Origin: a bacterium
GTDB lineage: Bacteria > Zhuqueibacterota > Zhuqueibacteria > Residuimicrobiales > Krinioviventaceae
NCBI GenBank assembly: GCA_963674595.2
Contig: CAXXFV010000009.1
Location: forward strand, 1-64,000
Direction: 5' to 3'
Length of the DNA stretch: 64,000 nt
Shown: piece after piece, positions 1 through 64,000 of the stretch
Layout of the letters: the number at the start of each line of letters is the position of its first letter
How positions within the stretch are numbered: position 1 is the first letter of the stretch
The notes under the pieces: generated by a model
The model's database searches: none
Seen by the model: only the letters and a program-made list of their open reading frames with translations
Told to the model about the DNA's origin: nothing
Program-made: the position numbers and the translations under genes

Positions 1-891
1 ATAGTAGCTGTAATTCCTGCATTCAATGAGGAGATAGCCATTGGTAGTGTAATCGCCAGGGCCAAGCAGCACGTGGACGAGGTTCTTGTCGTCGATGACG
101 GCAGTTCCGACAAAACGGTTCAGGTAGCTGAGCTCATGGGAGCCACGGTCATCCGCCACGAGCAGAACTCCGGCAAAGGTGTAGCCCTTCGCACAGCCTT
201 CCGCTGGGCTCAGCACAAACAGATAGACATCCTCGTAACCCTTGATGCCGACGGCCAGCACAACCCCGACGAGATCCCGCAGATAGTAGAACCGATCCTC
301 TGGAAACAAGCCGACATAGTAAACGGCGCCAGATTCCTCGAAGGCTGCTGTGTGGATGTCCCTAAGTATCGCCGACTCGGTCAGGAAGTATTGACCTTTG
401 CCACCAACATGACAGCCGATGCCAAACTAAACGATTCCCAAAGCGGTTTCAGAGCCTTTTCCAAAGAAACGTTTGGTATTTTCAAATTCAACAATGCAGG
501 CATGGGTGTAGAATCAGAGATGATCCACGATGCAACTGCAGCTGGATTTGCTATTACAGAAGTTCCTATTACTTGTAGGTATGATGTTGAGGGGTCGACT
601 TTCAATCCGGTGAAGCATGGAATAACAGTGTTGAATTCTATTGTGAATCAATTTCAGAGGAAACATCCTTTGTTGTACTTTGGGGTGCCTGGATTTTTGT
701 GTTTGCTTGCTGGATTGACCTTTGGATTCTGGACGATATATGGTTATAATTCTGGAGATGGATTCTGGATCGGCAAAGCTTTGCTTGCAATGACATTCGT
801 TATTCTGGGCACGTTCGGTTTATTCAGTGGATTAATACTAAATTCCCTGGCAGTACATTTTGCAGCAAATAAAAGTACTGATACAAATTAA
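1..891 (+). CDS. GT2 (DPM1-like) glycosyltransferase with two C-terminal TM helices; 5' end lies upstream of the window
   Basis: Frame +1 is open from base 1 (IVAVIPAFNEE...VVDDGS); motifs GKG, LDADGQH, DSQSGFRA; hydrophobic C-terminus. Confidence 0.92.
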   Translation: MVAVIPAFNEEIAIGSVIARAKQHVDEVLVVDDGSSDKTVQVAELMGATVIRHEQNSGKGVALRTAFRWAQHKQIDILVTLDADGQHNPDEIPQIVEPILWKQADIVNGARFLEGCCVDVPKYRRLGQEVLTFATNMTADAKLNDSQSGFRAFSKETFGIFKFNNAGMGVESEMIHDATAAGFAITEVPITCRYDVEGSTFNPVKHGITVLNSIVNQFQRKHPLLYFGVPGFLCLLAGLTFGFWTIYGYNSGDGFWIGKALLAMTFVILGTFGLFSGLILNSLAVHFAANKSTDTN

Positions 892-919
892 AAATATTTA
901 CTTATTAAAAACGATTATC

Positions 920-2080
920 ATGAAAATACTTGCTTTCACATCCACAATAGACCTGAAATATCGCCTAGGTTGCACGCCTTCGTGGTGGCAGTTACTGAAA
1001 GCCTTTCACGAGACAGGCAACGAAGTGATAGTCCTTCCATACCTAGGTGGACCTGTGGAAAGTCTCTGGTGGAGAACATATGACAATCCCTGTAAATACG
1101 AGAGCCTGCTTTTCAATACTTTCCTAAATAATCAGAAAAAGGTAGTTGATCCGGCAAAGACACAGGGCTTATTATCCCCAATTACCAGTAACCTGATAAA
1201 ATACGATGTGAGACCAAAAATCAGGAACCAGTTACACAAGATCATCGAAAAGGAAAAAGATATTGACCTGATCTTCTTCATGAATATTCCCCTTAATCAT
1301 ATAACAGGCATAGCTTCCGAGATCAAATCAGAGTTTAGTATTCCATGTATCTACTACGATGGAGATATGCCAACCATCCTGCCAAAGTATGCCAATGAAA
1401 GAGGCTTTAAATTTGATTATTATGTAGGTGCAGACCTTTCCGAGTACGATGCTTTCTTCGTAAACTCAAAAGGCGTCATAGACGATCTCAAGGAAGCGGG
1501 GGCAAAGAACGTCCAGCCCCTCTACTACGCAGCCGATCCGGATCTCTTCGCACCAGTGAACGTTGAAAAGACCAGAGACATCTCTTTCTTCGGCTACGGT
1601 AGCGAACTCCGAGAAGAGTGGATGACAAATATGATCACCGGGCCCAGCAAGAAAATGAACAGCACCAAATTCATAGTAGGTGGTGCTCATTTTGGGATAG
1701 ACATGGGTAATTCCAATCTGGTAGGCGACATCTCATACAGCGCATTCCGTGAGTTCTGCTGTGGCAGCAAGATCAACCTCAACATAACCCGATGGTCTCA
1801 CACTAACATCTATGCATCAGCCACTGCCAGACCCTTCGAGCTGGCAGCCTACGGTGCATGCATAGTTTCCCAGCCCTACAACGGAATCAACGAATGGTTC
1901 GATATTGGAAAAGAGATTATCGTGGTCAACAGTGAAAAAGAAGCCATAGAGACATATGAATGGCTGCTGTCGGATGATGAAGAGAGAGAGAAGATTGGTG
2001 AGAAGGCAAGGGAGAGGGTGCTGAAAGATCATACTTACAGGAACAGGGCTGAAACGATAACGAGTATATCCTTAAATTAG
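920..2080 (+). CDS. CgeB-like (Glyco_trans_1_2) glycosyltransferase
   Basis: ORF 860..2080, likely ATG at 920 (MKILAF); C-terminal INLNITR...RPFELAAYG...ARERVLKDHTY typical of CgeB family. Confidence 0.82.
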   Translation: MKILAFTSTIDLKYRLGCTPSWWQLLKAFHETGNEVIVLPYLGGPVESLWWRTYDNPCKYESLLFNTFLNNQKKVVDPAKTQGLLSPITSNLIKYDVRPKIRNQLHKIIEKEKDIDLIFFMNIPLNHITGIASEIKSEFSIPCIYYDGDMPTILPKYANERGFKFDYYVGADLSEYDAFFVNSKGVIDDLKEAGAKNVQPLYYAADPDLFAPVNVEKTRDISFFGYGSELREEWMTNMITGPSKKMNSTKFIVGGAHFGIDMGNSNLVGDISYSAFREFCCGSKINLNITRWSHTNIYASATARPFELAAYGACIVSQPYNGINEWFDIGKEIIVVNSEKEAIETYEWLLSDDEEREKIGEKARERVLKDHTYRNRAETITSISLN

Positions 2081-2099
2081 TCTTAATGGGGTTTTAAAA

Positions 2100-3791
2100 A
2101 TGAGTAAAGATGTAACGGTTCTCGGCATTCATGATGGACATGATTCGGGTGCAGCATTAATAAGAAATGGAAGGGTGCTTGCTGCCATTCCTGAAGAAAG
2201 ATTGTTGAAGATCAAGCACTATAGTGGTACGCCTGAAAATGCAATAAGAAAGGTCTTTGAAATTGCAAAGATACATCCAAGTGAAGTAGATATTATTTCC
2301 ATAGCATCACTAAATCGTGCTTATGCACCGAATGCTGAGGAACCTCTCAGATTAAAAGCCTTTGAACTAGTGTCACCATTCCTTGCATCCCATTCATTTT
2401 CAAAATTCTATGTTGGCATTTTGTCAAATCAAAGAAATGCCAAACATTTAGGAAAGGTATTTGCTGAGCTTGGATTGAGTCATGTTGATGTTGAGTTTGT
2501 TGAACATCATGAAGCTCATGCCTGGACTGCATATCAATCATGCCCGTGGGATGAAGCATTAGTTATGACTTGTGATGGTGCAGGAGACGGCCTGAGCTCA
2601 ACTGTAAATATTGGAAGGAACGGTGAGATCGAGCGCATAGATTCATCTACTTATTATGATAGTATTGGTAATGCATTCTATAGTGAAATTACAGCCTATC
2701 TTGGAATGAAAAGATGGGACCATGAATTTAAAACAATGGGAATTGCACCTTATGGTAAGCCAGAATATTGTAAGGATGCAATGGAACAGATTATAAGGAT
2801 AAATCCAAAGAATGGTCTTCAGTTCCAGAACACTTCAGGTGCATGCAATCGGAGAGTTCAAAAGAAACTTCGAAAATCGCTTGAAGGACATCGTTTTGAC
2901 AATATTGCTGCTGCAGCACAACTACATCTTGAGGAATTGTTATGCCAATGGGTAGCTAACTCCATAGAAGCTACAGGTATTAACAGAGTTTCTTTTGCGG
3001 GTGGAGTTATGCTAAATGTTAAAGCTACTAAAGCAATCTATGAAATGCCTGAAGTTGAAGATGTTTTCGTATATCCCGCAGCAGATGATTCAGGAATGCC
3101 TGTTGGAGCTGCACTCAAAACATACCATGACCATTGCAGACAAAATGGAATAAAGCCAAGAAAGGTACCAATCGAAGATGTGTACTACGGGCCAGACATC
3201 TATAATGAAGATGTGGAAACGGCACTAAAGAATTCCAGCTGGAAGGCTGAATATTACGATGATATCTCAGGTGCAGTTGGAGAACAGCTCGCAAAAGGCA
3301 AGGTCATTGCCTGGTGTAACGGCAAAATGGAATACGGACCTAGAGCACTTGGATGTCGCAGTATTATTGCCGATGCCCGTGACCCAGATGTAAGACGCAA
3401 ACTCAATTCCCAGGTCAAAATGCGAGACTGGTTCATGCCCTTTGCACCATCCATCCTGGATGAGAGAAAAGATGATTACCTCATCAATCCAAGAAAATCA
3501 CCCTACATGACAATGGGCTTTGACACAACAGACAAACGCAGGGAAATTGATGCAGGCACCCATCCACAAGACCTCACCGCAAGACCGCATACAGTTGACA
3601 AAGAATGGAATCCTGGATACTGGAAAGTGATCAAGTCCTTTGAGGAGATTACGGGTGTCGGTGGCATATTGAATACATCATTTAACTTACATGGATATCC
3701 GAATGTGTGCACTCCAGAACAAGCCATATGGACACTGGATAATTCTGGATTGGATGGCTTGGCTGTTGGGAATTATTTGATATTAAGGTAA
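2100..3791 (+). CDS. Carbamoyltransferase, NodU/CmcH family
   Basis: Motifs HDGHDSGAAL, EHHEAH, DGAGD, GPRALGCRS, PFAPS, NTSFN. Confidence 0.95.
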   Translation: MSKDVTVLGIHDGHDSGAALIRNGRVLAAIPEERLLKIKHYSGTPENAIRKVFEIAKIHPSEVDIISIASLNRAYAPNAEEPLRLKAFELVSPFLASHSFSKFYVGILSNQRNAKHLGKVFAELGLSHVDVEFVEHHEAHAWTAYQSCPWDEALVMTCDGAGDGLSSTVNIGRNGEIERIDSSTYYDSIGNAFYSEITAYLGMKRWDHEFKTMGIAPYGKPEYCKDAMEQIIRINPKNGLQFQNTSGACNRRVQKKLRKSLEGHRFDNIAAAAQLHLEELLCQWVANSIEATGINRVSFAGGVMLNVKATKAIYEMPEVEDVFVYPAADDSGMPVGAALKTYHDHCRQNGIKPRKVPIEDVYYGPDIYNEDVETALKNSSWKAEYYDDISGAVGEQLAKGKVIAWCNGKMEYGPRALGCRSIIADARDPDVRRKLNSQVKMRDWFMPFAPSILDERKDDYLINPRKSPYMTMGFDTTDKRREIDAGTHPQDLTARPHTVDKEWNPGYWKVIKSFEEITGVGGILNTSFNLHGYPNVCTPEQAIWTLDNSGLDGLAVGNYLILR

Positions 3792-3795
3792 GAGT

Positions 3796-5004
3796 ATGAA
3801 AATACTACAGGTTACTAATTTCTTTAAACCAGCGTGGGAATCTGGCGGGGTTACAAGAGTATGTTATGAGCTCGCTAAAAACTTGTCTTTAACAAAAAAT
3901 GATGTAACTGTTTATACTACCGACGGCTTTCACTCACGTTTAAATGTGAAAACAAATGTACCAGTTGATGTTGATGGAATTCGAGTTTACTATTTTTATA
4001 ATCTTCTTATTCCTTTAGTCAAAAAAATGAATTTAACAACTCCCTATTACATGCCCTTTATCTTGAGGAAGCAAATTAAAGAATATGATATCATTCACAT
4101 TCATGAACATAGGACTTTAATGGCTGCTTTTGTTCATCACTATGCGAAAAAATATCAAATTCCTTATGTTTTGGAGCCACAAGGTACTATTTTGAGAATG
4201 GGAAGAATGCAATATTTAAAAAAAATATTTGATTCACTAGTTGGCTATGATATTATTAAAGATTCATCCAAAGTGATAGCTGGAACTGAACTTGAGTCAC
4301 ATGAAGAAGAAAGTATGGGTGTTTCTCCTGATAGAATTGCATTGATTTTACCGGGTTATGATATTGATTCATACCAAAAGTTACCTAAAATAAATACTTT
4401 CAGAAATAAGTATGACATAACTGAAAAAAATATAATATTATTTTTAGGAAGAATAAATGAAATAAAGGGACTTGATTACTTAGTAAAATCATTTTATGAG
4501 CTACTTAAACTTGACAATGATTCAATACTCGTACTAGTTGGGCAAAATGATGGATTTAAACCAAATATAGAAAAACTCGTTGCCGATTTAAAGATAGCTG
4601 ATAAAGTTTTGTTTACGGGTTTATTGACTGGAACCGATAAATTAGCTGCATATGTCGACGCAGATATTTTTGTTCAACCATCCAAATATGAACGCTTTTG
4701 CGGCTCTCCTTTTGAAGCAATACTTTGCAATACTCCTATAATTGTTACAAAAAATACAGGATGCGGAAATTTTGTTGAACAAATGAATTTTGGATACACT
4801 GTTGACTATGATGATGTCGATAGTTTGCAAAAGATCATGATGACTGTCTTGCTTGATTCTTCTGAAGCAGCGAAGAAAACGAAAAATGCAAAAAGCTACA
4901 TAACTAAGAATTTGGGCTGGAAAGAAAGGTCTAAAAAATATATTGAGCTTTACAATGATGTAGTAAATGGTGAGGATAATGGAATGGAAAATACCCTTGT
5001 TTAA
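3796..5004 (+). CDS. GT4 glycosyltransferase
   Basis: MKILQV...GGV N-terminus; FLGRINEIKG; FVQPSKYE...PFEA GT-B motif. Confidence 0.92.
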   Translation: MKILQVTNFFKPAWESGGVTRVCYELAKNLSLTKNDVTVYTTDGFHSRLNVKTNVPVDVDGIRVYYFYNLLIPLVKKMNLTTPYYMPFILRKQIKEYDIIHIHEHRTLMAAFVHHYAKKYQIPYVLEPQGTILRMGRMQYLKKIFDSLVGYDIIKDSSKVIAGTELESHEEESMGVSPDRIALILPGYDIDSYQKLPKINTFRNKYDITEKNIILFLGRINEIKGLDYLVKSFYELLKLDNDSILVLVGQNDGFKPNIEKLVADLKIADKVLFTGLLTGTDKLAAYVDADIFVQPSKYERFCGSPFEAILCNTPIIVTKNTGCGNFVEQMNFGYTVDYDDVDSLQKIMMTVLLDSSEAAKKTKNAKSYITKNLGWKERSKKYIELYNDVVNGEDNGMENTLV

Positions 5005-6118
5005 AATGTACTCTGATTCTAATAGCATCAAATATCTAGAAAATGTAATCAACAGAGGTTCTTATTGGTCATCTGGTCCAGAAGTGCAGCAATTTGAAGA
5101 TCAAATTGCAACATACATTGGGACAAAGTATGCAGTTACATTTAACTCTGGAACTTCTGCCACACATGCTCTTCTTTTAGCATACGGAATTGGGCAAGGA
5201 GATGAAGTAATTGTTCCTTCTTTTTCATTCATTTCAACTGCTAATTCTCCCCAATTTACTGAAGCAAAACCTGTATTTGCAGAAATTGAAGAAAACACAT
5301 TTGGTTTAGATCCGGAGGATATTTTGGAAAGAATTACTTCAAAGACTAAAGCAATAATGCCAATTCATTATGGGGGCTCTCCATGTCTTATCCGTGAAAT
5401 TAGAGAAATAGCAAATGATCATAATTTGTTATTAATAGAAGATGCTGCAGAATCTTTTGGAGCAAAAGTAAAAGAAAAAAATGTAGGAACATTTGGTGAT
5501 TCCTCAATGTTTAGTTTTTGTCAAAATAAAATCATAACTACGGGCGAAGGAGGGGCAATCACAACAGATTCAAAGGAACTTTTTGAAAAATTGAAACTAA
5601 TTCGATCGCATGGGAGATTGGAAACAACCGATTATTTCTCAACAACCGATTATTTGGATTATGTAGAATTGGGATACAATTTCAGGATGCCTACACTAAA
5701 TGCAGCATTGGGATTGTCACAACTCGAAAAAGTAGATACTATCATTGAGAAAAGAAGAAAGGTAGCTAAGTATCTGATAGATGGATTGTCCAAAATAAAA
5801 GAAATAAGATTGTTAAATCCTCAACCTGATTATTATCATGTTTATCAAATGTTTACCATACTGATCGAAGAAAATGCAAGAGATAATTTAATGAATTATC
5901 TCTCTACCAAAGGAATTATGACGAAAGTATATTTCTATCCAATTCATTTAACCAAGTTCTACAAAACTAAATTTGGTTATGACAATGGTGATTTCCCTAT
6001 TACTGAAATGATATCTAATAGAGTATTATCTCTGCCGATTTATCCTACACTAACAATAAAAGAAATTGAATATATCGTAAATACTGTTAATGATTTTTTT
6101 TTGGAGAGAGTACTATGA
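4979..6118 (+). CDS. DegT/DnrJ/EryC1/StrS PLP-dependent sugar aminotransferase
   Basis: NSGTSA, EDAAES, FSFCQNKIITTGEGG, GYNFRM, LSLPIYP; ATG 4979 preceded by GGTGAGGA. Confidence 0.95.
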   Translation: MEWKIPLFKMYSDSNSIKYLENVINRGSYWSSGPEVQQFEDQIATYIGTKYAVTFNSGTSATHALLLAYGIGQGDEVIVPSFSFISTANSPQFTEAKPVFAEIEENTFGLDPEDILERITSKTKAIMPIHYGGSPCLIREIREIANDHNLLLIEDAAESFGAKVKEKNVGTFGDSSMFSFCQNKIITTGEGGAITTDSKELFEKLKLIRSHGRLETTDYFSTTDYLDYVELGYNFRMPTLNAALGLSQLEKVDTIIEKRRKVAKYLIDGLSKIKEIRLLNPQPDYYHVYQMFTILIEENARDNLMNYLSTKGIMTKVYFYPIHLTKFYKTKFGYDNGDFPITEMISNRVLSLPIYPTLTIKEIEYIVNTVNDFFLERVL

Positions 6119-7107
6119 TAGAAGCATTAAAGAATAAAACAGTTCTAGTAACTGGTGGAACAGGGTCAATTGGCAGCGAAATTGTCAAACAACTTCTAAG
6201 TTTTGAAGTCAATAAAGTTGTAGTTTTTAGCCGAGATGAAATTAAACAATTTTTATTTAAAAGTAAAATCAGTGACTCTAGGCTTGAAACTATTATAGGA
6301 GATGTTAGAGATTATAAAAGCATTGAACGTGTATTTGATAAGTTTGATATAGATATAATATTCCATGCTGCTGCTATGAAACATGTAGTTGTATGCGAAA
6401 AATACCCTATTGAAAGTGTAAACACAAATATAATTGGAACTCAAAATCTTGTTGACTTAGCAACAAAGCACAAAATTCAGAAAATGATAACAATAAGCAC
6501 AGATAAATCTGCTGAACCCGTAAATGCAATGGGTGCAAGCAAATTTATTGCTGAAATAATCACACTTAATGCTAATTTTTCCTGTGTCAGATTTGGAAAT
6601 GTTGCAAATTCTCGTGGTTCAGTTATCCCCATTTTTATCGACAATTTAAAAGCAGGTAAATCTCTGATGATTTCTAATCCAAATGCAACACGTTTTATAA
6701 TTAGGATTCCTGATGCTGTTAAACTTGTGTTGAATGCCTCAAAGTACTCAAAGGGAGGGGATGTGTTTATTTTGAAAATGAATGCATTTAGATTGGGTGA
6801 TCTTTTAGATGTGGTTACGGAAAGAATTGCTCCTAAATTGGGAATAAAGGAAGCGATTGAAGTAAATGTAGAAGGGCTGGTACCTGGCGAAAAACTTCAT
6901 GAAGATTTAATAAATAGTACAGAAATTAATCGCTTGTATGAATTAGATGATATGTATGTAGTTTTAAAAGACACTCAAAATATTGTAGAGTATCAAAATC
7001 TTAAGAAAAGTAATTTGCAACACTATGCTTCTGATAACGCAAATTTATTGTCAAACGAGGATATTGAAGATATTGCTGAAGAATATGTTCAACTCATCGG
7101 CAAATAA
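6115..7107 (+). CDS. NDP-HexNAc 4,6-dehydratase (CapD/FnlA/PglF-like polysaccharide biosynthesis SDR)
   Basis: VTGGTGSIG, HAAAMKHV, STDK, MGASK (Met in place of catalytic Tyr), RFGNV.NSRGSV, PGEKLHE. Confidence 0.92.
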   Translation: MIEALKNKTVLVTGGTGSIGSEIVKQLLSFEVNKVVVFSRDEIKQFLFKSKISDSRLETIIGDVRDYKSIERVFDKFDIDIIFHAAAMKHVVVCEKYPIESVNTNIIGTQNLVDLATKHKIQKMITISTDKSAEPVNAMGASKFIAEIITLNANFSCVRFGNVANSRGSVIPIFIDNLKAGKSLMISNPNATRFIIRIPDAVKLVLNASKYSKGGDVFILKMNAFRLGDLLDVVTERIAPKLGIKEAIEVNVEGLVPGEKLHEDLINSTEINRLYELDDMYVVLKDTQNIVEYQNLKKSNLQHYASDNANLLSNEDIEDIAEEYVQLIGK

Positions 7108-7151
7108 ACTAAAGCTAAAACTTGACGAGTTAACGAAAGGAGATACCAAGT

Positions 7152-7709
7152 ATGGATACCTCAGCATATCTTCAGAGCAATGATATGGGTGAAAGTGTTA
7201 AGCAAAAATTAAAGCAATGCGGGAAAGATGTAAAAATATATCCCCTTGCCAAAATTATTAATGCTAAAAATATGGAAATCGGAGATTTCTCGATGATCGA
7301 TGATTTCACTTTCATATATTGTGGGAGTGGAATTAAAGTTGGAAGATATGTACATGTTGCATCATTTGTTAGCATAATAGGTGGTGGAGAACTAATACTT
7401 GGAGACTATAGTGTGCTAGCCTGTGGTGTAAGAGTATTAACTGGAACTGATACTTACTATAACGGTAAACGGATGTCTACTGCATTACCTCTAGAGCAAA
7501 GAAATTTAATCAGAGGAAAAATTGTGGTAGAGAAAGATGCTTTTATTGGAACAAATGCAGTAATCCACCCTAACGTTACAATTGGCGAAGGCGCTATTGT
7601 TGGTAGTAACAGCCTTGTCTTGAAAGATGTAGAACCTTGGAGTATTAATGTTGGAAGTCCGTGTAAAAAAGTAGGAAAACGACCCAAAATTGCGATGTGT
7701 GACATATGA
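7152..7709 (+). CDS. Hexapeptide-repeat (LbH) acyltransferase
   Basis: Hexapeptide repeats IGTNAVIHPNVTIGEGAIVGSNSLV, GSPCK; AAGGAG SD upstream. Confidence 0.9.
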   Translation: MDTSAYLQSNDMGESVKQKLKQCGKDVKIYPLAKIINAKNMEIGDFSMIDDFTFIYCGSGIKVGRYVHVASFVSIIGGGELILGDYSVLACGVRVLTGTDTYYNGKRMSTALPLEQRNLIRGKIVVEKDAFIGTNAVIHPNVTIGEGAIVGSNSLVLKDVEPWSINVGSPCKKVGKRPKIAMCDI

Positions 7710-8503
7710 TGCAGAGCAATAAATGTGAAATCAGGGATAAATCATGTTTTGGTAATTCAAACAAAATACCTAAAAATAGAATATGTATTCTTACTCAACC
7801 ATTGCCAAACATAAAAGGAATAGATGTTCATATATCCAATTTTATTAAAATGATTGAGCCACTTTCATCCAAACTTATCTTAATTACGAGTAACTTTCCA
7901 AGAGATATTCATTTTAAAAACAATGTACTTATCGAGAATTTGAGTTATACTCACAAAAAAAATACAATCACTAAAATATTTATGTATGTTTTAGTACAGT
8001 TACGCATGGCATACACGTTAACCAAAGTACAAAAAGATATAGACATTATCATTTTCTATCTGGGCGGCATGTCACTTGTGTTACCAATGATACAAGCAAA
8101 AATACTAAAAAAAGACATTGTACTCGTAGTAACTGGCTCTGGCTCGAAGACTGCAAAAAAGACATATGGTAAAAGAATATTTGGAATTGGAATAATACTC
8201 TCATACATCATTGAATCTTTAGAAAGAATCAATTTTCATCTCGCTGATCGAATAGTTGTTTTGTCAAATAATCTTGTTAATGACTTAGGTTTATCAAGAT
8301 ATTTACACAAAATTGATTTTAATTGTGCTATATCTGTAGATACATCGAACTTCATTATGAAACATGATGTAAATCAAAGAGAAAACAAAATAGGTTATAT
8401 TGGAAGAATAAGTGTAGAAAAAGGCATTCTTAATTTTGCCAAATCAATCCCATTGATTCCAAAAAAATATGATCAAAACGATCAAAAAGTGAATGTTTTA
8501 TGA
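7706..8503 (+). pseudogene. GT4 glycosyltransferase truncated at ~8465 (most of the C-terminal GT-B domain missing)
   Basis: N-terminal GT4 domain, then IGYIGRISVEKG, after which homology stops within ~15 aa; no E-x7-E motif; the tail runs into DeoR upstream DNA. Confidence 0.8.
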
Positions 8504-9289
8504 AGCCTTTCGAACGTAAAAAGAATATTTTAAATTTGTTACGGGTCTTGCAAAGAGAGTGGCGAGTTTCAGAGCTGGCAAACGAGCTGAGTGTATCAGA
8601 GCTTACGATCCGTAGAGATTTGAATGACCTCGTTAAAAGCGGTGATATAATTCGAACGCACGGTGGTTGTATCGCTTTTGGCGATGGTGCATTAAGCACC
8701 GTTTTTTATAAACAGTTTGAACAATATTTGGAATTAAAAAGAGAGATCGGTAGAGAAGCAACTCGGCTCATAAAACCCGGTGATACCATACTCCTTGGGG
8801 ATGGATCAACCACCTTCCAGTTTGCAGCGCATTTAGATAATTGCCCACCCATCACCATATACACAAATAATATTGCTGCAATCCAATTATTAAAAATGTG
8901 CCCTAATATACGTTTTATACCTATTAGGAGGGGAATATGACTATCAGTTCAATATGCTGTTCCTTAAAGGAGTCTTTCTGATCGCATATTAGAAACCCTA
9001 CACTTTAATCTGATTATTATTGGAACAGATTGCCATTAGTAATCAGGGAGAATGTTTATCATACAATGAAGAGGTTGCAAGAACAAATCAAATCATACTT
9101 AGGCGTGGTGATCGTAAAATTTTACTTGCCGATCATGCAAAAGCAGCGCAATCAGCTAATGTGATTTATGGACGTTTAAGTGACTTTGATTTGTGGATTA
9201 CTTCTGCAGGCATTGATGAAGAACAAATGTTGGTTTTTAAAAAACAAACGTCTGTTAGTATTGTTGGTAATAATATTAATACAATATAG
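8500..9289 (+). pseudogene. DeoR/GlpR family transcriptional regulator, frameshifted (probably sequencing indels)
   Basis: HTH VSELTIRRDL, RTHGG, GDGSTT, TNN; frame-corrected middle reads LLGGEYDY...; C-terminal LLADHAK...DLWITS lies in ORF 9020..9289. Confidence 0.85.
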
Positions 9290-10110
9290 TTAAATTGTCA
9301 GGAATAATGAAGGTATAAGTTAAATTGGCGTTGTTTATAACTTTATTATGAATTAATTCGATTCCTAATAAAGACAAGACCGCAAACGAATGATTATTAT
9401 GAAAGTTATACAAACTCTCATTGAACTTTGGCATTATGAAATTGTTTTAAATCATCAGTTTATCGTGAGAATGAACTAAAAGTATATTAATTCTTGTAAT
9501 GGTGCAATATCTGATAAAGGTATTGACGGAATGATGAAAGAAAATCTATCCCGATATTTTAAAAAACAGCACTTGCTTTAATTATATATTTGGTGGATAT
9601 ATTTTCTCAATTAGCATATCTTGATTTTTAAGCGCCTCCTTATTTTTAGTACAATAAAGATATTTTATGTAAAATTGATTTTTTCTTAACGAAAAATTCA
9701 CAACATGTTGGTATCTTTATAAACACAATTTTTAAAAGAGGCTAATATTTAAGAGTTGTTTATTTATCAATAAAAAAGTACAAGATAAAAGACCAAATCG
9801 GATTAAGTATAATAAATAATGTTTATGGTAACAATGATTAATAGTCACAAAAAATTTATTAGCTGGATATCGAAATTACAAAAATTTAAATAAGGTTTTT
9901 TATAATATCCTGTCGTTTGGTTAGAGCAGTTTTTTTAGATTTATTTGTATATTACAATTGTACTTATATACATAATAATTTGGACATAAAAATATTTGTT
10001 TAAATTTTACATTGCTGCATTTTAAGATTTGGTTTAGTTGTTAAAAAAAAATAAAATGATCGTTGAAGAAGTGATACTATAAAATAAACAAATTATAGAG
10101 GAGTTATCTT

Positions 10111-12926
10111 ATGCAGAGAGTTTTAAAAGTCCATTTGTTTGTAATCTCCTTAATCTGTTTTTTATGCATTTCTATTACAGGATATGCTGCAACGACCGGT
10201 AAAATTGCTGGTACTGTGAAGGATTGCAAAAACTGGCGAGGCGTTACCAGGTGTAAATGTTGTTTTGGAAGGAACACAGTTAGGAGCCGCCACTAATATA
10301 GACGGTTACTATATGATACTGAACGTTCCACCCTCAACATATAGTATTAAGTTTATGTCAATGGGTTACACGCCAAAAAGGATTGATGGGGTTCGCGTTT
10401 CTGTTGGTCTCACAGCTAAAATTAATATGACGTTGGATCAATCAGTGATTGAAATGGGTGAAGTTGTTGTCGCCGCTTCCAGGCCTGTTATCGAAGTGGA
10501 CAGAACAAATACAGCCGCTTACATGTCTACTGATGAAATTTCTGAACTACCGGTTACTGAAGTTGATCAAATCATTCAATTGCAGGCAGGTGTAACACAG
10601 GATGCAAATGGTGAATTACACTTTCGTGGTGGTCGTTCCGGTGAAGTCGCTTATTTAGTTGACGGTGTGCCGGTTACAAACCGATTTGACGGAGGTAGTT
10701 CTATCGAAATCGAAAATGAAGTCATTCAGGAACTTCAGGTTATTAGTGGAACTTTTAATGCAGAATACGGCCAGGCCCAATCTGGTATTATTAATGTTAT
10801 TTCAAAAAAACGCCGGGTCAAAAATACTCTGGAAGAATCAGTATGTATGCCGGTGGTCACCTCAGTAACAATACTGATACTTTTTTGGGGATTGATGATC
10901 CCACAAACAATCCCGAGTACGATATTCAGGCAAACATTAGCGGTCCGGTTCCATTCTTTAAAAAGATTCCTATTATGGCTTTCTCCGTTATAATAAAAAT
11001 GACGGTTGGTTGAATGGTGAAAGAAGATATAACACCAGTGATGCCTGGAAAGTTATAGCATTTGGCCAGTGGTATAACCTCAACTATCCTGAAAGAGAAT
11101 TTGGACAGGAATTACCCTACAATACCTTTAAGGATAGCTTGAACCTTTTTACCGGTGATGGTGCTGTTGTGCCTATGAATCCATCAGATAAACTGGCCGG
11201 GAACCTAAAATTTTATTTTCAACCAACAGCAAGTATTCAGGCTTTTTATAATTTTTTCCTGGGACAATACTGAAGCGGCTGTTTATAATAACCGGTACAG
11301 ATATACTCCTGACGGTGTACTAACCACCCATAAAAATGCCTTTAATCATACCTTGAATATAACACACACACTAAGCGCAAATGCATTTTACCAGTTAAAT
11401 TTATCCTACTTTGGCGAAGATCGTGAAACCTACGTGTTTGAAGATCCTGCCTAATCTGGGTTATGAAACAATGATAGAGGATTTGTTTGATTATAATTGT
11501 TGGCGGAACAATTAATACTCATGAAGAACGGTCAAATTTAAAAATTTTCTAGGAAAGTGGGACATGACCTGGCAAATGGATAGAATTAACCTGGTAAAAA
11601 TTCGGTGCTGAAGTTAAAAAATTTGATTTAACTTATAAAGACATTACAACATCCGCTGTTGCAAACAGTTACAAGTTACCAACCACCCCGTTGGACTTCA
11701 TTTGAAGACTATTATGCAAGTTCAATAAGACCAACTTTTGTATGTCCCCGGAACTAATACACTGTTAAACAATCAATATACACATAATCCTCTCGAGTTT
11801 GCTGTTTATGCTCAGGATAAATTGGAACTGGGAGAGCTTATGGCCAATGTTGGTGCAAGATTCGATTATTTTGACCCGGATGGGATCGTCCCGGTAAATC
11901 CAAGAGCAAACTATAATGCTGTAACAGGCGAATTAGAAACAGACTTTGTAAAAGCTGACAAAAAATATCAGGGTCAGTCCACGTTTCGGTCTTGCTTTCT
12001 CCCATTTCAGACCAGGGTGTAATTCACGTATCCTATGGTCATTTTCTGCAGATACCACAATTCCAGTATCTTTATTATAATTCGGAATTTGAAATTTCCT
12101 CCGGACAAAAAGAAACCAGAATGGGAAATGCTGATCTCGAACAGCGGAACGAACAGTTGCCTATGAAATTGGTTTACAGCAGCAATTAACACCTGATTTT
12201 GGTATGGAATTAACATTATACTCAAAAGATATTCGAAACTTGTTAGGACAGGAAATCCTGGATACTGTTGATGAACGAGTTTACTTTCGATATACAAATC
12301 GTGATTATGGTAACGTAAAAGGAATCATGTTGTCTGTTGAAAAACGACCAACCGGATTTTTATCAGGACGCCTGGATTATACCTATCAAGTTGCCAGAGG
12401 TAATGCTTCTGGATCCGAATTCTGTGTTCTTAAACAATCAGAGTACAGAACCGGCAGAAACTGAAAAACAGGGTTATTCCTCTGAATTGGGATGAAACCC
12501 ATACAATTAACGGTTCTATTCGTTTTGGAAAACCAAGCGACTGGACAGTTAGTTTTAATCGGACGTCTTGGAACAGGTCTACCATACACGGCAGTAACTC
12601 CGCAAGAACAGCAAATTGAAACACAGTTTGAAAATAATGAAAGAAAACCAATGCGAACCAATGTAGATATTTTTACTCAAAAATATCTAAATATCGGGGA
12701 AATTGGATTTTTGTATTATTTTGTCGAGTTTTTAATATTTTTGATCACGGCAAATCATATTGATGTATACCCAAGCACAGGACGAGCGGATCGAACATAC
12801 AGAACCCCTGATGAAGTTATCATCGATTCTGCTAATGGTGTTTATTCTTTAAATGAAATAGACAACCGACCTCACTGGTATTCTGAGCCTCGTCGTGTTC
12901 AAATTGGTTTTGCTTTTGAATTCTAG
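10111..12926 (+). pseudogene. TonB-dependent receptor with N-terminal carboxypeptidase-regulatory-like domain, split by many frameshifts
   Basis: Signal peptide + TTGKIAGTV; GAATNIDGYYMILNVPP; plug HFRGGRSGEVAYLVDGV...GTFNAEYGQAQSG; YAQDK, GARFDYFDP, SYGHF; ends PRRVQIGFAFEF; GAGGAG SD. Confidence 0.88.
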
Positions 12927-12994
12927 ATATTTTAGCCTGTTGTTTATGAACAAAAATGAATAACTATTTTATTGCACTTTGTTAACTGGAGGAT

Positions 12995-15900
12995 ATGAAC
13001 ATTATGGTACGATGGTTCAATTATACGTCAAGTGTATTTTGGGTACTATTCCTGTTTTTGGTTTTACAGTTGCCAAAAGGAATTGTAGCTGAAGAAAATA
13101 TCATGATTGATGATAAATCTATCGTTTATCCTGATCCAACTGAATTATACAAATCAAGTATAAGCTTATACATCCTATCGCCGAAACTGGTCTTCATGAT
13201 GGGAATTTAATTAAAACAGCTTATTCAAATTTTGGAAATATTGGTTCACGTCCTTTGGATATTCGGTTGGAATGGCCAAAGGGTAGTGGAACAAATTACG
13301 GCTACGAATTCATATTTTATGTTGCCGCTGAAGTTATTGACGAGTTTATGGCGACACCATCCATGTAATATCTGAAAACTATACAGGCGGTCCGCGAGAT
13401 ATTGCTCCCGATGCCAGTCATACATACGGTTGGGAAACCTCTCCCCGGCTATTTTAATGATGGTAGTTATATAGGGCGGTATTTCTGAGGACTTGAATAA
13501 TAATGGTGAGCTTGATTTAGGCGAAGATGTTGATGGCAATGGTAAACTAACTTTAGATTTATATAATGAGCTTGAATATCCGGCAATGAGTCATCTTTTG
13601 CAAACATGGCCTACGGATTGGCCGGAAGGAAGTTATCCCGGAACGATAGGCAGTCGTAAAAGTTTGTGGAATGGTGAATATGGTACTTATGTTCGGGCCG
13701 ACCAGGAAAGTTATTATGTAATGGATGACAGGAGTAATGACGAATTTTTTATATTATCCCTTTATCAGTAATCCTGAGGATACGTTATCCTGGCCAGATG
13801 GTCGAAGAGGTTTGGGCTGCTGAAGTTGAAACCCGAAACTATATGTGGGCCGACGTCATGGCAGAGGACATCATGATCTCCATTTATCAGGTGAAAAATA
13901 TTAGTGAAAAAGACCTGCCGACGTGTATCGTGGGTATGTATGTTGATGCAGGACGTAGGTACTTCCGGTTCATAGCGGAGAGTGCAACAGACGATGATTC
14001 ATATTTTGATACGTTGGACGACATTACCTATCAATGGGACCTTGATGGCCTTTCAGCTAGAGGAAAGTTAACAGGGTACTTTGGATTTGCCTTTTTGCAG
14101 AGTCCGGGTCTTGCTAGCGATGGAATTGATAATTGATGAAGATGGACTTACGGATGAAAGCCAGGAAAACTGGATTGATGATGATCACGACTGGCGATCC
14201 TTTGACGATGAAAATGGAAACGGCGTTTGGGATTGGGAAGATCTTAACAATAATGGCAAGCTTGACGAAGGCGAAGATTTAAATGGTGATGGAGTACTGG
14301 ATATTGAAGACCTTCGTGATGATGTAGGTGTTGATGGTCTTGGACCGTTGGACCAGGATTGGCCGGGGCTCGGTGTTGATCCACTGGAAGGAAACGGACA
14401 GGCCGAGACGTACCAGAACCGAATTTCGAATATACGGATAATACTGAAATTGATCAGATTGGTTTAACCAGTTTTTTTGGAACAAGAGCTTCTGTTGTAC
14501 TTTCAGATGATGAAAGTTCATGGTACACAAAAATATTCCCTGGCGTTTTTACACCTCCTACAGGTGGAATTGATGTTGTCTTTTCATTATGGTTGTGGTT
14601 TTTTTCATTTAAATCGTATGTCTACGGAACGATTTGCCATCGCCTGTATACTGGGTAATGATTTTGATGATCTGCTGCGTAACAAAAGAACCATGCAGGA
14701 AATTTACGATCATGATTATAACTTTAAAAAGCCACCTCTTGAACCAACTATCGTTTCTGCTATTCCCGGCGACCAGCGTGTTACATTAATTTGGGATGAC
14801 ACGCGCTGAAAAATCCCGTGATGATCCTGTATATCAACAAGATTTTGGATTATATAAAGTTTATCGTTCCACTGATCCTGCATTTAGTGATATTAAAACA
14901 ATTACTGATGCTTTTGGAAACGCCTTATTATGGGAACCAATCGTACAATTTGATTACGCAGATGGATTAACAGGTGCACATCCGATTGCTATTGGTGAAA
15001 CCGGTGCTCATTACGATATGGGTTCGGATACCGGACTTCGGCACAGTTATATCGATACTACGTGTAGAAAACGGAAGAACTTATTTTTATGCCGTTGCCT
15101 CTGTGGATAAAGGGTATGATACAAATTTTTATGAAGATGGAATAAGTCCATATCCCGACCTGTTGCCTACCTGGCCAAGTGTATGTAATAAAAATATTCA
15201 GACTGATGTTGCTGGAAATGTTGTCGCACTTCGGACGTAATTGTGCAGTAGTTGTTCCAAAGGCCCCTGCTGCCGGTCATGATTATCCATCAATTGACTG
15301 GTGGTGTTGAGATGCGATTCTGCCGGGTATTGGAAGCGGTACTGTTAAAGTTTCCGTTTTAGTACCGGATAATATTAAAGATGACCATGATTATAAAATT
15401 ACTTTTACGGATACAACAGAAGAAAGAAGAACTAATTCATATACTGTTACTGATGTAACAGATGCAGGTAATCCTCAGGTTCTTTATGCCGGTCCTCCGG
15501 ATTTTAACCCGGCAGCAATGGATAGAATAATTCTAGATGGATTTATTGTTGATATTACTAACGACAGCATTGCAGAACCGGCTGAATGGGGATGGAAACG
15601 TGGAAAAAGCACATTGGTTGGTTACGTCGATCCTGATCCCGGAAAACACTTTCTGGCATTGCCTAATGATTTTGAGATTAGAATTATAGGGGCAAACGCT
15701 GATACGTCTTTTTCTCCCGTACCTTCATGGAGAGTACCTGTTGATTTTCAGGTGTGGAATACAACAACAAACGAAAAAGCTCAATTTATTTTGACAGAGT
15801 TTGGTGTGAAAGATAGTTCTCTTACTCATAAAGATTTTATAACCATTATTACTAATGTAAAAGGTCCTTTATACTCACCAACCTGGAAAGTAACTTTTAA

Positions 15901-16358
15901 ATTCCCTGCACTGGCAGGTGAGGTGCTGCCGGAACCTGGCGATGTTTTTTATTTTACAACCTATAAACCATTCACATCTGACGATGTTTTTGAGTTTTCC
16001 ACGTCAGGATGGGGATATACTGTTGACAAAGCTAAAAATGATTTGGAAGATGTATGTGTTGTTCCGGATCCCTATGTGTCGGTTAATTCTGTGGAAAAGC
16101 CGTCTTATAACATAAGAGGTCGTGGAGAACGTCGCGTTGACTTTATTCATTTACCAATGGTGTGTACCATTAAAATTTATACAATTAATGGAAAACTTGT
16201 AGATACTATCGAACATAACTCACCACACGATGATGGTGCAGAGCCCTGGCTCCTAACAACAAAAGACGGACTTGATGTGGCGTGGGGGGACTTATTTCTT
16301 TCATGTCGAAGCACCAGGTGTTGGTCAAAAAGTTGGCAAGTTTGCCATAATCAGGTAA
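12995..16358 (+). pseudogene. Large (~1100 aa) secreted TBDR-partner protein with DxDxNG Ca-binding repeats, FN3-like region and atypical T9SS-like C-terminus; frameshifted
   Basis: Fragments 12995-16369 include EWPKGSG, ADQESYYVMDD, DLNNNGKLDEGEDLNGDG, GDQRVTLIWD, YKVYRST, ENGRTYFYAV, VPDPY..IHLP.VCTIKIYT; frame-corrected end VAWGLYFFHVEAPGVGQKVGKFAIIR* (TAA 16356-16358). Confidence 0.75.
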
Positions 16359-16396
16359 ACGTGAATTGACGAAACCTTGAGTGTTTTAATTCTTAA

Positions 16397-18211
16397 ATGG
16401 AGGTTAATATGCGTTATTTAGTCTTGATCATAACGATTTTAGTAACAAGTTTTGGTGCTTTTGCACAGGAACCACCAGTATTTGAATTAGCTGATAATGC
16501 CTCTCTTACCATTCCACTAGTATTGATGGACAGGTGGGGATGTTCTTCTTCTGATATCGATCGAAACGGATGGCCGGATATTTATAATAACAAGTGGCGC
16601 GGTAATCTCAAAAGCCAAATCTATATGAATTATGACGGCAAATTTACAGATATTTATGACAATTCGCCGGATCTACTATCTGTAGATTTTGATGGCAACG
16701 CCACCCGTACACCTGTATTGATTGATTATGACAATGATGGTGATCGTGATTTAATGATAGGAACAGACTACAAGTTATATATGTTTAGAAATGACAATAA
16801 TGTTTTTGTAGATGTTACTGACGATTTAGGTATTGTAAGCAGTATACCGGGATTTGTCTCTGATTATAGTTATGAAATGAGCGCCTGGATTGATTGGGAC
16901 AATGATGGGGACCTCGATGCTCTTGTCGCTCAAACAAATAATCCGGATTTTATTTTTTACCGTAACGATGGTAACCAATTTGTAGATATTGCCGATGAAG
17001 TTGGATTGACTGGTAAAAACGATGTGGGAATCGATGGTGATCGAGGTTATTATACGAGTCGTATTCAATGGATTGATTGGGACAATGACGGTGATCCTGA
17101 TTTAAATGCAGGTTACAAATTATTTCGTAATGACGATGGTTTTTTAAACGAGGTTTCTGAAGAGGTTGGTTTTTTACCTTATTATAAAAACAGGTTTTGT
17201 GACTGGTTTGATTATGATTTGGATGGAGATTTTGATTATTTCCTTCAAGGATATGATAATCGTGATGAATTATGGGAAAATCAAAACGGTACCTTTGTCG
17301 ACGTAACAAATATAACAGGTTTGGAACTGTTTACCGATAATGGGCAGGCTTCTTTAAATATAGGCGATTTTGATAATGATGGTGATGAAGATATCTTCTT
17401 TTCTATTAACGACCACGATGATATTGAAGCCTTTTTATTAAACTGGGGTGACGCTACAGGACGTTTTCTTATTGAAGTTGCTGCCTATGCCGGATTTAAC
17501 CTGGTTGGAGATCGAAAAGGTGCTTCTATTCTCGATTATGATTTGGACGGACTATTGGATATATTTTGCCCTTCTTTGGAATACAGCGCTCTTATCTATC
17601 ATAACACGGGTTTGACTAGCATAACCAACAACTGGATCGCATTTGACTTGTGGGGTACAAATTCTAATAGAGACGCTCTCGGTGCCCTGGTTACGTTGTA
17701 TGCCGGAGATATGAAACTCGTTCGTTACAACAGGGCCGCAAGATCATGGAAAATCCAGGATAATACTTATATCCATTTTGGAATTGCACAGGAAACAACG
17801 GTAGACTCTGTCGTTATTCGTTGGCCGTTGGGCAACACTCAGGTTATTACTAACCCTGCTATTAACACCTATCATAAGGTCGAAGAATCAGGTTCTGCAG
17901 TAGATAATTCTCAAACAACTGATGGTCTACCGACAAGTTTTGCTCTTCAGCAAAATTATCCAAATCCATTCAATCCAACAACTCGTATAGATTATTCAAT
18001 CCCTGTATCAGGTCAGGTAAATTTGACGGTATTTGATATTAACGGACGTCAGGTTTTATCACTTGTTGATGGCTATCAAACAGCAGGAACTTTTTCCACA
18101 TTGTGGAACGGTTGTGATCGAAATGGGAACCTTGTTCCAAGCGGTGTTTATGTTTACCGTATTACTACCGATAATTTTACTCAATCACGAAAGATGTTGT
18201 TTGTAAAATAA
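16397..18211 (+). CDS. FG-GAP repeat / ASPIC-UnbV (CRTAC1-like) protein with T9SS type-A-like CTD, paralog 1
   Basis: Signal peptide (start probably ATG 16409); multiple DxDxDGDxD; SNRDALGA...HFGI...IRWP; QNYPNPFNP...KMLFVK. Confidence 0.9.
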   Translation: MEVNMRYLVLIITILVTSFGAFAQEPPVFELADNASLTIPLVLMDRWGCSSSDIDRNGWPDIYNNKWRGNLKSQIYMNYDGKFTDIYDNSPDLLSVDFDGNATRTPVLIDYDNDGDRDLMIGTDYKLYMFRNDNNVFVDVTDDLGIVSSIPGFVSDYSYEMSAWIDWDNDGDLDALVAQTNNPDFIFYRNDGNQFVDIADEVGLTGKNDVGIDGDRGYYTSRIQWIDWDNDGDPDLNAGYKLFRNDDGFLNEVSEEVGFLPYYKNRFCDWFDYDLDGDFDYFLQGYDNRDELWENQNGTFVDVTNITGLELFTDNGQASLNIGDFDNDGDEDIFFSINDHDDIEAFLLNWGDATGRFLIEVAAYAGFNLVGDRKGASILDYDLDGLLDIFCPSLEYSALIYHNTGLTSITNNWIAFDLWGTNSNRDALGALVTLYAGDMKLVRYNRAARSWKIQDNTYIHFGIAQETTVDSVVIRWPLGNTQVITNPAINTYHKVEESGSAVDNSQTTDGLPTSFALQQNYPNPFNPTTRIDYSIPVSGQVNLTVFDINGRQVLSLVDGYQTAGTFSTLWNGCDRNGNLVPSGVYVYRITTDNFTQSRKMLFVK

Positions 18212-18237
18212 TAATTTTAAAACTAACACTTGAAAAT

Positions 18238-18312
18238 TGGCGGATATTGATTGTGATTTCAGGCATAACTTTCTCCTTCATATATAAAGTTTACATAATC
18301 AATATCCTGCCA
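18238..18312. promoter_or_regulatory. Extended intergenic hairpin
   Basis: TGGCGGATATTGATTGTG pairs with CATAATCAATATCCTGCCA (one bulge, one G-U); inner AACTTT/AAAGTT. Confidence 0.55.
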
Positions 18313-18341
18313 CCTATTTTTAAAAAAAATGTTGTACATAA

Positions 18342-20162
18342 ATGTTTTTGGAGGACCTAATGTCAAGATTTATAAATACAATCATACTATTGATGGTCAT
18401 ACTCTCCTGTCCTTCATTGTTTTCTCAGGGGATATCAGTATTTGAACATATTGAAGATAATGCCAGTGTCGGACTAACTGCAGATCCTTTTGAAAGATGG
18501 GGTATGGCAGTTTCCGATATAGATCGTAATGGTTATCCGGATATTTTTGTTAACCGTTGGAGTTCTCCGGGCTTTAGTCGTATTTATATAAATGAAGGTG
18601 GTACTTTTCAGGATATTACCAGTCAATCACCTATCGAACAAATTGAAATCGATACTGAAGAAACCGCAACACGTACAACAGTTTGGGTTGATTACGATAA
18701 TGATGGTGACCGTGATTTAGCCATGTCAACTAACAAACAAATCCATTTGCTGAGAAATGATAATAATGTTTTTACAGATGTATCTGAGGAAACAGGATTT
18801 GTTGGAATTATTCCTCCCGGATTTATAACCGAATGGGATTTAACCATTGGTGGCTGGGCTGATTACGATTTGGATGGAGATTTGGACTGTGTCATTAGCC
18901 AGGTTAATAACGATAATCTTTATTTATTTCGCAATGATGATGGCCATTTTACCAACGTAGCAACAGAAGCCGGTTTGGATAATGCCCCCTCAGTAGATGA
19001 GTCCCGTCACAATTGGATGGATATAGACCTGGATGGCGATCCGGATTTATTTAGCCAATATCATTTTTACCGTAATGACAATGGTGTTTTTACAGAAATA
19101 ACTGATGAATTGGGATTTTCTGAACTTGAAGATTGCAACTATAGAAGATTTTTTGATTATGATAATGATGGAGATTTAGACTTTTTCAAATCTGTAAGCT
19201 CTGCAACTGCCGCTTCAACCTCACAGGTTTTTGAGAACCAGGACGGCGTTTTTGTCGACGTTTCTGAAAGTTTGGGTTTAACGATTACAAGAGACAGGTA
19301 TCGTAATATGGCTATCGGAGATATCGATAATGATGGTGATCAGGATGTTTTTTTACATATTAATATCACGAATACCCCGGATGTTGTCCTGTTAAATGAT
19401 GAATATGAGCCTGGTGTCAGAGGTTTTATTGATGTTGCAGAATTTATTGGTGTAACTGTAATGGGTGACAGAAAGGGATGTGCATTTTTAGATTATGATA
19501 AAGATGGATTTTTAGATATCTATGTGCCATCTGCTGAATTCTACCACATATTATATCATAATACGGCAAGTAATGGAGCAAATTGGGTTAGCTTCATTTT
19601 AGAGGGAACTATCTCAAATCGAGATGCAGTAGGTAGTTTGGTTACTATTTATACCGGAGATAAAAAACAAATCTGGTATACAACCTGTGGTGATGGATTT
19701 GTTAACCAAAGTAATCCATACGTCCATTTTGGCCTGGGAACTGAAACAGCAGTAGATTCTGTTGTTATTCGCTGGCCTCTTGGTTATAAACAGGTTTTAA
19801 CGGATGTTGCTATAAATCAATATCATAATATTAAAGAACCGGATTATATGACAAAAGTTGATGATACGCCTACGGCCCCGACTTCATTTGCCCTGGCACA
19901 AAATTATCCAAATCCTTTTAACCCGGAAACAACAATAGAGTTTTATTTGCCCAAAGCAAACAAAGTATCCTTATATGTTTATAATTTACAAGGTGAAATT
20001 GTAAATACACTTATTTCAGATGAAAACAGATCTTTAGGACAGCAACAGGTTCGATGGAATGGGTTGGACTCAAATAATCAACCTGTAGCTGCTGGTGTAT
20101 ATTTTTATAAACTGTGTGCCGGTAACAATATCGCAGTTAAAAAGATGACCCTCGTAAAATAA
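18342..20162 (+). CDS. FG-GAP/ASPIC-UnbV protein with CTD, paralog 2
   Basis: Start probably ATG 18360 after GGAGG; DYDNDGD repeats; SNRDAVG...HFGLG; QNYPNPFNP. Confidence 0.9.
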   Translation: MFLEDLMSRFINTIILLMVILSCPSLFSQGISVFEHIEDNASVGLTADPFERWGMAVSDIDRNGYPDIFVNRWSSPGFSRIYINEGGTFQDITSQSPIEQIEIDTEETATRTTVWVDYDNDGDRDLAMSTNKQIHLLRNDNNVFTDVSEETGFVGIIPPGFITEWDLTIGGWADYDLDGDLDCVISQVNNDNLYLFRNDDGHFTNVATEAGLDNAPSVDESRHNWMDIDLDGDPDLFSQYHFYRNDNGVFTEITDELGFSELEDCNYRRFFDYDNDGDLDFFKSVSSATAASTSQVFENQDGVFVDVSESLGLTITRDRYRNMAIGDIDNDGDQDVFLHINITNTPDVVLLNDEYEPGVRGFIDVAEFIGVTVMGDRKGCAFLDYDKDGFLDIYVPSAEFYHILYHNTASNGANWVSFILEGTISNRDAVGSLVTIYTGDKKQIWYTTCGDGFVNQSNPYVHFGLGTETAVDSVVIRWPLGYKQVLTDVAINQYHNIKEPDYMTKVDDTPTAPTSFALAQNYPNPFNPETTIEFYLPKANKVSLYVYNLQGEIVNTLISDENRSLGQQQVRWNGLDSNNQPVAAGVYFYKLCAGNNIAVKKMTLVK

Positions 20163-20165
20163 GAA

Positions 20166-21254
20166 ATGAATTTATTGGAGTATTTTGTGAAATTAAATTT
20201 CAAAGTGAACTTTATATTAATTTTTTTACTAGTCTTTGTAAACGGAGCTATTTTAAATGCCCAGGATTTACCGTCTGTAAAGGTTATTTCCGTTGAGCGG
20301 ATTTTTCATAACGGAGAACATAATAGCTTTACAGATATGTGTAAATTCAATGACACATACTATGTCGCTTTTAGAAGTTGTCCTGAAGGACACATGATTT
20401 TTCCCAGTTCCTCAATTATTATTCTTTCAAGTAAGGACGGTAAAGATTGGAAACAGGTTCACAAATTTAATATCCTGATGCGAGATACACGTGACCCTCA
20501 TTTTCTTATTTTTAAGGATAAATTATTTGTCTATACCGGGACTTGGTACTGCAAGGAACGGTATTGCAACTCTAAAGAACGTTCCACAAACCAGCAGCTT
20601 GGATATTGTGTATGGACAACTGATGGGACGAATTGGAGTGAACCGGAAATGAATGAAGGGACTTATGGTCATTATACCTGGAGAGCTGCTGCTTTTAATG
20701 ACAAAGCTTATCTCTGTGCCCGTCGTATGCACGAATTCGCCCAAGTTCTTCCTGATGATGAAAGTAGATACTATATTGAATCTGCTATGCTGGAAAGTGA
20801 TGATGGTATTATATGGAAGAAAAAGGCTCTATTTCAAAAATTTCGTGGTGATGAAACGGCTTTCCTCTTTGAAGATGATGGCTCTTTATTAGCAATTGCC
20901 CGAAGAGATTCAAATGCCCAGGTATTACGCTCCAAGCCTCCATACCAGGAGTGGACACGGACCGATCTTGGTTGCTATTTAGGTGGTCCTCTGGTGGTTA
21001 AATGGAACGACTATTACCTCGTTGGCGGTCGCAAAAAAGAGAATGATGTGAAAAAAACAGCATTATTCTGGCTGAAAGATGACAAGTTAGTCGAGTGTGC
21101 AGAATTACCTAGCGAAGGAGATAATTCTTATCCTGGTTTCGTGCAAATATCAGAAACCAGGGCTCTTGTTTCCTATTATTCATCACATGAAAAAGATGAC
21201 GCCGGCGAGCCTATTACAGCAATTTATTTAGCAACAATAGAAATAACTAAATAA
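20166..21254 (+). CDS. Secreted sialidase-like beta-propeller protein of unknown function
   Basis: Signal peptide; HNSFTD...YVAFR, SKDGKDW and SDDGIIW Asp-box-like motifs, RDP, GDNSYPG...SYYSSHE; no CTD. Confidence 0.65.
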   Translation: MNLLEYFVKLNFKVNFILIFLLVFVNGAILNAQDLPSVKVISVERIFHNGEHNSFTDMCKFNDTYYVAFRSCPEGHMIFPSSSIIILSSKDGKDWKQVHKFNILMRDTRDPHFLIFKDKLFVYTGTWYCKERYCNSKERSTNQQLGYCVWTTDGTNWSEPEMNEGTYGHYTWRAAAFNDKAYLCARRMHEFAQVLPDDESRYYIESAMLESDDGIIWKKKALFQKFRGDETAFLFEDDGSLLAIARRDSNAQVLRSKPPYQEWTRTDLGCYLGGPLVVKWNDYYLVGGRKKENDVKKTALFWLKDDKLVECAELPSEGDNSYPGFVQISETRALVSYYSSHEKDDAGEPITAIYLATIEITK

Positions 21255-21295
21255 TTTAACATGAGAATAAAATAAAACAAACCCTAGGAGCTATT

Positions 21296-23095
21296 ATGAA
21301 AAATTGTTACAAACTATTCATAGGGGCCTTTATTTACCTTTTACTTATCACTGCTTCAGGTTTATTTTCTCAAGATTTATCAGCGTTCGAATTAATCGAC
21401 AATAATAGCGTTGGATTACAGCCTGCCCCATTCGCCAAACGGGGTGAATGTCTTACAGATATTGACAACAACGGCTGGATAGATATTTATACGCTAAAAT
21501 ACAATGCTAACGGCTATAGTCGTATCCATATAAATAATAACGGTACCTTTACGGATATTACTGATCAAACACCATTACAGGAAATTGAAGACCACAGTGA
21601 TGTTAGGACTTTTAATGTTGTATGGGCTGATTATGATAATGATGGTGATAAGGATTGTAGTTTCGGTACCAATACAAACCTGTTTCTTCTCAGAAATGAT
21701 AATAATCATTTAACAGATGTATCTCAGGAAATGGGATTTGTCGGTTATGGAAATCCGGGATTCTTTTCGGAATGGCACTACAATGTATGTGGCTGGGCTG
21801 ATTATGATCTTGATGGAGATTTGGATTGTGTGGTTTATCAATACCATTATGACAATCTATACCTGTTTAGAAATGACGGTGACCATTTTACTAATGTTGC
21901 TACTGAGGTCGGTTTGGATGGAACAAGTTTGAGTATTGATTCCTTTATTAATCCTCTTGTATGGACTGATTTTGACCTGGATGGTGACCCTGACTTGGTT
22001 GGCAGATTTAACTTTTTTGCAAATGAAGATGGACATTTTCGTGAAGTAACTGAAGAAATTGGTTTGGGCGGGCTTTCCTGGGTTAACCATAAAGAGTTTT
22101 TTGATTATGATAATGACGGCGACCTTGATTATTTTAAAGTAACCGGCTCTACAACCGAAGAAGGCACAAATGAAATGTGGGAAAACCGGGACGGATATTT
22201 TTATAATGTTTCTCCTGAAGTTGGTTTTGGTATTATGAGAGACCGGTTTCGTGGTACAACTATGGGTGATTTTGACAACGATGGTGACCAGGATATTTTT
22301 CTTCAGTTGAATATTGATAGCAGCCCTGACTACTTTTTGTTAAATGAAGAGTTAGAGGGCGGCGGCCGAGCTTTTGTTGATATAGCCGAATTTGTTGGAA
22401 TAACTGTGATGGATGATCGTATTGGTGGCGGATTTTTTGATTATGATAAGGATGGATATTTAGATATTTATATTCCTTCTGTTACATATAGCCATATTCT
22501 GTACCATAATTTAGCCTTAAATAATAAAAATTGGGTTGGTTTCATTTTAGAAGGTACAATTTCCAATAGAGATGCCTTCGGCGCTATTGTAGACCTTTAT
22601 TATGCCGGTAAACAGCAACTACGATATTTGAATAGCTCTCGTGATTTCCTTCGTCAGGATAATCCCTGGATACATTTCGGACTGGGAACAGAAACAGTTG
22701 TTGATTCGGTCGTTATCCGCTGGCCGCTTGGTTACAAACAGGTTTTAACCAATATTGAAATAAATCAATATCATAATATTAAAGAGCCGGACTATACTTC
22801 AGTTGCCGATAATGCTCCCGAAGCTGTACCAACTACATTTGAGTTGAAACAAAACTATCCTAATCCTTTTAATCCGCAAACACGGATAAGTTATTCTCTT
22901 AACCAACCTTCTCAGGTAAAACTTGAAGTTTATGCCGTTACCGGTCAATGCATTTCCGTATTAAAAGATGGTTATCAGCAAGCCGGAACATACTATGTTG
23001 ATTTTGATGCCCAAAATTTACCGGCAGGCCTTTATCTTTACCAAATCAAGGCAGGAAATGTAAAACAGCAAAAAAAGATGCTTTTGATCAAATAA
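21296..23095 (+). CDS. FG-GAP/ASPIC-UnbV protein with CTD, paralog 3
   Basis: AGGAG SD; DxDxDG repeats; SNRDAFGA; QNYPNPFNP. Confidence 0.9.
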   Translation: MKNCYKLFIGAFIYLLLITASGLFSQDLSAFELIDNNSVGLQPAPFAKRGECLTDIDNNGWIDIYTLKYNANGYSRIHINNNGTFTDITDQTPLQEIEDHSDVRTFNVVWADYDNDGDKDCSFGTNTNLFLLRNDNNHLTDVSQEMGFVGYGNPGFFSEWHYNVCGWADYDLDGDLDCVVYQYHYDNLYLFRNDGDHFTNVATEVGLDGTSLSIDSFINPLVWTDFDLDGDPDLVGRFNFFANEDGHFREVTEEIGLGGLSWVNHKEFFDYDNDGDLDYFKVTGSTTEEGTNEMWENRDGYFYNVSPEVGFGIMRDRFRGTTMGDFDNDGDQDIFLQLNIDSSPDYFLLNEELEGGGRAFVDIAEFVGITVMDDRIGGGFFDYDKDGYLDIYIPSVTYSHILYHNLALNNKNWVGFILEGTISNRDAFGAIVDLYYAGKQQLRYLNSSRDFLRQDNPWIHFGLGTETVVDSVVIRWPLGYKQVLTNIEINQYHNIKEPDYTSVADNAPEAVPTTFELKQNYPNPFNPQTRISYSLNQPSQVKLEVYAVTGQCISVLKDGYQQAGTYYVDFDAQNLPAGLYLYQIKAGNVKQQKKMLLIK

Positions 23096-26000
23096 GTTTT
23101 TCCAAGGAGTCTAATAATGATGAGAATGTTAAAAATTTCAGTGTTAATGCTGTTCTGTTTCTGTCAGTTCTTATTTTCTCAGGTTACCTTTGTTAATGTC
23201 CAAAAAGAAATCGGTGAAAAATTTCGTGTCTATCCTAATGCTACGGCATGGGGTGATATTGATAACGATGGTGATCTTGATGCCTATTTAACTATGGGTT
23301 CAAAATATGGCAACGACTTGATGATTAATGATCTTTCTAATTCCGGTGTTTTTCTATGGGCTGATAGTACGATGGCACATGCCGCAAAATCATCCGGTCC
23401 TCGTTGCGGCCTCTTGGCTGATATTGAAAATGATGGTGATCTTGATATTTTTACAATTGGTCAGGATTATCAAAATTGGTTAATTATTAACAAACTGGTT
23501 GAAACAGACTCCTTATGGTTTGAGGACATCAGTGAACAAACAGGAGTCATCCATCTAGAAGAGGCATATTATAACGCTTCAATGGCTGATTATAACAACG
23601 ATGGCCTGCTGGATATTTTTGTTTGTGGGTTGACATCCAATGCTTGGACCCCCTCACTTCTTTTTAAAAATACTTCTACTCAGGAAGGTGTCTCTTTTGA
23701 GGAAGTTGCCTATGATGTCGGCATTTATTCCCTCCTTGGCTTGGATATGGTTGGCGCAATGTGGGCGGATTACGATGATGACGGCGATCAGGATGTTTTT
23801 ATTATATCAAGTCAAAATATGCCGGTATTTTTATACCGTAATGAAGGAAATGATACCTTTACTGATGTAACCGCTGACGCTGGTTTGGGAAATTCTATTG
23901 GTGATGAACGTTCAGCAATATGGGCTGATTTTGATAATGATAGCGATTTGGACCTCTTTATCGGCCGCCGTACTAATGAAGATTTCCCGAATGCGGACAT
24001 TTGCCAATTTTTCAGTAATGATGGCGACGGTACTTTTACCGAAGTTGTAAATGCAAGAATAACCGGAAAGGTTTTCTATGGCAGCGCTGCCGGTGATTAT
24101 GACAATGACGGCGATATTGATTTACACCTGCTGAACTCTAGTGGTGATGATTATATGTTACGCAATGATGGTAATTATGCTTTTACCGATGTTGCAGCAG
24201 ATATTGGTTTAACAAAAGTTGAATCTGCCGGCGGATGGGGTCCGATCGATATAGATGACAGAGGTGGTCAAACCTGGGCAGATTGGGATGCTGATGGTGA
24301 TCTTGATCTTTTGTTACCAGGTGGTAATGGCTCTCAAATATCCTATTTAATGCAAAATGATGGTGGAAATAGCAACAATTGGCTTGAGATTAAATTAACC
24401 GGTGTCACCAGTAACCGGTCCGCTGTAGGAACCCGTGTTATTGTCCGTTCAGGTTATTTACGGCAAATCAGAGAAGTTTGTATGGGATCCGGGTATCTTG
24501 CCGGACCGACAACCGATGTACATGTGGGACTTGCACAACAGTCAACTGTTGATAGTATTATTATAAAGTGGCCCAGTGGTACGATAGATGAATTAATAAA
24601 TGTTTCTGCAAACCAGATATTATCAATAACCGAAGGTAGTTCTCCAAGTGGTGTAGCTTCCGATAAACCTGCAATTGCTTCCGATTTTACATTATATCAA
24701 AACTATCCTAATCCTTTTAATCCGCAAACACGGATAAGTTATTCTCTTAACCAACCTTCCCAGGTAAAACTTGAAGTTTATGCAATTACTGGTCAATGTA
24801 TTTCCGTATTAAAAGATGGTTATCAGCAAGCCGGAACACACTATGTTGATTTTGATGCACAAAATTTACCGGCAGGCCTTTATCTTTACCAAATCAAAGC
24901 AGGAAATGTAAAGCAGCAAAAAAAGATGCTTTTGATTAAATAAGTTTTTCCAAGGAGTTTAATAATGACGAGAATATTTAAAATTTCAATGTTAGTGCTG
25001 CTGTGTTTTTGTCAGTTTTTATTTTCTCAGGTTGCATTTGTTAATGTTCAACATGAAATTGGTGACCAATTTCGTGTTTATCCTAATGCCACATCTTGGG
25101 GTGATATTGACAACGATGGTGATCTTGATGTCTATTTGACAATGGGTTCAAAATATGGCAACGATCTGATGATTAATGATCTTTCTAATTCCGGTGTTTT
25201 TATATGGGCTGATACTTCGATGGCACATGCCATCAAAACATCCGGCCCTCGTTGCGGCCTTTTAGCTGACATTGAAAATGACGGTGATCTGGATATTTTT
25301 GCGATTGGTCAGGATTATCAAAATTGGTTACTTGTTAACAAATTGGTTGAAACAGACTCCTTATGGTTTGAGGACATCAGCGAACAAACAGGAGTCATCC
25401 ATTTTGAAGAAGCATATTATAACGCTTCAATGGCTGATTATAACAATGATGGTCTGCTGGATATTTTTGTATGCGGTCTTTCATCTGATGGCTGGAATCC
25501 ATCACTCTTATTCAAAAACACCTCAACTGTAGATGAGATTTCTTTTGAAGAAGTGGCAATGGATGTAGGTCTTTATTCTTTACTTGGTGTGAGTATGACA
25601 GCCGCTTCATGGGCTGATTATGATAATGATGGTGACCAGGATGTTCTTCTTATCACGAGTTCAGTTAATCCTTTCTTTTTATACCGTAATGAAGGAAATG
25701 ATACCTTTACTGAGGTAACTGCTGATGCTGGATTGGGTACTTCTTTTGGTAATGAACGTTCAGCGCTTTGGGCTGATTATGATAATGACGGCGATTTGGA
25801 CCTCTTTATAGGTAGAAAATGGGAAAGTGAATTAGATCCTGATATGGATATATGTCAATTTTTTAGTAATGATGGAGACGGCACTTTTACCGAAGCTGCC
25901 AACGCAAGGATCTCTGGCAAAGTCTTTTGGGGCAGTGCTAATGGTGATTATGACAACGATGGAGACATTGATTTACACCTGCTGAACTCTGAGGGTGATG

Positions 26001-26574
26001 ATTATATGTTAAGGAACGATGGGAATTTTGTTTTTACCGATGTTGCAGCAGATATTGGTTTAACAAAAGTTGAATCTGCCGGCGGCTGGGGTCTGATCGA
26101 TATAGAAGACAGAGGTGGTCAAACCTGGGCAGATTGGGATGCTGATGGCGATCTTGATCTTTTGTTACCAGGAGGTAATGGATCTCAAGTGCCCTATTTA
26201 ATGCAAAATGATGGCGGAAATAGCAACAATTGGCTTGAGATTAAATTAACTGGTGTCACCAGTAACCGGTCCGCTGTAGGAACCCGTGTTATTGTCCGCT
26301 CAGGTGATTCACGTCAAATAAGAGAAGTTTGTATGGGATCCGGGTATCTTGCCGGACCGACAACCGATGTACATGTTGGGCTTGCACAACAAGCAATCGT
26401 TGATAGTTTAATTATAAAGTGGCCCAGTGGCACGATCGATGAATTAATAAATGTTTCTGCAAACCAGATATTATCAATAACCGAAGGTAGTTCCCCAAGT
26501 GGTGTAACTTGCGATAAACCTGCAATTGCTTCCGATTTTGCTTTATATCAAAATTTTCCTAATCCTTTTAATCC
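22850..26574 (+). repeat. Tandem duplication, unit offset 1848 bp, bounded by QNYPNPFNP codons
   Basis: CAAAACTATCCTAATCCTTTTAATCCGCAAACACGG at 22850 and 24698; gene starts 23117/24965 are also 1848 apart; identity ends at the NPFNP codons ~26574. Confidence 0.9.
23117..24943 (+). CDS. FG-GAP/ASPIC-UnbV protein with CTD, paralog 4 (second subfamily)
   Basis: WGDIDNDGDLD etc.; SNRSAVG; CTD nearly identical to paralog 3. Confidence 0.9.
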   Translation: MMRMLKISVLMLFCFCQFLFSQVTFVNVQKEIGEKFRVYPNATAWGDIDNDGDLDAYLTMGSKYGNDLMINDLSNSGVFLWADSTMAHAAKSSGPRCGLLADIENDGDLDIFTIGQDYQNWLIINKLVETDSLWFEDISEQTGVIHLEEAYYNASMADYNNDGLLDIFVCGLTSNAWTPSLLFKNTSTQEGVSFEEVAYDVGIYSLLGLDMVGAMWADYDDDGDQDVFIISSQNMPVFLYRNEGNDTFTDVTADAGLGNSIGDERSAIWADFDNDSDLDLFIGRRTNEDFPNADICQFFSNDGDGTFTEVVNARITGKVFYGSAAGDYDNDGDIDLHLLNSSGDDYMLRNDGNYAFTDVAADIGLTKVESAGGWGPIDIDDRGGQTWADWDADGDLDLLLPGGNGSQISYLMQNDGGNSNNWLEIKLTGVTSNRSAVGTRVIVRSGYLRQIREVCMGSGYLAGPTTDVHVGLAQQSTVDSIIIKWPSGTIDELINVSANQILSITEGSSPSGVASDKPAIASDFTLYQNYPNPFNPQTRISYSLNQPSQVKLEVYAITGQCISVLKDGYQQAGTHYVDFDAQNLPAGLYLYQIKAGNVKQQKKMLLIK

Positions 26575-26809
26575 TAGTACGAGAATATCCTATCAATTAA
26601 AAAAATCTGCTCATGTTCGTTTAACTATTTATGACATTTCCGGACGTGAGATTAAAACACTTGTTAATAATAATTGTCCTGAAGGAAATGCAAGTATTCT
26701 TTGGGATGGCACAAATAATACGGGTAATATTGTAGCAACTGGAATCTATATTTACAAGCTACAAGTAGGTGCTTTTAATGAATCCCGAAAAATGGTATTT
26801 ATTCATTAG
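24965..26809 (+). CDS. FG-GAP/ASPIC-UnbV protein with CTD, paralog 5 (recent duplicate of paralog 4 body)
   Basis: Body nearly identical to 23117..24943; different CTD after QNFPNPFNP. Confidence 0.9.
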   Translation: MTRIFKISMLVLLCFCQFLFSQVAFVNVQHEIGDQFRVYPNATSWGDIDNDGDLDVYLTMGSKYGNDLMINDLSNSGVFIWADTSMAHAIKTSGPRCGLLADIENDGDLDIFAIGQDYQNWLLVNKLVETDSLWFEDISEQTGVIHFEEAYYNASMADYNNDGLLDIFVCGLSSDGWNPSLLFKNTSTVDEISFEEVAMDVGLYSLLGVSMTAASWADYDNDGDQDVLLITSSVNPFFLYRNEGNDTFTEVTADAGLGTSFGNERSALWADYDNDGDLDLFIGRKWESELDPDMDICQFFSNDGDGTFTEAANARISGKVFWGSANGDYDNDGDIDLHLLNSEGDDYMLRNDGNFVFTDVAADIGLTKVESAGGWGLIDIEDRGGQTWADWDADGDLDLLLPGGNGSQVPYLMQNDGGNSNNWLEIKLTGVTSNRSAVGTRVIVRSGDSRQIREVCMGSGYLAGPTTDVHVGLAQQAIVDSLIIKWPSGTIDELINVSANQILSITEGSSPSGVTCDKPAIASDFALYQNFPNPFNPSTRISYQLKKSAHVRLTIYDISGREIKTLVNNNCPEGNASILWDGTNNTGNIVATGIYIYKLQVGAFNESRKMVFIH

Positions 26810-26817
26810 TTTTTAGC

Positions 26818-28638
26818 ATGGAGGTAACTAAAATGCATACAAATAAGATATTTCTAATATTTTTATCTTGTATGATTATTTTTTCGGTTTTGAATGTTTT
26901 TGCAGTGGATTTGACTCCTTTTGAAGTAATTGAAAATGCAAGTGTTGGTCTTACGCCTATTCCTTGTGCAAAATGGGGTCAGGCAATTGCTGATATAGAT
27001 CGTAATGGCTATCCGGATATATTTATTCCAAGATATAATACTCCTGGTTTTAGTCATATTTTCACTAATACAAATGGCCAATTTACGGATATTACCAGTC
27101 AAAGTCCTATTGAAGAACTTGAGACCCAGGGTGATGAACTTCGCTCTTTTGGCGCTGTTTGGGTTGATTTTGATAATGACGGTGATAAAGACCTTTGCTA
27201 TGGCACCCCTTTAGCTATTCATCTTTTCGAAAATGATGGAAATAATAATTTTACAGAAGTTTCTGAAGAGTGGGGCTTTGTCGGACAAAAACCACCTGGT
27301 TTTATCACCGAATGGTATTTTTATATTGGCGGTTGGGCAGATTATGATCTGGATGGAGACCTTGATTGTATTGTCATGCAGCAAAATAATGATAATATGT
27401 ACCTTTTTAGAAATGACGGTGATCATTTTACTGATGCGGCTGCAGAAGCAGGCCTTGCACCTTCGGTTTTATCCGAATCAAATAGAACAACATGGTTTGA
27501 CTGGGATTTAGACGGTGACCCTGATTTATTTTCTGATACACATTTTTTAAGAAATGATAATGGCGTCTTTACAGAAGTAACAGATGAAATAGGTTTTTCC
27601 GAATTGGAAGAGGTTTCATATAGAAGATTTTTTGATTATGATAATGATGGTGATTTTGATTTTTTCAAATCTATAAGCTCTCCGACTGCTGCCGGAACCA
27701 ATGAAATATGGGAAAACCAGGATGGAGTTTTTACAAATGTGTCAGAACAAGTGGGATTGATCATTAATAGAGACCGTTTCAGAGGTATGGCTGTTGGTGA
27801 TTTTGATAATGATGGTGATGTTGATGTGTTTTTACATATTAATATTGAAACTACTCCTGATATGTTATTGCTTAATGACGAATATGAGGGAGGCCGTCTT
27901 TTCTTTGATGTTGCCGAGTTTGCTCAAGTTAAGAAAATGGGCGACCGTAAGGGTGGAGCCTTCTTTGATTATGATTCTGACGGATTTTTAGATATTTATT
28001 TACCTTCAGCAGAATATGATCATCTATTATACCATAATTTAGCAACAAATGGAGCAAACTGGGTTGGGTTTACTCTGGAAGGAACAGTTTCCAATCGTGA
28101 TGCTGTTGGCAGTATCGTTACTCTTTATGCTGACGGCAAAAAGCAAATACGTTATCATCAATGTGGTACTGGAATGTACAGCCAGGATAGTCCCAGAATT
28201 CATTTTGGACTTGGAACAGCAACCACTATAGATTCAGTTGTTATAAATTGGCCGCTTGGAATTAGACAAGTACTGACAGACGTAGCTATTAATCAATATC
28301 ATGATGTTGTTGAATCAGATGATACTAAAGTTGATGATAGTGATAAAAACCTGGTTCCAAGTGCATTTAAACTCGAACAAAATTATCCTAATCCTTTTAA
28401 TCCAATAACAAACATCGAGTTCGATATTCCAATGGATGGAAAGATTAAATTGGTTGTTATGGATATAACCGGTCGTGAAATAATTACGTTAATTGATAAT
28501 TACTATACTCGCGGACATCATTCTTGTGAATGGGATGGCAAAGGTATGAATGGAAATTATGCCTCTTCAGGCGTTTATTTTTATACTCTTTATACAGATA
28601 CTTATACACAAACTCGCAAGATGGTTTTTATCAAATAG
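26818..28638 (+). CDS. FG-GAP/ASPIC-UnbV protein with CTD, paralog 6
   Basis: Start probably ATG 26833 after GGAGG; closest to paralog 2; QNYPNPFNP. Confidence 0.9.
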   Translation: MEVTKMHTNKIFLIFLSCMIIFSVLNVFAVDLTPFEVIENASVGLTPIPCAKWGQAIADIDRNGYPDIFIPRYNTPGFSHIFTNTNGQFTDITSQSPIEELETQGDELRSFGAVWVDFDNDGDKDLCYGTPLAIHLFENDGNNNFTEVSEEWGFVGQKPPGFITEWYFYIGGWADYDLDGDLDCIVMQQNNDNMYLFRNDGDHFTDAAAEAGLAPSVLSESNRTTWFDWDLDGDPDLFSDTHFLRNDNGVFTEVTDEIGFSELEEVSYRRFFDYDNDGDFDFFKSISSPTAAGTNEIWENQDGVFTNVSEQVGLIINRDRFRGMAVGDFDNDGDVDVFLHINIETTPDMLLLNDEYEGGRLFFDVAEFAQVKKMGDRKGGAFFDYDSDGFLDIYLPSAEYDHLLYHNLATNGANWVGFTLEGTVSNRDAVGSIVTLYADGKKQIRYHQCGTGMYSQDSPRIHFGLGTATTIDSVVINWPLGIRQVLTDVAINQYHDVVESDDTKVDDSDKNLVPSAFKLEQNYPNPFNPITNIEFDIPMDGKIKLVVMDITGREIITLIDNYYTRGHHSCEWDGKGMNGNYASSGVYFYTLYTDTYTQTRKMVFIK

Positions 28639-28717
28639 ACCGGATTTTTAAGGTACGGAATTTATAAAAAGAGATAATAATAGAAACGATATTACAAATA
28701 ATTCCAGGAGAAAACGA

Positions 28718-29779
28718 ATGAACATCGGACGATTTAATTTATTGTTTGTGTGCGTATGCGTCATATTTTTTTCTACTTTGCTATACGCACAGGATGGAAA
28801 ATCTACATCGACGAGCAGCGGCTCAACTGACGTTTCCAATACCGGAACTTCAGTTGGCGGATTTTTAGAAATTGGCGCCGGGGCAAGAGCACAAGCTATG
28901 GGTGGTGCTTTTACATCTGTAGCAGATGATGCTACTGCAATGTATTGGAACCCGGCTGGTATTTCACGGTTAGGTAGTATGGAAGCAACTTTTAACTATA
29001 CTAATTGGCTTGTGGATACTCAATATGCCTATGCCGGTATTGTTGCTCCTTTGGGTACATGGGGAGCTGTCGGTGCGAATGTAACACATTTTGATTTCGG
29101 AGAACAACCCGTTCGTACCATAGCAAGACCAGATGGAACAGGCGAAGTATATGGCGCCAGCGATATTGCACTTGGTCTGGCATTTGGAATGAATTTGACT
29201 GACCGGTTTTCTTTTGGATTTAACTTTAAATATGTTAATCAAAGAATTTGGCATGAAACCGCAAGTGGTTACGCTATGGATTTGGGTGCACTCTATGATA
29301 CACCTTTGGATGGATTGCGCCTGGGATTTACAGTACAGAATTTTGGAACCGACATGAAGCTTTCTGGTCGTGACCTTAGACGAGCTTATGATCCAGACCC
29401 AATTAATTATGGAAACGACGCGATTAATGTATTATATGAAACCGATACCTTTTCTTTACCTCTTAAATTTCGTTTTGGAGCATCCTACAAAATTAATTTT
29501 TCTGAAACGCAATCCCTTTTGTTAGTGTCCGATGTACTTCACCCAAGTAACAATTCAGAATCTTTGAATCTTGGAATGGAATATTCTGCTTTTAATACGA
29601 TACAGCTTCGCGGTGGCTATGAATCTATTTTTGAACGTGATAGTATTAGTGGACTTAGCCTCGGTGTTGGAATTCATCAAAGAATTCAAAATACAATGAT
29701 GATTTATTTTGATTATGGCTGGGTGGATTGGGGAGCCTTTTCCAGTGTAAATAGATTTTCTCTTGGAATAGGTTTCTGA
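28718..29779 (+). CDS. PorV/PorQ-family outer-membrane beta-barrel
   Basis: Signal peptide; FLEIGAGARAQAMGGAF..ADDATAMYWNPAG signature; amphipathic strands; C-terminal Phe. Confidence 0.88.
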   Translation: MNIGRFNLLFVCVCVIFFSTLLYAQDGKSTSTSSGSTDVSNTGTSVGGFLEIGAGARAQAMGGAFTSVADDATAMYWNPAGISRLGSMEATFNYTNWLVDTQYAYAGIVAPLGTWGAVGANVTHFDFGEQPVRTIARPDGTGEVYGASDIALGLAFGMNLTDRFSFGFNFKYVNQRIWHETASGYAMDLGALYDTPLDGLRLGFTVQNFGTDMKLSGRDLRRAYDPDPINYGNDAINVLYETDTFSLPLKFRFGASYKINFSETQSLLLVSDVLHPSNNSESLNLGMEYSAFNTIQLRGGYESIFERDSISGLSLGVGIHQRIQNTMMIYFDYGWVDWGAFSSVNRFSLGIGF

Positions 29780-29846
29780 TATCTAAATTTCATCTAATAT
29801 AATAAAGCAAACAAAATCATACCTAAATTTAGATGAAAATAAGATT

Positions 29847-29858
29847 GAAAGGAGGTGA
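29847..29858 (+). promoter_or_regulatory. Orphan extended Shine-Dalgarno (putative STAB-SD mRNA stabiliser)
   Basis: GAAAGGAGGTGA with no start codon at RBS distance; the real RBS GGAGG is at 29923-29927. Confidence 0.5.
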
Positions 29859-29934
29859 ATTCAGGAAAGCTGAGTAATGTTTCTAATTCGTCGCTATTAA
29901 AAGCGAGACAAATTGTTAACATGGAGGATCGGAA

Positions 29935-32900
29935 ATGCACAAATTTTTTTCAGTACTGATTTGCACATTGTTGGTTTGCCTGGTGTCATTTCCTGCTCTG
30001 GGCCAGGAAGCAGAACCAAACAACACAATTGCTACAGCCAATGATTTAAATCTTAATGAATTATTAAATGCCCAATTTTCTCAAGATGACACATTGGATG
30101 TTTTTAAAATTTCAGTGGATGATACCAAGATGTATACCATTGCCACTGTAACAGATCCAAATGTATTCAGCGCAAAAACCACCATTAAAATGGATGTTGT
30201 AGACGTCAATGATATATCTATCCTGACAGCAGATCCATCAAGTCGATATGATGCGATGGGTGCCCGTTTAACAGGGTGGGTTCCGCCTGCAACAGGTGAA
30301 TATTATGTCAAAGTATGGGCATCACCTGACAAAATTGCCGAAGCAACAGATCCAAGTTACGGCATGCGTTTATGGTACGGTACACCGGTAGCAGATGCAT
30401 TGATACCGCATGAACCGGATGATACGGTAGCAGAAGCCGCCTTATTACCTGCAACGCCGACAGATGGTACCATGATCCGTGGTTATCTGTACAACAATTA
30501 TGTTGAAGGTGACAGCATTGATACCAACTGGAATGACTTTGACTTGTACAAAGTTGAAGTACCTGAAGCCGGTATGGTTATGATAGCTGAAACTTTTACC
30601 TCAGCCCGTTTATATGGCCATCCGGAATGGATTCGTGATCTTGATACGGAAATTCGTTTACTGCTTGAAGACGGTACCGAAACAGACATCAAGAACGATG
30701 ATAAAGATGCCTGGGCCGGAGATCACTGGGAAGATGATTTACCAGGATGCAGCAACACATATTCACGTTTTGTATCTCCTGGATTCCCTGCAGCCGGAAC
30801 TTATTATGTACGAGTAAACTCTTATTACAACAGCATTATTCGCGAAAAGAATCCTGCAAACACGGATAGAGATCCGGGTGGCGGCGAATATATGTTCTCT
30901 GTAAAATTATTAGCAGCCGATGATCCGAGTTTGACTGCCCAGGCATTACCGCTGAACGAACTTAAGAACAGTTCATTTACGGCAGCAGATACTTTGGATA
31001 TTTGGTCAATTTATGCAGAAAATGACAAGATGTATACTTTAGCCACTGTAACAGATCCGAATGTATTCAGCGCAAAAACCACAATTCATATGGATGTTAT
31101 GGATGAAGATGGTGTATCTATCCTGACAGCAGATCCATCAAGTCGATATGATGCGATGGGCGCTCGTTTAACTGGATGGGTCCCGCCCGAAACAGGTGTA
31201 TATTATGTTAAAGTATGGGCATCACCTGACAAGATTGCCGAAGCCACAGATCCAAGTTACGGTATGCGTTTCTGGTACGGCACACCGGTAGCAGATGCAT
31301 TGATACCGCATGAACCGGATGATACCGTAGCAGAAGCCGCCTTATTACCACCAACGCCGACAGACGGTACCATGATCCGTGGTTATCTCTACAATCACTA
31401 TGTTGAAGGTGACAGCATTGATACCAACTGGAACGACTTTGACTTGTACAAAGTTGAAGTACCTGAAGCCGGTATGGTTATGATAGCTGAAACATTTACT
31501 TCAGCACGTTTGTATGACCATCCGGAATGGATTCGTGATCTCGATACGGAAATTCGTTTGCTGCTTGAAGACGGCACAGAAACAGACATCAAGAACGATG
31601 ATAAAGATGCCTGGGCCGGAGACCATTGGGAAGATGTATTACCAGGATGCAGCAACACATATTCACGATTTGTATCTCCTGGTTTCCCTGCAGCTGGAAC
31701 TTATTATGTACGAGTAAACTCTTATTACAACAGCATTATTCGCGAAAAGAATCCTGCAAACACGGATAGAGATCCGGGTGGCGGCGAATATATGTTCTCT
31801 GTAAAATTATTAGCTGCTGATGATCCGAGTTTGACTGCTCAAGCATTACCGTTGAACGAGCTTAAGAACAGTGCATTCTCATCATCAGATACTTTGGATG
31901 TATGGTCTATATTTGCAGAAAATGACAAAATGTACACCATATCCACTGTAACAGACCCGAATGTTTTCAGCGCAAAAACCACAATTCATATGGATGTTAC
32001 GGATGCAAATGGCGTATCTATCCTGACAGCAGATCCATCAAGTCGATATGATGCGATGGGCGCTCGTTTAACTGGATGGGTCCCACCAGAAACAGGTGTA
32101 TATTATGTTAAAGTGTGGGCATCACCTGACAAGATTGCCGAAGCCACAGATCCAAGTTACGGTATGCGTTTCTGGTACGGCACACCGGTAGCCGAAGCTG
32201 CTGTTGTTCATGAACCGGATGATACGGTAGAAGAAGCCGCCTTATTGCCTGCAACGCCGACAGATGGTACCATGATTCGTGGTTATCTGTACAACAATTA
32301 TGTTGAAGGTGACAGCATTGATACCAACTGGAATGACTTTGACTTGTACAAAGTTGAAGTACCTGAAGCCGGTATGGTTATGATAGCTGAAACATATACT
32401 TCAGCCCGTTTATATGATCATCCTGAATGGATTCGTGATCTTGATACGGAAATTCGTTTGCTGCTTGAAGACGGCACTGAAACAGACATCAAGAACGATG
32501 ATAAAGATGCCTGGGCCGGAGATCACTGGGAAGATGATTTACCAGGATGCAGCAATACCTATTCACGATTTGTATCACCTGGATTCCCTGCAGCCGGAAC
32601 TTATTATGTACGAGTAAACTCTTATTACAATAGCATTATTCGCGAAAAGAATCCTGCAAACACGGATAGAGATCCGGGTGGCGGCGAATATATGTTCAAT
32701 GTACGGGTTGTCCCGGCAGATCATCCAATGTTGGCTGCTCAATCATTACCGCTTAATGAACTCAAGAACAGTTCATTTACGGCAGCAGATACTTTGGATA
32801 TTTGGTCAATTTATGCAGAAAATGACAAGATGTATACTTTAGCCACTGTAACAGATCCGAATGTATTCAGTGCTAAAACTACGATTAAAATGGATGTTAC

Positions 32901-34827
32901 GGATGAAGATGGTGTCTCTATACTGACATCTGATCCATCAAGTCGATATGATGCGATGGGCGCCCGTTTAACAGGGTGGGTACCACCTGAAACAGGTGTC
33001 TATTATGTTAAAGTATGGGCCTCACCGGAAAAGCTTGCAGAGGTTGAAGACCCAAGTTACGGTATGCGTTTCTGGTACGGAACTCCTGTCTCTGTTGCAG
33101 CAGTACCACATGAACCGGATGATACGGTTGAAGAAGCCGCCTTATTGGATCCAACTCCGACAGATGGTACCATGATTCGTGGTTATCTCTACAATCACTA
33201 TGTTGAAGGTGACAGTATTGATACCAACTGGAATGACTTTGACTTGTATAAAGTTGTAGTACCTCAAGCCGGTATGATAATGACGGCTGAAACATTTACG
33301 TCAGCACGTTTGTATGATCATCCGGAATGGATTCGTGATCTTGATACGGAAATTCGTTTGCTGCTTGAAGACGGTACCGAAACAGACATCAAGAACGATG
33401 ATAAAGATGCCTGGGCCGGTGATCATTGGGAAAATGATTTACCAGGATGCAGCAATACCTATTCACGTTTTGTATCTCCTCCGTTCCCTGCAGCCGGAAC
33501 ATATTATGTACGAGTAAATTCATATTACAATAGCATTATTCGTGAAAAGAATCCTGCAAACACCGATAAAGATCCGGGTGGCGGTGAATATATGTTCTCC
33601 GTAACACTTACTCTCCCAGCGGAACAGGAACCGAATAATGATATAGCAGATGCAAACTTGATTCTGCTTGACACAGTTACCGATGCCGCATTGGCCCCGG
33701 AAGATTCTGTTGATTACTTTAAATTTATGGCAGATACCACACGAATGTATACATTAAATACAATCGGCGTTCGTGGTGTTAGTGCAAAATCCATCCTCAA
33801 AATGGACGTTCTGGATGAAACCGGAACCAGCATCTTAAATGCTGACCCTTCCAGTCGATACGATGGTTGGGGCGCCAGATTAACAGGATGGGTGCCGCCG
33901 GCTAATGGTGTGTATTATTGCAAGATCTCTGCAGATGTTTCAGCATTTACTGAAGAATTCCCATATCAGGTCAGATTATGGTATGGAACTCCTGTTTCTG
34001 TTGCAGCGGAAGTTCATGAACCGGATGATTCTGTAGCTGTTGCGCAGAATTTTGAAACAATTGATCTTACCGCAGAACCTTTTGAACTTCGTTCTTATCT
34101 CTATGCCCCGATGTGGGACAGCCTTGGTAACCGTCATAACTGGAACGATTTCGATCTTTACAAAATCCAGTTGACCGCCGGTGATACACTTGTAGCTGAA
34201 GTTTTCACACCAGGTCCTGACAGTTGTATCCGTGATTTGGATACTGAAATTTACCTGCTGTTGGAAGACGGTACCATTACAGATATCAAGAACGATGATA
34301 AGGATGCCTGGGAAGGTGATCCCTGGGAAGACTATTTAACAGGTGTAAGCAACACTTATTCACGGTTCGTTACTCCGCCTGTTCCTGCTGATGGTATCTA
34401 CTATGTGCAGGTTAACTCTTTCTACAACAGTCGTATTCGTGAAAGAAATCCATTGACAGATCATAAAGATCCAGGTGGTGGCGAGTATCTGATTAGATTG
34501 AACCTGCAAGATGGAGTTGGTGTTAACGGAAATTCTAATGTTCTACCAACTAAATTTGCACTTAACCAGAATTACCCGAATCCATTTAATCCGACAACAA
34601 CAATCAGTTATGCATTGCCCAAGCAAGAACATGTTAAATTGTATATTTATAACATGTTAGGTCAAAAGGTAACGGAACTGGTTAATAAATCACAGGTTGC
34701 TGGTAATTATTCAGTCGTCTGGGATGCTCGTGATATCAATGGATTGGCTGTTTCTTCTGGTGTTTACTTTTTCAGAATTGAAGCTGGTACATTTACAAGA
34801 ACAAACAAGATGATTTTACTAAAATAA
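29935..34827 (+). CDS. 1630-aa secreted tandem-repeat protein (5 x ~300 aa, each with two PPC-like modules) with CTD
   Basis: Signal peptide; EPNN/EPDD...D.YK...DLDTEI.LL...NDD...GTYYVRV PPC-like motifs; QNYPNPFNP; no catalytic domain recognised. Confidence 0.85.
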   Translation: MHKFFSVLICTLLVCLVSFPALGQEAEPNNTIATANDLNLNELLNAQFSQDDTLDVFKISVDDTKMYTIATVTDPNVFSAKTTIKMDVVDVNDISILTADPSSRYDAMGARLTGWVPPATGEYYVKVWASPDKIAEATDPSYGMRLWYGTPVADALIPHEPDDTVAEAALLPATPTDGTMIRGYLYNNYVEGDSIDTNWNDFDLYKVEVPEAGMVMIAETFTSARLYGHPEWIRDLDTEIRLLLEDGTETDIKNDDKDAWAGDHWEDDLPGCSNTYSRFVSPGFPAAGTYYVRVNSYYNSIIREKNPANTDRDPGGGEYMFSVKLLAADDPSLTAQALPLNELKNSSFTAADTLDIWSIYAENDKMYTLATVTDPNVFSAKTTIHMDVMDEDGVSILTADPSSRYDAMGARLTGWVPPETGVYYVKVWASPDKIAEATDPSYGMRFWYGTPVADALIPHEPDDTVAEAALLPPTPTDGTMIRGYLYNHYVEGDSIDTNWNDFDLYKVEVPEAGMVMIAETFTSARLYDHPEWIRDLDTEIRLLLEDGTETDIKNDDKDAWAGDHWEDVLPGCSNTYSRFVSPGFPAAGTYYVRVNSYYNSIIREKNPANTDRDPGGGEYMFSVKLLAADDPSLTAQALPLNELKNSAFSSSDTLDVWSIFAENDKMYTISTVTDPNVFSAKTTIHMDVTDANGVSILTADPSSRYDAMGARLTGWVPPETGVYYVKVWASPDKIAEATDPSYGMRFWYGTPVAEAAVVHEPDDTVEEAALLPATPTDGTMIRGYLYNNYVEGDSIDTNWNDFDLYKVEVPEAGMVMIAETYTSARLYDHPEWIRDLDTEIRLLLEDGTETDIKNDDKDAWAGDHWEDDLPGCSNTYSRFVSPGFPAAGTYYVRVNSYYNSIIREKNPANTDRDPGGGEYMFNVRVVPADHPMLAAQSLPLNELKNSSFTAADTLDIWSIYAENDKMYTLATVTDPNVFSAKTTIKMDVTDEDGVSILTSDPSSRYDAMGARLTGWVPPETGVYYVKVWASPEKLAEVEDPSYGMRFWYGTPVSVAAVPHEPDDTVEEAALLDPTPTDGTMIRGYLYNHYVEGDSIDTNWNDFDLYKVVVPQAGMIMTAETFTSARLYDHPEWIRDLDTEIRLLLEDGTETDIKNDDKDAWAGDHWENDLPGCSNTYSRFVSPPFPAAGTYYVRVNSYYNSIIREKNPANTDKDPGGGEYMFSVTLTLPAEQEPNNDIADANLILLDTVTDAALAPEDSVDYFKFMADTTRMYTLNTIGVRGVSAKSILKMDVLDETGTSILNADPSSRYDGWGARLTGWVPPANGVYYCKISADVSAFTEEFPYQVRLWYGTPVSVAAEVHEPDDSVAVAQNFETIDLTAEPFELRSYLYAPMWDSLGNRHNWNDFDLYKIQLTAGDTLVAEVFTPGPDSCIRDLDTEIYLLLEDGTITDIKNDDKDAWEGDPWEDYLTGVSNTYSRFVTPPVPADGIYYVQVNSFYNSRIRERNPLTDHKDPGGGEYLIRLNLQDGVGVNGNSNVLPTKFALNQNYPNPFNPTTTISYALPKQEHVKLYIYNMLGQKVTELVNKSQVAGNYSVVWDARDINGLAVSSGVYFFRIEAGTFTRTNKMILLK
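30040..33600 (+). repeat. Four highly similar 900-bp intragenic tandem repeats (a fifth, divergent copy extends to ~34503)
   Basis: Marker ACTGTAACAGA at 30145, 31045, 31945 and 32845 gives an exact 900-bp period. Confidence 0.95.
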
Positions 34828-34854
34828 TTATCTAGTTTGCATTAACTTTACTTT

Positions 34855-34890
34855 GGAAGGGATTTGAAAATTTTTCAAATCCCTTCCTTT
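34855..34890 (+). terminator. Intrinsic terminator-like hairpin
   Basis: GGAAGGGATTTGAAAA-T-TTTTCAAATCCCTTCC perfect 16-bp inverted repeat followed by TTT, 28 bp after the stop. Confidence 0.8.
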
Positions 34891-34903
34891 AATATATCAA
34901 CTA

Positions 34904-34984
34904 AAATTTGATTTTATAAACAATGCAGTACGAATATTTAAAACTCGAAATTTGATTTTATAAATTTCCAATTTTAAATATTCG
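34904..34984. promoter_or_regulatory. 17-bp direct repeat overlapping a long hairpin
   Basis: AAATTTGATTTTATAAA at 34904 and 34948; CGAATATTTAAAA (34931) / TTTTAAATATTCG (34972) inverted repeat. Confidence 0.5.
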
Positions 34985-35056
34985 GTCCCTATACAATCCA
35001 ATTATTTTACTCCTTTTCCCTTAACTGATTTATTAAATACACGAGCGGAGATAAAG

Positions 35057-36859
35057 ATGAAACAGGTTATCGGTTTGATATTATTATGTGCTACTGTTTG
35101 TTTTGGACAAGAGTTTGCTGTTTATGAGAGTGTTGAGTATAGTCAGGTTGGTTTTAATCCTGCTCCGTTTGAAAAATGGGGAGCTGCTTTTGGTGATCTG
35201 GATAAAAACGGCTGGCCCGATATTTTTATTCTACGTTGGAAATCTCCTGGCCATAGCCAGGTTTACCTGAATCAAGATGGCGTGTTTACAGAAATTACAG
35301 ATAATACACCTCTTGAAGAAATTGAAACAGAAGAATTACAAACAGCTTCAGTAACATGTGTTGATTATGATAATGATGGTGATCAGGATATTTATTTTGG
35401 AACAGATCTACACATGCATTTATTACGCAACGACGGCAATTCTTTTGTTGATGTTGCAGCCGATGTCGGCCTAACGGCTGGTATGCCGGGTTTTGTTACA
35501 GAATATAAATTTCGTATCGGTATTTGGGCTGATTATGACCTGGATGGTGATCTTGATCTTGTTGTTGGACAACAGAACAATAAAAATGTGTTATTTTACA
35601 AAAATGAACAAGGTCAATTTACTGATGTGGCTGACCAGGTAGGTGTTGCAAATGCCGCTTATCAGCCAGGTGAATATGATTATCCTGAAGGAACCCGTGG
35701 TACCCGACATATGCAATGGGTTGATTACGACCTGGATGGTGATCCTGATTTAAATGTGGGCGGTTATCTCTATCGTAATGATGACGGATATTTTACAAAT
35801 GTATCAGAACAATTAGGCTTTTCCCCTACACAAATTCAAAATGCAGACTGGTTTGATTATGATAACGACGGCGATTTGGATTATTATAAAAATGTTGTCA
35901 GTCCCACTGCTGCTTCGACAAATGAATTGTGGGAAAATCGGGATGGGTCTTTTGTTGATGTTTCTCTGGAAACAGGAGTCGGTCTGAGAGACCGTTACCA
36001 GGGATTAAGTATTGGTGATTATGAAAATGATGGTGATCAGGACATTTTTATTCAGCTAAATACCTATACTGCTAAAGAGTTGTTGCTGCTAAATGATGAA
36101 ACAAGTCCTGGAGTACGGGCTTTTGCTGATATTGCCGAATTTATCGGCCTGGAGGTTACAGGCGACCGAAAGGGCGGTGGATTTTTAGATTATAACATGG
36201 ATGGATTTTTGGATATTTATATTCCATCAGCGGGACAATCTCATATACTTTATAAAAATTTAACCACAAGCAATAACTGGGTTGGTTGTATTCTGGAAGG
36301 AACAGAATCAAATAAAGATGCCATTGGAACATTGGTGAAAATTGTAACAGGTACAAAAACTCAAATTAGATATACAAAATCGCCAACTGGTTGGCTGTCC
36401 CAGGATAACCCGTTTGTTCACTTTGGTGTTGGTACCGCAACTGTCATAGATTCTTTAATTATTCGATGGCCATTGGGTAAAACTGAAGTTTATACCAATG
36501 TGGATATTAATCAATATCACAAGTTTAAAGAAGGAACAAATGTTGCCGTCGAATCCGATGATTCAAAAACTGTTATTCCGGAAAAGTTTAAATTATCTCA
36601 AAATTATCCAAACCCTTTTAACCCCACTACAACATTAACTTATTCTCTGCCTGAAACTGAATATGTAAAATTGAATATTTATAATATGAACGGTCAAATT
36701 ATATCTGAATTGGTTAATGAAATTCAAACACCCGGAACATATTTTCTAAATTGGGATGCAACTGACAAACAAGGGAAAAGTGTTTCTGCAGGTGTTTATT
36801 TTTATAAAATTGAAACAGAAACTTTTTCTGATGTTAAGAAAATGGTACTCGTCAAATAA
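35057..36859 (+). CDS. FG-GAP/ASPIC-UnbV protein with CTD, paralog 7
   Basis: Signal peptide; DYDNDGD repeats; SNKDAIG...HFGVG; QNYPNPFNP. Confidence 0.9.
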   Translation: MKQVIGLILLCATVCFGQEFAVYESVEYSQVGFNPAPFEKWGAAFGDLDKNGWPDIFILRWKSPGHSQVYLNQDGVFTEITDNTPLEEIETEELQTASVTCVDYDNDGDQDIYFGTDLHMHLLRNDGNSFVDVAADVGLTAGMPGFVTEYKFRIGIWADYDLDGDLDLVVGQQNNKNVLFYKNEQGQFTDVADQVGVANAAYQPGEYDYPEGTRGTRHMQWVDYDLDGDPDLNVGGYLYRNDDGYFTNVSEQLGFSPTQIQNADWFDYDNDGDLDYYKNVVSPTAASTNELWENRDGSFVDVSLETGVGLRDRYQGLSIGDYENDGDQDIFIQLNTYTAKELLLLNDETSPGVRAFADIAEFIGLEVTGDRKGGGFLDYNMDGFLDIYIPSAGQSHILYKNLTTSNNWVGCILEGTESNKDAIGTLVKIVTGTKTQIRYTKSPTGWLSQDNPFVHFGVGTATVIDSLIIRWPLGKTEVYTNVDINQYHKFKEGTNVAVESDDSKTVIPEKFKLSQNYPNPFNPTTTLTYSLPETEYVKLNIYNMNGQIISELVNEIQTPGTYFLNWDATDKQGKSVSAGVYFYKIETETFSDVKKMVLVK

Positions 36860-37184
36860 TGTTAACAAATGCTGCGGCGTTATTAATTATATAAAATATA
36901 TCCAGCATCAAAAATCAATTGTGATAAATGAAAAACAGATAAATTTTGTAATATTAAGCGCATTCCTGACAGGGGGGAAGATTTTTTTGATCGCCAAAGG
37001 GTACATTCTTATATCGGAATCACAAATTATACAAAGCCGGAAAATTCTGTACATATCGCCCGTATTTTTTCAACTTTGTGATATGTATCTACAAAACAGG
37101 ATTATAATGTCTTGAACTGTTTTTGGTTTTACCAATTTTGTTTTTATTATTTATTAAAAATCCATAAAAAGGAGAAAATTGTTT

Positions 37185-39296
37185 ATGCACATTTTGGGTC
37201 TTCACATTCTTGATGCTATTTTAATAATAGTATATTTTGTTGCATTAATATTAATAGGTCTGGTCGTTTCAAGACGTATTAAAAATCAGGAAGATTTTTT
37301 AATGGGTGGACGAAAAATCGGCACACTGCTCCAGACATTTATGAATTTTGGAATGGCGACAGGATCTGATGTTCCTGTGGGGGCCTCCCGTGAGACATTT
37401 CGTCAGGGTATGGCTGGTATCTGGGTGCACTTGTTTTCTCTTTTTGCCACACCGTTTTATTGGATTACAACTGTATGGCAACGGAGACTTCGAATTAGTT
37501 CTATGGCGGAGGTGTTTAGACTGCGTTACGAAAGCCGCCCAATGGAAACATTATACGCTGTAATCGGTATTTTTTATTTGATTGCAAATATGAGCCTGGC
37601 TATGGTAACGTTGCAAAAAACAGTGCAAATTGTTATGCCAAAAGAAGAGGCTCATCTTACAACGGAAGAGCGGCAATATATTCAAAATTTTGAAAGAATG
37701 GAAGAATTGAAATCCGTTTTGCAGGATAGAGATTTTACAGATGTTGAAAAATTAGAATATGAAAAACTGGTTGCTCAAAAAAGTGAGGGAAAAGTACAAT
37801 CAAGTGTTTCGGTTATTAATCCAACCATCTTTTTACTTGTATTGTCTGTTATTTTATTGTTTTATACGGTAGCCGGAGGAATTATTGCTGCTGCAATTAC
37901 CGATGCTTTTCAGGGAATTCTCCTAATTGTTTTATCTATATTACTTTTACCGTTCGGGTTAATTAAGATAGGGGGATTTTCCGGTCTGCATGAGATTGTC
38001 CCTGCGTCATTTTTTAATCTGTTTGGAACACTTGCAACCAGCGAATACCCCTGGTATTATGTCGCTGCACTTGTCTGTGTTGGATTAATTGTTTACGAGT
38101 CTGCACCCCAAAATCCTCAGGTAATGGGAAGCGGCAAAGATGAAGAAGCCTCGCGGCTGGGCCGTATCAACGGTAATATGATAAAAAGACTTACCGTAAT
38201 TTTATGGGGTTTTACCGGTGTTATGGGCTATGCTTTATATCGTAACCATATTTCTGATCCGGATATGTTGTGGGGATATATGTCAAGACAACTTTTAGGA
38301 CCGGGATTGATCGGATTAATGGTTATTTGTTTGTTGGCCGCTTTGCAGTCTACAGCCTCTGCTCTTTTGGTTTCTGCCAGTGCTATTTTTACCACAAACA
38401 TTTATCAACCCCTGTTTCCAAATAGAACTGAAAAAGAATATATTCTGGTTAGCCGAATTACCACTGTTGTTGTGCTTTTGGCCGGTGTTTTTATTACGCT
38501 GTATTTTCAGGATTTTTTAAGGGTCTTTAAATTGATGTTGTCTATCGGTCTTGTTTTTGGTCCCCCGTTTTGGATTGCTATAATGTGGCGTAAAGCAACT
38601 CCAAAAGCTATTTGGGTTGCCATTATTTACAGCGCACTGTTTACTGTTTTGTTGGGTAATTTTGGGCCGGATATTAAACCTATTGCCGGGTCCCAATATT
38701 TTTGCCAGACAACTTATGAAAAAAATATTACTGTTACAGCAGGAGCAACGCAGGAAGATGTCGATAAAGGACGGGCTGATGAGGTCGGTCAGGTTATTCA
38801 AAAGGAGACAAGAGTACAACCCCGTGGCGTTTATTTTGAGCATATTGTAAGGGAATATGCCAGTGATCCGAATTCACCTCTTGTCGGTAAAGGCCGTTTT
38901 CGGGCCAGTTTGATGTTGCCGAGCCTGTTGGGAATTGATTTGAAAAATATGGGAATAGGTGATTTAAATGCACTCGGTTTTTATCTGGATATACTTATTC
39001 CTTTTCTTATTATTATTTTGATTTCATTTTTTACCCGTAGAAATAACAAAGCTGTTCTGGACCAGTTTTATGGCCGCTTGCATACACCTGTTATTGGAAC
39101 ACCCGAAGACGATGCACGGGAAATGGAATTGACCCGCAAAAATCCAACACGTTTTAAAGATCAAAAGTTGTTTCCAAACAGTGATTTTGAGCTTTTAAAA
39201 CCGACAAAACGGGATATTTCAGGATTCATTGCCATCTGGGGAATTGTATTATTGGTTATTGTATTTTTATATCTTTTAACAAAAATTGGCGCTTAG
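37185..39296 (+). CDS. Sodium:solute symporter (SSS) with soluble insertions
   Basis: AGGAG SD; EDFLMGGR, YTVAGG..AAAITDAFQ, LAALQST; ~13-14 TM helices. Confidence 0.9.
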   Translation: MHILGLHILDAILIIVYFVALILIGLVVSRRIKNQEDFLMGGRKIGTLLQTFMNFGMATGSDVPVGASRETFRQGMAGIWVHLFSLFATPFYWITTVWQRRLRISSMAEVFRLRYESRPMETLYAVIGIFYLIANMSLAMVTLQKTVQIVMPKEEAHLTTEERQYIQNFERMEELKSVLQDRDFTDVEKLEYEKLVAQKSEGKVQSSVSVINPTIFLLVLSVILLFYTVAGGIIAAAITDAFQGILLIVLSILLLPFGLIKIGGFSGLHEIVPASFFNLFGTLATSEYPWYYVAALVCVGLIVYESAPQNPQVMGSGKDEEASRLGRINGNMIKRLTVILWGFTGVMGYALYRNHISDPDMLWGYMSRQLLGPGLIGLMVICLLAALQSTASALLVSASAIFTTNIYQPLFPNRTEKEYILVSRITTVVVLLAGVFITLYFQDFLRVFKLMLSIGLVFGPPFWIAIMWRKATPKAIWVAIIYSALFTVLLGNFGPDIKPIAGSQYFCQTTYEKNITVTAGATQEDVDKGRADEVGQVIQKETRVQPRGVYFEHIVREYASDPNSPLVGKGRFRASLMLPSLLGIDLKNMGIGDLNALGFYLDILIPFLIIILISFFTRRNNKAVLDQFYGRLHTPVIGTPEDDAREMELTRKNPTRFKDQKLFPNSDFELLKPTKRDISGFIAIWGIVLLVIVFLYLLTKIGA

Positions 39297-39311
39297 AAGG
39301 AGATTTTTATA

Positions 39312-41084
39312 ATGAACTGTGAACCACTGCTTATCATTAACGTAGATAACAGAAAAACAAAAAGTTTGAATGGAAAATGGCAGACTATAATAGATTTATA
39401 TGATACGGGTTACTTTGATTCACATATGGCGATTGAAGAAAATGGGTTTTTTAAAAACGAAAAACCAACAAGCAAAAGCGACCGTATAGAATACGAGTTT
39501 TTACCCGCCAACAATCTGCTTGTGCCCGGTGACTGGAACACACAGCAGGAAAAATTATACTATTATGAAAGTACAATCTGGTATAAAAAAGATTTCGACT
39601 ATGATTTACCAAAGGATAAAAGGCTGTTTGTTTATATTGGCGCAGCCAACTATATAACCAATGTATATTGTAACGGTGTTAAACTGGGTGACCATGAGGG
39701 TGGTTTTACTCCTTTTAATTTTGAAATAACTGATCTTGTTAAAAAAGGCGAAAACAATATCATTACCAGGGTAAATGCTGCCCGAAGCAATGATGCCGTT
39801 CCAATGGGTATGACGGATTGGTTTAATTATGGCGGTATGACGCGTCGGGTTATGCTCGTTGAAGTGCCCACCACATTTATAAGCGACTATTTTATCCAGC
39901 TTGAAAAAGGCTCCCTGAATAAAATTGCCGGATGGATACAGCTTGACGGCAAACAAACTCAACAAAAAGTGACGGTCACCATTCCGGAAGCCGGTATTGA
40001 ACAAACCGTAACAACAAATGCAGATGGTTTTGCAAAAATAGAATTTGATGCTGATTTGGAGTTATGGAGTCCTGAAAATCCAAAATTATACACGGTTGTT
40101 ATAACGTCAGAAACCGATAAAGTTGAAGACCAGATCGGGTTCCGTTCTATTGAAACAAGAGGACAGGATATTTTATTAAACGGCAAATCCATATTCTTGA
40201 GAGGCATTTGTCTGCATGAAGAAAGTCCTTTTCCAAACATGGGACGTGCCAGCCGCAAGGATGAAGCTGAAATAATGTTGGGATGGGCCAAAGAACTCAA
40301 TTGTAATTACGTTCGTCTGGCGCATTATACCCATAATGAATACATGACCCGCACCGCCGACAAGCTTGGTTTAATGGTATGGGCGGAAATCCCTGTTTAC
40401 TGGAACATGAATTGGAAAAACCAGCATACACGGGATGTTGCAAAAACCCAGTTGTATGAAATGATCCAGCGTGATAAAAATAAATCATCGGTCGTTTTAT
40501 GGTCCATTTCCAATGAAACACCACTAAGTCTGAAAGAGCGGGATGATTTTCTTTTGGAACTGTTGCAGATTGGTCGAAAACTGGACCCGACGCGGTTGTT
40601 TACGGCTGCCTTGCATACGGCACATCCCACGGTTTTTACCACAACCCAGAAATATTTTAAAATGGAAGACACCATGGGTGAACATTTGGATGTTGTGGCC
40701 TTTAACCGATATATCGGCTGGTATGATTCATTACCCGATTTTTGTGATGAAATTACATGGGACACAGTTTACAAAGATAAACCTCATATTGTCAGCGAGT
40801 TCGGCGCAGGCGGTCTGGCTGGTCATTACGGTGATAAACTGACTCGCTGGACAGAAGATTTTCAAGAGTATTCCTATGAAAAACAGCTTGCCATGTATAA
40901 AAAAGTGCCGTTTTTAAGAGGTCTTTCTCCCTGGATTTTAAAAGATTTTCGTACACCGAAAAGGTTGCTGCCGGGTATTCAGGACGACTGGAACCTGAAA
41001 GGCGTGGTTTCTTATCACGGTGAAAAGAAAAAATCTTTTTATGTGTTGCAGCGCTTTTATAAAGAGCTGATGCAGGAAAGGTAA
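39312..41084 (+). CDS. GH2 beta-glucuronidase
   Basis: VPGDWNTQ, HEGGFTPF, DWFNYGG, RLAHY, WSISNE (acid/base), SEFG (nucleophile), WILKDFR...NLKG (uronate-binding N-x-K). Confidence 0.93.
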   Translation: MNCEPLLIINVDNRKTKSLNGKWQTIIDLYDTGYFDSHMAIEENGFFKNEKPTSKSDRIEYEFLPANNLLVPGDWNTQQEKLYYYESTIWYKKDFDYDLPKDKRLFVYIGAANYITNVYCNGVKLGDHEGGFTPFNFEITDLVKKGENNIITRVNAARSNDAVPMGMTDWFNYGGMTRRVMLVEVPTTFISDYFIQLEKGSLNKIAGWIQLDGKQTQQKVTVTIPEAGIEQTVTTNADGFAKIEFDADLELWSPENPKLYTVVITSETDKVEDQIGFRSIETRGQDILLNGKSIFLRGICLHEESPFPNMGRASRKDEAEIMLGWAKELNCNYVRLAHYTHNEYMTRTADKLGLMVWAEIPVYWNMNWKNQHTRDVAKTQLYEMIQRDKNKSSVVLWSISNETPLSLKERDDFLLELLQIGRKLDPTRLFTAALHTAHPTVFTTTQKYFKMEDTMGEHLDVVAFNRYIGWYDSLPDFCDEITWDTVYKDKPHIVSEFGAGGLAGHYGDKLTRWTEDFQEYSYEKQLAMYKKVPFLRGLSPWILKDFRTPKRLLPGIQDDWNLKGVVSYHGEKKKSFYVLQRFYKELMQER

Positions 41085-41135
41085 TGACCTTTACATATTA
41101 TAAAAGTATTTGTTGAATAAAAAAGATAATTATCT

Positions 41136-43064
41136 ATGTCAGATCAAATGAAAATTGTGTTTTTCTTTACTGTATACAACCTTTTCACGCTTTTAAATGT
41201 TGTAACAGCAAAGGAAAGATTAATTTACTGGACAGACACACAGGATAAAAAGATATATTGCGGAGATGCTGACGGCGGTCAATATGAAAAAGTGCTTTCT
41301 TCCCGTGATGTAACGTTGTTAACCGCAGCCCAGGGATATATTTATTATTATGAAGAGAACGCCATCCGGCGTGAGAATATGGAGACACGAAAGGTTGAAA
41401 CGTTGATTTCCGAAACAAGCCGGGCAAGCAGTATGGTTATTGACACGCTTCACAGCACAATGTATTGGAGCGCTGATAGCGGCAAGATTTGGCGGGCTGA
41501 TATAACCGGTTCAAACAAACAGGAGTTTATTTGTGGACTGACCCGGCCCAACAATCTGGCCTTGGATCTGGTTTATGAAAATCTCTATTGGATGAATGAC
41601 ACGCGTGATACACTCTTTTGCGCTGGTCTGGATGGGGAAAAAATAAAATCAGTCATAGAACATACTGAAAAGATAATTGATTATGTTGTAGATGGAAGAG
41701 ATCGTCGAATTTATTTTTTAGATGATAACGGTCGTGTTCTCAAGAGTGTAAATCTGGACGGGAATGAAGAAGAGATTGTGTATGTCTTTGATAATATAAA
41801 TCCTCAAATGGAGATTCAATTAGATCATAATAACCAAAAGATTTATTTAACCGATTGGTGTGGGATATGGAGCATGAACACCGATGGAACTGAATTTATA
41901 GAACTGGTTAGCGGTTTTATTTATGGTGTTCAAAATCTAAGTCTGGATTTGTCAAAGGGAGAGATGTACTGGTTTTATCTTTATTGGTCTATGACGATTT
42001 ATCGTTCCCATTTGGATGGTCGAAATGTCGAACCACTGATTGTTAATTATGAATATCCTGTTTGTATTGCTCTTGACCCTGAAAGTGAAAAGATATACTG
42101 GGCAAATTCTTATGCCAATATTTACAAATGTAATACAGACGGTTCCAATGTTGAGTTTCTTACAAACGAGATTTATCCGAATGCTTCATTAAATGATATT
42201 GCTTTGGATGTTGTAAATGAAAAGATGTATTGGGCTAGGCAATCAGAGGGCATAACTGTTGGTTTTGCTAATCTAGATGGCAGCCGGGTTGAATACCCTT
42301 ATTACATACATGGATTTGCGTATGGAGTTGCAGTTGACCCTTTTGATGGAACATTATATTGGAGTAATTCACTTAATACGGTTCTAGGTGCCAATTTGAA
42401 TAACAGCAGTAATGATGTTGAAAAAATTATAAAGTCTTCAGGACAACCGGACGATATTGCTCTTGATTTAAAACATAAAAAGATATATTGGACTGAAAGG
42501 GCTGTAGATTTTAGAGGTGTTAAACGCGCCAATTTAGACGGCAGTGATATTCAGGATGTTGTTACCAGTCTTGAATGGCCCTCCGGTATTGCCCTGGATG
42601 TTGACGGCGGTAAAGTATACTGGATTGAACATCAAGCCGGTAAAATCAATCGGGCAAACCTTGACGGAACAGACATAGAAGAACTGTATACCGGTTTGTC
42701 TTATCCCTATCGACTGGCCTTGTCCTTTGAAAATAACGGTTCGACCGGTGTTGAGAAAAAAGACGATGATCCGAATTTAATACCGCAGGAATTTGAACTT
42801 TCTCAAAATTACCCCAATCCCTTTAATTCGCAAACCGTGCTAAAATATGCCTTACCGGAAGCCTGTCACGTAAGCTTAAAAATATACAACATGCTGGGAG
42901 AAGAGGTGCGTGTTTTGGCGAACGGAACGCAGGGAGAAGGTTATAAATCAGTTGTATGGGATGGCCGGGACAAAAGCGGCGAACTGGTATCCAGCGGCGC
43001 TTATATTTGCAAACTCATCGCAGGCACGTTTACCCGGTCCAGTACAATGATGTTTATCAAGTAA
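41136..43064 (+). CDS. LDL-receptor class B (YWTD) repeat beta-propeller protein with CTD, copy 1
   Basis: Repeated IALD...KIYW..., RANLDG motifs; YWTD; QNYPNPFN. Confidence 0.85.
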   Translation: MSDQMKIVFFFTVYNLFTLLNVVTAKERLIYWTDTQDKKIYCGDADGGQYEKVLSSRDVTLLTAAQGYIYYYEENAIRRENMETRKVETLISETSRASSMVIDTLHSTMYWSADSGKIWRADITGSNKQEFICGLTRPNNLALDLVYENLYWMNDTRDTLFCAGLDGEKIKSVIEHTEKIIDYVVDGRDRRIYFLDDNGRVLKSVNLDGNEEEIVYVFDNINPQMEIQLDHNNQKIYLTDWCGIWSMNTDGTEFIELVSGFIYGVQNLSLDLSKGEMYWFYLYWSMTIYRSHLDGRNVEPLIVNYEYPVCIALDPESEKIYWANSYANIYKCNTDGSNVEFLTNEIYPNASLNDIALDVVNEKMYWARQSEGITVGFANLDGSRVEYPYYIHGFAYGVAVDPFDGTLYWSNSLNTVLGANLNNSSNDVEKIIKSSGQPDDIALDLKHKKIYWTERAVDFRGVKRANLDGSDIQDVVTSLEWPSGIALDVDGGKVYWIEHQAGKINRANLDGTDIEELYTGLSYPYRLALSFENNGSTGVEKKDDDPNLIPQEFELSQNYPNPFNSQTVLKYALPEACHVSLKIYNMLGEEVRVLANGTQGEGYKSVVWDGRDKSGELVSSGAYICKLIAGTFTRSSTMMFIK

Positions 43065-43114
43065 GTTGTTAGTGATATAAAAGTAGAAGTATTTTGAATT
43101 AAAAGTTAATCAAA

Positions 43115-43150
43115 CCTGTCATCATTCGGTTATAACTGTTTGATGACAGG
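43115..43150. promoter_or_regulatory. Intergenic hairpin
   Basis: CCTGTCATCA ... TGATGACAGG perfect 10-bp inverted repeat around a GTTATAAC palindrome. Confidence 0.55.
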
Positions 43151-43165
43151 ATATTATAATGTTAT

Positions 43166-45136
43166 ATGAGAATTGTGATAAATGAAAAGGATACAGCCAT
43201 GTTAAAAAGAGCAGCATTTGTGTTTTTCTTTACTGTATACAACCTTTTCGCGCTTTTAAATGTTGTTACAGCCAAAGAAAGATATATTTACTGGATCGAT
43301 AGAGTTGACGACAAAATATATTGCGGAGATGCTGACGGCGGTCATTATGAAAAAGTACTTTCTTCCCGTTATGTAAGGTTGTTAACTGCAGCCCAGGGAT
43401 ATATTTATTATTATGAAGAGGATGCTATCCGGCGTGAGAATATGGAGACAAGAACGGTTGAAACCCTGATTTCCGAAACGGGCCGGGTTAGCAGTATGGT
43501 TATTGACACGCTTAACAGCACAATTTATTGGAGCGTATCAGACAGCGGCAAGATTTGGCAGGCTGATATAACCGGTTCAAACCAGCAAGAGTTTCTTTGT
43601 GGTTTGGTTCTGCCCAATAATCTGGCCCTGGATCTGGTCTATGAAAATCTCTATTGGATGAATGATACCCGTGATACCGTTTATTGTGCTGGTCTGGATG
43701 GTGAAAAAATAAGATCGGTTATAGAACACAATGAAAAGATAAGTGATTATGTTGTAGATGGAAAAGCACATCGAATTTATTTTACTGATGATAATGGTCG
43801 CGTACTCAAGAGTGTGAACCTGGACGGCAACGAAGAAGAGATTGTTTATACCTTTGAAATTGAGAGTTTTCATAGAGATCTTCAACTTGATTCCAGGAAC
43901 AAAAAGCTTTATCTGACACATCATTCCCAGATATTGAGAATCAATACCGATGGAACTGAATTAAAGGAACTGGTTAATAATTATGATTTAGGTAGTCAAT
44001 ATCTAAGTCTTGACCTGTCAAGGGGGGAAATGTACTGGTATACTCCTCTATGGACTTATACGATTTATCGTTCCCGTTTGGATGGGCGAAATATTGAACC
44101 AGTGATTGTTAATTATAAAAATTTGACTTGCCTTGCTCTTGATCTTGAGGGAGAAAAGATGTATTGGTCAGGTAATTTTTATAATATTTATCGTTCTAAT
44201 ATTGACGGTTCTGAAGTAGAGTTCCTTATATATGATTTTATTGCAAATGCTGAGTTATTGGATATTGACCTGGATATGGTAAACCAAAAGCTATATTTTG
44301 CAAGTGCAGCAGAAGGTCAAGCTCTTGGCCGAGCAAATCTTGACGGCACTGATGTAGAATTTCCCTATAATGTTTTTTGGCATTGGACATTCGGTATCAC
44401 CGTTGATCCATCTCAGGAAAAGGTCTACTGGAGTCAACTTGGGTCAACAAGGACCACTTCAATTTGTTGTGCTGATTTGAACGGTCAAAACATTGAAATG
44501 CCCGTTGATAGTCTTGAATTTCCTGACGATATTGCTCTCAACCTGAGAGATAATAAAATCTTTTGGACCGAACATTTAAAAGTTGGTCGAATCTGTTGCG
44601 CTAGTTTAGATGGCAGTGATATTCATGATGTTGTTACCGGTCTTAAATGGCCCTGTGGTCTTGCCCTGGATGTTGAAGGTGATAAAATATACTGGATTGA
44701 AAGAGAACCCGGTAAAATAAAACGGGCGAATCTGGACGGAACAGATATTGAAGAACTGTATAGCGGTTTTACCTGGCCCTATCGCCTGGCCTTGTCCTTT
44801 GAAAACAACGGTTCGACCGGTGTTGAGAAAAAAGACGATGGACCCAATTTAATTCCGCAGGAATTTGAACTGGCTCAAAATTATCCCAATCCATTTAATC
44901 CGGAAACGACAATAGAATATAACTTGCCAAAATCATCACACATTGTTTTAACTGTTTATGATATCCTCGGACATGAGATTATTACACTGGTCGATGAAAA
45001 GCAGCAGGCAGGATTACATCAGCAAAACTGGAATGCTTGTGATTGTTTCGGCAACCAGGTCTCTTCAGGTATTTATGTATATAAAATCAAAACCGATGAT
45101 GCTGTTTGTTCTAAAAAGATGCTTTATATAAAGTAG
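43166..45136 (+). CDS. YWTD repeat beta-propeller protein with CTD, copy 2
   Basis: Paralog of 41136 (start probably ATG 43199); different CTD after NPFN. Confidence 0.85.
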   Translation: MRIVINEKDTAMLKRAAFVFFFTVYNLFALLNVVTAKERYIYWIDRVDDKIYCGDADGGHYEKVLSSRYVRLLTAAQGYIYYYEEDAIRRENMETRTVETLISETGRVSSMVIDTLNSTIYWSVSDSGKIWQADITGSNQQEFLCGLVLPNNLALDLVYENLYWMNDTRDTVYCAGLDGEKIRSVIEHNEKISDYVVDGKAHRIYFTDDNGRVLKSVNLDGNEEEIVYTFEIESFHRDLQLDSRNKKLYLTHHSQILRINTDGTELKELVNNYDLGSQYLSLDLSRGEMYWYTPLWTYTIYRSRLDGRNIEPVIVNYKNLTCLALDLEGEKMYWSGNFYNIYRSNIDGSEVEFLIYDFIANAELLDIDLDMVNQKLYFASAAEGQALGRANLDGTDVEFPYNVFWHWTFGITVDPSQEKVYWSQLGSTRTTSICCADLNGQNIEMPVDSLEFPDDIALNLRDNKIFWTEHLKVGRICCASLDGSDIHDVVTGLKWPCGLALDVEGDKIYWIEREPGKIKRANLDGTDIEELYSGFTWPYRLALSFENNGSTGVEKKDDGPNLIPQEFELAQNYPNPFNPETTIEYNLPKSSHIVLTVYDILGHEIITLVDEKQQAGLHQQNWNACDCFGNQVSSGIYVYKIKTDDAVCSKKMLYIK

Positions 45137-45199
45137 AGGTACTCGTTAACTTTTGTAAAAAATAGATTAACAATACTGGAATTGAGTTTATAAACAAAT

Positions 45200-47314
45200 A
45201 TGAAGACGGAAATTAAAAATAGTTTTCTTTTTATATTGCTTACAGCCTTAAATCTGACTGCGCAAGAACCGCTTGTTGGCCGTTGGACGTTTGAGGATAC
45301 GGATAATCTTGTCAAAGCAACAGTCGGTAACGATCTGGTATTAGTTGGCAGTCACTCATCTGTCAGTGGTCCGGATGCTGAAAATCGTGCTATAAATATC
45401 GGCATAGGTAGTTATTATATCTGTCAACACAATATTCCGCCAAACGGCAATGGTGAAAAGGTCAATGAATTTACAATCGTAATGGATGTCAAGTTTAATC
45501 AGACAAGTGTCTGGTACACATTATATCAAACAGATGTTTTAAATCAAACGGACGGCGAGTGGTTTGTTGATCGTTCCGGTAAAATGGGTGTTCATGCAAC
45601 AGGCTATTCCAGTCCGGTTATCACAGCGAACAAGTGGTATCGGTTGGCCATCGCTGTTAAAAATGGTGAACGATATGACTATTATGTTAACGGCAATCCG
45701 GTGCTCAGGGGACAGCCCGGTGTTATTGATGACCGGTTTTCTCTGGAACCCACTGTTTTGTTATTTGCGGATGACAATCAGGAAGATAATTCTGTCGATG
45801 TCTCTGAAATACGGATATACTCGCAGGCACTGTTTGACGATGAAATTGATGAACTGGGAGGTTTTGATCAATCCGGGACTACTGATGAGTCTGATCCATT
45901 TTTAACGGTTGATTATCTCTCAGAGCATGAGCTTAGGTTGGTTCTTGATAATGAAATTCATGATAATTATGGATTTGTCTATCCAGTAACTTATAAAATA
46001 GATATTCATGCAAACAGTTCAGATTTAATCACCTATATACGATATTCAACGTCAGAGTCATGGCAGCAGGTTGAGGAAAAACAATCAAGTGACTTTTTTA
46101 ATGGTATAGAAGCGGTACGGTTTGATTATTCTGCGGGTTTGGCTTTTGTCTCCGCAGCGTTTAGTAGCGCGTCCGATTCTTTGTTTATAAAAATTTCAGA
46201 TGGTATTCAAGAAATTCCAATATCTTTTTTAGACATCTGCAAGTATTATGATGACCGTAAGGCTGTTGTAACCGCTTCTGCTGATGATTGGGCAGACAGT
46301 GGAGACCAAACCTGGTATCAGTCTGATGAAGCATTTCAAATAACATGCAGACAATTTAGAAAACACAAATTGTGGCTGACCTGTGGAATTATTACCCAAT
46401 ATTGCGGCAGTGAAACATGGCAGCATATTCAAACCCAGCTTGATTCCGGCTATGTTGAAGCCTGTTCTCATTCCCGGACACATTCCTATGGTCCCTATGA
46501 AGATCCGGAGGGCGAAATAGCCGGCAGTAAACAGGATATTTTTGATAATTTGGATTTACCATTGTTATTCAAAAAGCATGATTTAGAGTACGTGTACACA
46601 TGGCTCGCACCGGCGCATTATTATGATGAAATTGTAAACACACTTGTCGGCGCTGAAAAATACCTGGTGAACCGGCTTTACAATTGGCCCTATGATATAT
46701 TTTCTGACTGGAATCCGGCTGCGGGATATTATTTCCCAATTGGCATGTCCCGTGAAGTTTCACCTATTTGGGAAGGCACAACCGATCTTGATGATTTAAA
46801 CTCGTATTTTGATATAGTTGTGGATAAAGGCGGAATATACCATGTTATGACGCACCCGTATTTTTTACTTGAGAATGGTTTCAATGCCGCACAATATGCC
46901 TGGGATCATCTCGACTATATTAGTCAGAAAAATGATATTTGGTATGTTTGTCTGGGTCATTTGTATTTATACCATTATCTAAAGGAAAATGTTGCAGTTG
47001 CAACCTCAGTTACTAAATCTGAAGATAAGATAACACCTGAGTTGATGCTTTTACAAAATTATCCCAATCCTTTTAACTCACAGACCGTGATAAAATATGC
47101 CTTACCAAAAGCTTGTCATGTTAGCCTTAAAATTTACAATATGCTGGGAAAAGAGGTACGGGTATTAGTAAATGATCCTCAAGCAGATGGAAATAAATCT
47201 GTTGTCTGGGACGGCAAGGACAACAGCGGTGAAATGGTAACGAGTGGTGCTTATATTTACAAGATCGAGGCTGGAAAATTTAACCAGTCAAATATTATGA
47301 TGTTTATAAAGTAA
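45200..47314 (+). CDS. LamG-like domain + polysaccharide deacetylase (NodB-like) domain + CTD
   Basis: WTFE...KWYRLAI..YVNG..EIRIY LamG-like; ASADDW, SHSRTH, MTHP deacetylase motifs; QNYPNPFN. Confidence 0.7.
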   Translation: MKTEIKNSFLFILLTALNLTAQEPLVGRWTFEDTDNLVKATVGNDLVLVGSHSSVSGPDAENRAINIGIGSYYICQHNIPPNGNGEKVNEFTIVMDVKFNQTSVWYTLYQTDVLNQTDGEWFVDRSGKMGVHATGYSSPVITANKWYRLAIAVKNGERYDYYVNGNPVLRGQPGVIDDRFSLEPTVLLFADDNQEDNSVDVSEIRIYSQALFDDEIDELGGFDQSGTTDESDPFLTVDYLSEHELRLVLDNEIHDNYGFVYPVTYKIDIHANSSDLITYIRYSTSESWQQVEEKQSSDFFNGIEAVRFDYSAGLAFVSAAFSSASDSLFIKISDGIQEIPISFLDICKYYDDRKAVVTASADDWADSGDQTWYQSDEAFQITCRQFRKHKLWLTCGIITQYCGSETWQHIQTQLDSGYVEACSHSRTHSYGPYEDPEGEIAGSKQDIFDNLDLPLLFKKHDLEYVYTWLAPAHYYDEIVNTLVGAEKYLVNRLYNWPYDIFSDWNPAAGYYFPIGMSREVSPIWEGTTDLDDLNSYFDIVVDKGGIYHVMTHPYFLLENGFNAAQYAWDHLDYISQKNDIWYVCLGHLYLYHYLKENVAVATSVTKSEDKITPELMLLQNYPNPFNSQTVIKYALPKACHVSLKIYNMLGKEVRVLVNDPQADGNKSVVWDGKDNSGEMVTSGAYIYKIEAGKFNQSNIMMFIK

Positions 47315-47321
47315 GAGAGTT

Positions 47322-49808
47322 ATGTTTATGAATTTCAAATTTTTAAAAATGTATAAAATATTAGGATTTTCATTTCCTCATTTTTTACTATTCTTTATGT
47401 TATTTTTTGGTTTTTCCAGTGCTCAAATTTTGGCATTACCTGTCGATGAACAAAACATATTGGATAAATCCAAATCCGGAAATCAATTAAACGGGAATGA
47501 CAATAAAGTTCAGGTTTTAACGAACAACCAAGCGCTTTCGGTTAAAGTGCTCACCTTGAACATTTGGGTGAATGGAAAAATTTGTACCCCTCAACAAGTT
47601 GCTGATTTGATTTTGTCCCTGGATGTGGATTTTGTGGGCCTTCAGGAATGTAATAGCACCTTTGGTAATCAGGTCGCCTCATTAACCAATATGTATTTGG
47701 CTTCATACTCTGACTGTTTTTTATTTTCAAGAACGCCATATACGAAAATAAATCAAATGTTTGTTAAGGGTATTAACGCATGGACAAATTTAAACGGTCA
47801 AACCGTATCAGTATATAATTTTCACATACGCTGGGATGAGGAAGGCGACCGCAATGCACGAACGATGGTGAATACGTTTGCTCTTGATCCAACCTCGATC
47901 CAAATTGCAATTGGTGATTTTAATGATGAACATTATAGCACCCAAATAACCATCATCGAAGAGCACATGCGTTATTGCCTGATGGATTTAGGCTGGGCAC
48001 CCAGTCAGCGGGTTACATGGCCGGCCTTTGGTTTTTATGGCGGTGAAGGCGCTCAAACTATCGATTTGATTTTTTGTAATAAAAAAAGTAAAGGCCGCGT
48101 TGTTGATGGTGAGATTATGAATTTATCTCCTGTAATATCAGATCATAAACCGGTGTGGGCAGAAATTGATTTTCCGGCTGATCCGAATCTGATAGGCCCT
48201 GAAATTTCTAAAATCGTACCCTGTTTTGATAATTCAACGATTGAAATCTGGTTTGATCAGGATTTGGACCAAGAATCTGCCCAACAAATTTCAAATTATC
48301 AAATTGTCCCGGTTGATAATGGTGCATCCGTTTCTGTTAATGATGCCGTTATTCTCAAAGATCCCAGACGGGTCCGGTTATTAACATCTCCTCATGATTT
48401 TGATAAAAAATATAAATTGGTTTTATCCGGTATAACGGATGAATTTGGGATTGCGATAAATCCCGGCTCCGAGATGGAATATATCATCCGGGAAAATCTT
48501 GTAAAAAATTCAGGTGCTGAGCTTGGTACGGAGAATTGGGATACATCCGGTGGGATAGAAATTGTTTCCGATCGTGAAAATCAATATCCATACCTTGGTG
48601 ATTACTTTTTTACCGGTGCAAATTTACAGGATTTATCAACTGCATCTCAAAGCATTGATTTAGTAAATTGGGAACAGGAAATTGATGCCGGTTTGCTTGC
48701 TGCTGAATGGAATTGCTACTTTGCAACAGGATATGAATTATTGGGAGATATTCAGGCAAGCCGTTGTGAACCCTATGACGAAGGTGAATTTTACATCGAA
48801 TTTGTTGATCAGGATGATCATGTTTTGATGCAGGCCACCAGTAAGCGTTGGGATACATTGTACTGGCATCCCTATGGAGAGACAACCAATATTCCACCCG
48901 GAACCAGAAAAGCGATATTATATTTAAAATCATATCGAAAAACAGCAAATGGTTTGTCAAATGATGCCGCATTTGACCAGGTGTTCTTTTCTCTAAAGCA
49001 TTTACAGGGACCTCATGGCTTTGAAAGTAATTTACTTGTTAACCCATCCGCAGAGACTGCCGATACCCAGGGTTGGAATATCAACGGTTCAATAAAAGCC
49101 CGTGCGCATGAGGAAGATAAAGGCCGTCCTGTTTCCGGTTATTATATGTTTGCAAATGATGGTATTTCAACAGCCCGGGCTTTTCAGAGATTAGACTTTA
49201 GCAGCTATTCAGATCAGATTGATGCACAGTCAATGGCTGTTCGATGGGGCGGATACATGAGAGATTACCGTGGCGATAGTGGTGGTGAAATTAGTATCGA
49301 ATTTCTTGATCAGAATAAAGAAAGAATTGATTATGCGACTACCGGAGATCAGAGAATTGCCGAATGGTCCTTTTACGATAATACCACTATAATTCCTGTC
49401 GGGACCCGATCAATAGATTTTATTCTTAGTCTTGATGCTGTTGCAGATGAGGGAGTTTATTTTGATCTGCTTCACATAATTCCGGTTTCAATTGCAACTA
49501 CAGGTATTTCTGACAAGATTGTAACGAATGTTGACTATAACCTTTATCAAAATTATCCCAATCCGTTTAATTCTCAAACAGTGATAAAATATGCACTGGC
49601 AAAAGACAGCTTTGTTGAACTTATAATATATAATATCCTTGGTAAACAAGTGCGAACGCTTGTAAATAATCGTCAGTCAGGCGGTTATAAATCTGTTGTA
49701 TGGGATGGTAAAGACAGTCAGGGCAGGCTATTGCCAAGCGGTGTGTATTTTTATACATTATCAACAACAGATTTTACACAAACACATAAACTATTGATGA
49801 TAAAATAA
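47322..49808 (+). CDS. EEP (endo/exonuclease/phosphatase) domain + Ig-like + two FBA-like carbohydrate-binding domains + CTD
   Basis: LTLNIW, GLQE, IGDFND, IDLIF, SDHKPV; twin NL(V/L)xN.GAE...W..IP.GTR modules; QNYPNPFN. Confidence 0.78.
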   Translation: MFMNFKFLKMYKILGFSFPHFLLFFMLFFGFSSAQILALPVDEQNILDKSKSGNQLNGNDNKVQVLTNNQALSVKVLTLNIWVNGKICTPQQVADLILSLDVDFVGLQECNSTFGNQVASLTNMYLASYSDCFLFSRTPYTKINQMFVKGINAWTNLNGQTVSVYNFHIRWDEEGDRNARTMVNTFALDPTSIQIAIGDFNDEHYSTQITIIEEHMRYCLMDLGWAPSQRVTWPAFGFYGGEGAQTIDLIFCNKKSKGRVVDGEIMNLSPVISDHKPVWAEIDFPADPNLIGPEISKIVPCFDNSTIEIWFDQDLDQESAQQISNYQIVPVDNGASVSVNDAVILKDPRRVRLLTSPHDFDKKYKLVLSGITDEFGIAINPGSEMEYIIRENLVKNSGAELGTENWDTSGGIEIVSDRENQYPYLGDYFFTGANLQDLSTASQSIDLVNWEQEIDAGLLAAEWNCYFATGYELLGDIQASRCEPYDEGEFYIEFVDQDDHVLMQATSKRWDTLYWHPYGETTNIPPGTRKAILYLKSYRKTANGLSNDAAFDQVFFSLKHLQGPHGFESNLLVNPSAETADTQGWNINGSIKARAHEEDKGRPVSGYYMFANDGISTARAFQRLDFSSYSDQIDAQSMAVRWGGYMRDYRGDSGGEISIEFLDQNKERIDYATTGDQRIAEWSFYDNTTIIPVGTRSIDFILSLDAVADEGVYFDLLHIIPVSIATTGISDKIVTNVDYNLYQNYPNPFNSQTVIKYALAKDSFVELIIYNILGKQVRTLVNNRQSGGYKSVVWDGKDSQGRLLPSGVYFYTLSTTDFTQTHKLLMIK

Positions 49809-49845
49809 ATTGATATATTACTAAAATAAATATTCAGGCTGTAAT

Positions 49846-52029
49846 ATGATTATTGTAAAAAGAAAAGTGGTTTATAAATTTATCGTACTTTTAATTTTGG
49901 CGAGTGCTTTAACTGTCTTCTGCCAGGATGATCCGGAGAATTTAAATGTGCTGGATGACTGGCTGGAATGGAGCAACGGTCCTAATTTGCTGGAACTCCA
50001 TCTATATAATCAGGCGTGTAATTATCTTGATACAAGAGATAGTGAGATCGCCGGATTGGAAACCAAATCGGACTGGATAAAACGTCAACAGCACGTTAAA
50101 AAGTTATTAAATGAAATCGTCGGCCCGTTCCCTGAAAAGACACCTTTGAATCCGCAAATTACCGGCATCGTGCAGAAGGATGGCTATCATTATGAAAAGA
50201 TTATTTTTGAATCTATGCCCGGCTACTATGTAACGGGCTGCTTGTTCGTTCCTGATGGCATCCGTGAAAAAAGACCGGCCATACTTTATGTAATAGGCCA
50301 TTCCCTTCCCGCGTTTCGCAGACCATACTATCAAATATTGCTGCTTAAACTGGTGAAACAGGGCTTTGTTGTTTTTACCTTTGATCCCATGGGGCAGGGT
50401 GAACGTATACAATATACTGATGAGGAGAAAAAAGGGGTTGGTGTTAAGGTTACAAGTTCAACCCATGAACACTCTTATGCCAATAATCAATGTTTTCTGT
50501 CCGGCAAGTGTGCGGCCAGATATTACACCTGGGACGGCATTCGTGCGCTCGATTATCTCATGTCCCGCAGTGAAGTGGATACAAGTAAAGTCGGCGTCAC
50601 CGGTCTATCCGGCGGAGGGACCCAAACTGCTTATATTTCAGCATTTGATGAACGTGTCAAAGCCTCGGCATCGGCCGGATATATAACCAGTATGCGTAAA
50701 CTATTGGGAACGATTGGTCCCCAGGATGGTGAGCAGATATTTATCGGAGGCGTTGCCAGGGGATTGGACCATGGCGATCTGGTTGAAGTGTGTGCCCCCA
50801 AACCATACCTGATCGTTGCCACGACCCGGGATTTCTTTAATATTGTCGGTACCAGAGAGACCTATGCTGAAGCTAAAAAGGCCTATTGCGCTTTCGGTAA
50901 CCCGGAAAATCTGGGTATGGTGGAAGACGATTTTAAACATGGCTATACGGCAAAGAACAGAAATGCCATCTGTCATTTTTTTGGTGATGTATTTGATATG
51001 CCGGCAAATGTTGATGATTTTGAACCTGAAACAATGGAAATAGATGAATTGCTTGTTACACCGACCGGACAGTTGGCAACTTTTCTCAACGGCGAAACAA
51101 TGTCCAGTGTTAACAAAGGTGAAACAGCGGAGTTGATAACCAGACTGGAGCAGAACCGTAAAAACGGCCAGGCCCATCTGCAAAATGTGAAAGTAAAAGC
51201 AAAAGAACTTTCCGGATTTGAAACACCCTGTGAATTTAAAGATGTCATGTTTAAAGGCCGGTATCATCGGGATGGGTATAATGTTGAGCTTTATGCGGTT
51301 CGCGGTGAAGGCGAGTATGTGGTTCCGATTTTATTAATGGTTCCGGCTGACGGTGAAAAACACCCGGCAATGATATATCTGAATCCGGATGGCAAAATAC
51401 AAGATGCTGCACCCGGAGGTGAGATCGAAAAATGGGTGAAGCAAGGGTTTATTGTTGCCGCAACAGATGTTATCGGAATTGGTGAAACCAGGGGTGCATA
51501 CAAATATCCCGGAAGACCAGGTTATGGTGCCGTTTTGCTCAACCGCAATATCGTTGGCATTCAGGCAGGTGATATTATCCGTGTTGTCGAGTTGTTAAAA
51601 ACCCGTCAGGACGTTGATGCAAACCAGATCGGAGCAGTTGCTTTTGATGAATTATGCCCGGCGTTGCTGCATGCATCTGTGTTTGAACCAACTATCAGTC
51701 AAACGGTTTTGATCAATGCACCGGTTTCTTACAAAGAGATTGTCAATCACATGCTTTATAAATACAGTATAACTTTTATTTGGGGCGTTGCCGGTGCCTT
51801 GACAGAATACGATTTGCCTGATCTCGCGGCATGTATCGCTCCAAGAAAGCTATTGATGGTTGATCCAGTGGATTGTATGAAAAATACAGCTTCAAAGCAG
51901 CTCATTGATCAGGAGTTTGGTTTTCCCCGTAAGGTTTATTCGGAAAAAAAAGCAGCAAAGAATTTTAAAGTCTGTGATTGGTCTACGGATAAAAATATTG
52001 ATGAAATAATTGATTTATTAGCAAAATGA
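49846..52029 (+). CDS. Secreted acetylxylan-esterase-like alpha/beta hydrolase (two-domain), copy 1
   Basis: Signal peptide; IGHS, DPMGQGER, GLSGGG nucleophile elbow, QDGEQ, DFF, HGY. Confidence 0.85.
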   Translation: MIIVKRKVVYKFIVLLILASALTVFCQDDPENLNVLDDWLEWSNGPNLLELHLYNQACNYLDTRDSEIAGLETKSDWIKRQQHVKKLLNEIVGPFPEKTPLNPQITGIVQKDGYHYEKIIFESMPGYYVTGCLFVPDGIREKRPAILYVIGHSLPAFRRPYYQILLLKLVKQGFVVFTFDPMGQGERIQYTDEEKKGVGVKVTSSTHEHSYANNQCFLSGKCAARYYTWDGIRALDYLMSRSEVDTSKVGVTGLSGGGTQTAYISAFDERVKASASAGYITSMRKLLGTIGPQDGEQIFIGGVARGLDHGDLVEVCAPKPYLIVATTRDFFNIVGTRETYAEAKKAYCAFGNPENLGMVEDDFKHGYTAKNRNAICHFFGDVFDMPANVDDFEPETMEIDELLVTPTGQLATFLNGETMSSVNKGETAELITRLEQNRKNGQAHLQNVKVKAKELSGFETPCEFKDVMFKGRYHRDGYNVELYAVRGEGEYVVPILLMVPADGEKHPAMIYLNPDGKIQDAAPGGEIEKWVKQGFIVAATDVIGIGETRGAYKYPGRPGYGAVLLNRNIVGIQAGDIIRVVELLKTRQDVDANQIGAVAFDELCPALLHASVFEPTISQTVLINAPVSYKEIVNHMLYKYSITFIWGVAGALTEYDLPDLAACIAPRKLLMVDPVDCMKNTASKQLIDQEFGFPRKVYSEKKAAKNFKVCDWSTDKNIDEIIDLLAK

Positions 52030-52062
52030 TTTTTAGAGTTTAATATTTTAAGGACTTTATTC

Positions 52063-52926
52063 GTGAAATATTTCATGTTCATAGTTTTGATATTATTTGG
52101 AAACAGCGCTATTTGCAGTGAATTGACTGATTCTCTTACAATAGCCGGCCTTTCTTTCATCCCGGAAAAATGGGACAAACCGGCAAATGTGAAAAAGATT
52201 GAATCGATGACACGACAAGCCGTTGATCGTGGGGCCAAACTGGTGGTGATGCCGGAAGGCGCTTTGGAAGGTTATGTTGTTAACGATGTCATTAACGAAA
52301 AAGATGCCGTTAAAAAAGCAGCTCTTGAAAAACAGTTTGCAGCATTAGCAGAACCGATTGATGGCGAAAATATATCAAAGCTTTATAACCTGGCTGATGA
52401 ATTGGATATTTATTTTGTTATCTGTTTTTTAGAAGCAAAAGGAACGGATATTTACAATAGTGCGGTATTTGTAGGTCCCGATGGCAAGCAGATCGGTTGT
52501 TATCATAAAACACATTTTTGGCAGGGATATGAGGTAAACCCGCCGGGCTACACAACAGGCGATTCATTTCCCGTATTTTCATTGAGAAATATGAACCTCG
52601 GTATTATGATTTGTGCGGACCGCCGTTTCCCGGAAGTAGCCAGAAGTTTAATGCTCAACGGCGCCGATTTAATTGTTAATCCTGCCTATGGAAATCACGG
52701 TGAATTGAATACCGCCCTTATGCGTACGCGTGCGTTTGAAAATCAGACCTTTATTGTATTTTCACATCCCATGCATAGTTTGATAATTGATAATGATGGT
52801 AATATTTTAAATGAATGCGGTACCGATTCTCTTGTTCTTGCAAACATTCCCTGGCGAAAAGTAGAGAAAAAACGTCCGACTGTTCGGTTTCGCCGTCCGG
52901 AATTGTACAAGGTTTTAACGCAATAA
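52063..52926 (+). CDS. Carbon-nitrogen hydrolase (nitrilase/amidase superfamily), exported
   Basis: Catalytic E-K-C in MPEG, YHK, ICAD; C-terminal RRPELY; N-terminal hydrophobic signal. Confidence 0.9.
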   Translation: MKYFMFIVLILFGNSAICSELTDSLTIAGLSFIPEKWDKPANVKKIESMTRQAVDRGAKLVVMPEGALEGYVVNDVINEKDAVKKAALEKQFAALAEPIDGENISKLYNLADELDIYFVICFLEAKGTDIYNSAVFVGPDGKQIGCYHKTHFWQGYEVNPPGYTTGDSFPVFSLRNMNLGIMICADRRFPEVARSLMLNGADLIVNPAYGNHGELNTALMRTRAFENQTFIVFSHPMHSLIIDNDGNILNECGTDSLVLANIPWRKVEKKRPTVRFRRPELYKVLTQ

Positions 52927-52966
52927 GTAACTTTTTTTTATTAAAGTATTAAAACGAGAAAGTATT

Positions 52967-55144
52967 ATGAAAGTTAAAAGTCTATATATAATACTGCTGG
53001 TTGTTATGGCGGTTGCGCCTTTTAGCCTGTCGCAGACATCTGCGGATGGCCCGGACTTGCCGCCGATTCTTGATACCTGGCTGGAATATACGGATGCTCA
53101 AAACTTTTTTTATCATTATATCAGCCATCAGGCACAGCACTTATTGCAGCAGCGCAGGGAGATGGTTTCGCAAATAAAAACAAAAGAACAATGGCAAGCG
53201 CGTCAGCAGGAAATCAGAAAGACCATAATTAAACTTGTGGGGCCGTTTCCCGAACGTACACCGTTAAATGCCCGAATTACAGGCAGAGTTGATAGTGCAA
53301 ATTACTATATCGAACATATTCTATTGGAACCACAACCTGAAAATTATATGTCAGCCTGCATGTTCATTCCCAAAGGTTTGACCGGTAAATTGCCGACAGT
53401 TATTTATTGCAGCGGCCATTCTCCGATTGGCTTTCGAAATCCGAAATATCAACATATTATTATGAACCTGGTGAAAAAGGGATTTATCGTCTTTGCTTTT
53501 GATCCCATGGGACAGGGGGAGAGGTTGATGTATGTCGATCCGGAGACCGGAGAATCCCTGGTTGGTCGCCCAACCCGGGAACATTCCTATCCCGGTGCAC
53601 AGTGCTTTTTAATCGGCAGCTCTGCTGCCCGTTATTATATCTGGGACGCCTTGCGGGCCATTGATTATGTCTATACAAGACCGGAAGTCGATACGACAAG
53701 AGTCGGTATGGCGGGTCGTTCCGGCGGCGGTACACAATCTGCTTATATCGCAGCGTTGGATAACCGGGTTGATGCTATTGCTACCGAGTGCTATATCACC
53801 AATTTTACACGCTTGTTTCAAACCCGCGGACCGCAGGATGCGGAGCAAAACTTTTTTCATGGAATTTTATCCGGGATCGATCATCCGGATTTGTTGACGG
53901 TCTGGGCGCCAAAACCATTGCTGATGATCTCTGCAACACGTGATTTTTTCAGCATTGAGGGTGTTCGCGAAACAGCACAGGATTTAACAAAGGTCTACCA
54001 GGCATTTGATGCTGAAGAAAGTTTTAGCAAAGTAGAGGATGATGCGGAACATGCGTCTACCAAAGCGAATCGTGAAGCATTGTATGCGTTTTTCCAAAAA
54101 TACTTGGATAATCCCGGCGATTGTACGGATACGGTAATTGACACCTTAACTCATGGAGAATTGCAGGTCACTCAAACCGGACAAATTCAGACATCAATGG
54201 GTGGTCGCACTGTTTTTGATATTAATCGTAAAGAGGCAAAGCAGGTTTTTGCGAAACGATCAAAAGAAATTGACGTTGCCAAAATTCGGCAAGCGGCAGC
54301 CTACTGGAATGGGTATCAGCCGCCGCCATCAGAACCAAATGTCGTTTATTGTGGTGCTTATAATCAGAGTGACATGCGCCTGGAGCGTTATTTTATGCAT
54401 GGTGATGGAGAGTATGTCATTCCGTTTTACATTATAAAACCGCTCACACGTGGACCCTATCCGGCAGCGCTTTACCTGCACCCGGACGGCAAGTCTGCTG
54501 CAGCCCGTCAATCGGTTGTAAAAAAACTTGTTGAGAATGGATTTGCTGTTGTTCTTCCCGATTTGTTGGGACGTGGTGAAGTCGGACCCGGTGTTCATCG
54601 TGGCGATGCCTATGAATACAAACAGGGAAATGCCAATTATAATCTTTGGTTTGGCGCCATTCAGATCGGTCGCAGTTTGGTGGGAATTCATGCCGGCGAT
54701 ATTAACAGCCTGATGCTGCACTTGCAGGCACGTGATGATATTCAGGATGATGCGGTTCGTGCAATTGGCGAAGAAACAATGGCGCCTGTCTTGTTACATG
54801 CGGCGGTTTTATCAAATAAATTTTGTGCTATAGATTTAATAAAACCACTTGGTTCCTATGAATCGCTGGTTATGAATAAATATTATATACCCAAATTCAT
54901 GTTGGCCGCTGTACCCGGCGGTTTAAAAGATTATGATCTTCCCGAATTATGTGCCGTACTAGCGCCGACACCCTTACGAATAATTAATCCGGTTAATAAT
55001 AATGATAAATACCTTTCAACCAAAGAAACAGAAAAACAGTATACAATTGTTAAAAAACACTATATGGAGAAAGGAGTTGCCTCAAATTTACAATTAAAAA
55101 CAGAATTAACGGATCAGGATATAGCTGATTTATTAGCCCATTGA
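52967..55144 (+). CDS. Secreted acetylxylan-esterase-like alpha/beta hydrolase, copy 2
   Basis: SGHS, DPMGQGER, GRSGGG, QDAEQ, DFF; paralog of 49846. Confidence 0.85.
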   Translation: MKVKSLYIILLVVMAVAPFSLSQTSADGPDLPPILDTWLEYTDAQNFFYHYISHQAQHLLQQRREMVSQIKTKEQWQARQQEIRKTIIKLVGPFPERTPLNARITGRVDSANYYIEHILLEPQPENYMSACMFIPKGLTGKLPTVIYCSGHSPIGFRNPKYQHIIMNLVKKGFIVFAFDPMGQGERLMYVDPETGESLVGRPTREHSYPGAQCFLIGSSAARYYIWDALRAIDYVYTRPEVDTTRVGMAGRSGGGTQSAYIAALDNRVDAIATECYITNFTRLFQTRGPQDAEQNFFHGILSGIDHPDLLTVWAPKPLLMISATRDFFSIEGVRETAQDLTKVYQAFDAEESFSKVEDDAEHASTKANREALYAFFQKYLDNPGDCTDTVIDTLTHGELQVTQTGQIQTSMGGRTVFDINRKEAKQVFAKRSKEIDVAKIRQAAAYWNGYQPPPSEPNVVYCGAYNQSDMRLERYFMHGDGEYVIPFYIIKPLTRGPYPAALYLHPDGKSAAARQSVVKKLVENGFAVVLPDLLGRGEVGPGVHRGDAYEYKQGNANYNLWFGAIQIGRSLVGIHAGDINSLMLHLQARDDIQDDAVRAIGEETMAPVLLHAAVLSNKFCAIDLIKPLGSYESLVMNKYYIPKFMLAAVPGGLKDYDLPELCAVLAPTPLRIINPVNNNDKYLSTKETEKQYTIVKKHYMEKGVASNLQLKTELTDQDIADLLAH

Positions 55145-55222
55145 ATTTTATCTTCAATTAAAAGGTGAATTCATAATTAACCCAAACACTGAAATATAAA
55201 TATTAAAATTTAACTTAAAGTA

Positions 55223-56854
55223 ATGATTATGTCCAAATTATTTGTCAAGATATTCATCGCAGGAATTGTTTGTTTTTCATGCAATTATTCCAATAGTCGG
55301 GTTGACAGAAAAGCAACACCGATTAATATAATTCCGACTCCAACAGAGTTGAATGCTGCAAAAGGTACTTTCAAGTTAACTCCTGCTTCAGTTATTGTCG
55401 CAGAAGACAGTATAAAATACATTGCTGAATTTTTACAGGAAAAGCTCAAAGGCACCGGTTATAATATTCGTATTGTAAATGAAAATAAGGATTTTAAGAA
55501 TGTTATTTATTTCAAACCCAAAAATCCTTTTGATGAAAAGAACGGTCTGTCCTATCAATTAAATGTATCTTTAAAAAAGATTGTTATTTCAGCGGATGAG
55601 CCTTCCGGTTATTTTTATGCTGTTCAAACGTTGCTGCAACTATTTCCTCCTGAAATTTTAAGTAAAGATTCACACACAAGAAAAGAATGGTCCGTACCCT
55701 GTGTTGATATCAAGGATGCAGCGAAATATAATTGGCGCAGTTTTATGCTCGATTCCGGCAGACAGTTTCAAACGGTAGACTTTATAAAGCGTTACCTTGA
55801 CATTCTTGCAATGTTGAAAATTAATGTTTTTCACTGGCATTTAACAGAAGGTCAGGGATGGCGTATTGAAATAAAAAAATATCCAAAATTAACGGAAATA
55901 GGTTCCAAAGTAGCTGACGGTGAGGAACAACAGGGTTATTATACCTATGAGGACATTCGGGAGATCGTTGAATACGCAAAAAAACGATTTATTACAGTTG
56001 TTCCTGAAATTGACATTCCAGGCCATTCCGATGCTGCTTTAATCGCCTATCCGGAATTGACGTGTCAGAAACAGGCGCCAAAAGCAACTATGGGTGTTTC
56101 ACCTGTTTTATTTTGTGCCGGTAATGAAAAAACATATGAATTTTTACAAAACGTTTTAGATACGGTATGCGAACTTTTTCCCGGTGAATATATTCATCTC
56201 GGCGGAGATGAAGCGCCCAAGGCTATTTGGGACCAGTGCCCGGTTTGCCAAAATAAAATCAAACAATTGCATTTAAAAAATTCTGATGATTTGCAAAGAT
56301 ATTTTTCAAAACGTCTTGCCGATTATCTTGGCAAAAAAGGGAAAAAAGTTATTTTTTGGGGTGATGTTGTCTATGATGATGGAGAAACCCTGCCTGATAA
56401 TGTTATTGTATACTGGTGGAATTCACGCGGTCATGGAGATTTGGCCTATAAAAATGCCATAAAACGCGGACATTCTGTGATATGCGGAACCAATGCATAC
56501 TGTTATTTAAACTATCCGGTTGTACCCTGGTCTAAGTATGATTCAACCCGAACATTTGATTTTAAAACGGTTTATGAAAAAAATCCTTCTGATATTTTAG
56601 TACCTAATGATCTTGTCATGGGCATGGGGTGTTGCCTGTGGACGGATTGGTATGTAAAAATGGATATGATCGATCAGCGTGTTTTTCCGCGTATCTATGC
56701 CCTTGCTGAACAAATGTGGCACGTTGGTGAGCGTCTTACCTTGGATGAATTTTATATGCAGGTTAAAAGCACCTATGATCGTTTGAAAATACTTGGCATT
56801 GATTATGGCCCGGCTTTCGCCAATGAAGTTCCGGACGGTTACAAGTGGGATTGA
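55223..56854 (+). CDS. GH20 beta-N-acetylhexosaminidase, lipoprotein
   Basis: FSC lipobox; MLDSGR, FHWHLTE.QGWR, PEIDIPGH, HLGGDE. Confidence 0.95.
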   Translation: MIMSKLFVKIFIAGIVCFSCNYSNSRVDRKATPINIIPTPTELNAAKGTFKLTPASVIVAEDSIKYIAEFLQEKLKGTGYNIRIVNENKDFKNVIYFKPKNPFDEKNGLSYQLNVSLKKIVISADEPSGYFYAVQTLLQLFPPEILSKDSHTRKEWSVPCVDIKDAAKYNWRSFMLDSGRQFQTVDFIKRYLDILAMLKINVFHWHLTEGQGWRIEIKKYPKLTEIGSKVADGEEQQGYYTYEDIREIVEYAKKRFITVVPEIDIPGHSDAALIAYPELTCQKQAPKATMGVSPVLFCAGNEKTYEFLQNVLDTVCELFPGEYIHLGGDEAPKAIWDQCPVCQNKIKQLHLKNSDDLQRYFSKRLADYLGKKGKKVIFWGDVVYDDGETLPDNVIVYWWNSRGHGDLAYKNAIKRGHSVICGTNAYCYLNYPVVPWSKYDSTRTFDFKTVYEKNPSDILVPNDLVMGMGCCLWTDWYVKMDMIDQRVFPRIYALAEQMWHVGERLTLDEFYMQVKSTYDRLKILGIDYGPAFANEVPDGYKWD

Positions 56855-56930
56855 TTCAATTTATATAAGGAAATGAATTTAAATCAAGTTAAACATTGAT
56901 AATAAATATTAACTATTATGGAGATGAAAT

Positions 56931-58052
56931 ATGACGGATTTAGTTCAAAGAAAATGCAATATTGGTAATGGACAAGAATTTCTGGTTGATATCAATAATC
57001 CTGTTGTCAGGTTTCCCGGAAATCCCGTTATAAAAGCTTCGGATATAAACAACTCATGGCCAAATCCTGCCCATAAAGTAATGACGACGCATAATGCCGG
57101 TGCAACAATTTATAATGGTGAAACTATATTGCTTTATCGTTCACACTTGCGTTGTGGTATGAGCATTCTTGGAATGGGTAAAAGTAAAAATGGTCTTACT
57201 GACTGGAATTTATATGACGGACCGGTTTTAACACCCTGTTCAAAGGACAGTGATTTTGCCCCGGGTGTAGATATTGATACCCTGATCGAAAATGAAGAAG
57301 GCGGCCTCGAAGATCCCCGTATTACAAAGTTTGGTGATGAATATGCGATCACCTACAGTGCCTATCATGCAATGGTCGAAGACCGGGTTCGGGTTTCTTT
57401 AATAACTACCAAAGATTTCAAGTCTTTTAAACGATTTGGACCGGTGATGAATTTAGATATGCGAAACGTAGTCCTTTTCCCGGAAAAGATTAACAATAAA
57501 TATGTTGCATTGTTTCGCCCTAATGACGTTTCTGAGAATGAAACAGGTGGTAAATACACACAAATAAGAATTGGTTATTCTGACGATTGGAAATCAAACG
57601 AATGGGAAATGGAAGAGACACCCGTTATGCAAACCGGTTTTGGACCAAGCGCTTTTTCCAACAAAATTGGTCCGTGCGCTCCACCAATCAAAACAGAAAA
57701 GGGATGGTTGAATATTTTTCATGGCGTGCGTACTACCATGGACGGCAATCCTTATGTTTTAGCAGTGGCATTGCACGATTTGAATGAACCCAGTAAAGTT
57801 AAAATGTGCAGTATACCGATTCTTTTTCCGACTCATGCGGATTGTAATGTTAATCAGGATGAATATATACACGTACCCCATGCTGTTTTCTGTTGTGGCG
57901 CTGTTCCTAAAGATGATGGTTCAATATTCATTTATTATGGTGGTAACGATACGGTCATGAATGTTGGTATAACGCATGTGGATGTTCTGTGTGAAATGTG
58001 TGAACGTTTCCCTCAGGATGCCCACAACGGACGTTTATTATATGAAATTTAG
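56931..58052 (+). CDS. GH130 family glycoside phosphorylase/hydrolase
   Basis: NPVI, HNAGA, EDPRIT, LFPEKIN, PPIKTEKGWL..FHGV, IYYGG.D. Confidence 0.9.
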   Translation: MTDLVQRKCNIGNGQEFLVDINNPVVRFPGNPVIKASDINNSWPNPAHKVMTTHNAGATIYNGETILLYRSHLRCGMSILGMGKSKNGLTDWNLYDGPVLTPCSKDSDFAPGVDIDTLIENEEGGLEDPRITKFGDEYAITYSAYHAMVEDRVRVSLITTKDFKSFKRFGPVMNLDMRNVVLFPEKINNKYVALFRPNDVSENETGGKYTQIRIGYSDDWKSNEWEMEETPVMQTGFGPSAFSNKIGPCAPPIKTEKGWLNIFHGVRTTMDGNPYVLAVALHDLNEPSKVKMCSIPILFPTHADCNVNQDEYIHVPHAVFCCGAVPKDDGSIFIYYGGNDTVMNVGITHVDVLCEMCERFPQDAHNGRLLYEI

Positions 58053-58091
58053 TTGTGATACAATATTATACTATTTAGAAAGGTAAATATT

Positions 58092-58973
58092 ATGAAGAAA
58101 AAACATATTATGTTGGCCGTATTGGTTTTTGGTTTAATCATGTTGTTTGGATGTGCTGAAAAAGTTGAACAAACACCCTTCCGTGTTATGACTTTTAACG
58201 TTCGTTTGAATACGCCAAACGATGGTGACAATGCATGGCCGAACCGCAAAGATATTGCTACAAGTATGGTTCGTTTTTATGATGCGGATATTTTCGGTGT
58301 TCAGGAAGCACTTAAAGATCAGATGGATGATTTGACCGAACGACTACCCGATTATGGCTGGTATGGTGTTGGCCGTGATGACGGTAAAGATGCCGGTGAG
58401 TTTATGTCCGTATTTTATAAAAAAGACCGATTTGAAGCTATAAAGGACTCTACCTTTTGGTTGTCCGAAACACCGGATAGTGTATCAAAAGGATGGGATG
58501 CCAGGTGCTTTCGCGTTGTGACCGTGATGGAATTTAAAGATAAAATGACAGGCAAGATATTTTATCTGTTCAATACTCATTTTGATCATATGGGCCAGGT
58601 TGCGCGAAGAGAAAGTGCAAATTTACTTTTAAAAAGCGTGAAACAAATTGCCGGAGACTTGCCGGTTATTATAACGGGTGATTTTAATTCGAGTCCTGAA
58701 TCCGAACCATACAAGATATTGACTCAAGGCTTACCGGATGATTCGGCGAGTAAAGTTATAGATTCAAAACTGGTTTCAAAATATCCGCATCATGGACCGA
58801 GTGGTACGATAACTCGTTTTGAGTCGGCAAATTTGCCGGATAATTGGGCTATCGATCACATTTTTATTAAAAACAATGTATCCGTCATTCGACACGGTAC
58901 ATTATCAGATACATTTGACGGACGTTTCCCGAGCGACCACATGCTGGTATTGGCAGAGGTGCTGGTTTTTTAA
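58092..58973 (+). CDS. EEP-family phosphoesterase lipoprotein
   Basis: LFGC lipobox; MTFNVR, GVQE, TFWLSETP, NTHFDH, GDFN, IDHIF, SDH. Confidence 0.92.
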   Translation: MKKKHIMLAVLVFGLIMLFGCAEKVEQTPFRVMTFNVRLNTPNDGDNAWPNRKDIATSMVRFYDADIFGVQEALKDQMDDLTERLPDYGWYGVGRDDGKDAGEFMSVFYKKDRFEAIKDSTFWLSETPDSVSKGWDARCFRVVTVMEFKDKMTGKIFYLFNTHFDHMGQVARRESANLLLKSVKQIAGDLPVIITGDFNSSPESEPYKILTQGLPDDSASKVIDSKLVSKYPHHGPSGTITRFESANLPDNWAIDHIFIKNNVSVIRHGTLSDTFDGRFPSDHMLVLAEVLVF

Positions 58974-59142
58974 AATACTTTTTAAACCTGTTAATTTAAC
59001 AGGACAATTAGTTCATTACCATTTTTAGTATTTTTCTGTTTACAAATAAATAATTAACCAATGATTTTTTACGAATGTTTTGAATTTATTATGAATGATA
59101 CAAGCTTCCAAACCATAAAAATAAAAAAGAAAGGGTGCGATT

Positions 59143-59523
59143 ATGAAAACATTCAAAAAAGCATTATTTGTCGGCATATTATTATTATTGGTTATTTCTA
59201 CATTTGCCTTAGCAGAAACTAGTCCTTCCATAACCATAATGACGGATTCAATTTATGGAACGGAAGATTTTTCTTCTACCGTAGAATTGGATGCAGGTAC
59301 ATATAACTTTAATGCGTCTATTTCCGATTGGGTAGAAGATTGGGCGTGGGCTGAATTGTGGAATGCGGATACGAATACTATGGTGGAATCCCTGTTTATC
59401 TGGGCCGCTAATTGTTATGAGGATTCGGATTTATATTTAGCTGCAGGCCATTACTATATCAGGCTGGAAGCTGTATCCGGTAAAGGTCAGATGATATGGT
59501 GCAGTGCCGGAGTAAGTTGGTAA
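59143..59523 (+). CDS. Small secreted hypothetical protein
   Basis: Classic signal peptide (MKTFKK...ALA); 126-aa ORF; AAAGGG upstream; own terminator. Confidence 0.75.
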   Translation: MKTFKKALFVGILLLLVISTFALAETSPSITIMTDSIYGTEDFSSTVELDAGTYNFNASISDWVEDWAWAELWNADTNTMVESLFIWAANCYEDSDLYLAAGHYYIRLEAVSGKGQMIWCSAGVSW

Positions 59524-59563
59524 TGTATTAATAAATTAAAATAATAAATGGTTTGGAAGGTCG

Positions 59564-59600
59564 GCCGGGGGGGGATAATCCCCCGGCTATTTGTTTTATT
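59564..59600 (+). terminator. Intrinsic terminator
   Basis: GCCGGGGG...CCCCCGGC stem followed by TATTTGTTTTATT. Confidence 0.75.
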
Positions 59601-59712
59601 TTGTAAAAAAAGAGTGTTTTATTTGTTTAAAATCAGTATTTATAAGAAAGCTAAGTATCTTAAATAAAAAGATGTTGTCCATGTTTATTTCACTGTATTA
59701 TGGAGGGTTTTA

Positions 59713-61143
59713 GTGATGAACATTAAAAGAACTTTATTCGCTTTGTTGTTTGCTGTTTGTGTAATAGCAAGTTGTAAAAATGATTCTAATGAACTTGTCG
59801 GTGTTGTTAACAAACCTCCGGAAATTAAAAGCATCAATGCAGAGCCTGCTCAGATTGGTATAAACCAATCATCAACGCTCTCTGTAAATGCAACGGATGA
59901 TAATAAAGATGAATTGACCTATTTGTGGACTACAAATGGCGGCTGCTTTTTACAAGGAAGTGACAGAAAATATGCCATGTGGAAAGCTCCAACTGAATTG
60001 GGCCGTTATGAATGTCTGGTTACAGTGAGTGACGGCGCTGAGCAAGTTCAAAAGAGCATCTCAGTCGATGTCATTGATGTTCCAGTTTTAAAAGTGTCGC
60101 ATACAGTAATAGACTTTAGTTACAATCTTTTAACGCAGACTTTTGAGATTGAAAATAACGGCAATGTTGAATTAGACTGGACGGTTCAAACAAAATCAAA
60201 CTGGATAACAATAACCCCTGCGAACGGAACAACGACGGATGAATCGGACAAGATAACCGTAACAATTGATAAGACCAATCTTATGGCCGGAGAGTTTATA
60301 GGAGTCATTGGCGTCAAATCAAATGGTGGAAATCGCGATATTCTTCTCTCCGGTTCCAAGTTTATTAAACCGGAAATGGTGTATGTCCCTGCTGGTGAAT
60401 ATACGATTGGAAGTGACGATGGCGACGAGGCTGATGGACCGGTCCATACAGTCTCTCTTGAGGGGTTTTGGATCGATAAATACGAAGTAACATATTTGGA
60501 ATATGTAGAGTTTTTGAATGACCTTTTTAGAAAAGGAGAGTTAGAGGTTGGAGACTGTCTGAATGGAAAGGGTGTTAAACGCGATGATAAGTGGTTGTTA
60601 AGTTATTATAATGTATTTTTCGAACCTGTAGGTGTTGACAGTCCTATTGATTTTGAGGATTTAACTTTTACTGTTGAGCGTGGTTATGAAAATCACCCGG
60701 TTCAATTCGTAACCTGGTATGGAGCCCAGGCCTTTGCAGAGTATCATAACAAACGTTTACCGACTGAGGCTGAATGGGAAGTAGCTGCCAGGGGCAGGGA
60801 TGCTTTCATTTATCCCTGGGGTGAAACTGATCCGAACCATTATATTTGTAATGCTAACGACAAAATTAAAGCACCGACAATGGTCGGCAGTTATAGCCCT
60901 TCGGGTGACAGTCCCTTTGGATGTTGTGATATGGCCGGAAATGTATTTGAATGGTGCAGCAGTCTTTTTATAAGTTATCCCTATGATGCTTCGGACGGCC
61001 GGGAAGATTTATCGAGCACTGATTATCGTTGTATAAGAGGCGGTTCTTTTGACGCGCCTTATATGGCAGTCAAGTGCTCTGCACGTTCATATAATGCACC
61101 TGATTTTTTTCACATTAGTTATGGTTTTAGGTGTGCAAAATAA
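59713..61143 (+). CDS. Lipoprotein with PKD/Ig-like, BACON-like and FGE/SUMF1-fold domains
   Basis: IASC lipobox; IDKYEVT, HPVQFVTW, RLPTEAEWE.AARG, DMAGNVFEW, RGGS...GFRC. Confidence 0.88.
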   Translation: MMNIKRTLFALLFAVCVIASCKNDSNELVGVVNKPPEIKSINAEPAQIGINQSSTLSVNATDDNKDELTYLWTTNGGCFLQGSDRKYAMWKAPTELGRYECLVTVSDGAEQVQKSISVDVIDVPVLKVSHTVIDFSYNLLTQTFEIENNGNVELDWTVQTKSNWITITPANGTTTDESDKITVTIDKTNLMAGEFIGVIGVKSNGGNRDILLSGSKFIKPEMVYVPAGEYTIGSDDGDEADGPVHTVSLEGFWIDKYEVTYLEYVEFLNDLFRKGELEVGDCLNGKGVKRDDKWLLSYYNVFFEPVGVDSPIDFEDLTFTVERGYENHPVQFVTWYGAQAFAEYHNKRLPTEAEWEVAARGRDAFIYPWGETDPNHYICNANDKIKAPTMVGSYSPSGDSPFGCCDMAGNVFEWCSSLFISYPYDASDGREDLSSTDYRCIRGGSFDAPYMAVKCSARSYNAPDFFHISYGFRCAK

Positions 61144-61212
61144 ACTAGTAATTAGAAACTAACTGTATAATTATATTTAAAATGAATTCGATTATGGAAA
61201 GGAAAGGAAACA

Positions 61213-62724
61213 ATGCATGGAGTTGATCTGTTTATTGTTATTGCGTATCTAACGGCTATACCTGCTTTTGGTTTTTATTTTCGAAAGTTTATAAAAACAG
61301 ATCAGGATTATTTTTTAGCCGGCAGAATGCTGCCCTGGTGGGTTATCAGTATGTCTATTATCGGCACTCAAGTTGGCGCCACAGATTATGTGGGTGCGGC
61401 CGGTGGTGCTTACCGGTTTGGTATTGCTCAGGCACACTATGAATGGATCGGTGCGCTTCCGGCAATGGTAATTTCTGCATTACTATTTATACCATATTAC
61501 TGGAAAGCCGGTGTCTATACCGTACCCGAATTTTTAGGTAGACGTTACAACTCTACTGTTCGGCTTGTTCAGGCGGTATTGTGGGCATCCTGGTTGATCT
61601 TTTTTTTAGGTGTTTTATTCTGGACCAGCGGGTTAATGCTGAATGAATATCTGGGGCTTCCCTTATGGTTGGGTTTATTGATAACGGCAACCATTGTAGG
61701 TGCTTATACCATTACAGGGGGGTTGGCGGCAGTAGCAATGACGGACGTCATTCAAACAGTTATTATGTATATTGGTGGAATTGCTTTATCAGCCTTGGGT
61801 TTGTGGGTTATCGGAGGATGGTCCGGGCTTGTCAGCAAAGTAACACCAACACATCCAAATCACCTGAAACTGTTTTTGCCGCTCGACCATTCAACCTATC
61901 CCTGGTTGGGAGTACTGTTAGGTTTGGCCTTTGTCATGGCGCCTGCATGGTGGTGTTGTAACCAGGCAATGATTCAACGAACCCTGGGTGCCAGATCAGA
62001 ATGGGACGCTAAAGCAGGGATGATCTTTGCAATGTTTCCTAAAATGCTTATCCCCTTCATTACTGTTTTACCAGGACTTATTGCTCTGTCTTTAAATCCG
62101 GAACTTGTCGGTGTAGATATGGATAAAGCCTATCCCTGGCTGATTAAAACACTATTGCCGACCGGACTTGCCGGATTGGTTTTTGCCTCATTTATGGCAG
62201 CACTCATTTCAAGTGTCGATTCAATTATCAATTCTGCAGCAACAATAATAACCTGGGATATTTATAAACGATATTTTGTTCAGGATGGCAGCAGTAAACA
62301 TTACCTGAATGTCGGCCGAATAATGACACTGGCATTTATTATTCTAGCCATAATTTTAGCGCCATTAACAAAATTATTCCCCGGTATTTTTGTCGCTGGT
62401 GCCACCATGTTGTCAATATTTCAGGGACCAACTTTTGGCATTACGTTGATAGGAATTTACTGGCGTCGATCAACACAATGGGGAGGCCTGGCCGGCTTAA
62501 TCGGTGGTGTAATAGTTTCCAGTATTTTATTTTTTGGTATTCATTGGAAATTTTTGTATATCGCCTGGTGGTCATTTGTAGCTTCCGTTATTATCAACTT
62601 TATAGTAAGCTGGTTGACAAAACCTGATCCTGTTGAAAAATTATACGGATTGGTTTATGGCCTGGTTATGCAAGATGATGATATTCAAAATGTTTTAAAC
62701 GATCGACTTGAAGGAGATAAATAA
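61213..62724 (+). CDS. Sodium:solute symporter (SSS, SGLT-like)
   Basis: DYFLAGR, TVPEFLGRRY, YTITGGLAAV.MTD.IQ, NQAMIQR, AALISSVDS. Confidence 0.93.
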   Translation: MHGVDLFIVIAYLTAIPAFGFYFRKFIKTDQDYFLAGRMLPWWVISMSIIGTQVGATDYVGAAGGAYRFGIAQAHYEWIGALPAMVISALLFIPYYWKAGVYTVPEFLGRRYNSTVRLVQAVLWASWLIFFLGVLFWTSGLMLNEYLGLPLWLGLLITATIVGAYTITGGLAAVAMTDVIQTVIMYIGGIALSALGLWVIGGWSGLVSKVTPTHPNHLKLFLPLDHSTYPWLGVLLGLAFVMAPAWWCCNQAMIQRTLGARSEWDAKAGMIFAMFPKMLIPFITVLPGLIALSLNPELVGVDMDKAYPWLIKTLLPTGLAGLVFASFMAALISSVDSIINSAATIITWDIYKRYFVQDGSSKHYLNVGRIMTLAFIILAIILAPLTKLFPGIFVAGATMLSIFQGPTFGITLIGIYWRRSTQWGGLAGLIGGVIVSSILFFGIHWKFLYIAWWSFVASVIINFIVSWLTKPDPVEKLYGLVYGLVMQDDDIQNVLNDRLEGDK

Positions 62725-62932
62725 ATGAAAGAATGGTTGAATAATATTCCATTGTTTTGGGCCCAGGTAATTGCTGTTATTACTTTTATTAGTGTCATTA
62801 TCTGGACCTGGTTCAGACCAAAAAAATATATTTATAAAGATGCTCCAAGTCAAAAAACTTTGGAGAGATTTAAGAGTTTGGGTTACAATATTTATGTTTT
62901 TTCAAATAGTTGCTTATTTGTATTTTGGTTGA
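62725..62932 (+). CDS. Small 2-TM membrane protein with a probable single-base error in an A6 run
   Basis: Removing one A at 62852-62857 gives ...DAPSQKLWRDLRVWVTIFMFFQIVAYLYFG*, a clean second TM helix. Confidence 0.65.
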
Positions 62933-62971
62933 GTTTAGGTTAAATATATTTTATTAAGATTGAGGAAAATT

Positions 62972-63187
62972 ATGAGTGAAACAAGTGAAAATAAAAACCA
63001 ATTTAACCCGTTAACCGTTATGGGAGTGTTTTGGTTTTCTTTCGGGGTTATTGTTTTGTTTGCTACAATTTTTATTAAGGAAACCCCTTATGTACCTATG
63101 ATAGCCAGCGTTATTACAAATTTACTGGCTGGTTCAATTTTATTTGGTGCCGGATTGTTATGTTTGTGGAAAGCTAAAAAACAATAG
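62972..63187 (+). CDS. Small 2-TM membrane protein
   Basis: GAGG SD before ATG 62972; two hydrophobic helices. Confidence 0.7.
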   Translation: MSETSENKNQFNPLTVMGVFWFSFGVIVLFATIFIKETPYVPMIASVITNLLAGSILFGAGLLCLWKAKKQ

Positions 63188-63225
63188 TGATTCATCGATT
63201 TGATAATATAATTTAAGGAGTAATA

Positions 63226-64000
63226 ATGGCTATTTCTCGCTCACCATATAATCCGATTATTTCACCCGAGGATGTTAAACCATCCCGGGAAGATTTTCAG
63301 GTTGTATGTGTTTTTAATGCCGGGGTAATCCGTTATAAAGAAAAAATATTGCTGTTAATGCGTGTTGCTGAAAAACCAAAAAATACGGATACATCGGTTG
63401 AGCTGGTTCCTGTTTTTGAACCTGGTGAAGGGAAAATTATTATAAAGTCTTTTCCAAAAAGTGATACGACAATTGATTTTTCTGATTCACGTTTTGTAAG
63501 AACTCCGACCGAACAATACCTGAGTTCCATTTCTCATATTCGTATAGCTGAAAGTACGGACGGTATTCATTTTGATATTCATGAACACCCTGCAATGGAA
63601 CCGGCTGATAAATATGAAATGTTTGGTATAGAAGATCCACGGATCGTTGAAATTGACGATACTTTTTATATTAACTATAGTGCGGTTTCTCCATTAGGAG
63701 CACAAATTGCACTTGCTTCAACCAAAGATTTTATCACATTTCAGCGGCATGGTATTATGTTTTGTCCGGATAACAGAGATGTTGAAATTTTCCCTGAAAA
63801 AATTAATGGTAAATATTATGCATTACACAGACCAAATTCCGGTGAATATAAAAAACGTGATGTCTGGATTGCCGAATCGAATGATTTGATATCATGGGGA
63901 AATCATAGACACGTAATGACTCCCCGGGCTCACAGTTGGGACAACGGCAGAGTCGGCGGCAGTGCGATTCCTATCCGGGTAAAAGACGGTTGGCTGGAAA
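63226..64000 (+). CDS. GH130 family glycoside phosphorylase (3' end beyond the window)
   Basis: Not in the ORF track. AAGGAG SD, ATG 63226: MAISRSPYNPIISP..VFNAG..LLMRVAE..YLSSISH..EDPRI..YSAVS..FPEKING..HRP. Confidence 0.9.
   Translation, partial: MAISRSPYNPIISPEDVKPSREDFQVVCVFNAGVIRYKEKILLLMRVAEKPKNTDTSVELVPVFEPGEGKIIIKSFPKSDTTIDFSDSRFVRTPTEQYLSSISHIRIAESTDGIHFDIHEHPAMEPADKYEMFGIEDPRIVEIDDTFYINYSAVSPLGAQIALASTKDFITFQRHGIMFCPDNRDVEIFPEKINGKYYALHRPNSGEYKKRDVWIAESNDLISWGNHRHVMTPRAHSWDNGRVGGSAIPIRVKDGWLE

Follow-up and report, generated by a model that had tools for sequence, protein, structure and literature searches.

Gene content of the locus

In the 64-kb window, by which the whole stretch of analysed DNA is meant, all genes between positions 10111 and 36859 form one co-directional block on the forward strand. 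The block is preceded by the gene for a DeoR-family regulator (8500..8940, forward strand; the window ORF matches HTH_DeoR and DeoRC in Pfam), which is truncated in the window by a patch of indels; its intact orthologue in genome G001 comprises 271 aa and carries both domains (L082:4573-5385), and in G001 and two further genomes, G026 and G041, the regulator gene is located immediately 5' of that for a TonB-dependent receptor (TBDR). In the window, the receptor gene (10111..12926) is followed by the gene for a partner protein of ~1110 aa from an unnamed family (12995..16369), six propeller genes enclosing one sialidase-fold gene, the gene for a PorV/PorQ-family barrel (28718..29779), and that for a 1630-aa repeat protein (29935..34827). 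The intergenic gaps from 16369 to 29935 measure 3-155 nt. A terminator-like hairpin with a 15-pair stem (34855..34887, forward strand), found 3' of the repeat protein gene, is the likely operon end; judging from this layout, a seventh propeller gene (35057..36859) probably constitutes its own transcription unit, apart from the main operon. The same split gene order recurs in G001, G026 and G041, where neither the TBDR nor the partner gene is broken.

The seven propeller proteins are paralogs of ~600 aa, each composed of FG-GAP_3, UnbV_ASPIC and Por_Secre_tail (Pfam), which makes all of them members of the CRTAC1/ASPIC-UnbV family. In the tree, C1 (16397..18211) falls into subfamily A, C3 (21296..23095) into B, C2 (18342..20162) and C6 (26818..28638) into C, C4 (23117..24943) and the 79% identical C5 (24965..26809) into D, and C7, the last copy, which was assigned with Pfam and NCBIfam, into E. 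Each of the subfamilies A, B and C is represented by an orthologue in every one of the four genomes compared, and this retention across species fits distinct specificities of the subfamilies. T9SS type-A CTDs are carried by the seven propellers and the repeat protein alike: PF18962 matches eight of eight (E 1.4e-4 to 2.1e-10), six over the 27-bit cut-off and two just under it (22.5 and 26.1 bits), and TIGR04183, which scores 43.4 bits on C1, is above its cut-off on all three proteins tested. The sole solved relative by sequence is CRTAC1 (PDB 9etn, also recorded for C2), to which the propeller profile aligns with E 1.6e-24.

Inside the array, positions 20166..21254 (forward strand) encode a secreted protein of 362 aa, a six-bladed propeller with the fold of sialidases. 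Its model has a pLDDT of 91.7, and Foldseek relates it to 5hx0 (TM 0.72) and to GH33 sialidases (~0.63; NanA, Neu2 and PG_0352 at 0.60-0.66), while the sequence scores stay below cut-off for both BNR_2 (18.4 vs 31.4 bits) and the BT_1020-like family (24.6 vs 27 bits). It has 2641 homologues, of which the best 120 share 55-67% identity, and many R, D, E and Y residues are invariant; from the modelled fold, the product is probably an enzyme. The gene is kept inside the propeller array in the three other genomes. Since a CRTAC1-like neighbour is found in none of 57 metagenome loci with flank, the pairing of the two families is lineage-specific and says little about function.

The repeat protein, matched in Pfam by PPC and Por_Secre_tail, consists of five 300-aa units with two PPC-like modules each, ten in all, followed by the type-A CTD; the identity at an offset of 300 residues is 0.68, and in the DNA the units appear as 900-nt direct repeats of 74-96% identity. 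Downstream, a catabolic context extends over 37179..63999 on the forward strand, where Pfam recognises two SSF symporters, a GH2, two YWTD propellers and a LamG protein with CTDs, two EEP-family genes, two esterases, a CN-hydrolase, a GH20, two GH130 and an FGE-sulfatase-like gene. Together with the DeoR regulator, these glycoside hydrolases, esterases and symporters supply the regulator, hydrolases and sugar transporters by which a PUL is recognised.

Much of this inventory had been outlined in the first-pass annotation, a reading of the letters alone: the single co-directional block, the seven FG-GAP/ASPIC-UnbV paralogs with type-A CTDs, the 10-module repeat protein with its CTD, and the downstream CAZymes are all upheld, and the locus is kept as a unit in four genomes. 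The genes it listed are real, but the conserved sialidase-fold gene was left out. To say that the block has no catalytic domain is to overlook this same gene.

An indel patch across regulator, receptor and partner

As deposited, neither the TBDR nor the partner gene is open, although both, as annotated, are present: tblastn with intact paralogs reveals at least seven frame changes in the former and at least eight in the latter, together at least 15, mostly at homopolymers. We compared the window with Logan short-read contigs from runs of two studies (X6, X7, X8 and X9). These contigs differ from it by almost zero substitutions, yet at 52 listed places a single letter of the window is missing from them. 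In the X7 contigs, 42 gaps fall within 8531-14691, as opposed to none over 17260-22411, and taking X6 to X9 together, one-letter omissions occur inside 8531-16284 and not past 16284. Because many single letters of this interval are absent from the contigs of both studies, with almost no substitutions, the breaks in the TBDR and partner genes are an assembly artefact rather than decay, and 8531..16284 is an error patch with many surplus single letters and no biological feature.

That both genes are genuine pseudogenes of a decaying locus in this strain is highly improbable. In its favour are the deposited sequence itself and the X8 contig, which agrees with the window at position 16284, where X6, X7 and X9 are one letter short. 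Against it, besides the read contigs and the homopolymer positions, stand the patch's truncation of the upstream regulator as well, its sharp end at 16284, and the intact orthologues of both genes in three genomes; moreover, dropping seven listed letters in 12524-13105 raises the identity to the G001 TBDR from 72.0% to 76.6%.

Receptor, partner and barrel as a three-gene cassette

Intact paralogs align to the window TBDR over residues 12-964, across three frames, and its orthologues in G001, G026 and G041 are intact at 941-947 aa. Plug, TonB_dep_Rec_b-barrel (a receptor barrel of the 22-strand type) and CarboxypepD_reg are present on four of four intact paralogs, and NCBIfam and Pfam matches were obtained on the window fragments as well. 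The receptor is not of the SusC/RagA type as judged by TIGR04056, for which an intact paralog reaches 53.2 bits where 368.25 are required; throughout the genome (97.56% complete), the best score is 121.7 bits, and SusD (PF07980) has zero matches, with control matches in B. thetaiotaomicron. The description of the locus as SusD-less therefore holds.

In the position where SusD would be expected lies the partner, whose signal peptide is followed by a head of supersandwich fold bearing acidic loops, by Fn3/Ig-like domains and, at the end, by a divergent CTD; no Pfam family matches its intact paralogs. In the model of the G001 orthologue (pLDDT 84.1, pTM 0.78), the head resembles the N-terminal supersandwich domains of GH15, GH94, GH65 and GH116 enzymes (Z 19.4-16; 234-272 residues aligned at rmsd 2.8-3.8). 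The head is thus modelled as a supersandwich fold of carbohydrate-binding type, the fold alone being no proof of sugar binding. A CTD-bearing partner at this place had been proposed, and rightly so, but the type-A tail (TIGR04183/PF18962) ascribed to it does not hold: among 62 partner C-termini none exceeds a Pfam CTD cut-off, one reaches PF18962 with E 0.0099, and 41 have no match whatsoever. Only PorZ/PorU CTD models are matched, weakly, in three of four tails (E 8e-5 to 0.03).

The barrel, of a 14-strand type, was correctly placed in the PorV/PorQ family (NF033709, 201.9 bits vs a cut-off of 90), but lies below the equivalog cut-offs for PorV (NF033710, 69.8 vs 250 bits) and PorQ (NF033711, 101.8 vs 220). 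It shares 38-47% identity with barrels of other cassettes in the same genome and 68-75% with its orthologues in G001, G026 and G041; barrels of this type are present in every one of the order's 41 genomes. Docking was carried out on the G001 orthologues with purpose-made alignments, not on the window's broken partner gene. The barrel and the partner CTD gave scores of 0.72, 0.72 and 0.67, compared with 0.01 for the best of three controls, at a contact agreement of at least 97% and a partner pLDDT of at least 74; the mark applied is attained by 116 of 157 solved complexes and by two of 215 mismatched pairs. This docking result may stem from resemblance to the solved PorV-CTD, PorQ-PorZ and PorU-PorV complexes.

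A partner profile search yielded at least 597 stretches, at least 483 of them relatives, and 77 loci were kept, derived from KSB1, Calditrichota, Ignavibacteria, Marinimicrobia, Rhodothermales, Balneolaceae and Zixibacteria. They contain 87 partner ORFs, 73 of which have at least 1.3 kb of downstream and 57 at least 3.1 kb of upstream flank; a barrel gene adjoins the partner in 68 of the 73, and a TBDR gene in 53 of the 57. Exceptions are L054 and L064, without an adjoining barrel and, in L054, without an adjoining TBDR either, and the order receptor-barrel-partner is found in L053, L060 and L072. Receptor, partner and barrel are therefore a three-gene cassette across FCB phyla; no description of this core cassette was found in the literature searched. 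The unit is widespread, but the propellers, which the first-pass annotation had counted as part of it, are not: CRTAC1-like genes are present at L016 only, and the cassettes at 76 of the 77 loci are without them. The genome under study has six strong and two weak partner-barrel pairs, each of the six strong barrels sharing its locus with a partner. At C17, the cassette is followed by a protein that resembles the PPC repeat protein.

A PUL-like reading, its rivals and known systems

We propose that the block, from an uncultured, sediment-type bacterium of the FCB group with candidate division KSB1 as nearest named relatives, is a PUL-like operon for glycan utilisation, headed by the DeoR gene and built on the receptor-partner-barrel cassette, which in this lineage is split by the propeller array; for this reading as a whole, we estimate a probability of roughly 0.55. 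The partner would be exported through the T9SS across the outer membrane, with its CTD retained, and, by analogy with PorZ on PorQ and PorU on PorV, held on the surface by its own dedicated barrel, where it may capture substrate for the non-SusC receptor as a functional counterpart of SusD. The CRTAC1-like, putatively calcium-binding propellers and the one sialidase-fold enzyme would be insertions into this core; the propellers may belong to the general T9SS cargo that the housekeeping PorV/PorU deals with and most likely assist at the surface as binding proteins whose specificities differ; the PPC repeat protein is a conceivable additional surface component. Given the sialidase fold, the GH2, GH20 and GH130 enzymes, the esterases and the SSF symporters in this context, the substrate is probably a glycoprotein or an acidic glycan.

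Polysaccharide lyases are found among the propeller proteins that have FG-GAP-like repeats, and it is conceivable, if rather doubtful, that the propellers are not binders but secreted enzymes, for instance calcium-dependent lyases or hydrolases acting on acidic glycan. Every subfamily is well conserved across species, CRTAC1-like genes lie tightly beside a sialidase-fold gene at two loci of the genome, and several copies are near SSF symporters, all of which would suit enzymes; on the other hand, no catalytic family in Pfam or NCBIfam matches the propellers, their only solved relative is CRTAC1 itself, the invariant residues are mostly D/N/G calcium-loop motifs, and the literature searched offered no functional study of any bacterial member. 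Less probable still is the arrangement put forward in the first-pass annotation, in which a locus-specific PorV-like barrel holds all seven propellers, and the repeat protein too, by their CTDs as an exchangeable repertoire replacing SusD/SGBPs. PorV-family barrels are known CTD binders according to the reports consulted (PMC12618676; PMC12578637), and the barrel, which in a single operon-like block stands between six of the paralogs and the repeat protein, a placement kept in the three other genomes, is surrounded by CTD-bearing proteins. However, elsewhere the barrel adjoins the partner and the CRTAC1-like genes are missing from all but one cassette locus, the strong barrels of this genome pair one-to-one with partners, and the paralogs have generic type-A tails like ~45 other cargo tails scattered over the genome. 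Five further CRTAC1-like genes are without a profile-matching PorV-family barrel among the listed ORFs within 9 kb, and a near-canonical PorV candidate, the genome's best (239.2 bits), is encoded away from the locus at C8:116250-117323. Synteny and tail type thus suggest that the barrel belongs to the partner and not to the propellers.

The cassette might also be equipment for outer-membrane biogenesis or T9SS attachment, i.e. a PorZ/PorQ-like module with barrel protein and chaperone rather than an importer, which we regard as very unlikely. The partner tail's best matches to PorZ/PorU models and a SurA/PpiC-type PPIase downstream of many cassettes point that way, and for the BAM complex of Bacteroidota, FadL-type barrels are described as anchors of surface proteins (PMC12578637). 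This is countered by the many copies per genome (six to eight here, dozens of barrels in G001) in differing catabolic loci, by the full Plug and receptor barrel of the first gene, and by the T9SS core of SprA, PorU (879.7 bits) and the PorV candidate, encoded elsewhere in the genome.

The PUL-like operon proposed here shares with SusC/SusD (RagA/RagB) PULs the succession of a TBDR and a surface-partner gene in a regulated cluster with glycoside hydrolases and inner-membrane sugar transporters; it differs in a receptor below the SusC/RagA cut-off, in an all-beta partner of ~1100 aa and T9SS-type secretion instead of a SusD-family lipoprotein, and in the PorV/PorQ-family barrel as third gene next to nearly all partners. 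With PorZ-PorQ and PorU-PorV of Porphyromonas gingivalis, it would have in common a CTD-like tail bound by a FadL/PorV-family barrel, as far as docking and the tail matches indicate; unlike those pairs, the cassette is present many times in a genome and each time includes a TonB receptor, the body of its partner has no relation to PorZ/PorU, and the barrel is under both equivalog cut-offs. For Flavobacterium johnsoniae, type-B CTD substrates are reported to have cognate PorP/SprF-like shuttles (PMC12618676); as that system is portrayed there, the gene for a secreted protein is likewise linked with that for an outer-membrane barrel of its own, a shuttle or anchor that determines where the protein ends up, whereas the barrel here is of the PorV/PorQ type, the module is receptor-linked, and the partner tail is under both the type-A and type-B Pfam cut-offs. 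BamG-BamH of the Bacteroidota BAM differs in that, according to its description, BamH is a lipoprotein in a complex dedicated to inserting proteins (PMC12578637), and the BamG model scores 28.3 bits on the present barrel vs a cut-off of 250. Finally, the propellers resemble the CRTAC1/ASPIC-UnbV family (9etn) in their FG-GAP_3 repeats followed by UnbV_ASPIC and in their calcium-loop motifs, but come from bacteria, end in T9SS type-A tails, and form arrays of 3-9 paralogs within a receptor cassette.

The locus and its deposited sequence

All long frames between 10111 and 36859 of the window lie on the plus strand. The block opens with a TonB-dependent receptor (10111-12926), upstream of which lies a gene for a DeoR regulator (Pfam), and with a partner protein of about 1110 aa at the position of SusD (12995-16369). 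Pfam and NCBIfam bear out the seven paralogs proposed in the first-pass annotation (C1-C7, at 16397, 18342, 21296, 23117, 24965, 26818 and 35057), each some 600 aa long and carrying FG-GAP_3 repeats, UnbV_ASPIC and a Por_Secre_tail. A PorV/PorQ-family barrel (28718-29779, plus strand) scores 201.9 bits with NF033709 against a cut-off of 90 and falls short of the equivalog cut-offs for PorV and PorQ; it is followed by a repeat protein of 1630 aa with PPC domains and a type-A tail (29935-34827, plus strand; Pfam). Intergenic gaps between 16369 and 29935 measure 3-155 nt and, together with a strong hairpin at 34855-34887, suggest a single transcript reaching to the repeat protein. Downstream, Pfam assigns two SSF symporters, GH2, two YWTD propellers and a LamG protein with C-terminal domains (CTDs) of the T9SS (type IX secretion system), esterases, GH20, two GH130 and others. 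The T9SS core is encoded in the genome, in which a whole-genome search recovered neither SusD nor a SusC-family receptor above cut-off; an Rfam search of the window returned no family.

Around the block, positions 1-8500 hold a polysaccharide-biosynthesis cluster (GT2, GT1-like, carbamoyltransferase, GT4, DegT aminotransferase, Polysacc_synt_2, hexapeptide transferase), and GC content is 0.31-0.32 over 4-10 kb versus about 0.38 in the locus. At 41136-45136, the tandem pair of YWTD/LDL-receptor class B propeller proteins with T9SS tails is followed by LamG and EEP-family proteins, likewise with tails.

The receptor and partner genes listed in the first pass are present by alignment but are not open frames in the window. 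No frame is open throughout 10111-16369, along all of which intact paralogs from the same genome align, provided that the reading frame changes at least seven times in the receptor and eight or more times in the partner, one of these changes lying 80 nt before the partner end; most switch points coincide with runs of A, T or G. Logan short-read contigs from four sequencing runs (two samples, two studies), aligned to 6000-24000, show almost no substitutions, yet single letters are missing at many places (52 counted, 12 itemised). Contigs of run X7 over 8531-14691 carry 4, 16, 7, 6 and 9 gaps, and those over 17260-22411 carry none; once the seven itemised letters in 12524-13105 are dropped, the match to the orthologous receptor improves from 72.0% identity (125 aa) to 76.6% (128 aa). 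Given the indels with almost no substitutions, the homopolymer switches and the better orthologue match, 8531-16284 is read as assembly error: it is a badly polished stretch, in which the DeoR gene is also truncated, and the receptor and partner genes are probably intact in the organism. An annotation of the deposited sequence would show two pseudogenes in this patch. The six-G run at 16279-16284, 80 nt before the partner stop, is one letter shorter in contigs of runs X6, X7 and X9 and agrees with the window in X8, which stems from the same sample as X7; the discrepancy could be an error or a length-variable tract.

The receptor-partner-barrel cassette

Intact sets of receptor, partner and barrel recur in this genome on contigs C17, C27 (two), C37 and C23, besides two weak ones, and all six barrels exceeding 440 bits on the barrel profile built for this analysis sit in a locus with a partner. 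A scan with the partner profile, taking a single genome for each species, gave at least 597 stretches, 483 of them relatives, and returned 77 loci, which among the matches listed belong to KSB1, Calditrichota, Ignavibacteria, Marinimicrobia, Rhodothermales, Balneolaceae and Zixibacteria. When neighbours were called with profiles made from this genome's copies, the barrel was the next gene in 68 of the 73 listed partners with enough downstream DNA, and the receptor the adjacent gene in 53 of the 57 whose upstream flank was long enough; the exceptions comprise three loci ordered receptor-barrel-partner, two lacking these neighbours, and L016, a locus in the genome G001. The cassette is often followed by a PPIase or another CTD protein, and such barrels occur in 41 of 41 genomes searched from the order to which this genome belongs. 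Judged by gene order, the barrel is thus a member of the receptor-partner-barrel cassette, and the initial view of it as an anchor dedicated to the paralogs is not upheld.

The cassette family is greatly expanded in G001 (7.4 Mb), with 56 barrel matches. Further pairs of a tail protein and its own barrel are seen in the window's genome, where a PorV-family barrel directly follows each of two PorU-like paralogs of 1609 and 1611 aa (contig C16, 414305-419455; contig C4, 130388-135549), which score 311.6 and 265.3 bits, below the PorU model cut-off.

The partner belongs to no Pfam or NCBIfam family, and the Atlas gives unnamed clusters only; a PDB sequence search with its profile produced only a chance match (E 0.57), and Foldseek with the whole protein nothing beyond Ig/Fn3 arrays (TM 0.1 or less). 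The predicted structure of the G001 orthologue, built on 62 sequences, is confident (pLDDT 84.1, pTM 0.78). In this model, residues from about 55 to 570 form a galactose-mutarotase-like supersandwich (Z 19.4-16, 234-272 residues aligned) that matches the non-catalytic N-terminal domain of GH15, GH94, GH65 and GH116 enzymes. This head contains an acidic loop region. After the head come beta-sandwich domains, then a disordered linker, and finally a C-terminal sandwich of ~78 residues, for which the only matches are weak ones to PorZ and PorU tail models. The type-A-like CTDs noted in the first pass hold for the paralogs and the repeat protein, but not for the partner, whose tail lies below the Pfam CTD cut-offs in all 62 homologues.

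Models of the barrel in complex with the partner tail scored 0.72, 0.72 and 0.67 versus 0.01 for the best of three controls, with contact agreement of at least 97% and partner pLDDT of at least 74; 116 of 157 solved complexes attain the mark for this score, as do 2 of 215 mismatched pairs. Since PorV-family/CTD complexes have already been solved, the modelled docking shows likeness to a known binding mode rather than binding.

The propeller array and its companions

Partner and barrel do not adjoin in the window: between them lie six CRTAC1-like genes and a gene for a 362-aa protein (20166-21254). This split arrangement is also found in G001, with a barrel 75% identical and nine CRTAC1-like copies, and in G041 and G026, both from a different family in the same order and having three copies; in each of these three genomes, the locus starts with DeoR, and receptor and partner are intact. 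In a maximum-likelihood tree of all 27 copies, from which no rows were dropped, each of the four genomes has members of subfamily A (C1), subfamily B (C3) and subfamily C (C2/C6). Subfamily D (C4/C5, 79% identical) and subfamily E (C7) are confined to the window genome and G001. A, B and C are thus an old, kept triad to which recent duplications were added.

Along 16700-23900, short-read contigs jump between CRTAC1-like paralogs at joints with sides of 20-34 nt, probably reflecting assembly confusion at conserved motifs; true rearrangements were rejected, as sides of at most 34 nt are read as repeat-induced. Paralog copy number in short-read MAGs may therefore be unreliable.

The 362-aa product, missing from the first-pass gene list, is confidently predicted to be a six-bladed sialidase-type propeller (pLDDT 91.7), and its gene lies inside the array in four of four genomes. 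By fold it comes closest to the uncharacterised Dfer_1899 (TM 0.72) and next to GH33 sialidases (about 0.63); the best 120 of 2641 homologues, planctomycete and verrucomicrobial entries among them, are 55-67% identical. A universal pairing with CRTAC1-like genes was rejected, such a neighbour being found in none of the 57 metagenome loci with enough flank (of 80), for which models in a control recovered all window genes. Neighbours there varied and included GntR regulators, another BNR gene and a GH9 fusion; one metagenome contig (L141, 5872-9423) joins the sialidase-fold domain, a polysaccharide deacetylase and GH9 in a single 1184-aa frame. On contig C3 of the window's genome (377375-384209), a CRTAC1-like gene on the subfamily B side is followed immediately by a 59%-identical sialidase-fold paralog (the pair spanning 377375-380352), a DegT-type aminotransferase and an SSF symporter.

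A direct-repeat search resolved the repeat gene (29935-34827) into five 900-nt units of 74-96% nucleotide identity, each encoding two PPC-like modules, in keeping with the ten modules counted previously; TRF found nothing because of the 900-nt period. Units 1-4 share 91-96% identity along part of their length, suggesting recent amplification or homogenisation, and the G001 orthologue shows up as two fragments, possibly a collapsed repeat.

Reading of the locus and comparison with known systems

The locus is best accounted for as a glycan-utilisation operon with the receptor-partner-barrel cassette as its outer-membrane core, in which the propellers, as general T9SS cargo, would increase the capacity for binding at the surface. 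They end in ordinary type-A CTDs, as do some 45 other proteins of the genome, which encodes a near-canonical PorV elsewhere; for five further CRTAC1-like genes outside the locus, the listed ORFs up to 9 kb away contained no PorV-family barrel matching the barrel profile. The main rival holds the propellers to be enzymes. Their invariant residues are mostly calcium-loop D/N/G motifs, their only solved relative is CRTAC1, and no paper on the function of bacterial CRTAC1 members was found in the literature searched. From the sialidase fold together with GH2, GH20, GH130 and esterases, we infer a glycoprotein-type or acidic glycan as the substrate of the proposed operon. In a bolder version, which we consider improbable, receptor, barrel-anchored partner, the ancient subfamilies A/B/C and the PPC repeat protein would form one surface machine of T9SS-delivered parts, a "utilisome" of non-Bacteroidia FCB phyla, with the propellers as exchangeable capture heads, possibly an A/B/C hetero-oligomer, passing acidic glycan or glycoprotein to partner and receptor.

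Numerous phyla abundant in sediment and marine settings (KSB1, Calditrichota, Ignavibacteria, Marinimicrobia, Rhodothermales) degrade polymers but are not known to carry SusD. If confirmed, a receptor partner that the T9SS delivers and its own barrel holds would account for substrate capture in these phyla and turn the cassette into a three-gene marker by which their utilisation loci could be found. The present locus is a conserved case of the cassette with an expanding CRTAC1-like array, and offers a bacterial context for testing the role of this widespread family.

No description of the triplet was found in the literature searched, and the available portion of the Caldithrix genome paper mentions TonB receptors for vitamins only (PMC5317091). 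The principles of cognate CTD-shuttle pairs (PMC12618676) and of FadL-type barrels as anchors (PMC12578637) are already published; this window adds the conserved split form with a CRTAC1-like array and a sialidase-fold gene. The partner would be held by the barrel of its own cassette, much as PorQ holds PorZ.

Follow-up and report, generated by a model that had tools for sequence, protein, structure and literature searches.

Codons at the start of a C-terminal sorting domain as a recurrent recombination junction among predicted secreted-cargo genes

How could a duplicated unit that coincides with no single gene give rise to a row of intact genes for secreted proteins? The question is raised by three adjacent genes on the plus strand of a 64,000-nt stretch of bacterial DNA (hereafter the window), in which the original prediction placed an array expanded by recombination at the codons of a short peptide motif. 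The window contains 12 matches to AAYTWYCCNAAYCCNTTYAAY, all on the plus strand, and the 12 motif sites of that prediction (its coordinates give the Gln codon 3 nt 5′ of each match) are all real, 0 being expected from 100 shuffles, in which no match occurred. All 12 motif-bearing genes are full open reading frames (ORFs) with hydrophobic N-termini. The TIGR04183 profile scores 30.4–44.3 bits (cut-off 23) in each of the five cargo proteins tested, and PF18962 exceeds 27 bits for 8 of the 12 proteins that carry the motif and scores 21.7–26.1 bits in the remaining 4. In the 6.6-Mb genome as a whole there are 145 genes with a C-terminal sorting domain (CTD, or tag), and of 150 motif-bearing ORFs, 145 have the motif 75–100 aa from the stop codon, most often at 80 or 85. 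Components of the type IX secretion system (T9SS) are encoded in the same genome: a profile search matched a 2065-aa frame on contig C4 to SprA_N (136.5 bits), and a PorV/PorQ-family outer-membrane protein is encoded within the cargo array itself (28718..29779, plus strand; NF033709, 201.9 bits, cut-off 90). As judged from these profiles, the array genes are predicted T9SS cargo, each encoding a signal peptide, then a body that varies from gene to gene and finally a type-A CTD, about 80 aa long, in which NYPNPFNP is the first conserved element.

A repeat that runs from motif to motif

The focal locus (22850..26574) involves three plus-strand genes recognised from ORFs and profile matches. Gene 3 (21296..23095) encodes a predicted secreted FG-GAP/ASPIC (CRTAC1-like) protein of 599 aa with a tag that we call CTDx (Pfam FG-GAP_3, UnbV_ASPIC and Por_Secre_tail, the last at 39.6 bits; TIGR04183 40.8 bits, cut-off 23). 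Gene 4 (23117..24943; 608 aa) joins body 4 to CTDx, and gene 4′ (24965..26809; 614 aa) joins body 4′ to a different tag, CTDy. By local alignment, positions 22850–24723 match 24698–26574 with 87.5% identity over 1873 columns, at an offset of 1848 that rises to 1851 past small indels, and a repeat search found 95% identity between 22850–23149 and 24698–24997. Copy 1 of the unit (22850..24697, plus strand) comprises the motif, CTDx, the stop codon, a 21-nt spacer containing AAGGAG, and body 4 as far as the gene 4 motif; copy 2 (24698..26574, plus strand) comprises the motif, a copy of CTDx, the spacer and body 4′, and ends within the motif of gene 4′. The predicted out-of-phase unit of 1848 bp, motif to motif, is therefore what the alignment returns.

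All the borders of this repeat lie in the same few codons. The left edge is at the QNYPNPFNP codons of gene 3 (22850..22876, plus strand), where homology with gene 4 begins 3 nt 5′ of the first motif Asn codon and 5′ of which genes 3 and 4 are unalignable. The units meet at the QNYPNPFNP codons of gene 4 (24698..24724, plus strand). The right edge is 22 nt inside the motif block of gene 4′ (QNFPNPFNP codons, 26549..26575, plus strand), beyond which nucleotide identity between the gene 4 and gene 4′ tags is 49%. Both outer edges and the internal junction of the head-to-tail repeat thus fall in a shared motif block, the arrangement looked for in a tandem duplication.

Comparison of the parts gave the predicted order, body 3-CTDx, body 4-CTDx, body 4′-CTDy. 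Genes 3 and 4 share 95.8% nucleotide identity in their tags and about 31% amino acid identity in their bodies; for genes 4 and 4′, amino acid identity between the bodies is 85%. Of the 21 nt of the spacer, 20 are the same in both repeat copies. Trees built separately from bodies and tags are incongruent, as had been expected: in the body tree gene 4 is sister to gene 4′ (100/99), whereas in the tag tree it is sister to gene 3 (99/98), and an AU test on the tags rejects a grouping of 4 with 4′ (p-AU 0.00027).

The two units are not evenly diverged. Their identity ranges from 62% to 100% across 60-nt windows, with sharp steps at about 23630 and about 24170. Between the two units, dS is 0.18–0.20 in the tags, 0.38 in body codons 1–170, 1.29 in codons 171–340 and 0.19 in codons 341–526, and not the uniform value along the unit expected of a single unequal crossover. 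This unevenness calls for later gene conversion or import, or else for an old duplication; we searched the genome for a donor for the diverged middle of bodies 4 and 4′ and found none, so that a simple one-step account is incomplete. Of the original proposal of unequal crossover between the motifs of adjacent genes, what stands is that such an exchange yields exactly the observed architecture with its junctions in the motif; the idea of one clean event does not.

Could gene conversion have produced the focal locus without any crossover? Genes 4 and 4′ would then be old whole-gene tandem duplicates, a tract that began at the gene 3 motif, took in CTDx and the spacer and extended into the 5′ portion of body 4 would have overwritten the corresponding stretch of gene 4/4′, and the 3′-most third of the bodies, as far as the motif, would have been homogenised by a second tract. 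The mosaic dS (a middle at 1.29 between flanks at 0.19–0.38) and the abrupt identity steps are consistent with such a history, and many tag-only blocks shared by neighbouring genes resemble conversion tracts from motif to stop codon. We nevertheless regard this account as unlikely: a single crossover with partial homogenisation afterwards would require fewer events, and a tract with a left anchor of about 26 nt that crosses 220 nt of heterology is demanding. Were it correct, the junction would still lie in the motif, changing the mechanism but not the finding.

Junctions elsewhere in the genome and in other lineages

Motif junctions are not confined to the focal locus. We found 57 in-register gene pairs in this genome with a homology block that touches the motif; 34 of these blocks start there, 11 end there and 12 run through it, and a block edge falls in the motif in 45 of the 57 pairs, which bears out genome-wide the proposal that junctions lie at the motif codons. 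Among 368 untruncated block endpoints, 40 lie at the motif (from −12 to +40) in both partners, against an expected 1.03% (binomial P 8e-28, with pairs that are non-independent and, sharing ancestry, exceed in number the independent events). Block starts pile up at −3 (14 blocks) and at 0 (5), and block ends at +28 (7), although BLAST blocks extend through any conserved motif, so that a junction is resolved only to the motif block of about 30 nt; in low-identity pairs, such as the C35 pair, the junction could sit a few tens of nucleotides within the tag.

The sequences on either side of these junctions have been exchanged in both senses. Where the body ends (last 300 nt) are at least 80% identical (18 pairs), the tags are less than 70% identical in 12, and where the tags are at least 80% identical (25 pairs), the bodies are unrelated in 16. 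Six of eight tag clusters span more than one body class, which amounts to at least 11 joins of one tag class to unrelated cargo bodies. Further examples lie in the window. The body of a β-propeller cargo gene (41136..43064, plus strand) is 97% identical to that of a gene on contig C3 up to motif+28, and its tag is 93.5% identical to that of a different gene on the same contig (C3_-67558 and C3_-69621 versus C9_+42807). Its tandem paralog (43166..45136, plus strand) has a body that is 76–89% identical up to motif+28 (C9_+42807 versus C9_+44879, −1652..+28), and the tags of the two are unrelated. The gene at 45200..47314 (plus strand) has an unrelated body (Laminin_G_3) and a tag of the same class as that of the gene at 41136, with 76–79% nucleotide identity from motif to stop.

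Some junctions lie elsewhere. In this genome (G000) we found block starts at −14, −19 and −80 (twice) and one block end at +49. Gene ends also collect block endpoints (32 at +240 to +300), and many tag-only blocks run to the stop codon or past it by as much as 27 nt. Such blocks require a second, 3′ junction, for which the mechanism proposed below does not account.

A replicate in the related genome G008 covered 98 of the 100 motif sites among the matches listed, from a total of 145; only three of its five tag-only blocks start at the motif and two start at −64 and −71. Comparison of G008 with a second related genome, G015, at an array of six versus seven genes placed the block edges about 535 nt 5′ of the motif and at gene ends, and another syntenic array has equal gene counts in the two genomes. 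At 79 loci in other metagenome-assembled genomes, four of nine neighbour-pair blocks start at −3 to −9 and five start further upstream. The original prediction would have fallen had breakpoints in other arrays been random with respect to the motif; that is partly so for the G008/G015 array and for the G008 tag-only blocks. A DNA search of 30 related genomes, with no same-genus member among them, returned motif-sized matches only, and JGI metagenome contigs scanned with gene 4 gave nothing above 32% amino acid identity. The same kind of junction is seen repeatedly in this genome and also in a few further lineages.

Clustering of this kind could in principle arise from selection acting on products, without any guidance by DNA homology. 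Breaks would occur anywhere by illegitimate recombination, the survivors would be those fusions that combine an intact body with an intact sorting domain, and junctions would come to lie at domain borders. That block edges also cluster at other module borders (at the gene ends, at about −535 in the G008/G015 array and in the signal-peptide region of the gene at 41136) fits this idea, as do the junctions that lie in the linker, at −48 to −83. The linker is unconstrained, however, and random joins should be spread over tens of nucleotides, yet 34 block starts fall within −9 to +6 and only 4 at −14 to −80. So narrow a peak at −3, from which few starts stray into the linker, favours joining guided by homology, and we consider a filter acting alone to be quite improbable.

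A proposed mechanism in which the junction is a by-product of motif conservation

The reading we favour, to which we give a probability of roughly 65%, is that short-homology unequal crossover and gene conversion take place at the first conserved codons of the CTD, and that the site is a by-product and not purpose-built. Since the protein motif hardly varies and codon usage is biased in this AT-rich genome, about 26 nt would be the sole DNA common to otherwise unrelated cargo genes, and recombination that needs short homology would take this stretch as its junction. Candidate processes include unequal exchange between sister strands, template switching between neighbours, and gene conversion, whether the genes involved are adjacent or dispersed. 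In the focal case, the motifs of gene 3 and of an ancestral gene 4 would have undergone an exchange that duplicated the segment made up of CTDx, spacer and body 4, giving body 3-CTDx, body 4-CTDx, body 4′-CTDy, and later conversion or import would make the two units mosaic. Elsewhere in the genome, whole CTDs would have been moved onto unrelated bodies, and bodies onto other CTDs, through the same junction. The products would persist because each is in frame with a complete sorting domain. In setting out these steps we infer both the enzymology and the direction of each event; the site itself is probably a by-product of conservation at the protein level, as opposed to a selected DNA element.

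A stronger reading, in which the cell maintains the motif DNA as an adaptive, built-in site for gaining, losing and shuffling secreted cargo as cassettes, is not supported, and we regard it as highly doubtful. High recurrence in this genome, the in-frame nature of every product and the arrangement of the genes in same-strand arrays would all suit such a site. Yet synonymous codon homozygosity in the motif is about what codon usage predicts (Pro columns, for example, 0.30 and 0.26 versus 0.27), with no overall excess: it is modestly above expectation in three of the eight N-Y-P-N-P-F-N-P codons (the second Asn, the last Pro and, slightly, the Tyr) and in the flanking Gln, and all four Pro codons are in use. 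Between random gene pairs, the exact run shared at the motif has a median length of 9 nt, and an exact run of at least 20 nt is shared by only 296 of 10,440 pairs (2.8%). Two marks of programmed cassette switching are likewise missing, there being no truncated, promoterless or silent donors among the 12 window genes, all of them full ORFs, and overall no DNA conservation beyond what the protein needs. Type-A CTDs, moreover, are removed upon secretion, and on general grounds the exchange of one tag for another would be expected to have no obvious phenotype.

That the repeat is an artefact, in which a metagenome graph was mis-threaded through the identical block of 44–60 nt or the alleles of two strains were placed in series, is scarcely credible: the genome does consist of 37 contigs with an estimated 5% contamination, and public (Logan) contigs break exactly at the repeat edge (22879 and 24727), none among the pieces listed spanning the identical block, which lies at 22850–22909 and 24698–24757, so that the tandem order is without read confirmation, but the units differ by 12.5%, each has unique contigs of its own with 0 differences (runs X3/X4), unit depths of 5.8–6.8 are close to those of the flanks (3.8–7.8; run X3), the sole alternative graph path is a closed circle of one unit, and the same junction pattern occurs on other contigs, at more than 10 further loci.

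Two further observations come from the sequencing runs. Run X5 contains a 1776-nt contig over 22952–24727 with 92 differences, and in this run gene 3 differs at 4 of 1793 positions; at a depth of only about 2×, these differences are suggestive of extra turnover in body 4. In run X2, the apparent joints 22873>24691 and 24723>28381 were considered as variants and rejected; with sides shorter than 30 nt and 85% likeness in a sediment metagenome, we take them to be tags of other organisms.

Relation to known systems

Genomes of this kind encode 100–200 proteins with the same C-terminal sorting tag, and the origin of such repertoires is poorly described. The junctions reported here indicate a concrete route, in which about 26 nt of the tag's first motif serve as a recurrent junction both for the duplication of cargo genes and for the transfer of tags to unrelated cargo. 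For trees of T9SS cargo it follows that bodies and tags are to be treated separately and that similar tags on neighbouring genes are no evidence of common cargo ancestry. Short-read assemblies are prone to break or to be mis-threaded at the motif. Homology-guided joining also makes a prediction, namely that the rate of rearrangement should fall if the motif is recoded. More tentatively, the cargo repertoires of CTD-rich phyla might grow and diversify by a motif-anchored cassette mechanism, in which the first CTD codons and the conserved gene end resemble an exon-shuffling junction, any body can gain a tag, and arrays expand and contract out of phase with their genes at adaptively relevant rates; we think this possible but doubtful.

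A full-text search of open-access papers and bioRxiv found no description of a motif junction of this kind. Concerted evolution of tandem paralogs by gene conversion produces mosaic identity, with tracts that end where homology ends; it accounts for the mosaic at the focal locus but not for a unit that is out of phase with the genes.

The gingipains Kgp and RgpA and the protein HagA of Porphyromonas gingivalis are T9SS cargo paralogs that rearrange their domains (Dashper et al. 2017, PMC5266723). There, as here, paralogous T9SS surface proteins swap modules by recombination, which leads to combinatorial architectures and incongruent phylogenies. In P. gingivalis, however, what is swapped are adhesin domains inside the cargo and, between strains, alleles of the catalytic domain; the CTD is called conserved, and the parts of that account available to us describe no junction at its first motif (PMC5266723). 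Here the swapped unit is the CTD itself or a whole body, inside one genome of an uncultured organism.

Contact-dependent inhibition (CDI) systems, with their orphan cdiA-CT/cdiI modules and VENN pre-toxin motif, offer a second parallel (reviewed in PMC7662968). In these, too, a short conserved peptide motif borders constant and exchangeable parts, and its coding DNA is thought to supply the homology for module replacement. According to the portions of the review that we draw on, what varies in CDI is the C-terminal toxin, to which an immunity gene is linked, and orphan modules are silent and truncated (PMC7662968). In the arrays described here the C-terminal part is a sorting signal, immunity genes are absent, every copy is a complete gene and the shared homology amounts to no more than about 26 nt; nor does the locus look like the displacement of polymorphic toxins of the CdiA/Rhs type, the C-terminal module being a sorting domain and the next gene, 21 nt 3′, another cargo gene.

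Finally, amplifications in Escherichia coli have duplication junctions at G-rich microhomologies of 4–15 bp, at many sites and with units of 7–32 kb, as far as they are covered in what we cite of Slack et al. 2006 (PMC1428787). In both cases a tandem duplication has its new junction within a very short stretch of identity that occurs at each parental site. In the array analysed here, by comparison, a protein-coding motif serves repeatedly as the junction, the unit measures 1.85 kb, and the resulting gene fusion, which is in frame, has persisted on an evolutionary timescale.

Architecture and history of the focal repeat

The window contains a same-strand run of secreted-protein genes, and a type-A T9SS sorting domain (hereafter the tag, or CTD), with (Q)N[YF]PNPFN as its first element, terminates 12 of its secreted proteins. 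All 12 motif sites named in the original prediction are real, its coordinates marking the Gln codon, 3 nt upstream of our match; all lie on the plus strand, shuffled sequences yield none, and the TIGR04183 score exceeds the cut-off in the five cargo proteins tested (5/5). The run includes seven FG-GAP/UnbV_ASPIC (CRTAC1-like) proteins of ~600 aa each, and its remaining bodies (the cargo parts) include beta-propeller, lectin-like and phosphatase-like ones and one 1630-aa repeat protein. This CTD protein (29935–34827) has PPC pre-peptidase domain matches and four to five tandem 900-nt repeats (91–96% identity, the fifth copy 74%), an internal repeat that is recently expanded. Inside the cargo array, between the FG-GAP paralogs and the repeat protein, lies a PorV/PorQ-family outer-membrane gene (28718–29779; NF033709, 201.9 bits) whose product might serve the array's cargo proteins specifically, as their shuttle or attachment partner; a SprA-like translocon gene is found elsewhere in the genome, outside the window.

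Local alignment of 22850–24723 with 24698–26574 gave 87.5% identity over 1873 columns, at an offset of 1848 and then 1851. Genes 3 (21296–23095) and 4 (23117–24943) are unalignable base by base until 3 nt before the motif, and from −3 on (offsets being counted in nt from the first Asn codon) they are near-identical through the tag, the stop codon and a 21-nt spacer into the following gene. The spacers after genes 3 and 4 contain AAGGAG and are identical at 20 of 21 positions. Genes 4 and 4′ (24965–26809) are 90–98% identical until 22 nt inside the motif block, then 49%. The proposed architecture, body3-CTDx, body4-CTDx, body4′-CTDy, is therefore correct, and the boundaries of the repeat unit do not coincide with those of the genes. 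Separate trees of bodies (12 family members, all from this genome) and tags (11 members, the long-branch row C8_+412037 being left out) are, as anticipated, incongruent: the body tree pairs gene 4 with gene 4′ (support 100/99) and groups gene 3 with C3_+378953, a gene on another contig, and the tag tree pairs gene 3 with gene 4 (99/98). On the tags, a 4+4′ clade has a log-likelihood lower by 29.2 and is rejected (p-AU 0.00027). The original observation is confirmed.

The focal repeat did not arise cleanly in one event: synonymous divergence along it is 0.18–0.20 for the CTDx pair, 0.38 over body codons 1–170, 1.29 over codons 171–340 and 0.19 over codons 341–526, with sharp steps in identity near 23630 and 24170; the diverged middle of body 4/4′ has no donor in this genome. 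The simplest account is that a single duplication occurred out of phase, and that the two units were later partly homogenised against each other or one of them took up imported sequence. In the main alternative, whole genes were duplicated long ago and motif-anchored conversion tracts came later; under either account the junction lies in the motif. We note that a contig of a related organism in run X5 (22952–24727) has 92 differences from gene 4 in 1709 aligned nt, whereas the contig of the neighbouring gene 3 differs at only 4 of 1793 positions; at a depth of ~2x, this contrast is a hint of body 4 undergoing faster turnover or conversion.

Breakpoints at the motif across the genome

The genome (6.6 Mb, 37 contigs, 38.8% G+C; the window is C9:1–64000) has 145 motif-bearing ORFs with the motif 75–100 aa from the end. 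These genes and their surroundings were merged into 105 regions (743 kb), and BLASTN of the regions against the whole genome yielded 191 non-self blocks (≥150 nt, ≥75% identity). Of the block endpoints, 368 are not truncated by the edge of a region, and 40 of these fall within −12 to +40 of the motif in both partners, compared with 1.03% expected under uniform placement; because pairs share ancestry, the binomial P of 8e-28 is an indication only, and the safer number is the count of joins, at least 11, that emerged from clustering (eight tag classes, six of them on more than one body class and one on six). Block starts peak at −3 (14) and 0 (5) and block ends at +28 (7); a second peak lies at gene ends (32 at +240 to +300), and only 8 endpoints fall between −1000 and −12. 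Among 57 in-register pairs with a block touching the motif, 34 start inside it, 11 end inside it and 12 run through, 4 of these last with a block start merely 14–80 nt upstream. When all 10,440 gene pairs were compared, 18 had ≥80% identity over the final 300 nt of the body, with tags <70% identical in 12 and ≥80% in 6; 25 had tags ≥80% identical, with bodies <60% in 16. The claim that junctions lie in the motif codons therefore holds at the focal locus and generalises within this genome.

The gene at 41136–43064 is a second clear body/tag join in the window: its body matches that of a gene on contig C3 at 97% identity from just past the start codon to motif +28, whereas its tag matches the tag of another C3 gene, at 93.5%. 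Relative to C3_-67558, the left edge of the 97% block (41136–41160) lies ~19 nt past the start codon, within the part encoding the signal peptide; the two genes differ in their first six codons and have all later sequence in common. Bodies too therefore act as cassettes, their 5′ junction lying close to the start codon. Tag-only blocks end at the stop codon or ≤27 nt past it, so that the tag behaves as a cassette between the first motif and the gene end. C3 (~11–70 kb, minus strand) and C9 (41–50 kb) carry dispersed arrays with common beta-propeller (DUF5050/LDL-receptor-B) bodies, 76–97% identical and combined with three different tag classes. One of these arrays may come from a strain mixture, given an estimated genome contamination of 5%, although the flanks of the two arrays differ. 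For the focal repeat, public contigs from two runs of one sample contain both units as distinct contigs, with 0 differences and depths near those of the flanks, and break at the identical block, thus leaving unit order unconfirmed; an assembly artefact is unlikely as a general explanation, since the same pattern recurs on many contigs.

Shared DNA at the motif

Block starts are tightly piled at −3, with little scatter through the unconstrained linker, a pattern which argues that joining is guided by shared DNA and not just filtered by selection. The original prediction went further, proposing a built-in recombination site, and this part is not supported. Nothing in the motif DNA points to its being maintained as a site: synonymous codons are used there much as in the same genes' bodies, with all four Pro codons common and a modest excess only at Gln, the second Asn and the last Pro. 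The exact run common to two random genes at the motif has a median of 9 nt, reaching ≥20 nt in 296 of 10,440 pairs. Recombination at the motif may be read as a by-product of protein conservation and codon bias. Presumably, events are favoured where the codon choices of two genes happen to coincide and where two genes lie side by side; among the pairs with a common tag, several are neighbours. Duplication junctions at 4–15-bp identities are documented in E. coli in an excerpt of one study (PMC1428787).

Other genomes and known systems

Replication outside this genome is mixed. The nearest relatives searched belong to other genera, and there the query matches at motifs only. In the complete genome G008, the 98 motif sites recovered of 145 gave only five tag-only blocks, starting at 0, −3, −10, −64 and −71. 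A large array has 6 genes in G008 (C1:4072000–4100000) and 7 in its congener G015 (C2:1931000–1964000), with block edges away from the motif, at gene ends and near −535. These loci of two species encode tandem CTD proteins of ~1100–1190 aa; between them, a single 6.1-kb stretch is 92% identical, and edges recur at stop codons and ~535 nt before the motif. Other MAGs (labelled Ignavibacteria, Calditrichia, Balneolales, Bacteroidota and others) provided 79 loci, chosen for carrying a similar tag, in which 9 of 49 neighbour pairs have a motif-touching block, and 4 of the 9 start at −3 to −9. Thus breakpoints in other arrays are partly at the motif and partly elsewhere: the junction recurs across lineages as one of several module borders, and recent events are unusually numerous in this genome.

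Full-text searches of open-access papers and bioRxiv turned up no account of recombination at the T9SS tag motif. Going by excerpts of the respective papers, the cargo/tag system resembles the orphan toxin modules of CDI, upstream of VENN (PMC7662968), for which module exchange at a conserved border motif is proposed, and P. gingivalis T9SS cargo (PMC5266723), in which domains are rearranged. It is a member of neither: there is no toxin/immunity pair here, silent cassettes are absent among the 12 motif-bearing genes of the window, and the exchanged unit is a sorting tag or a whole body.
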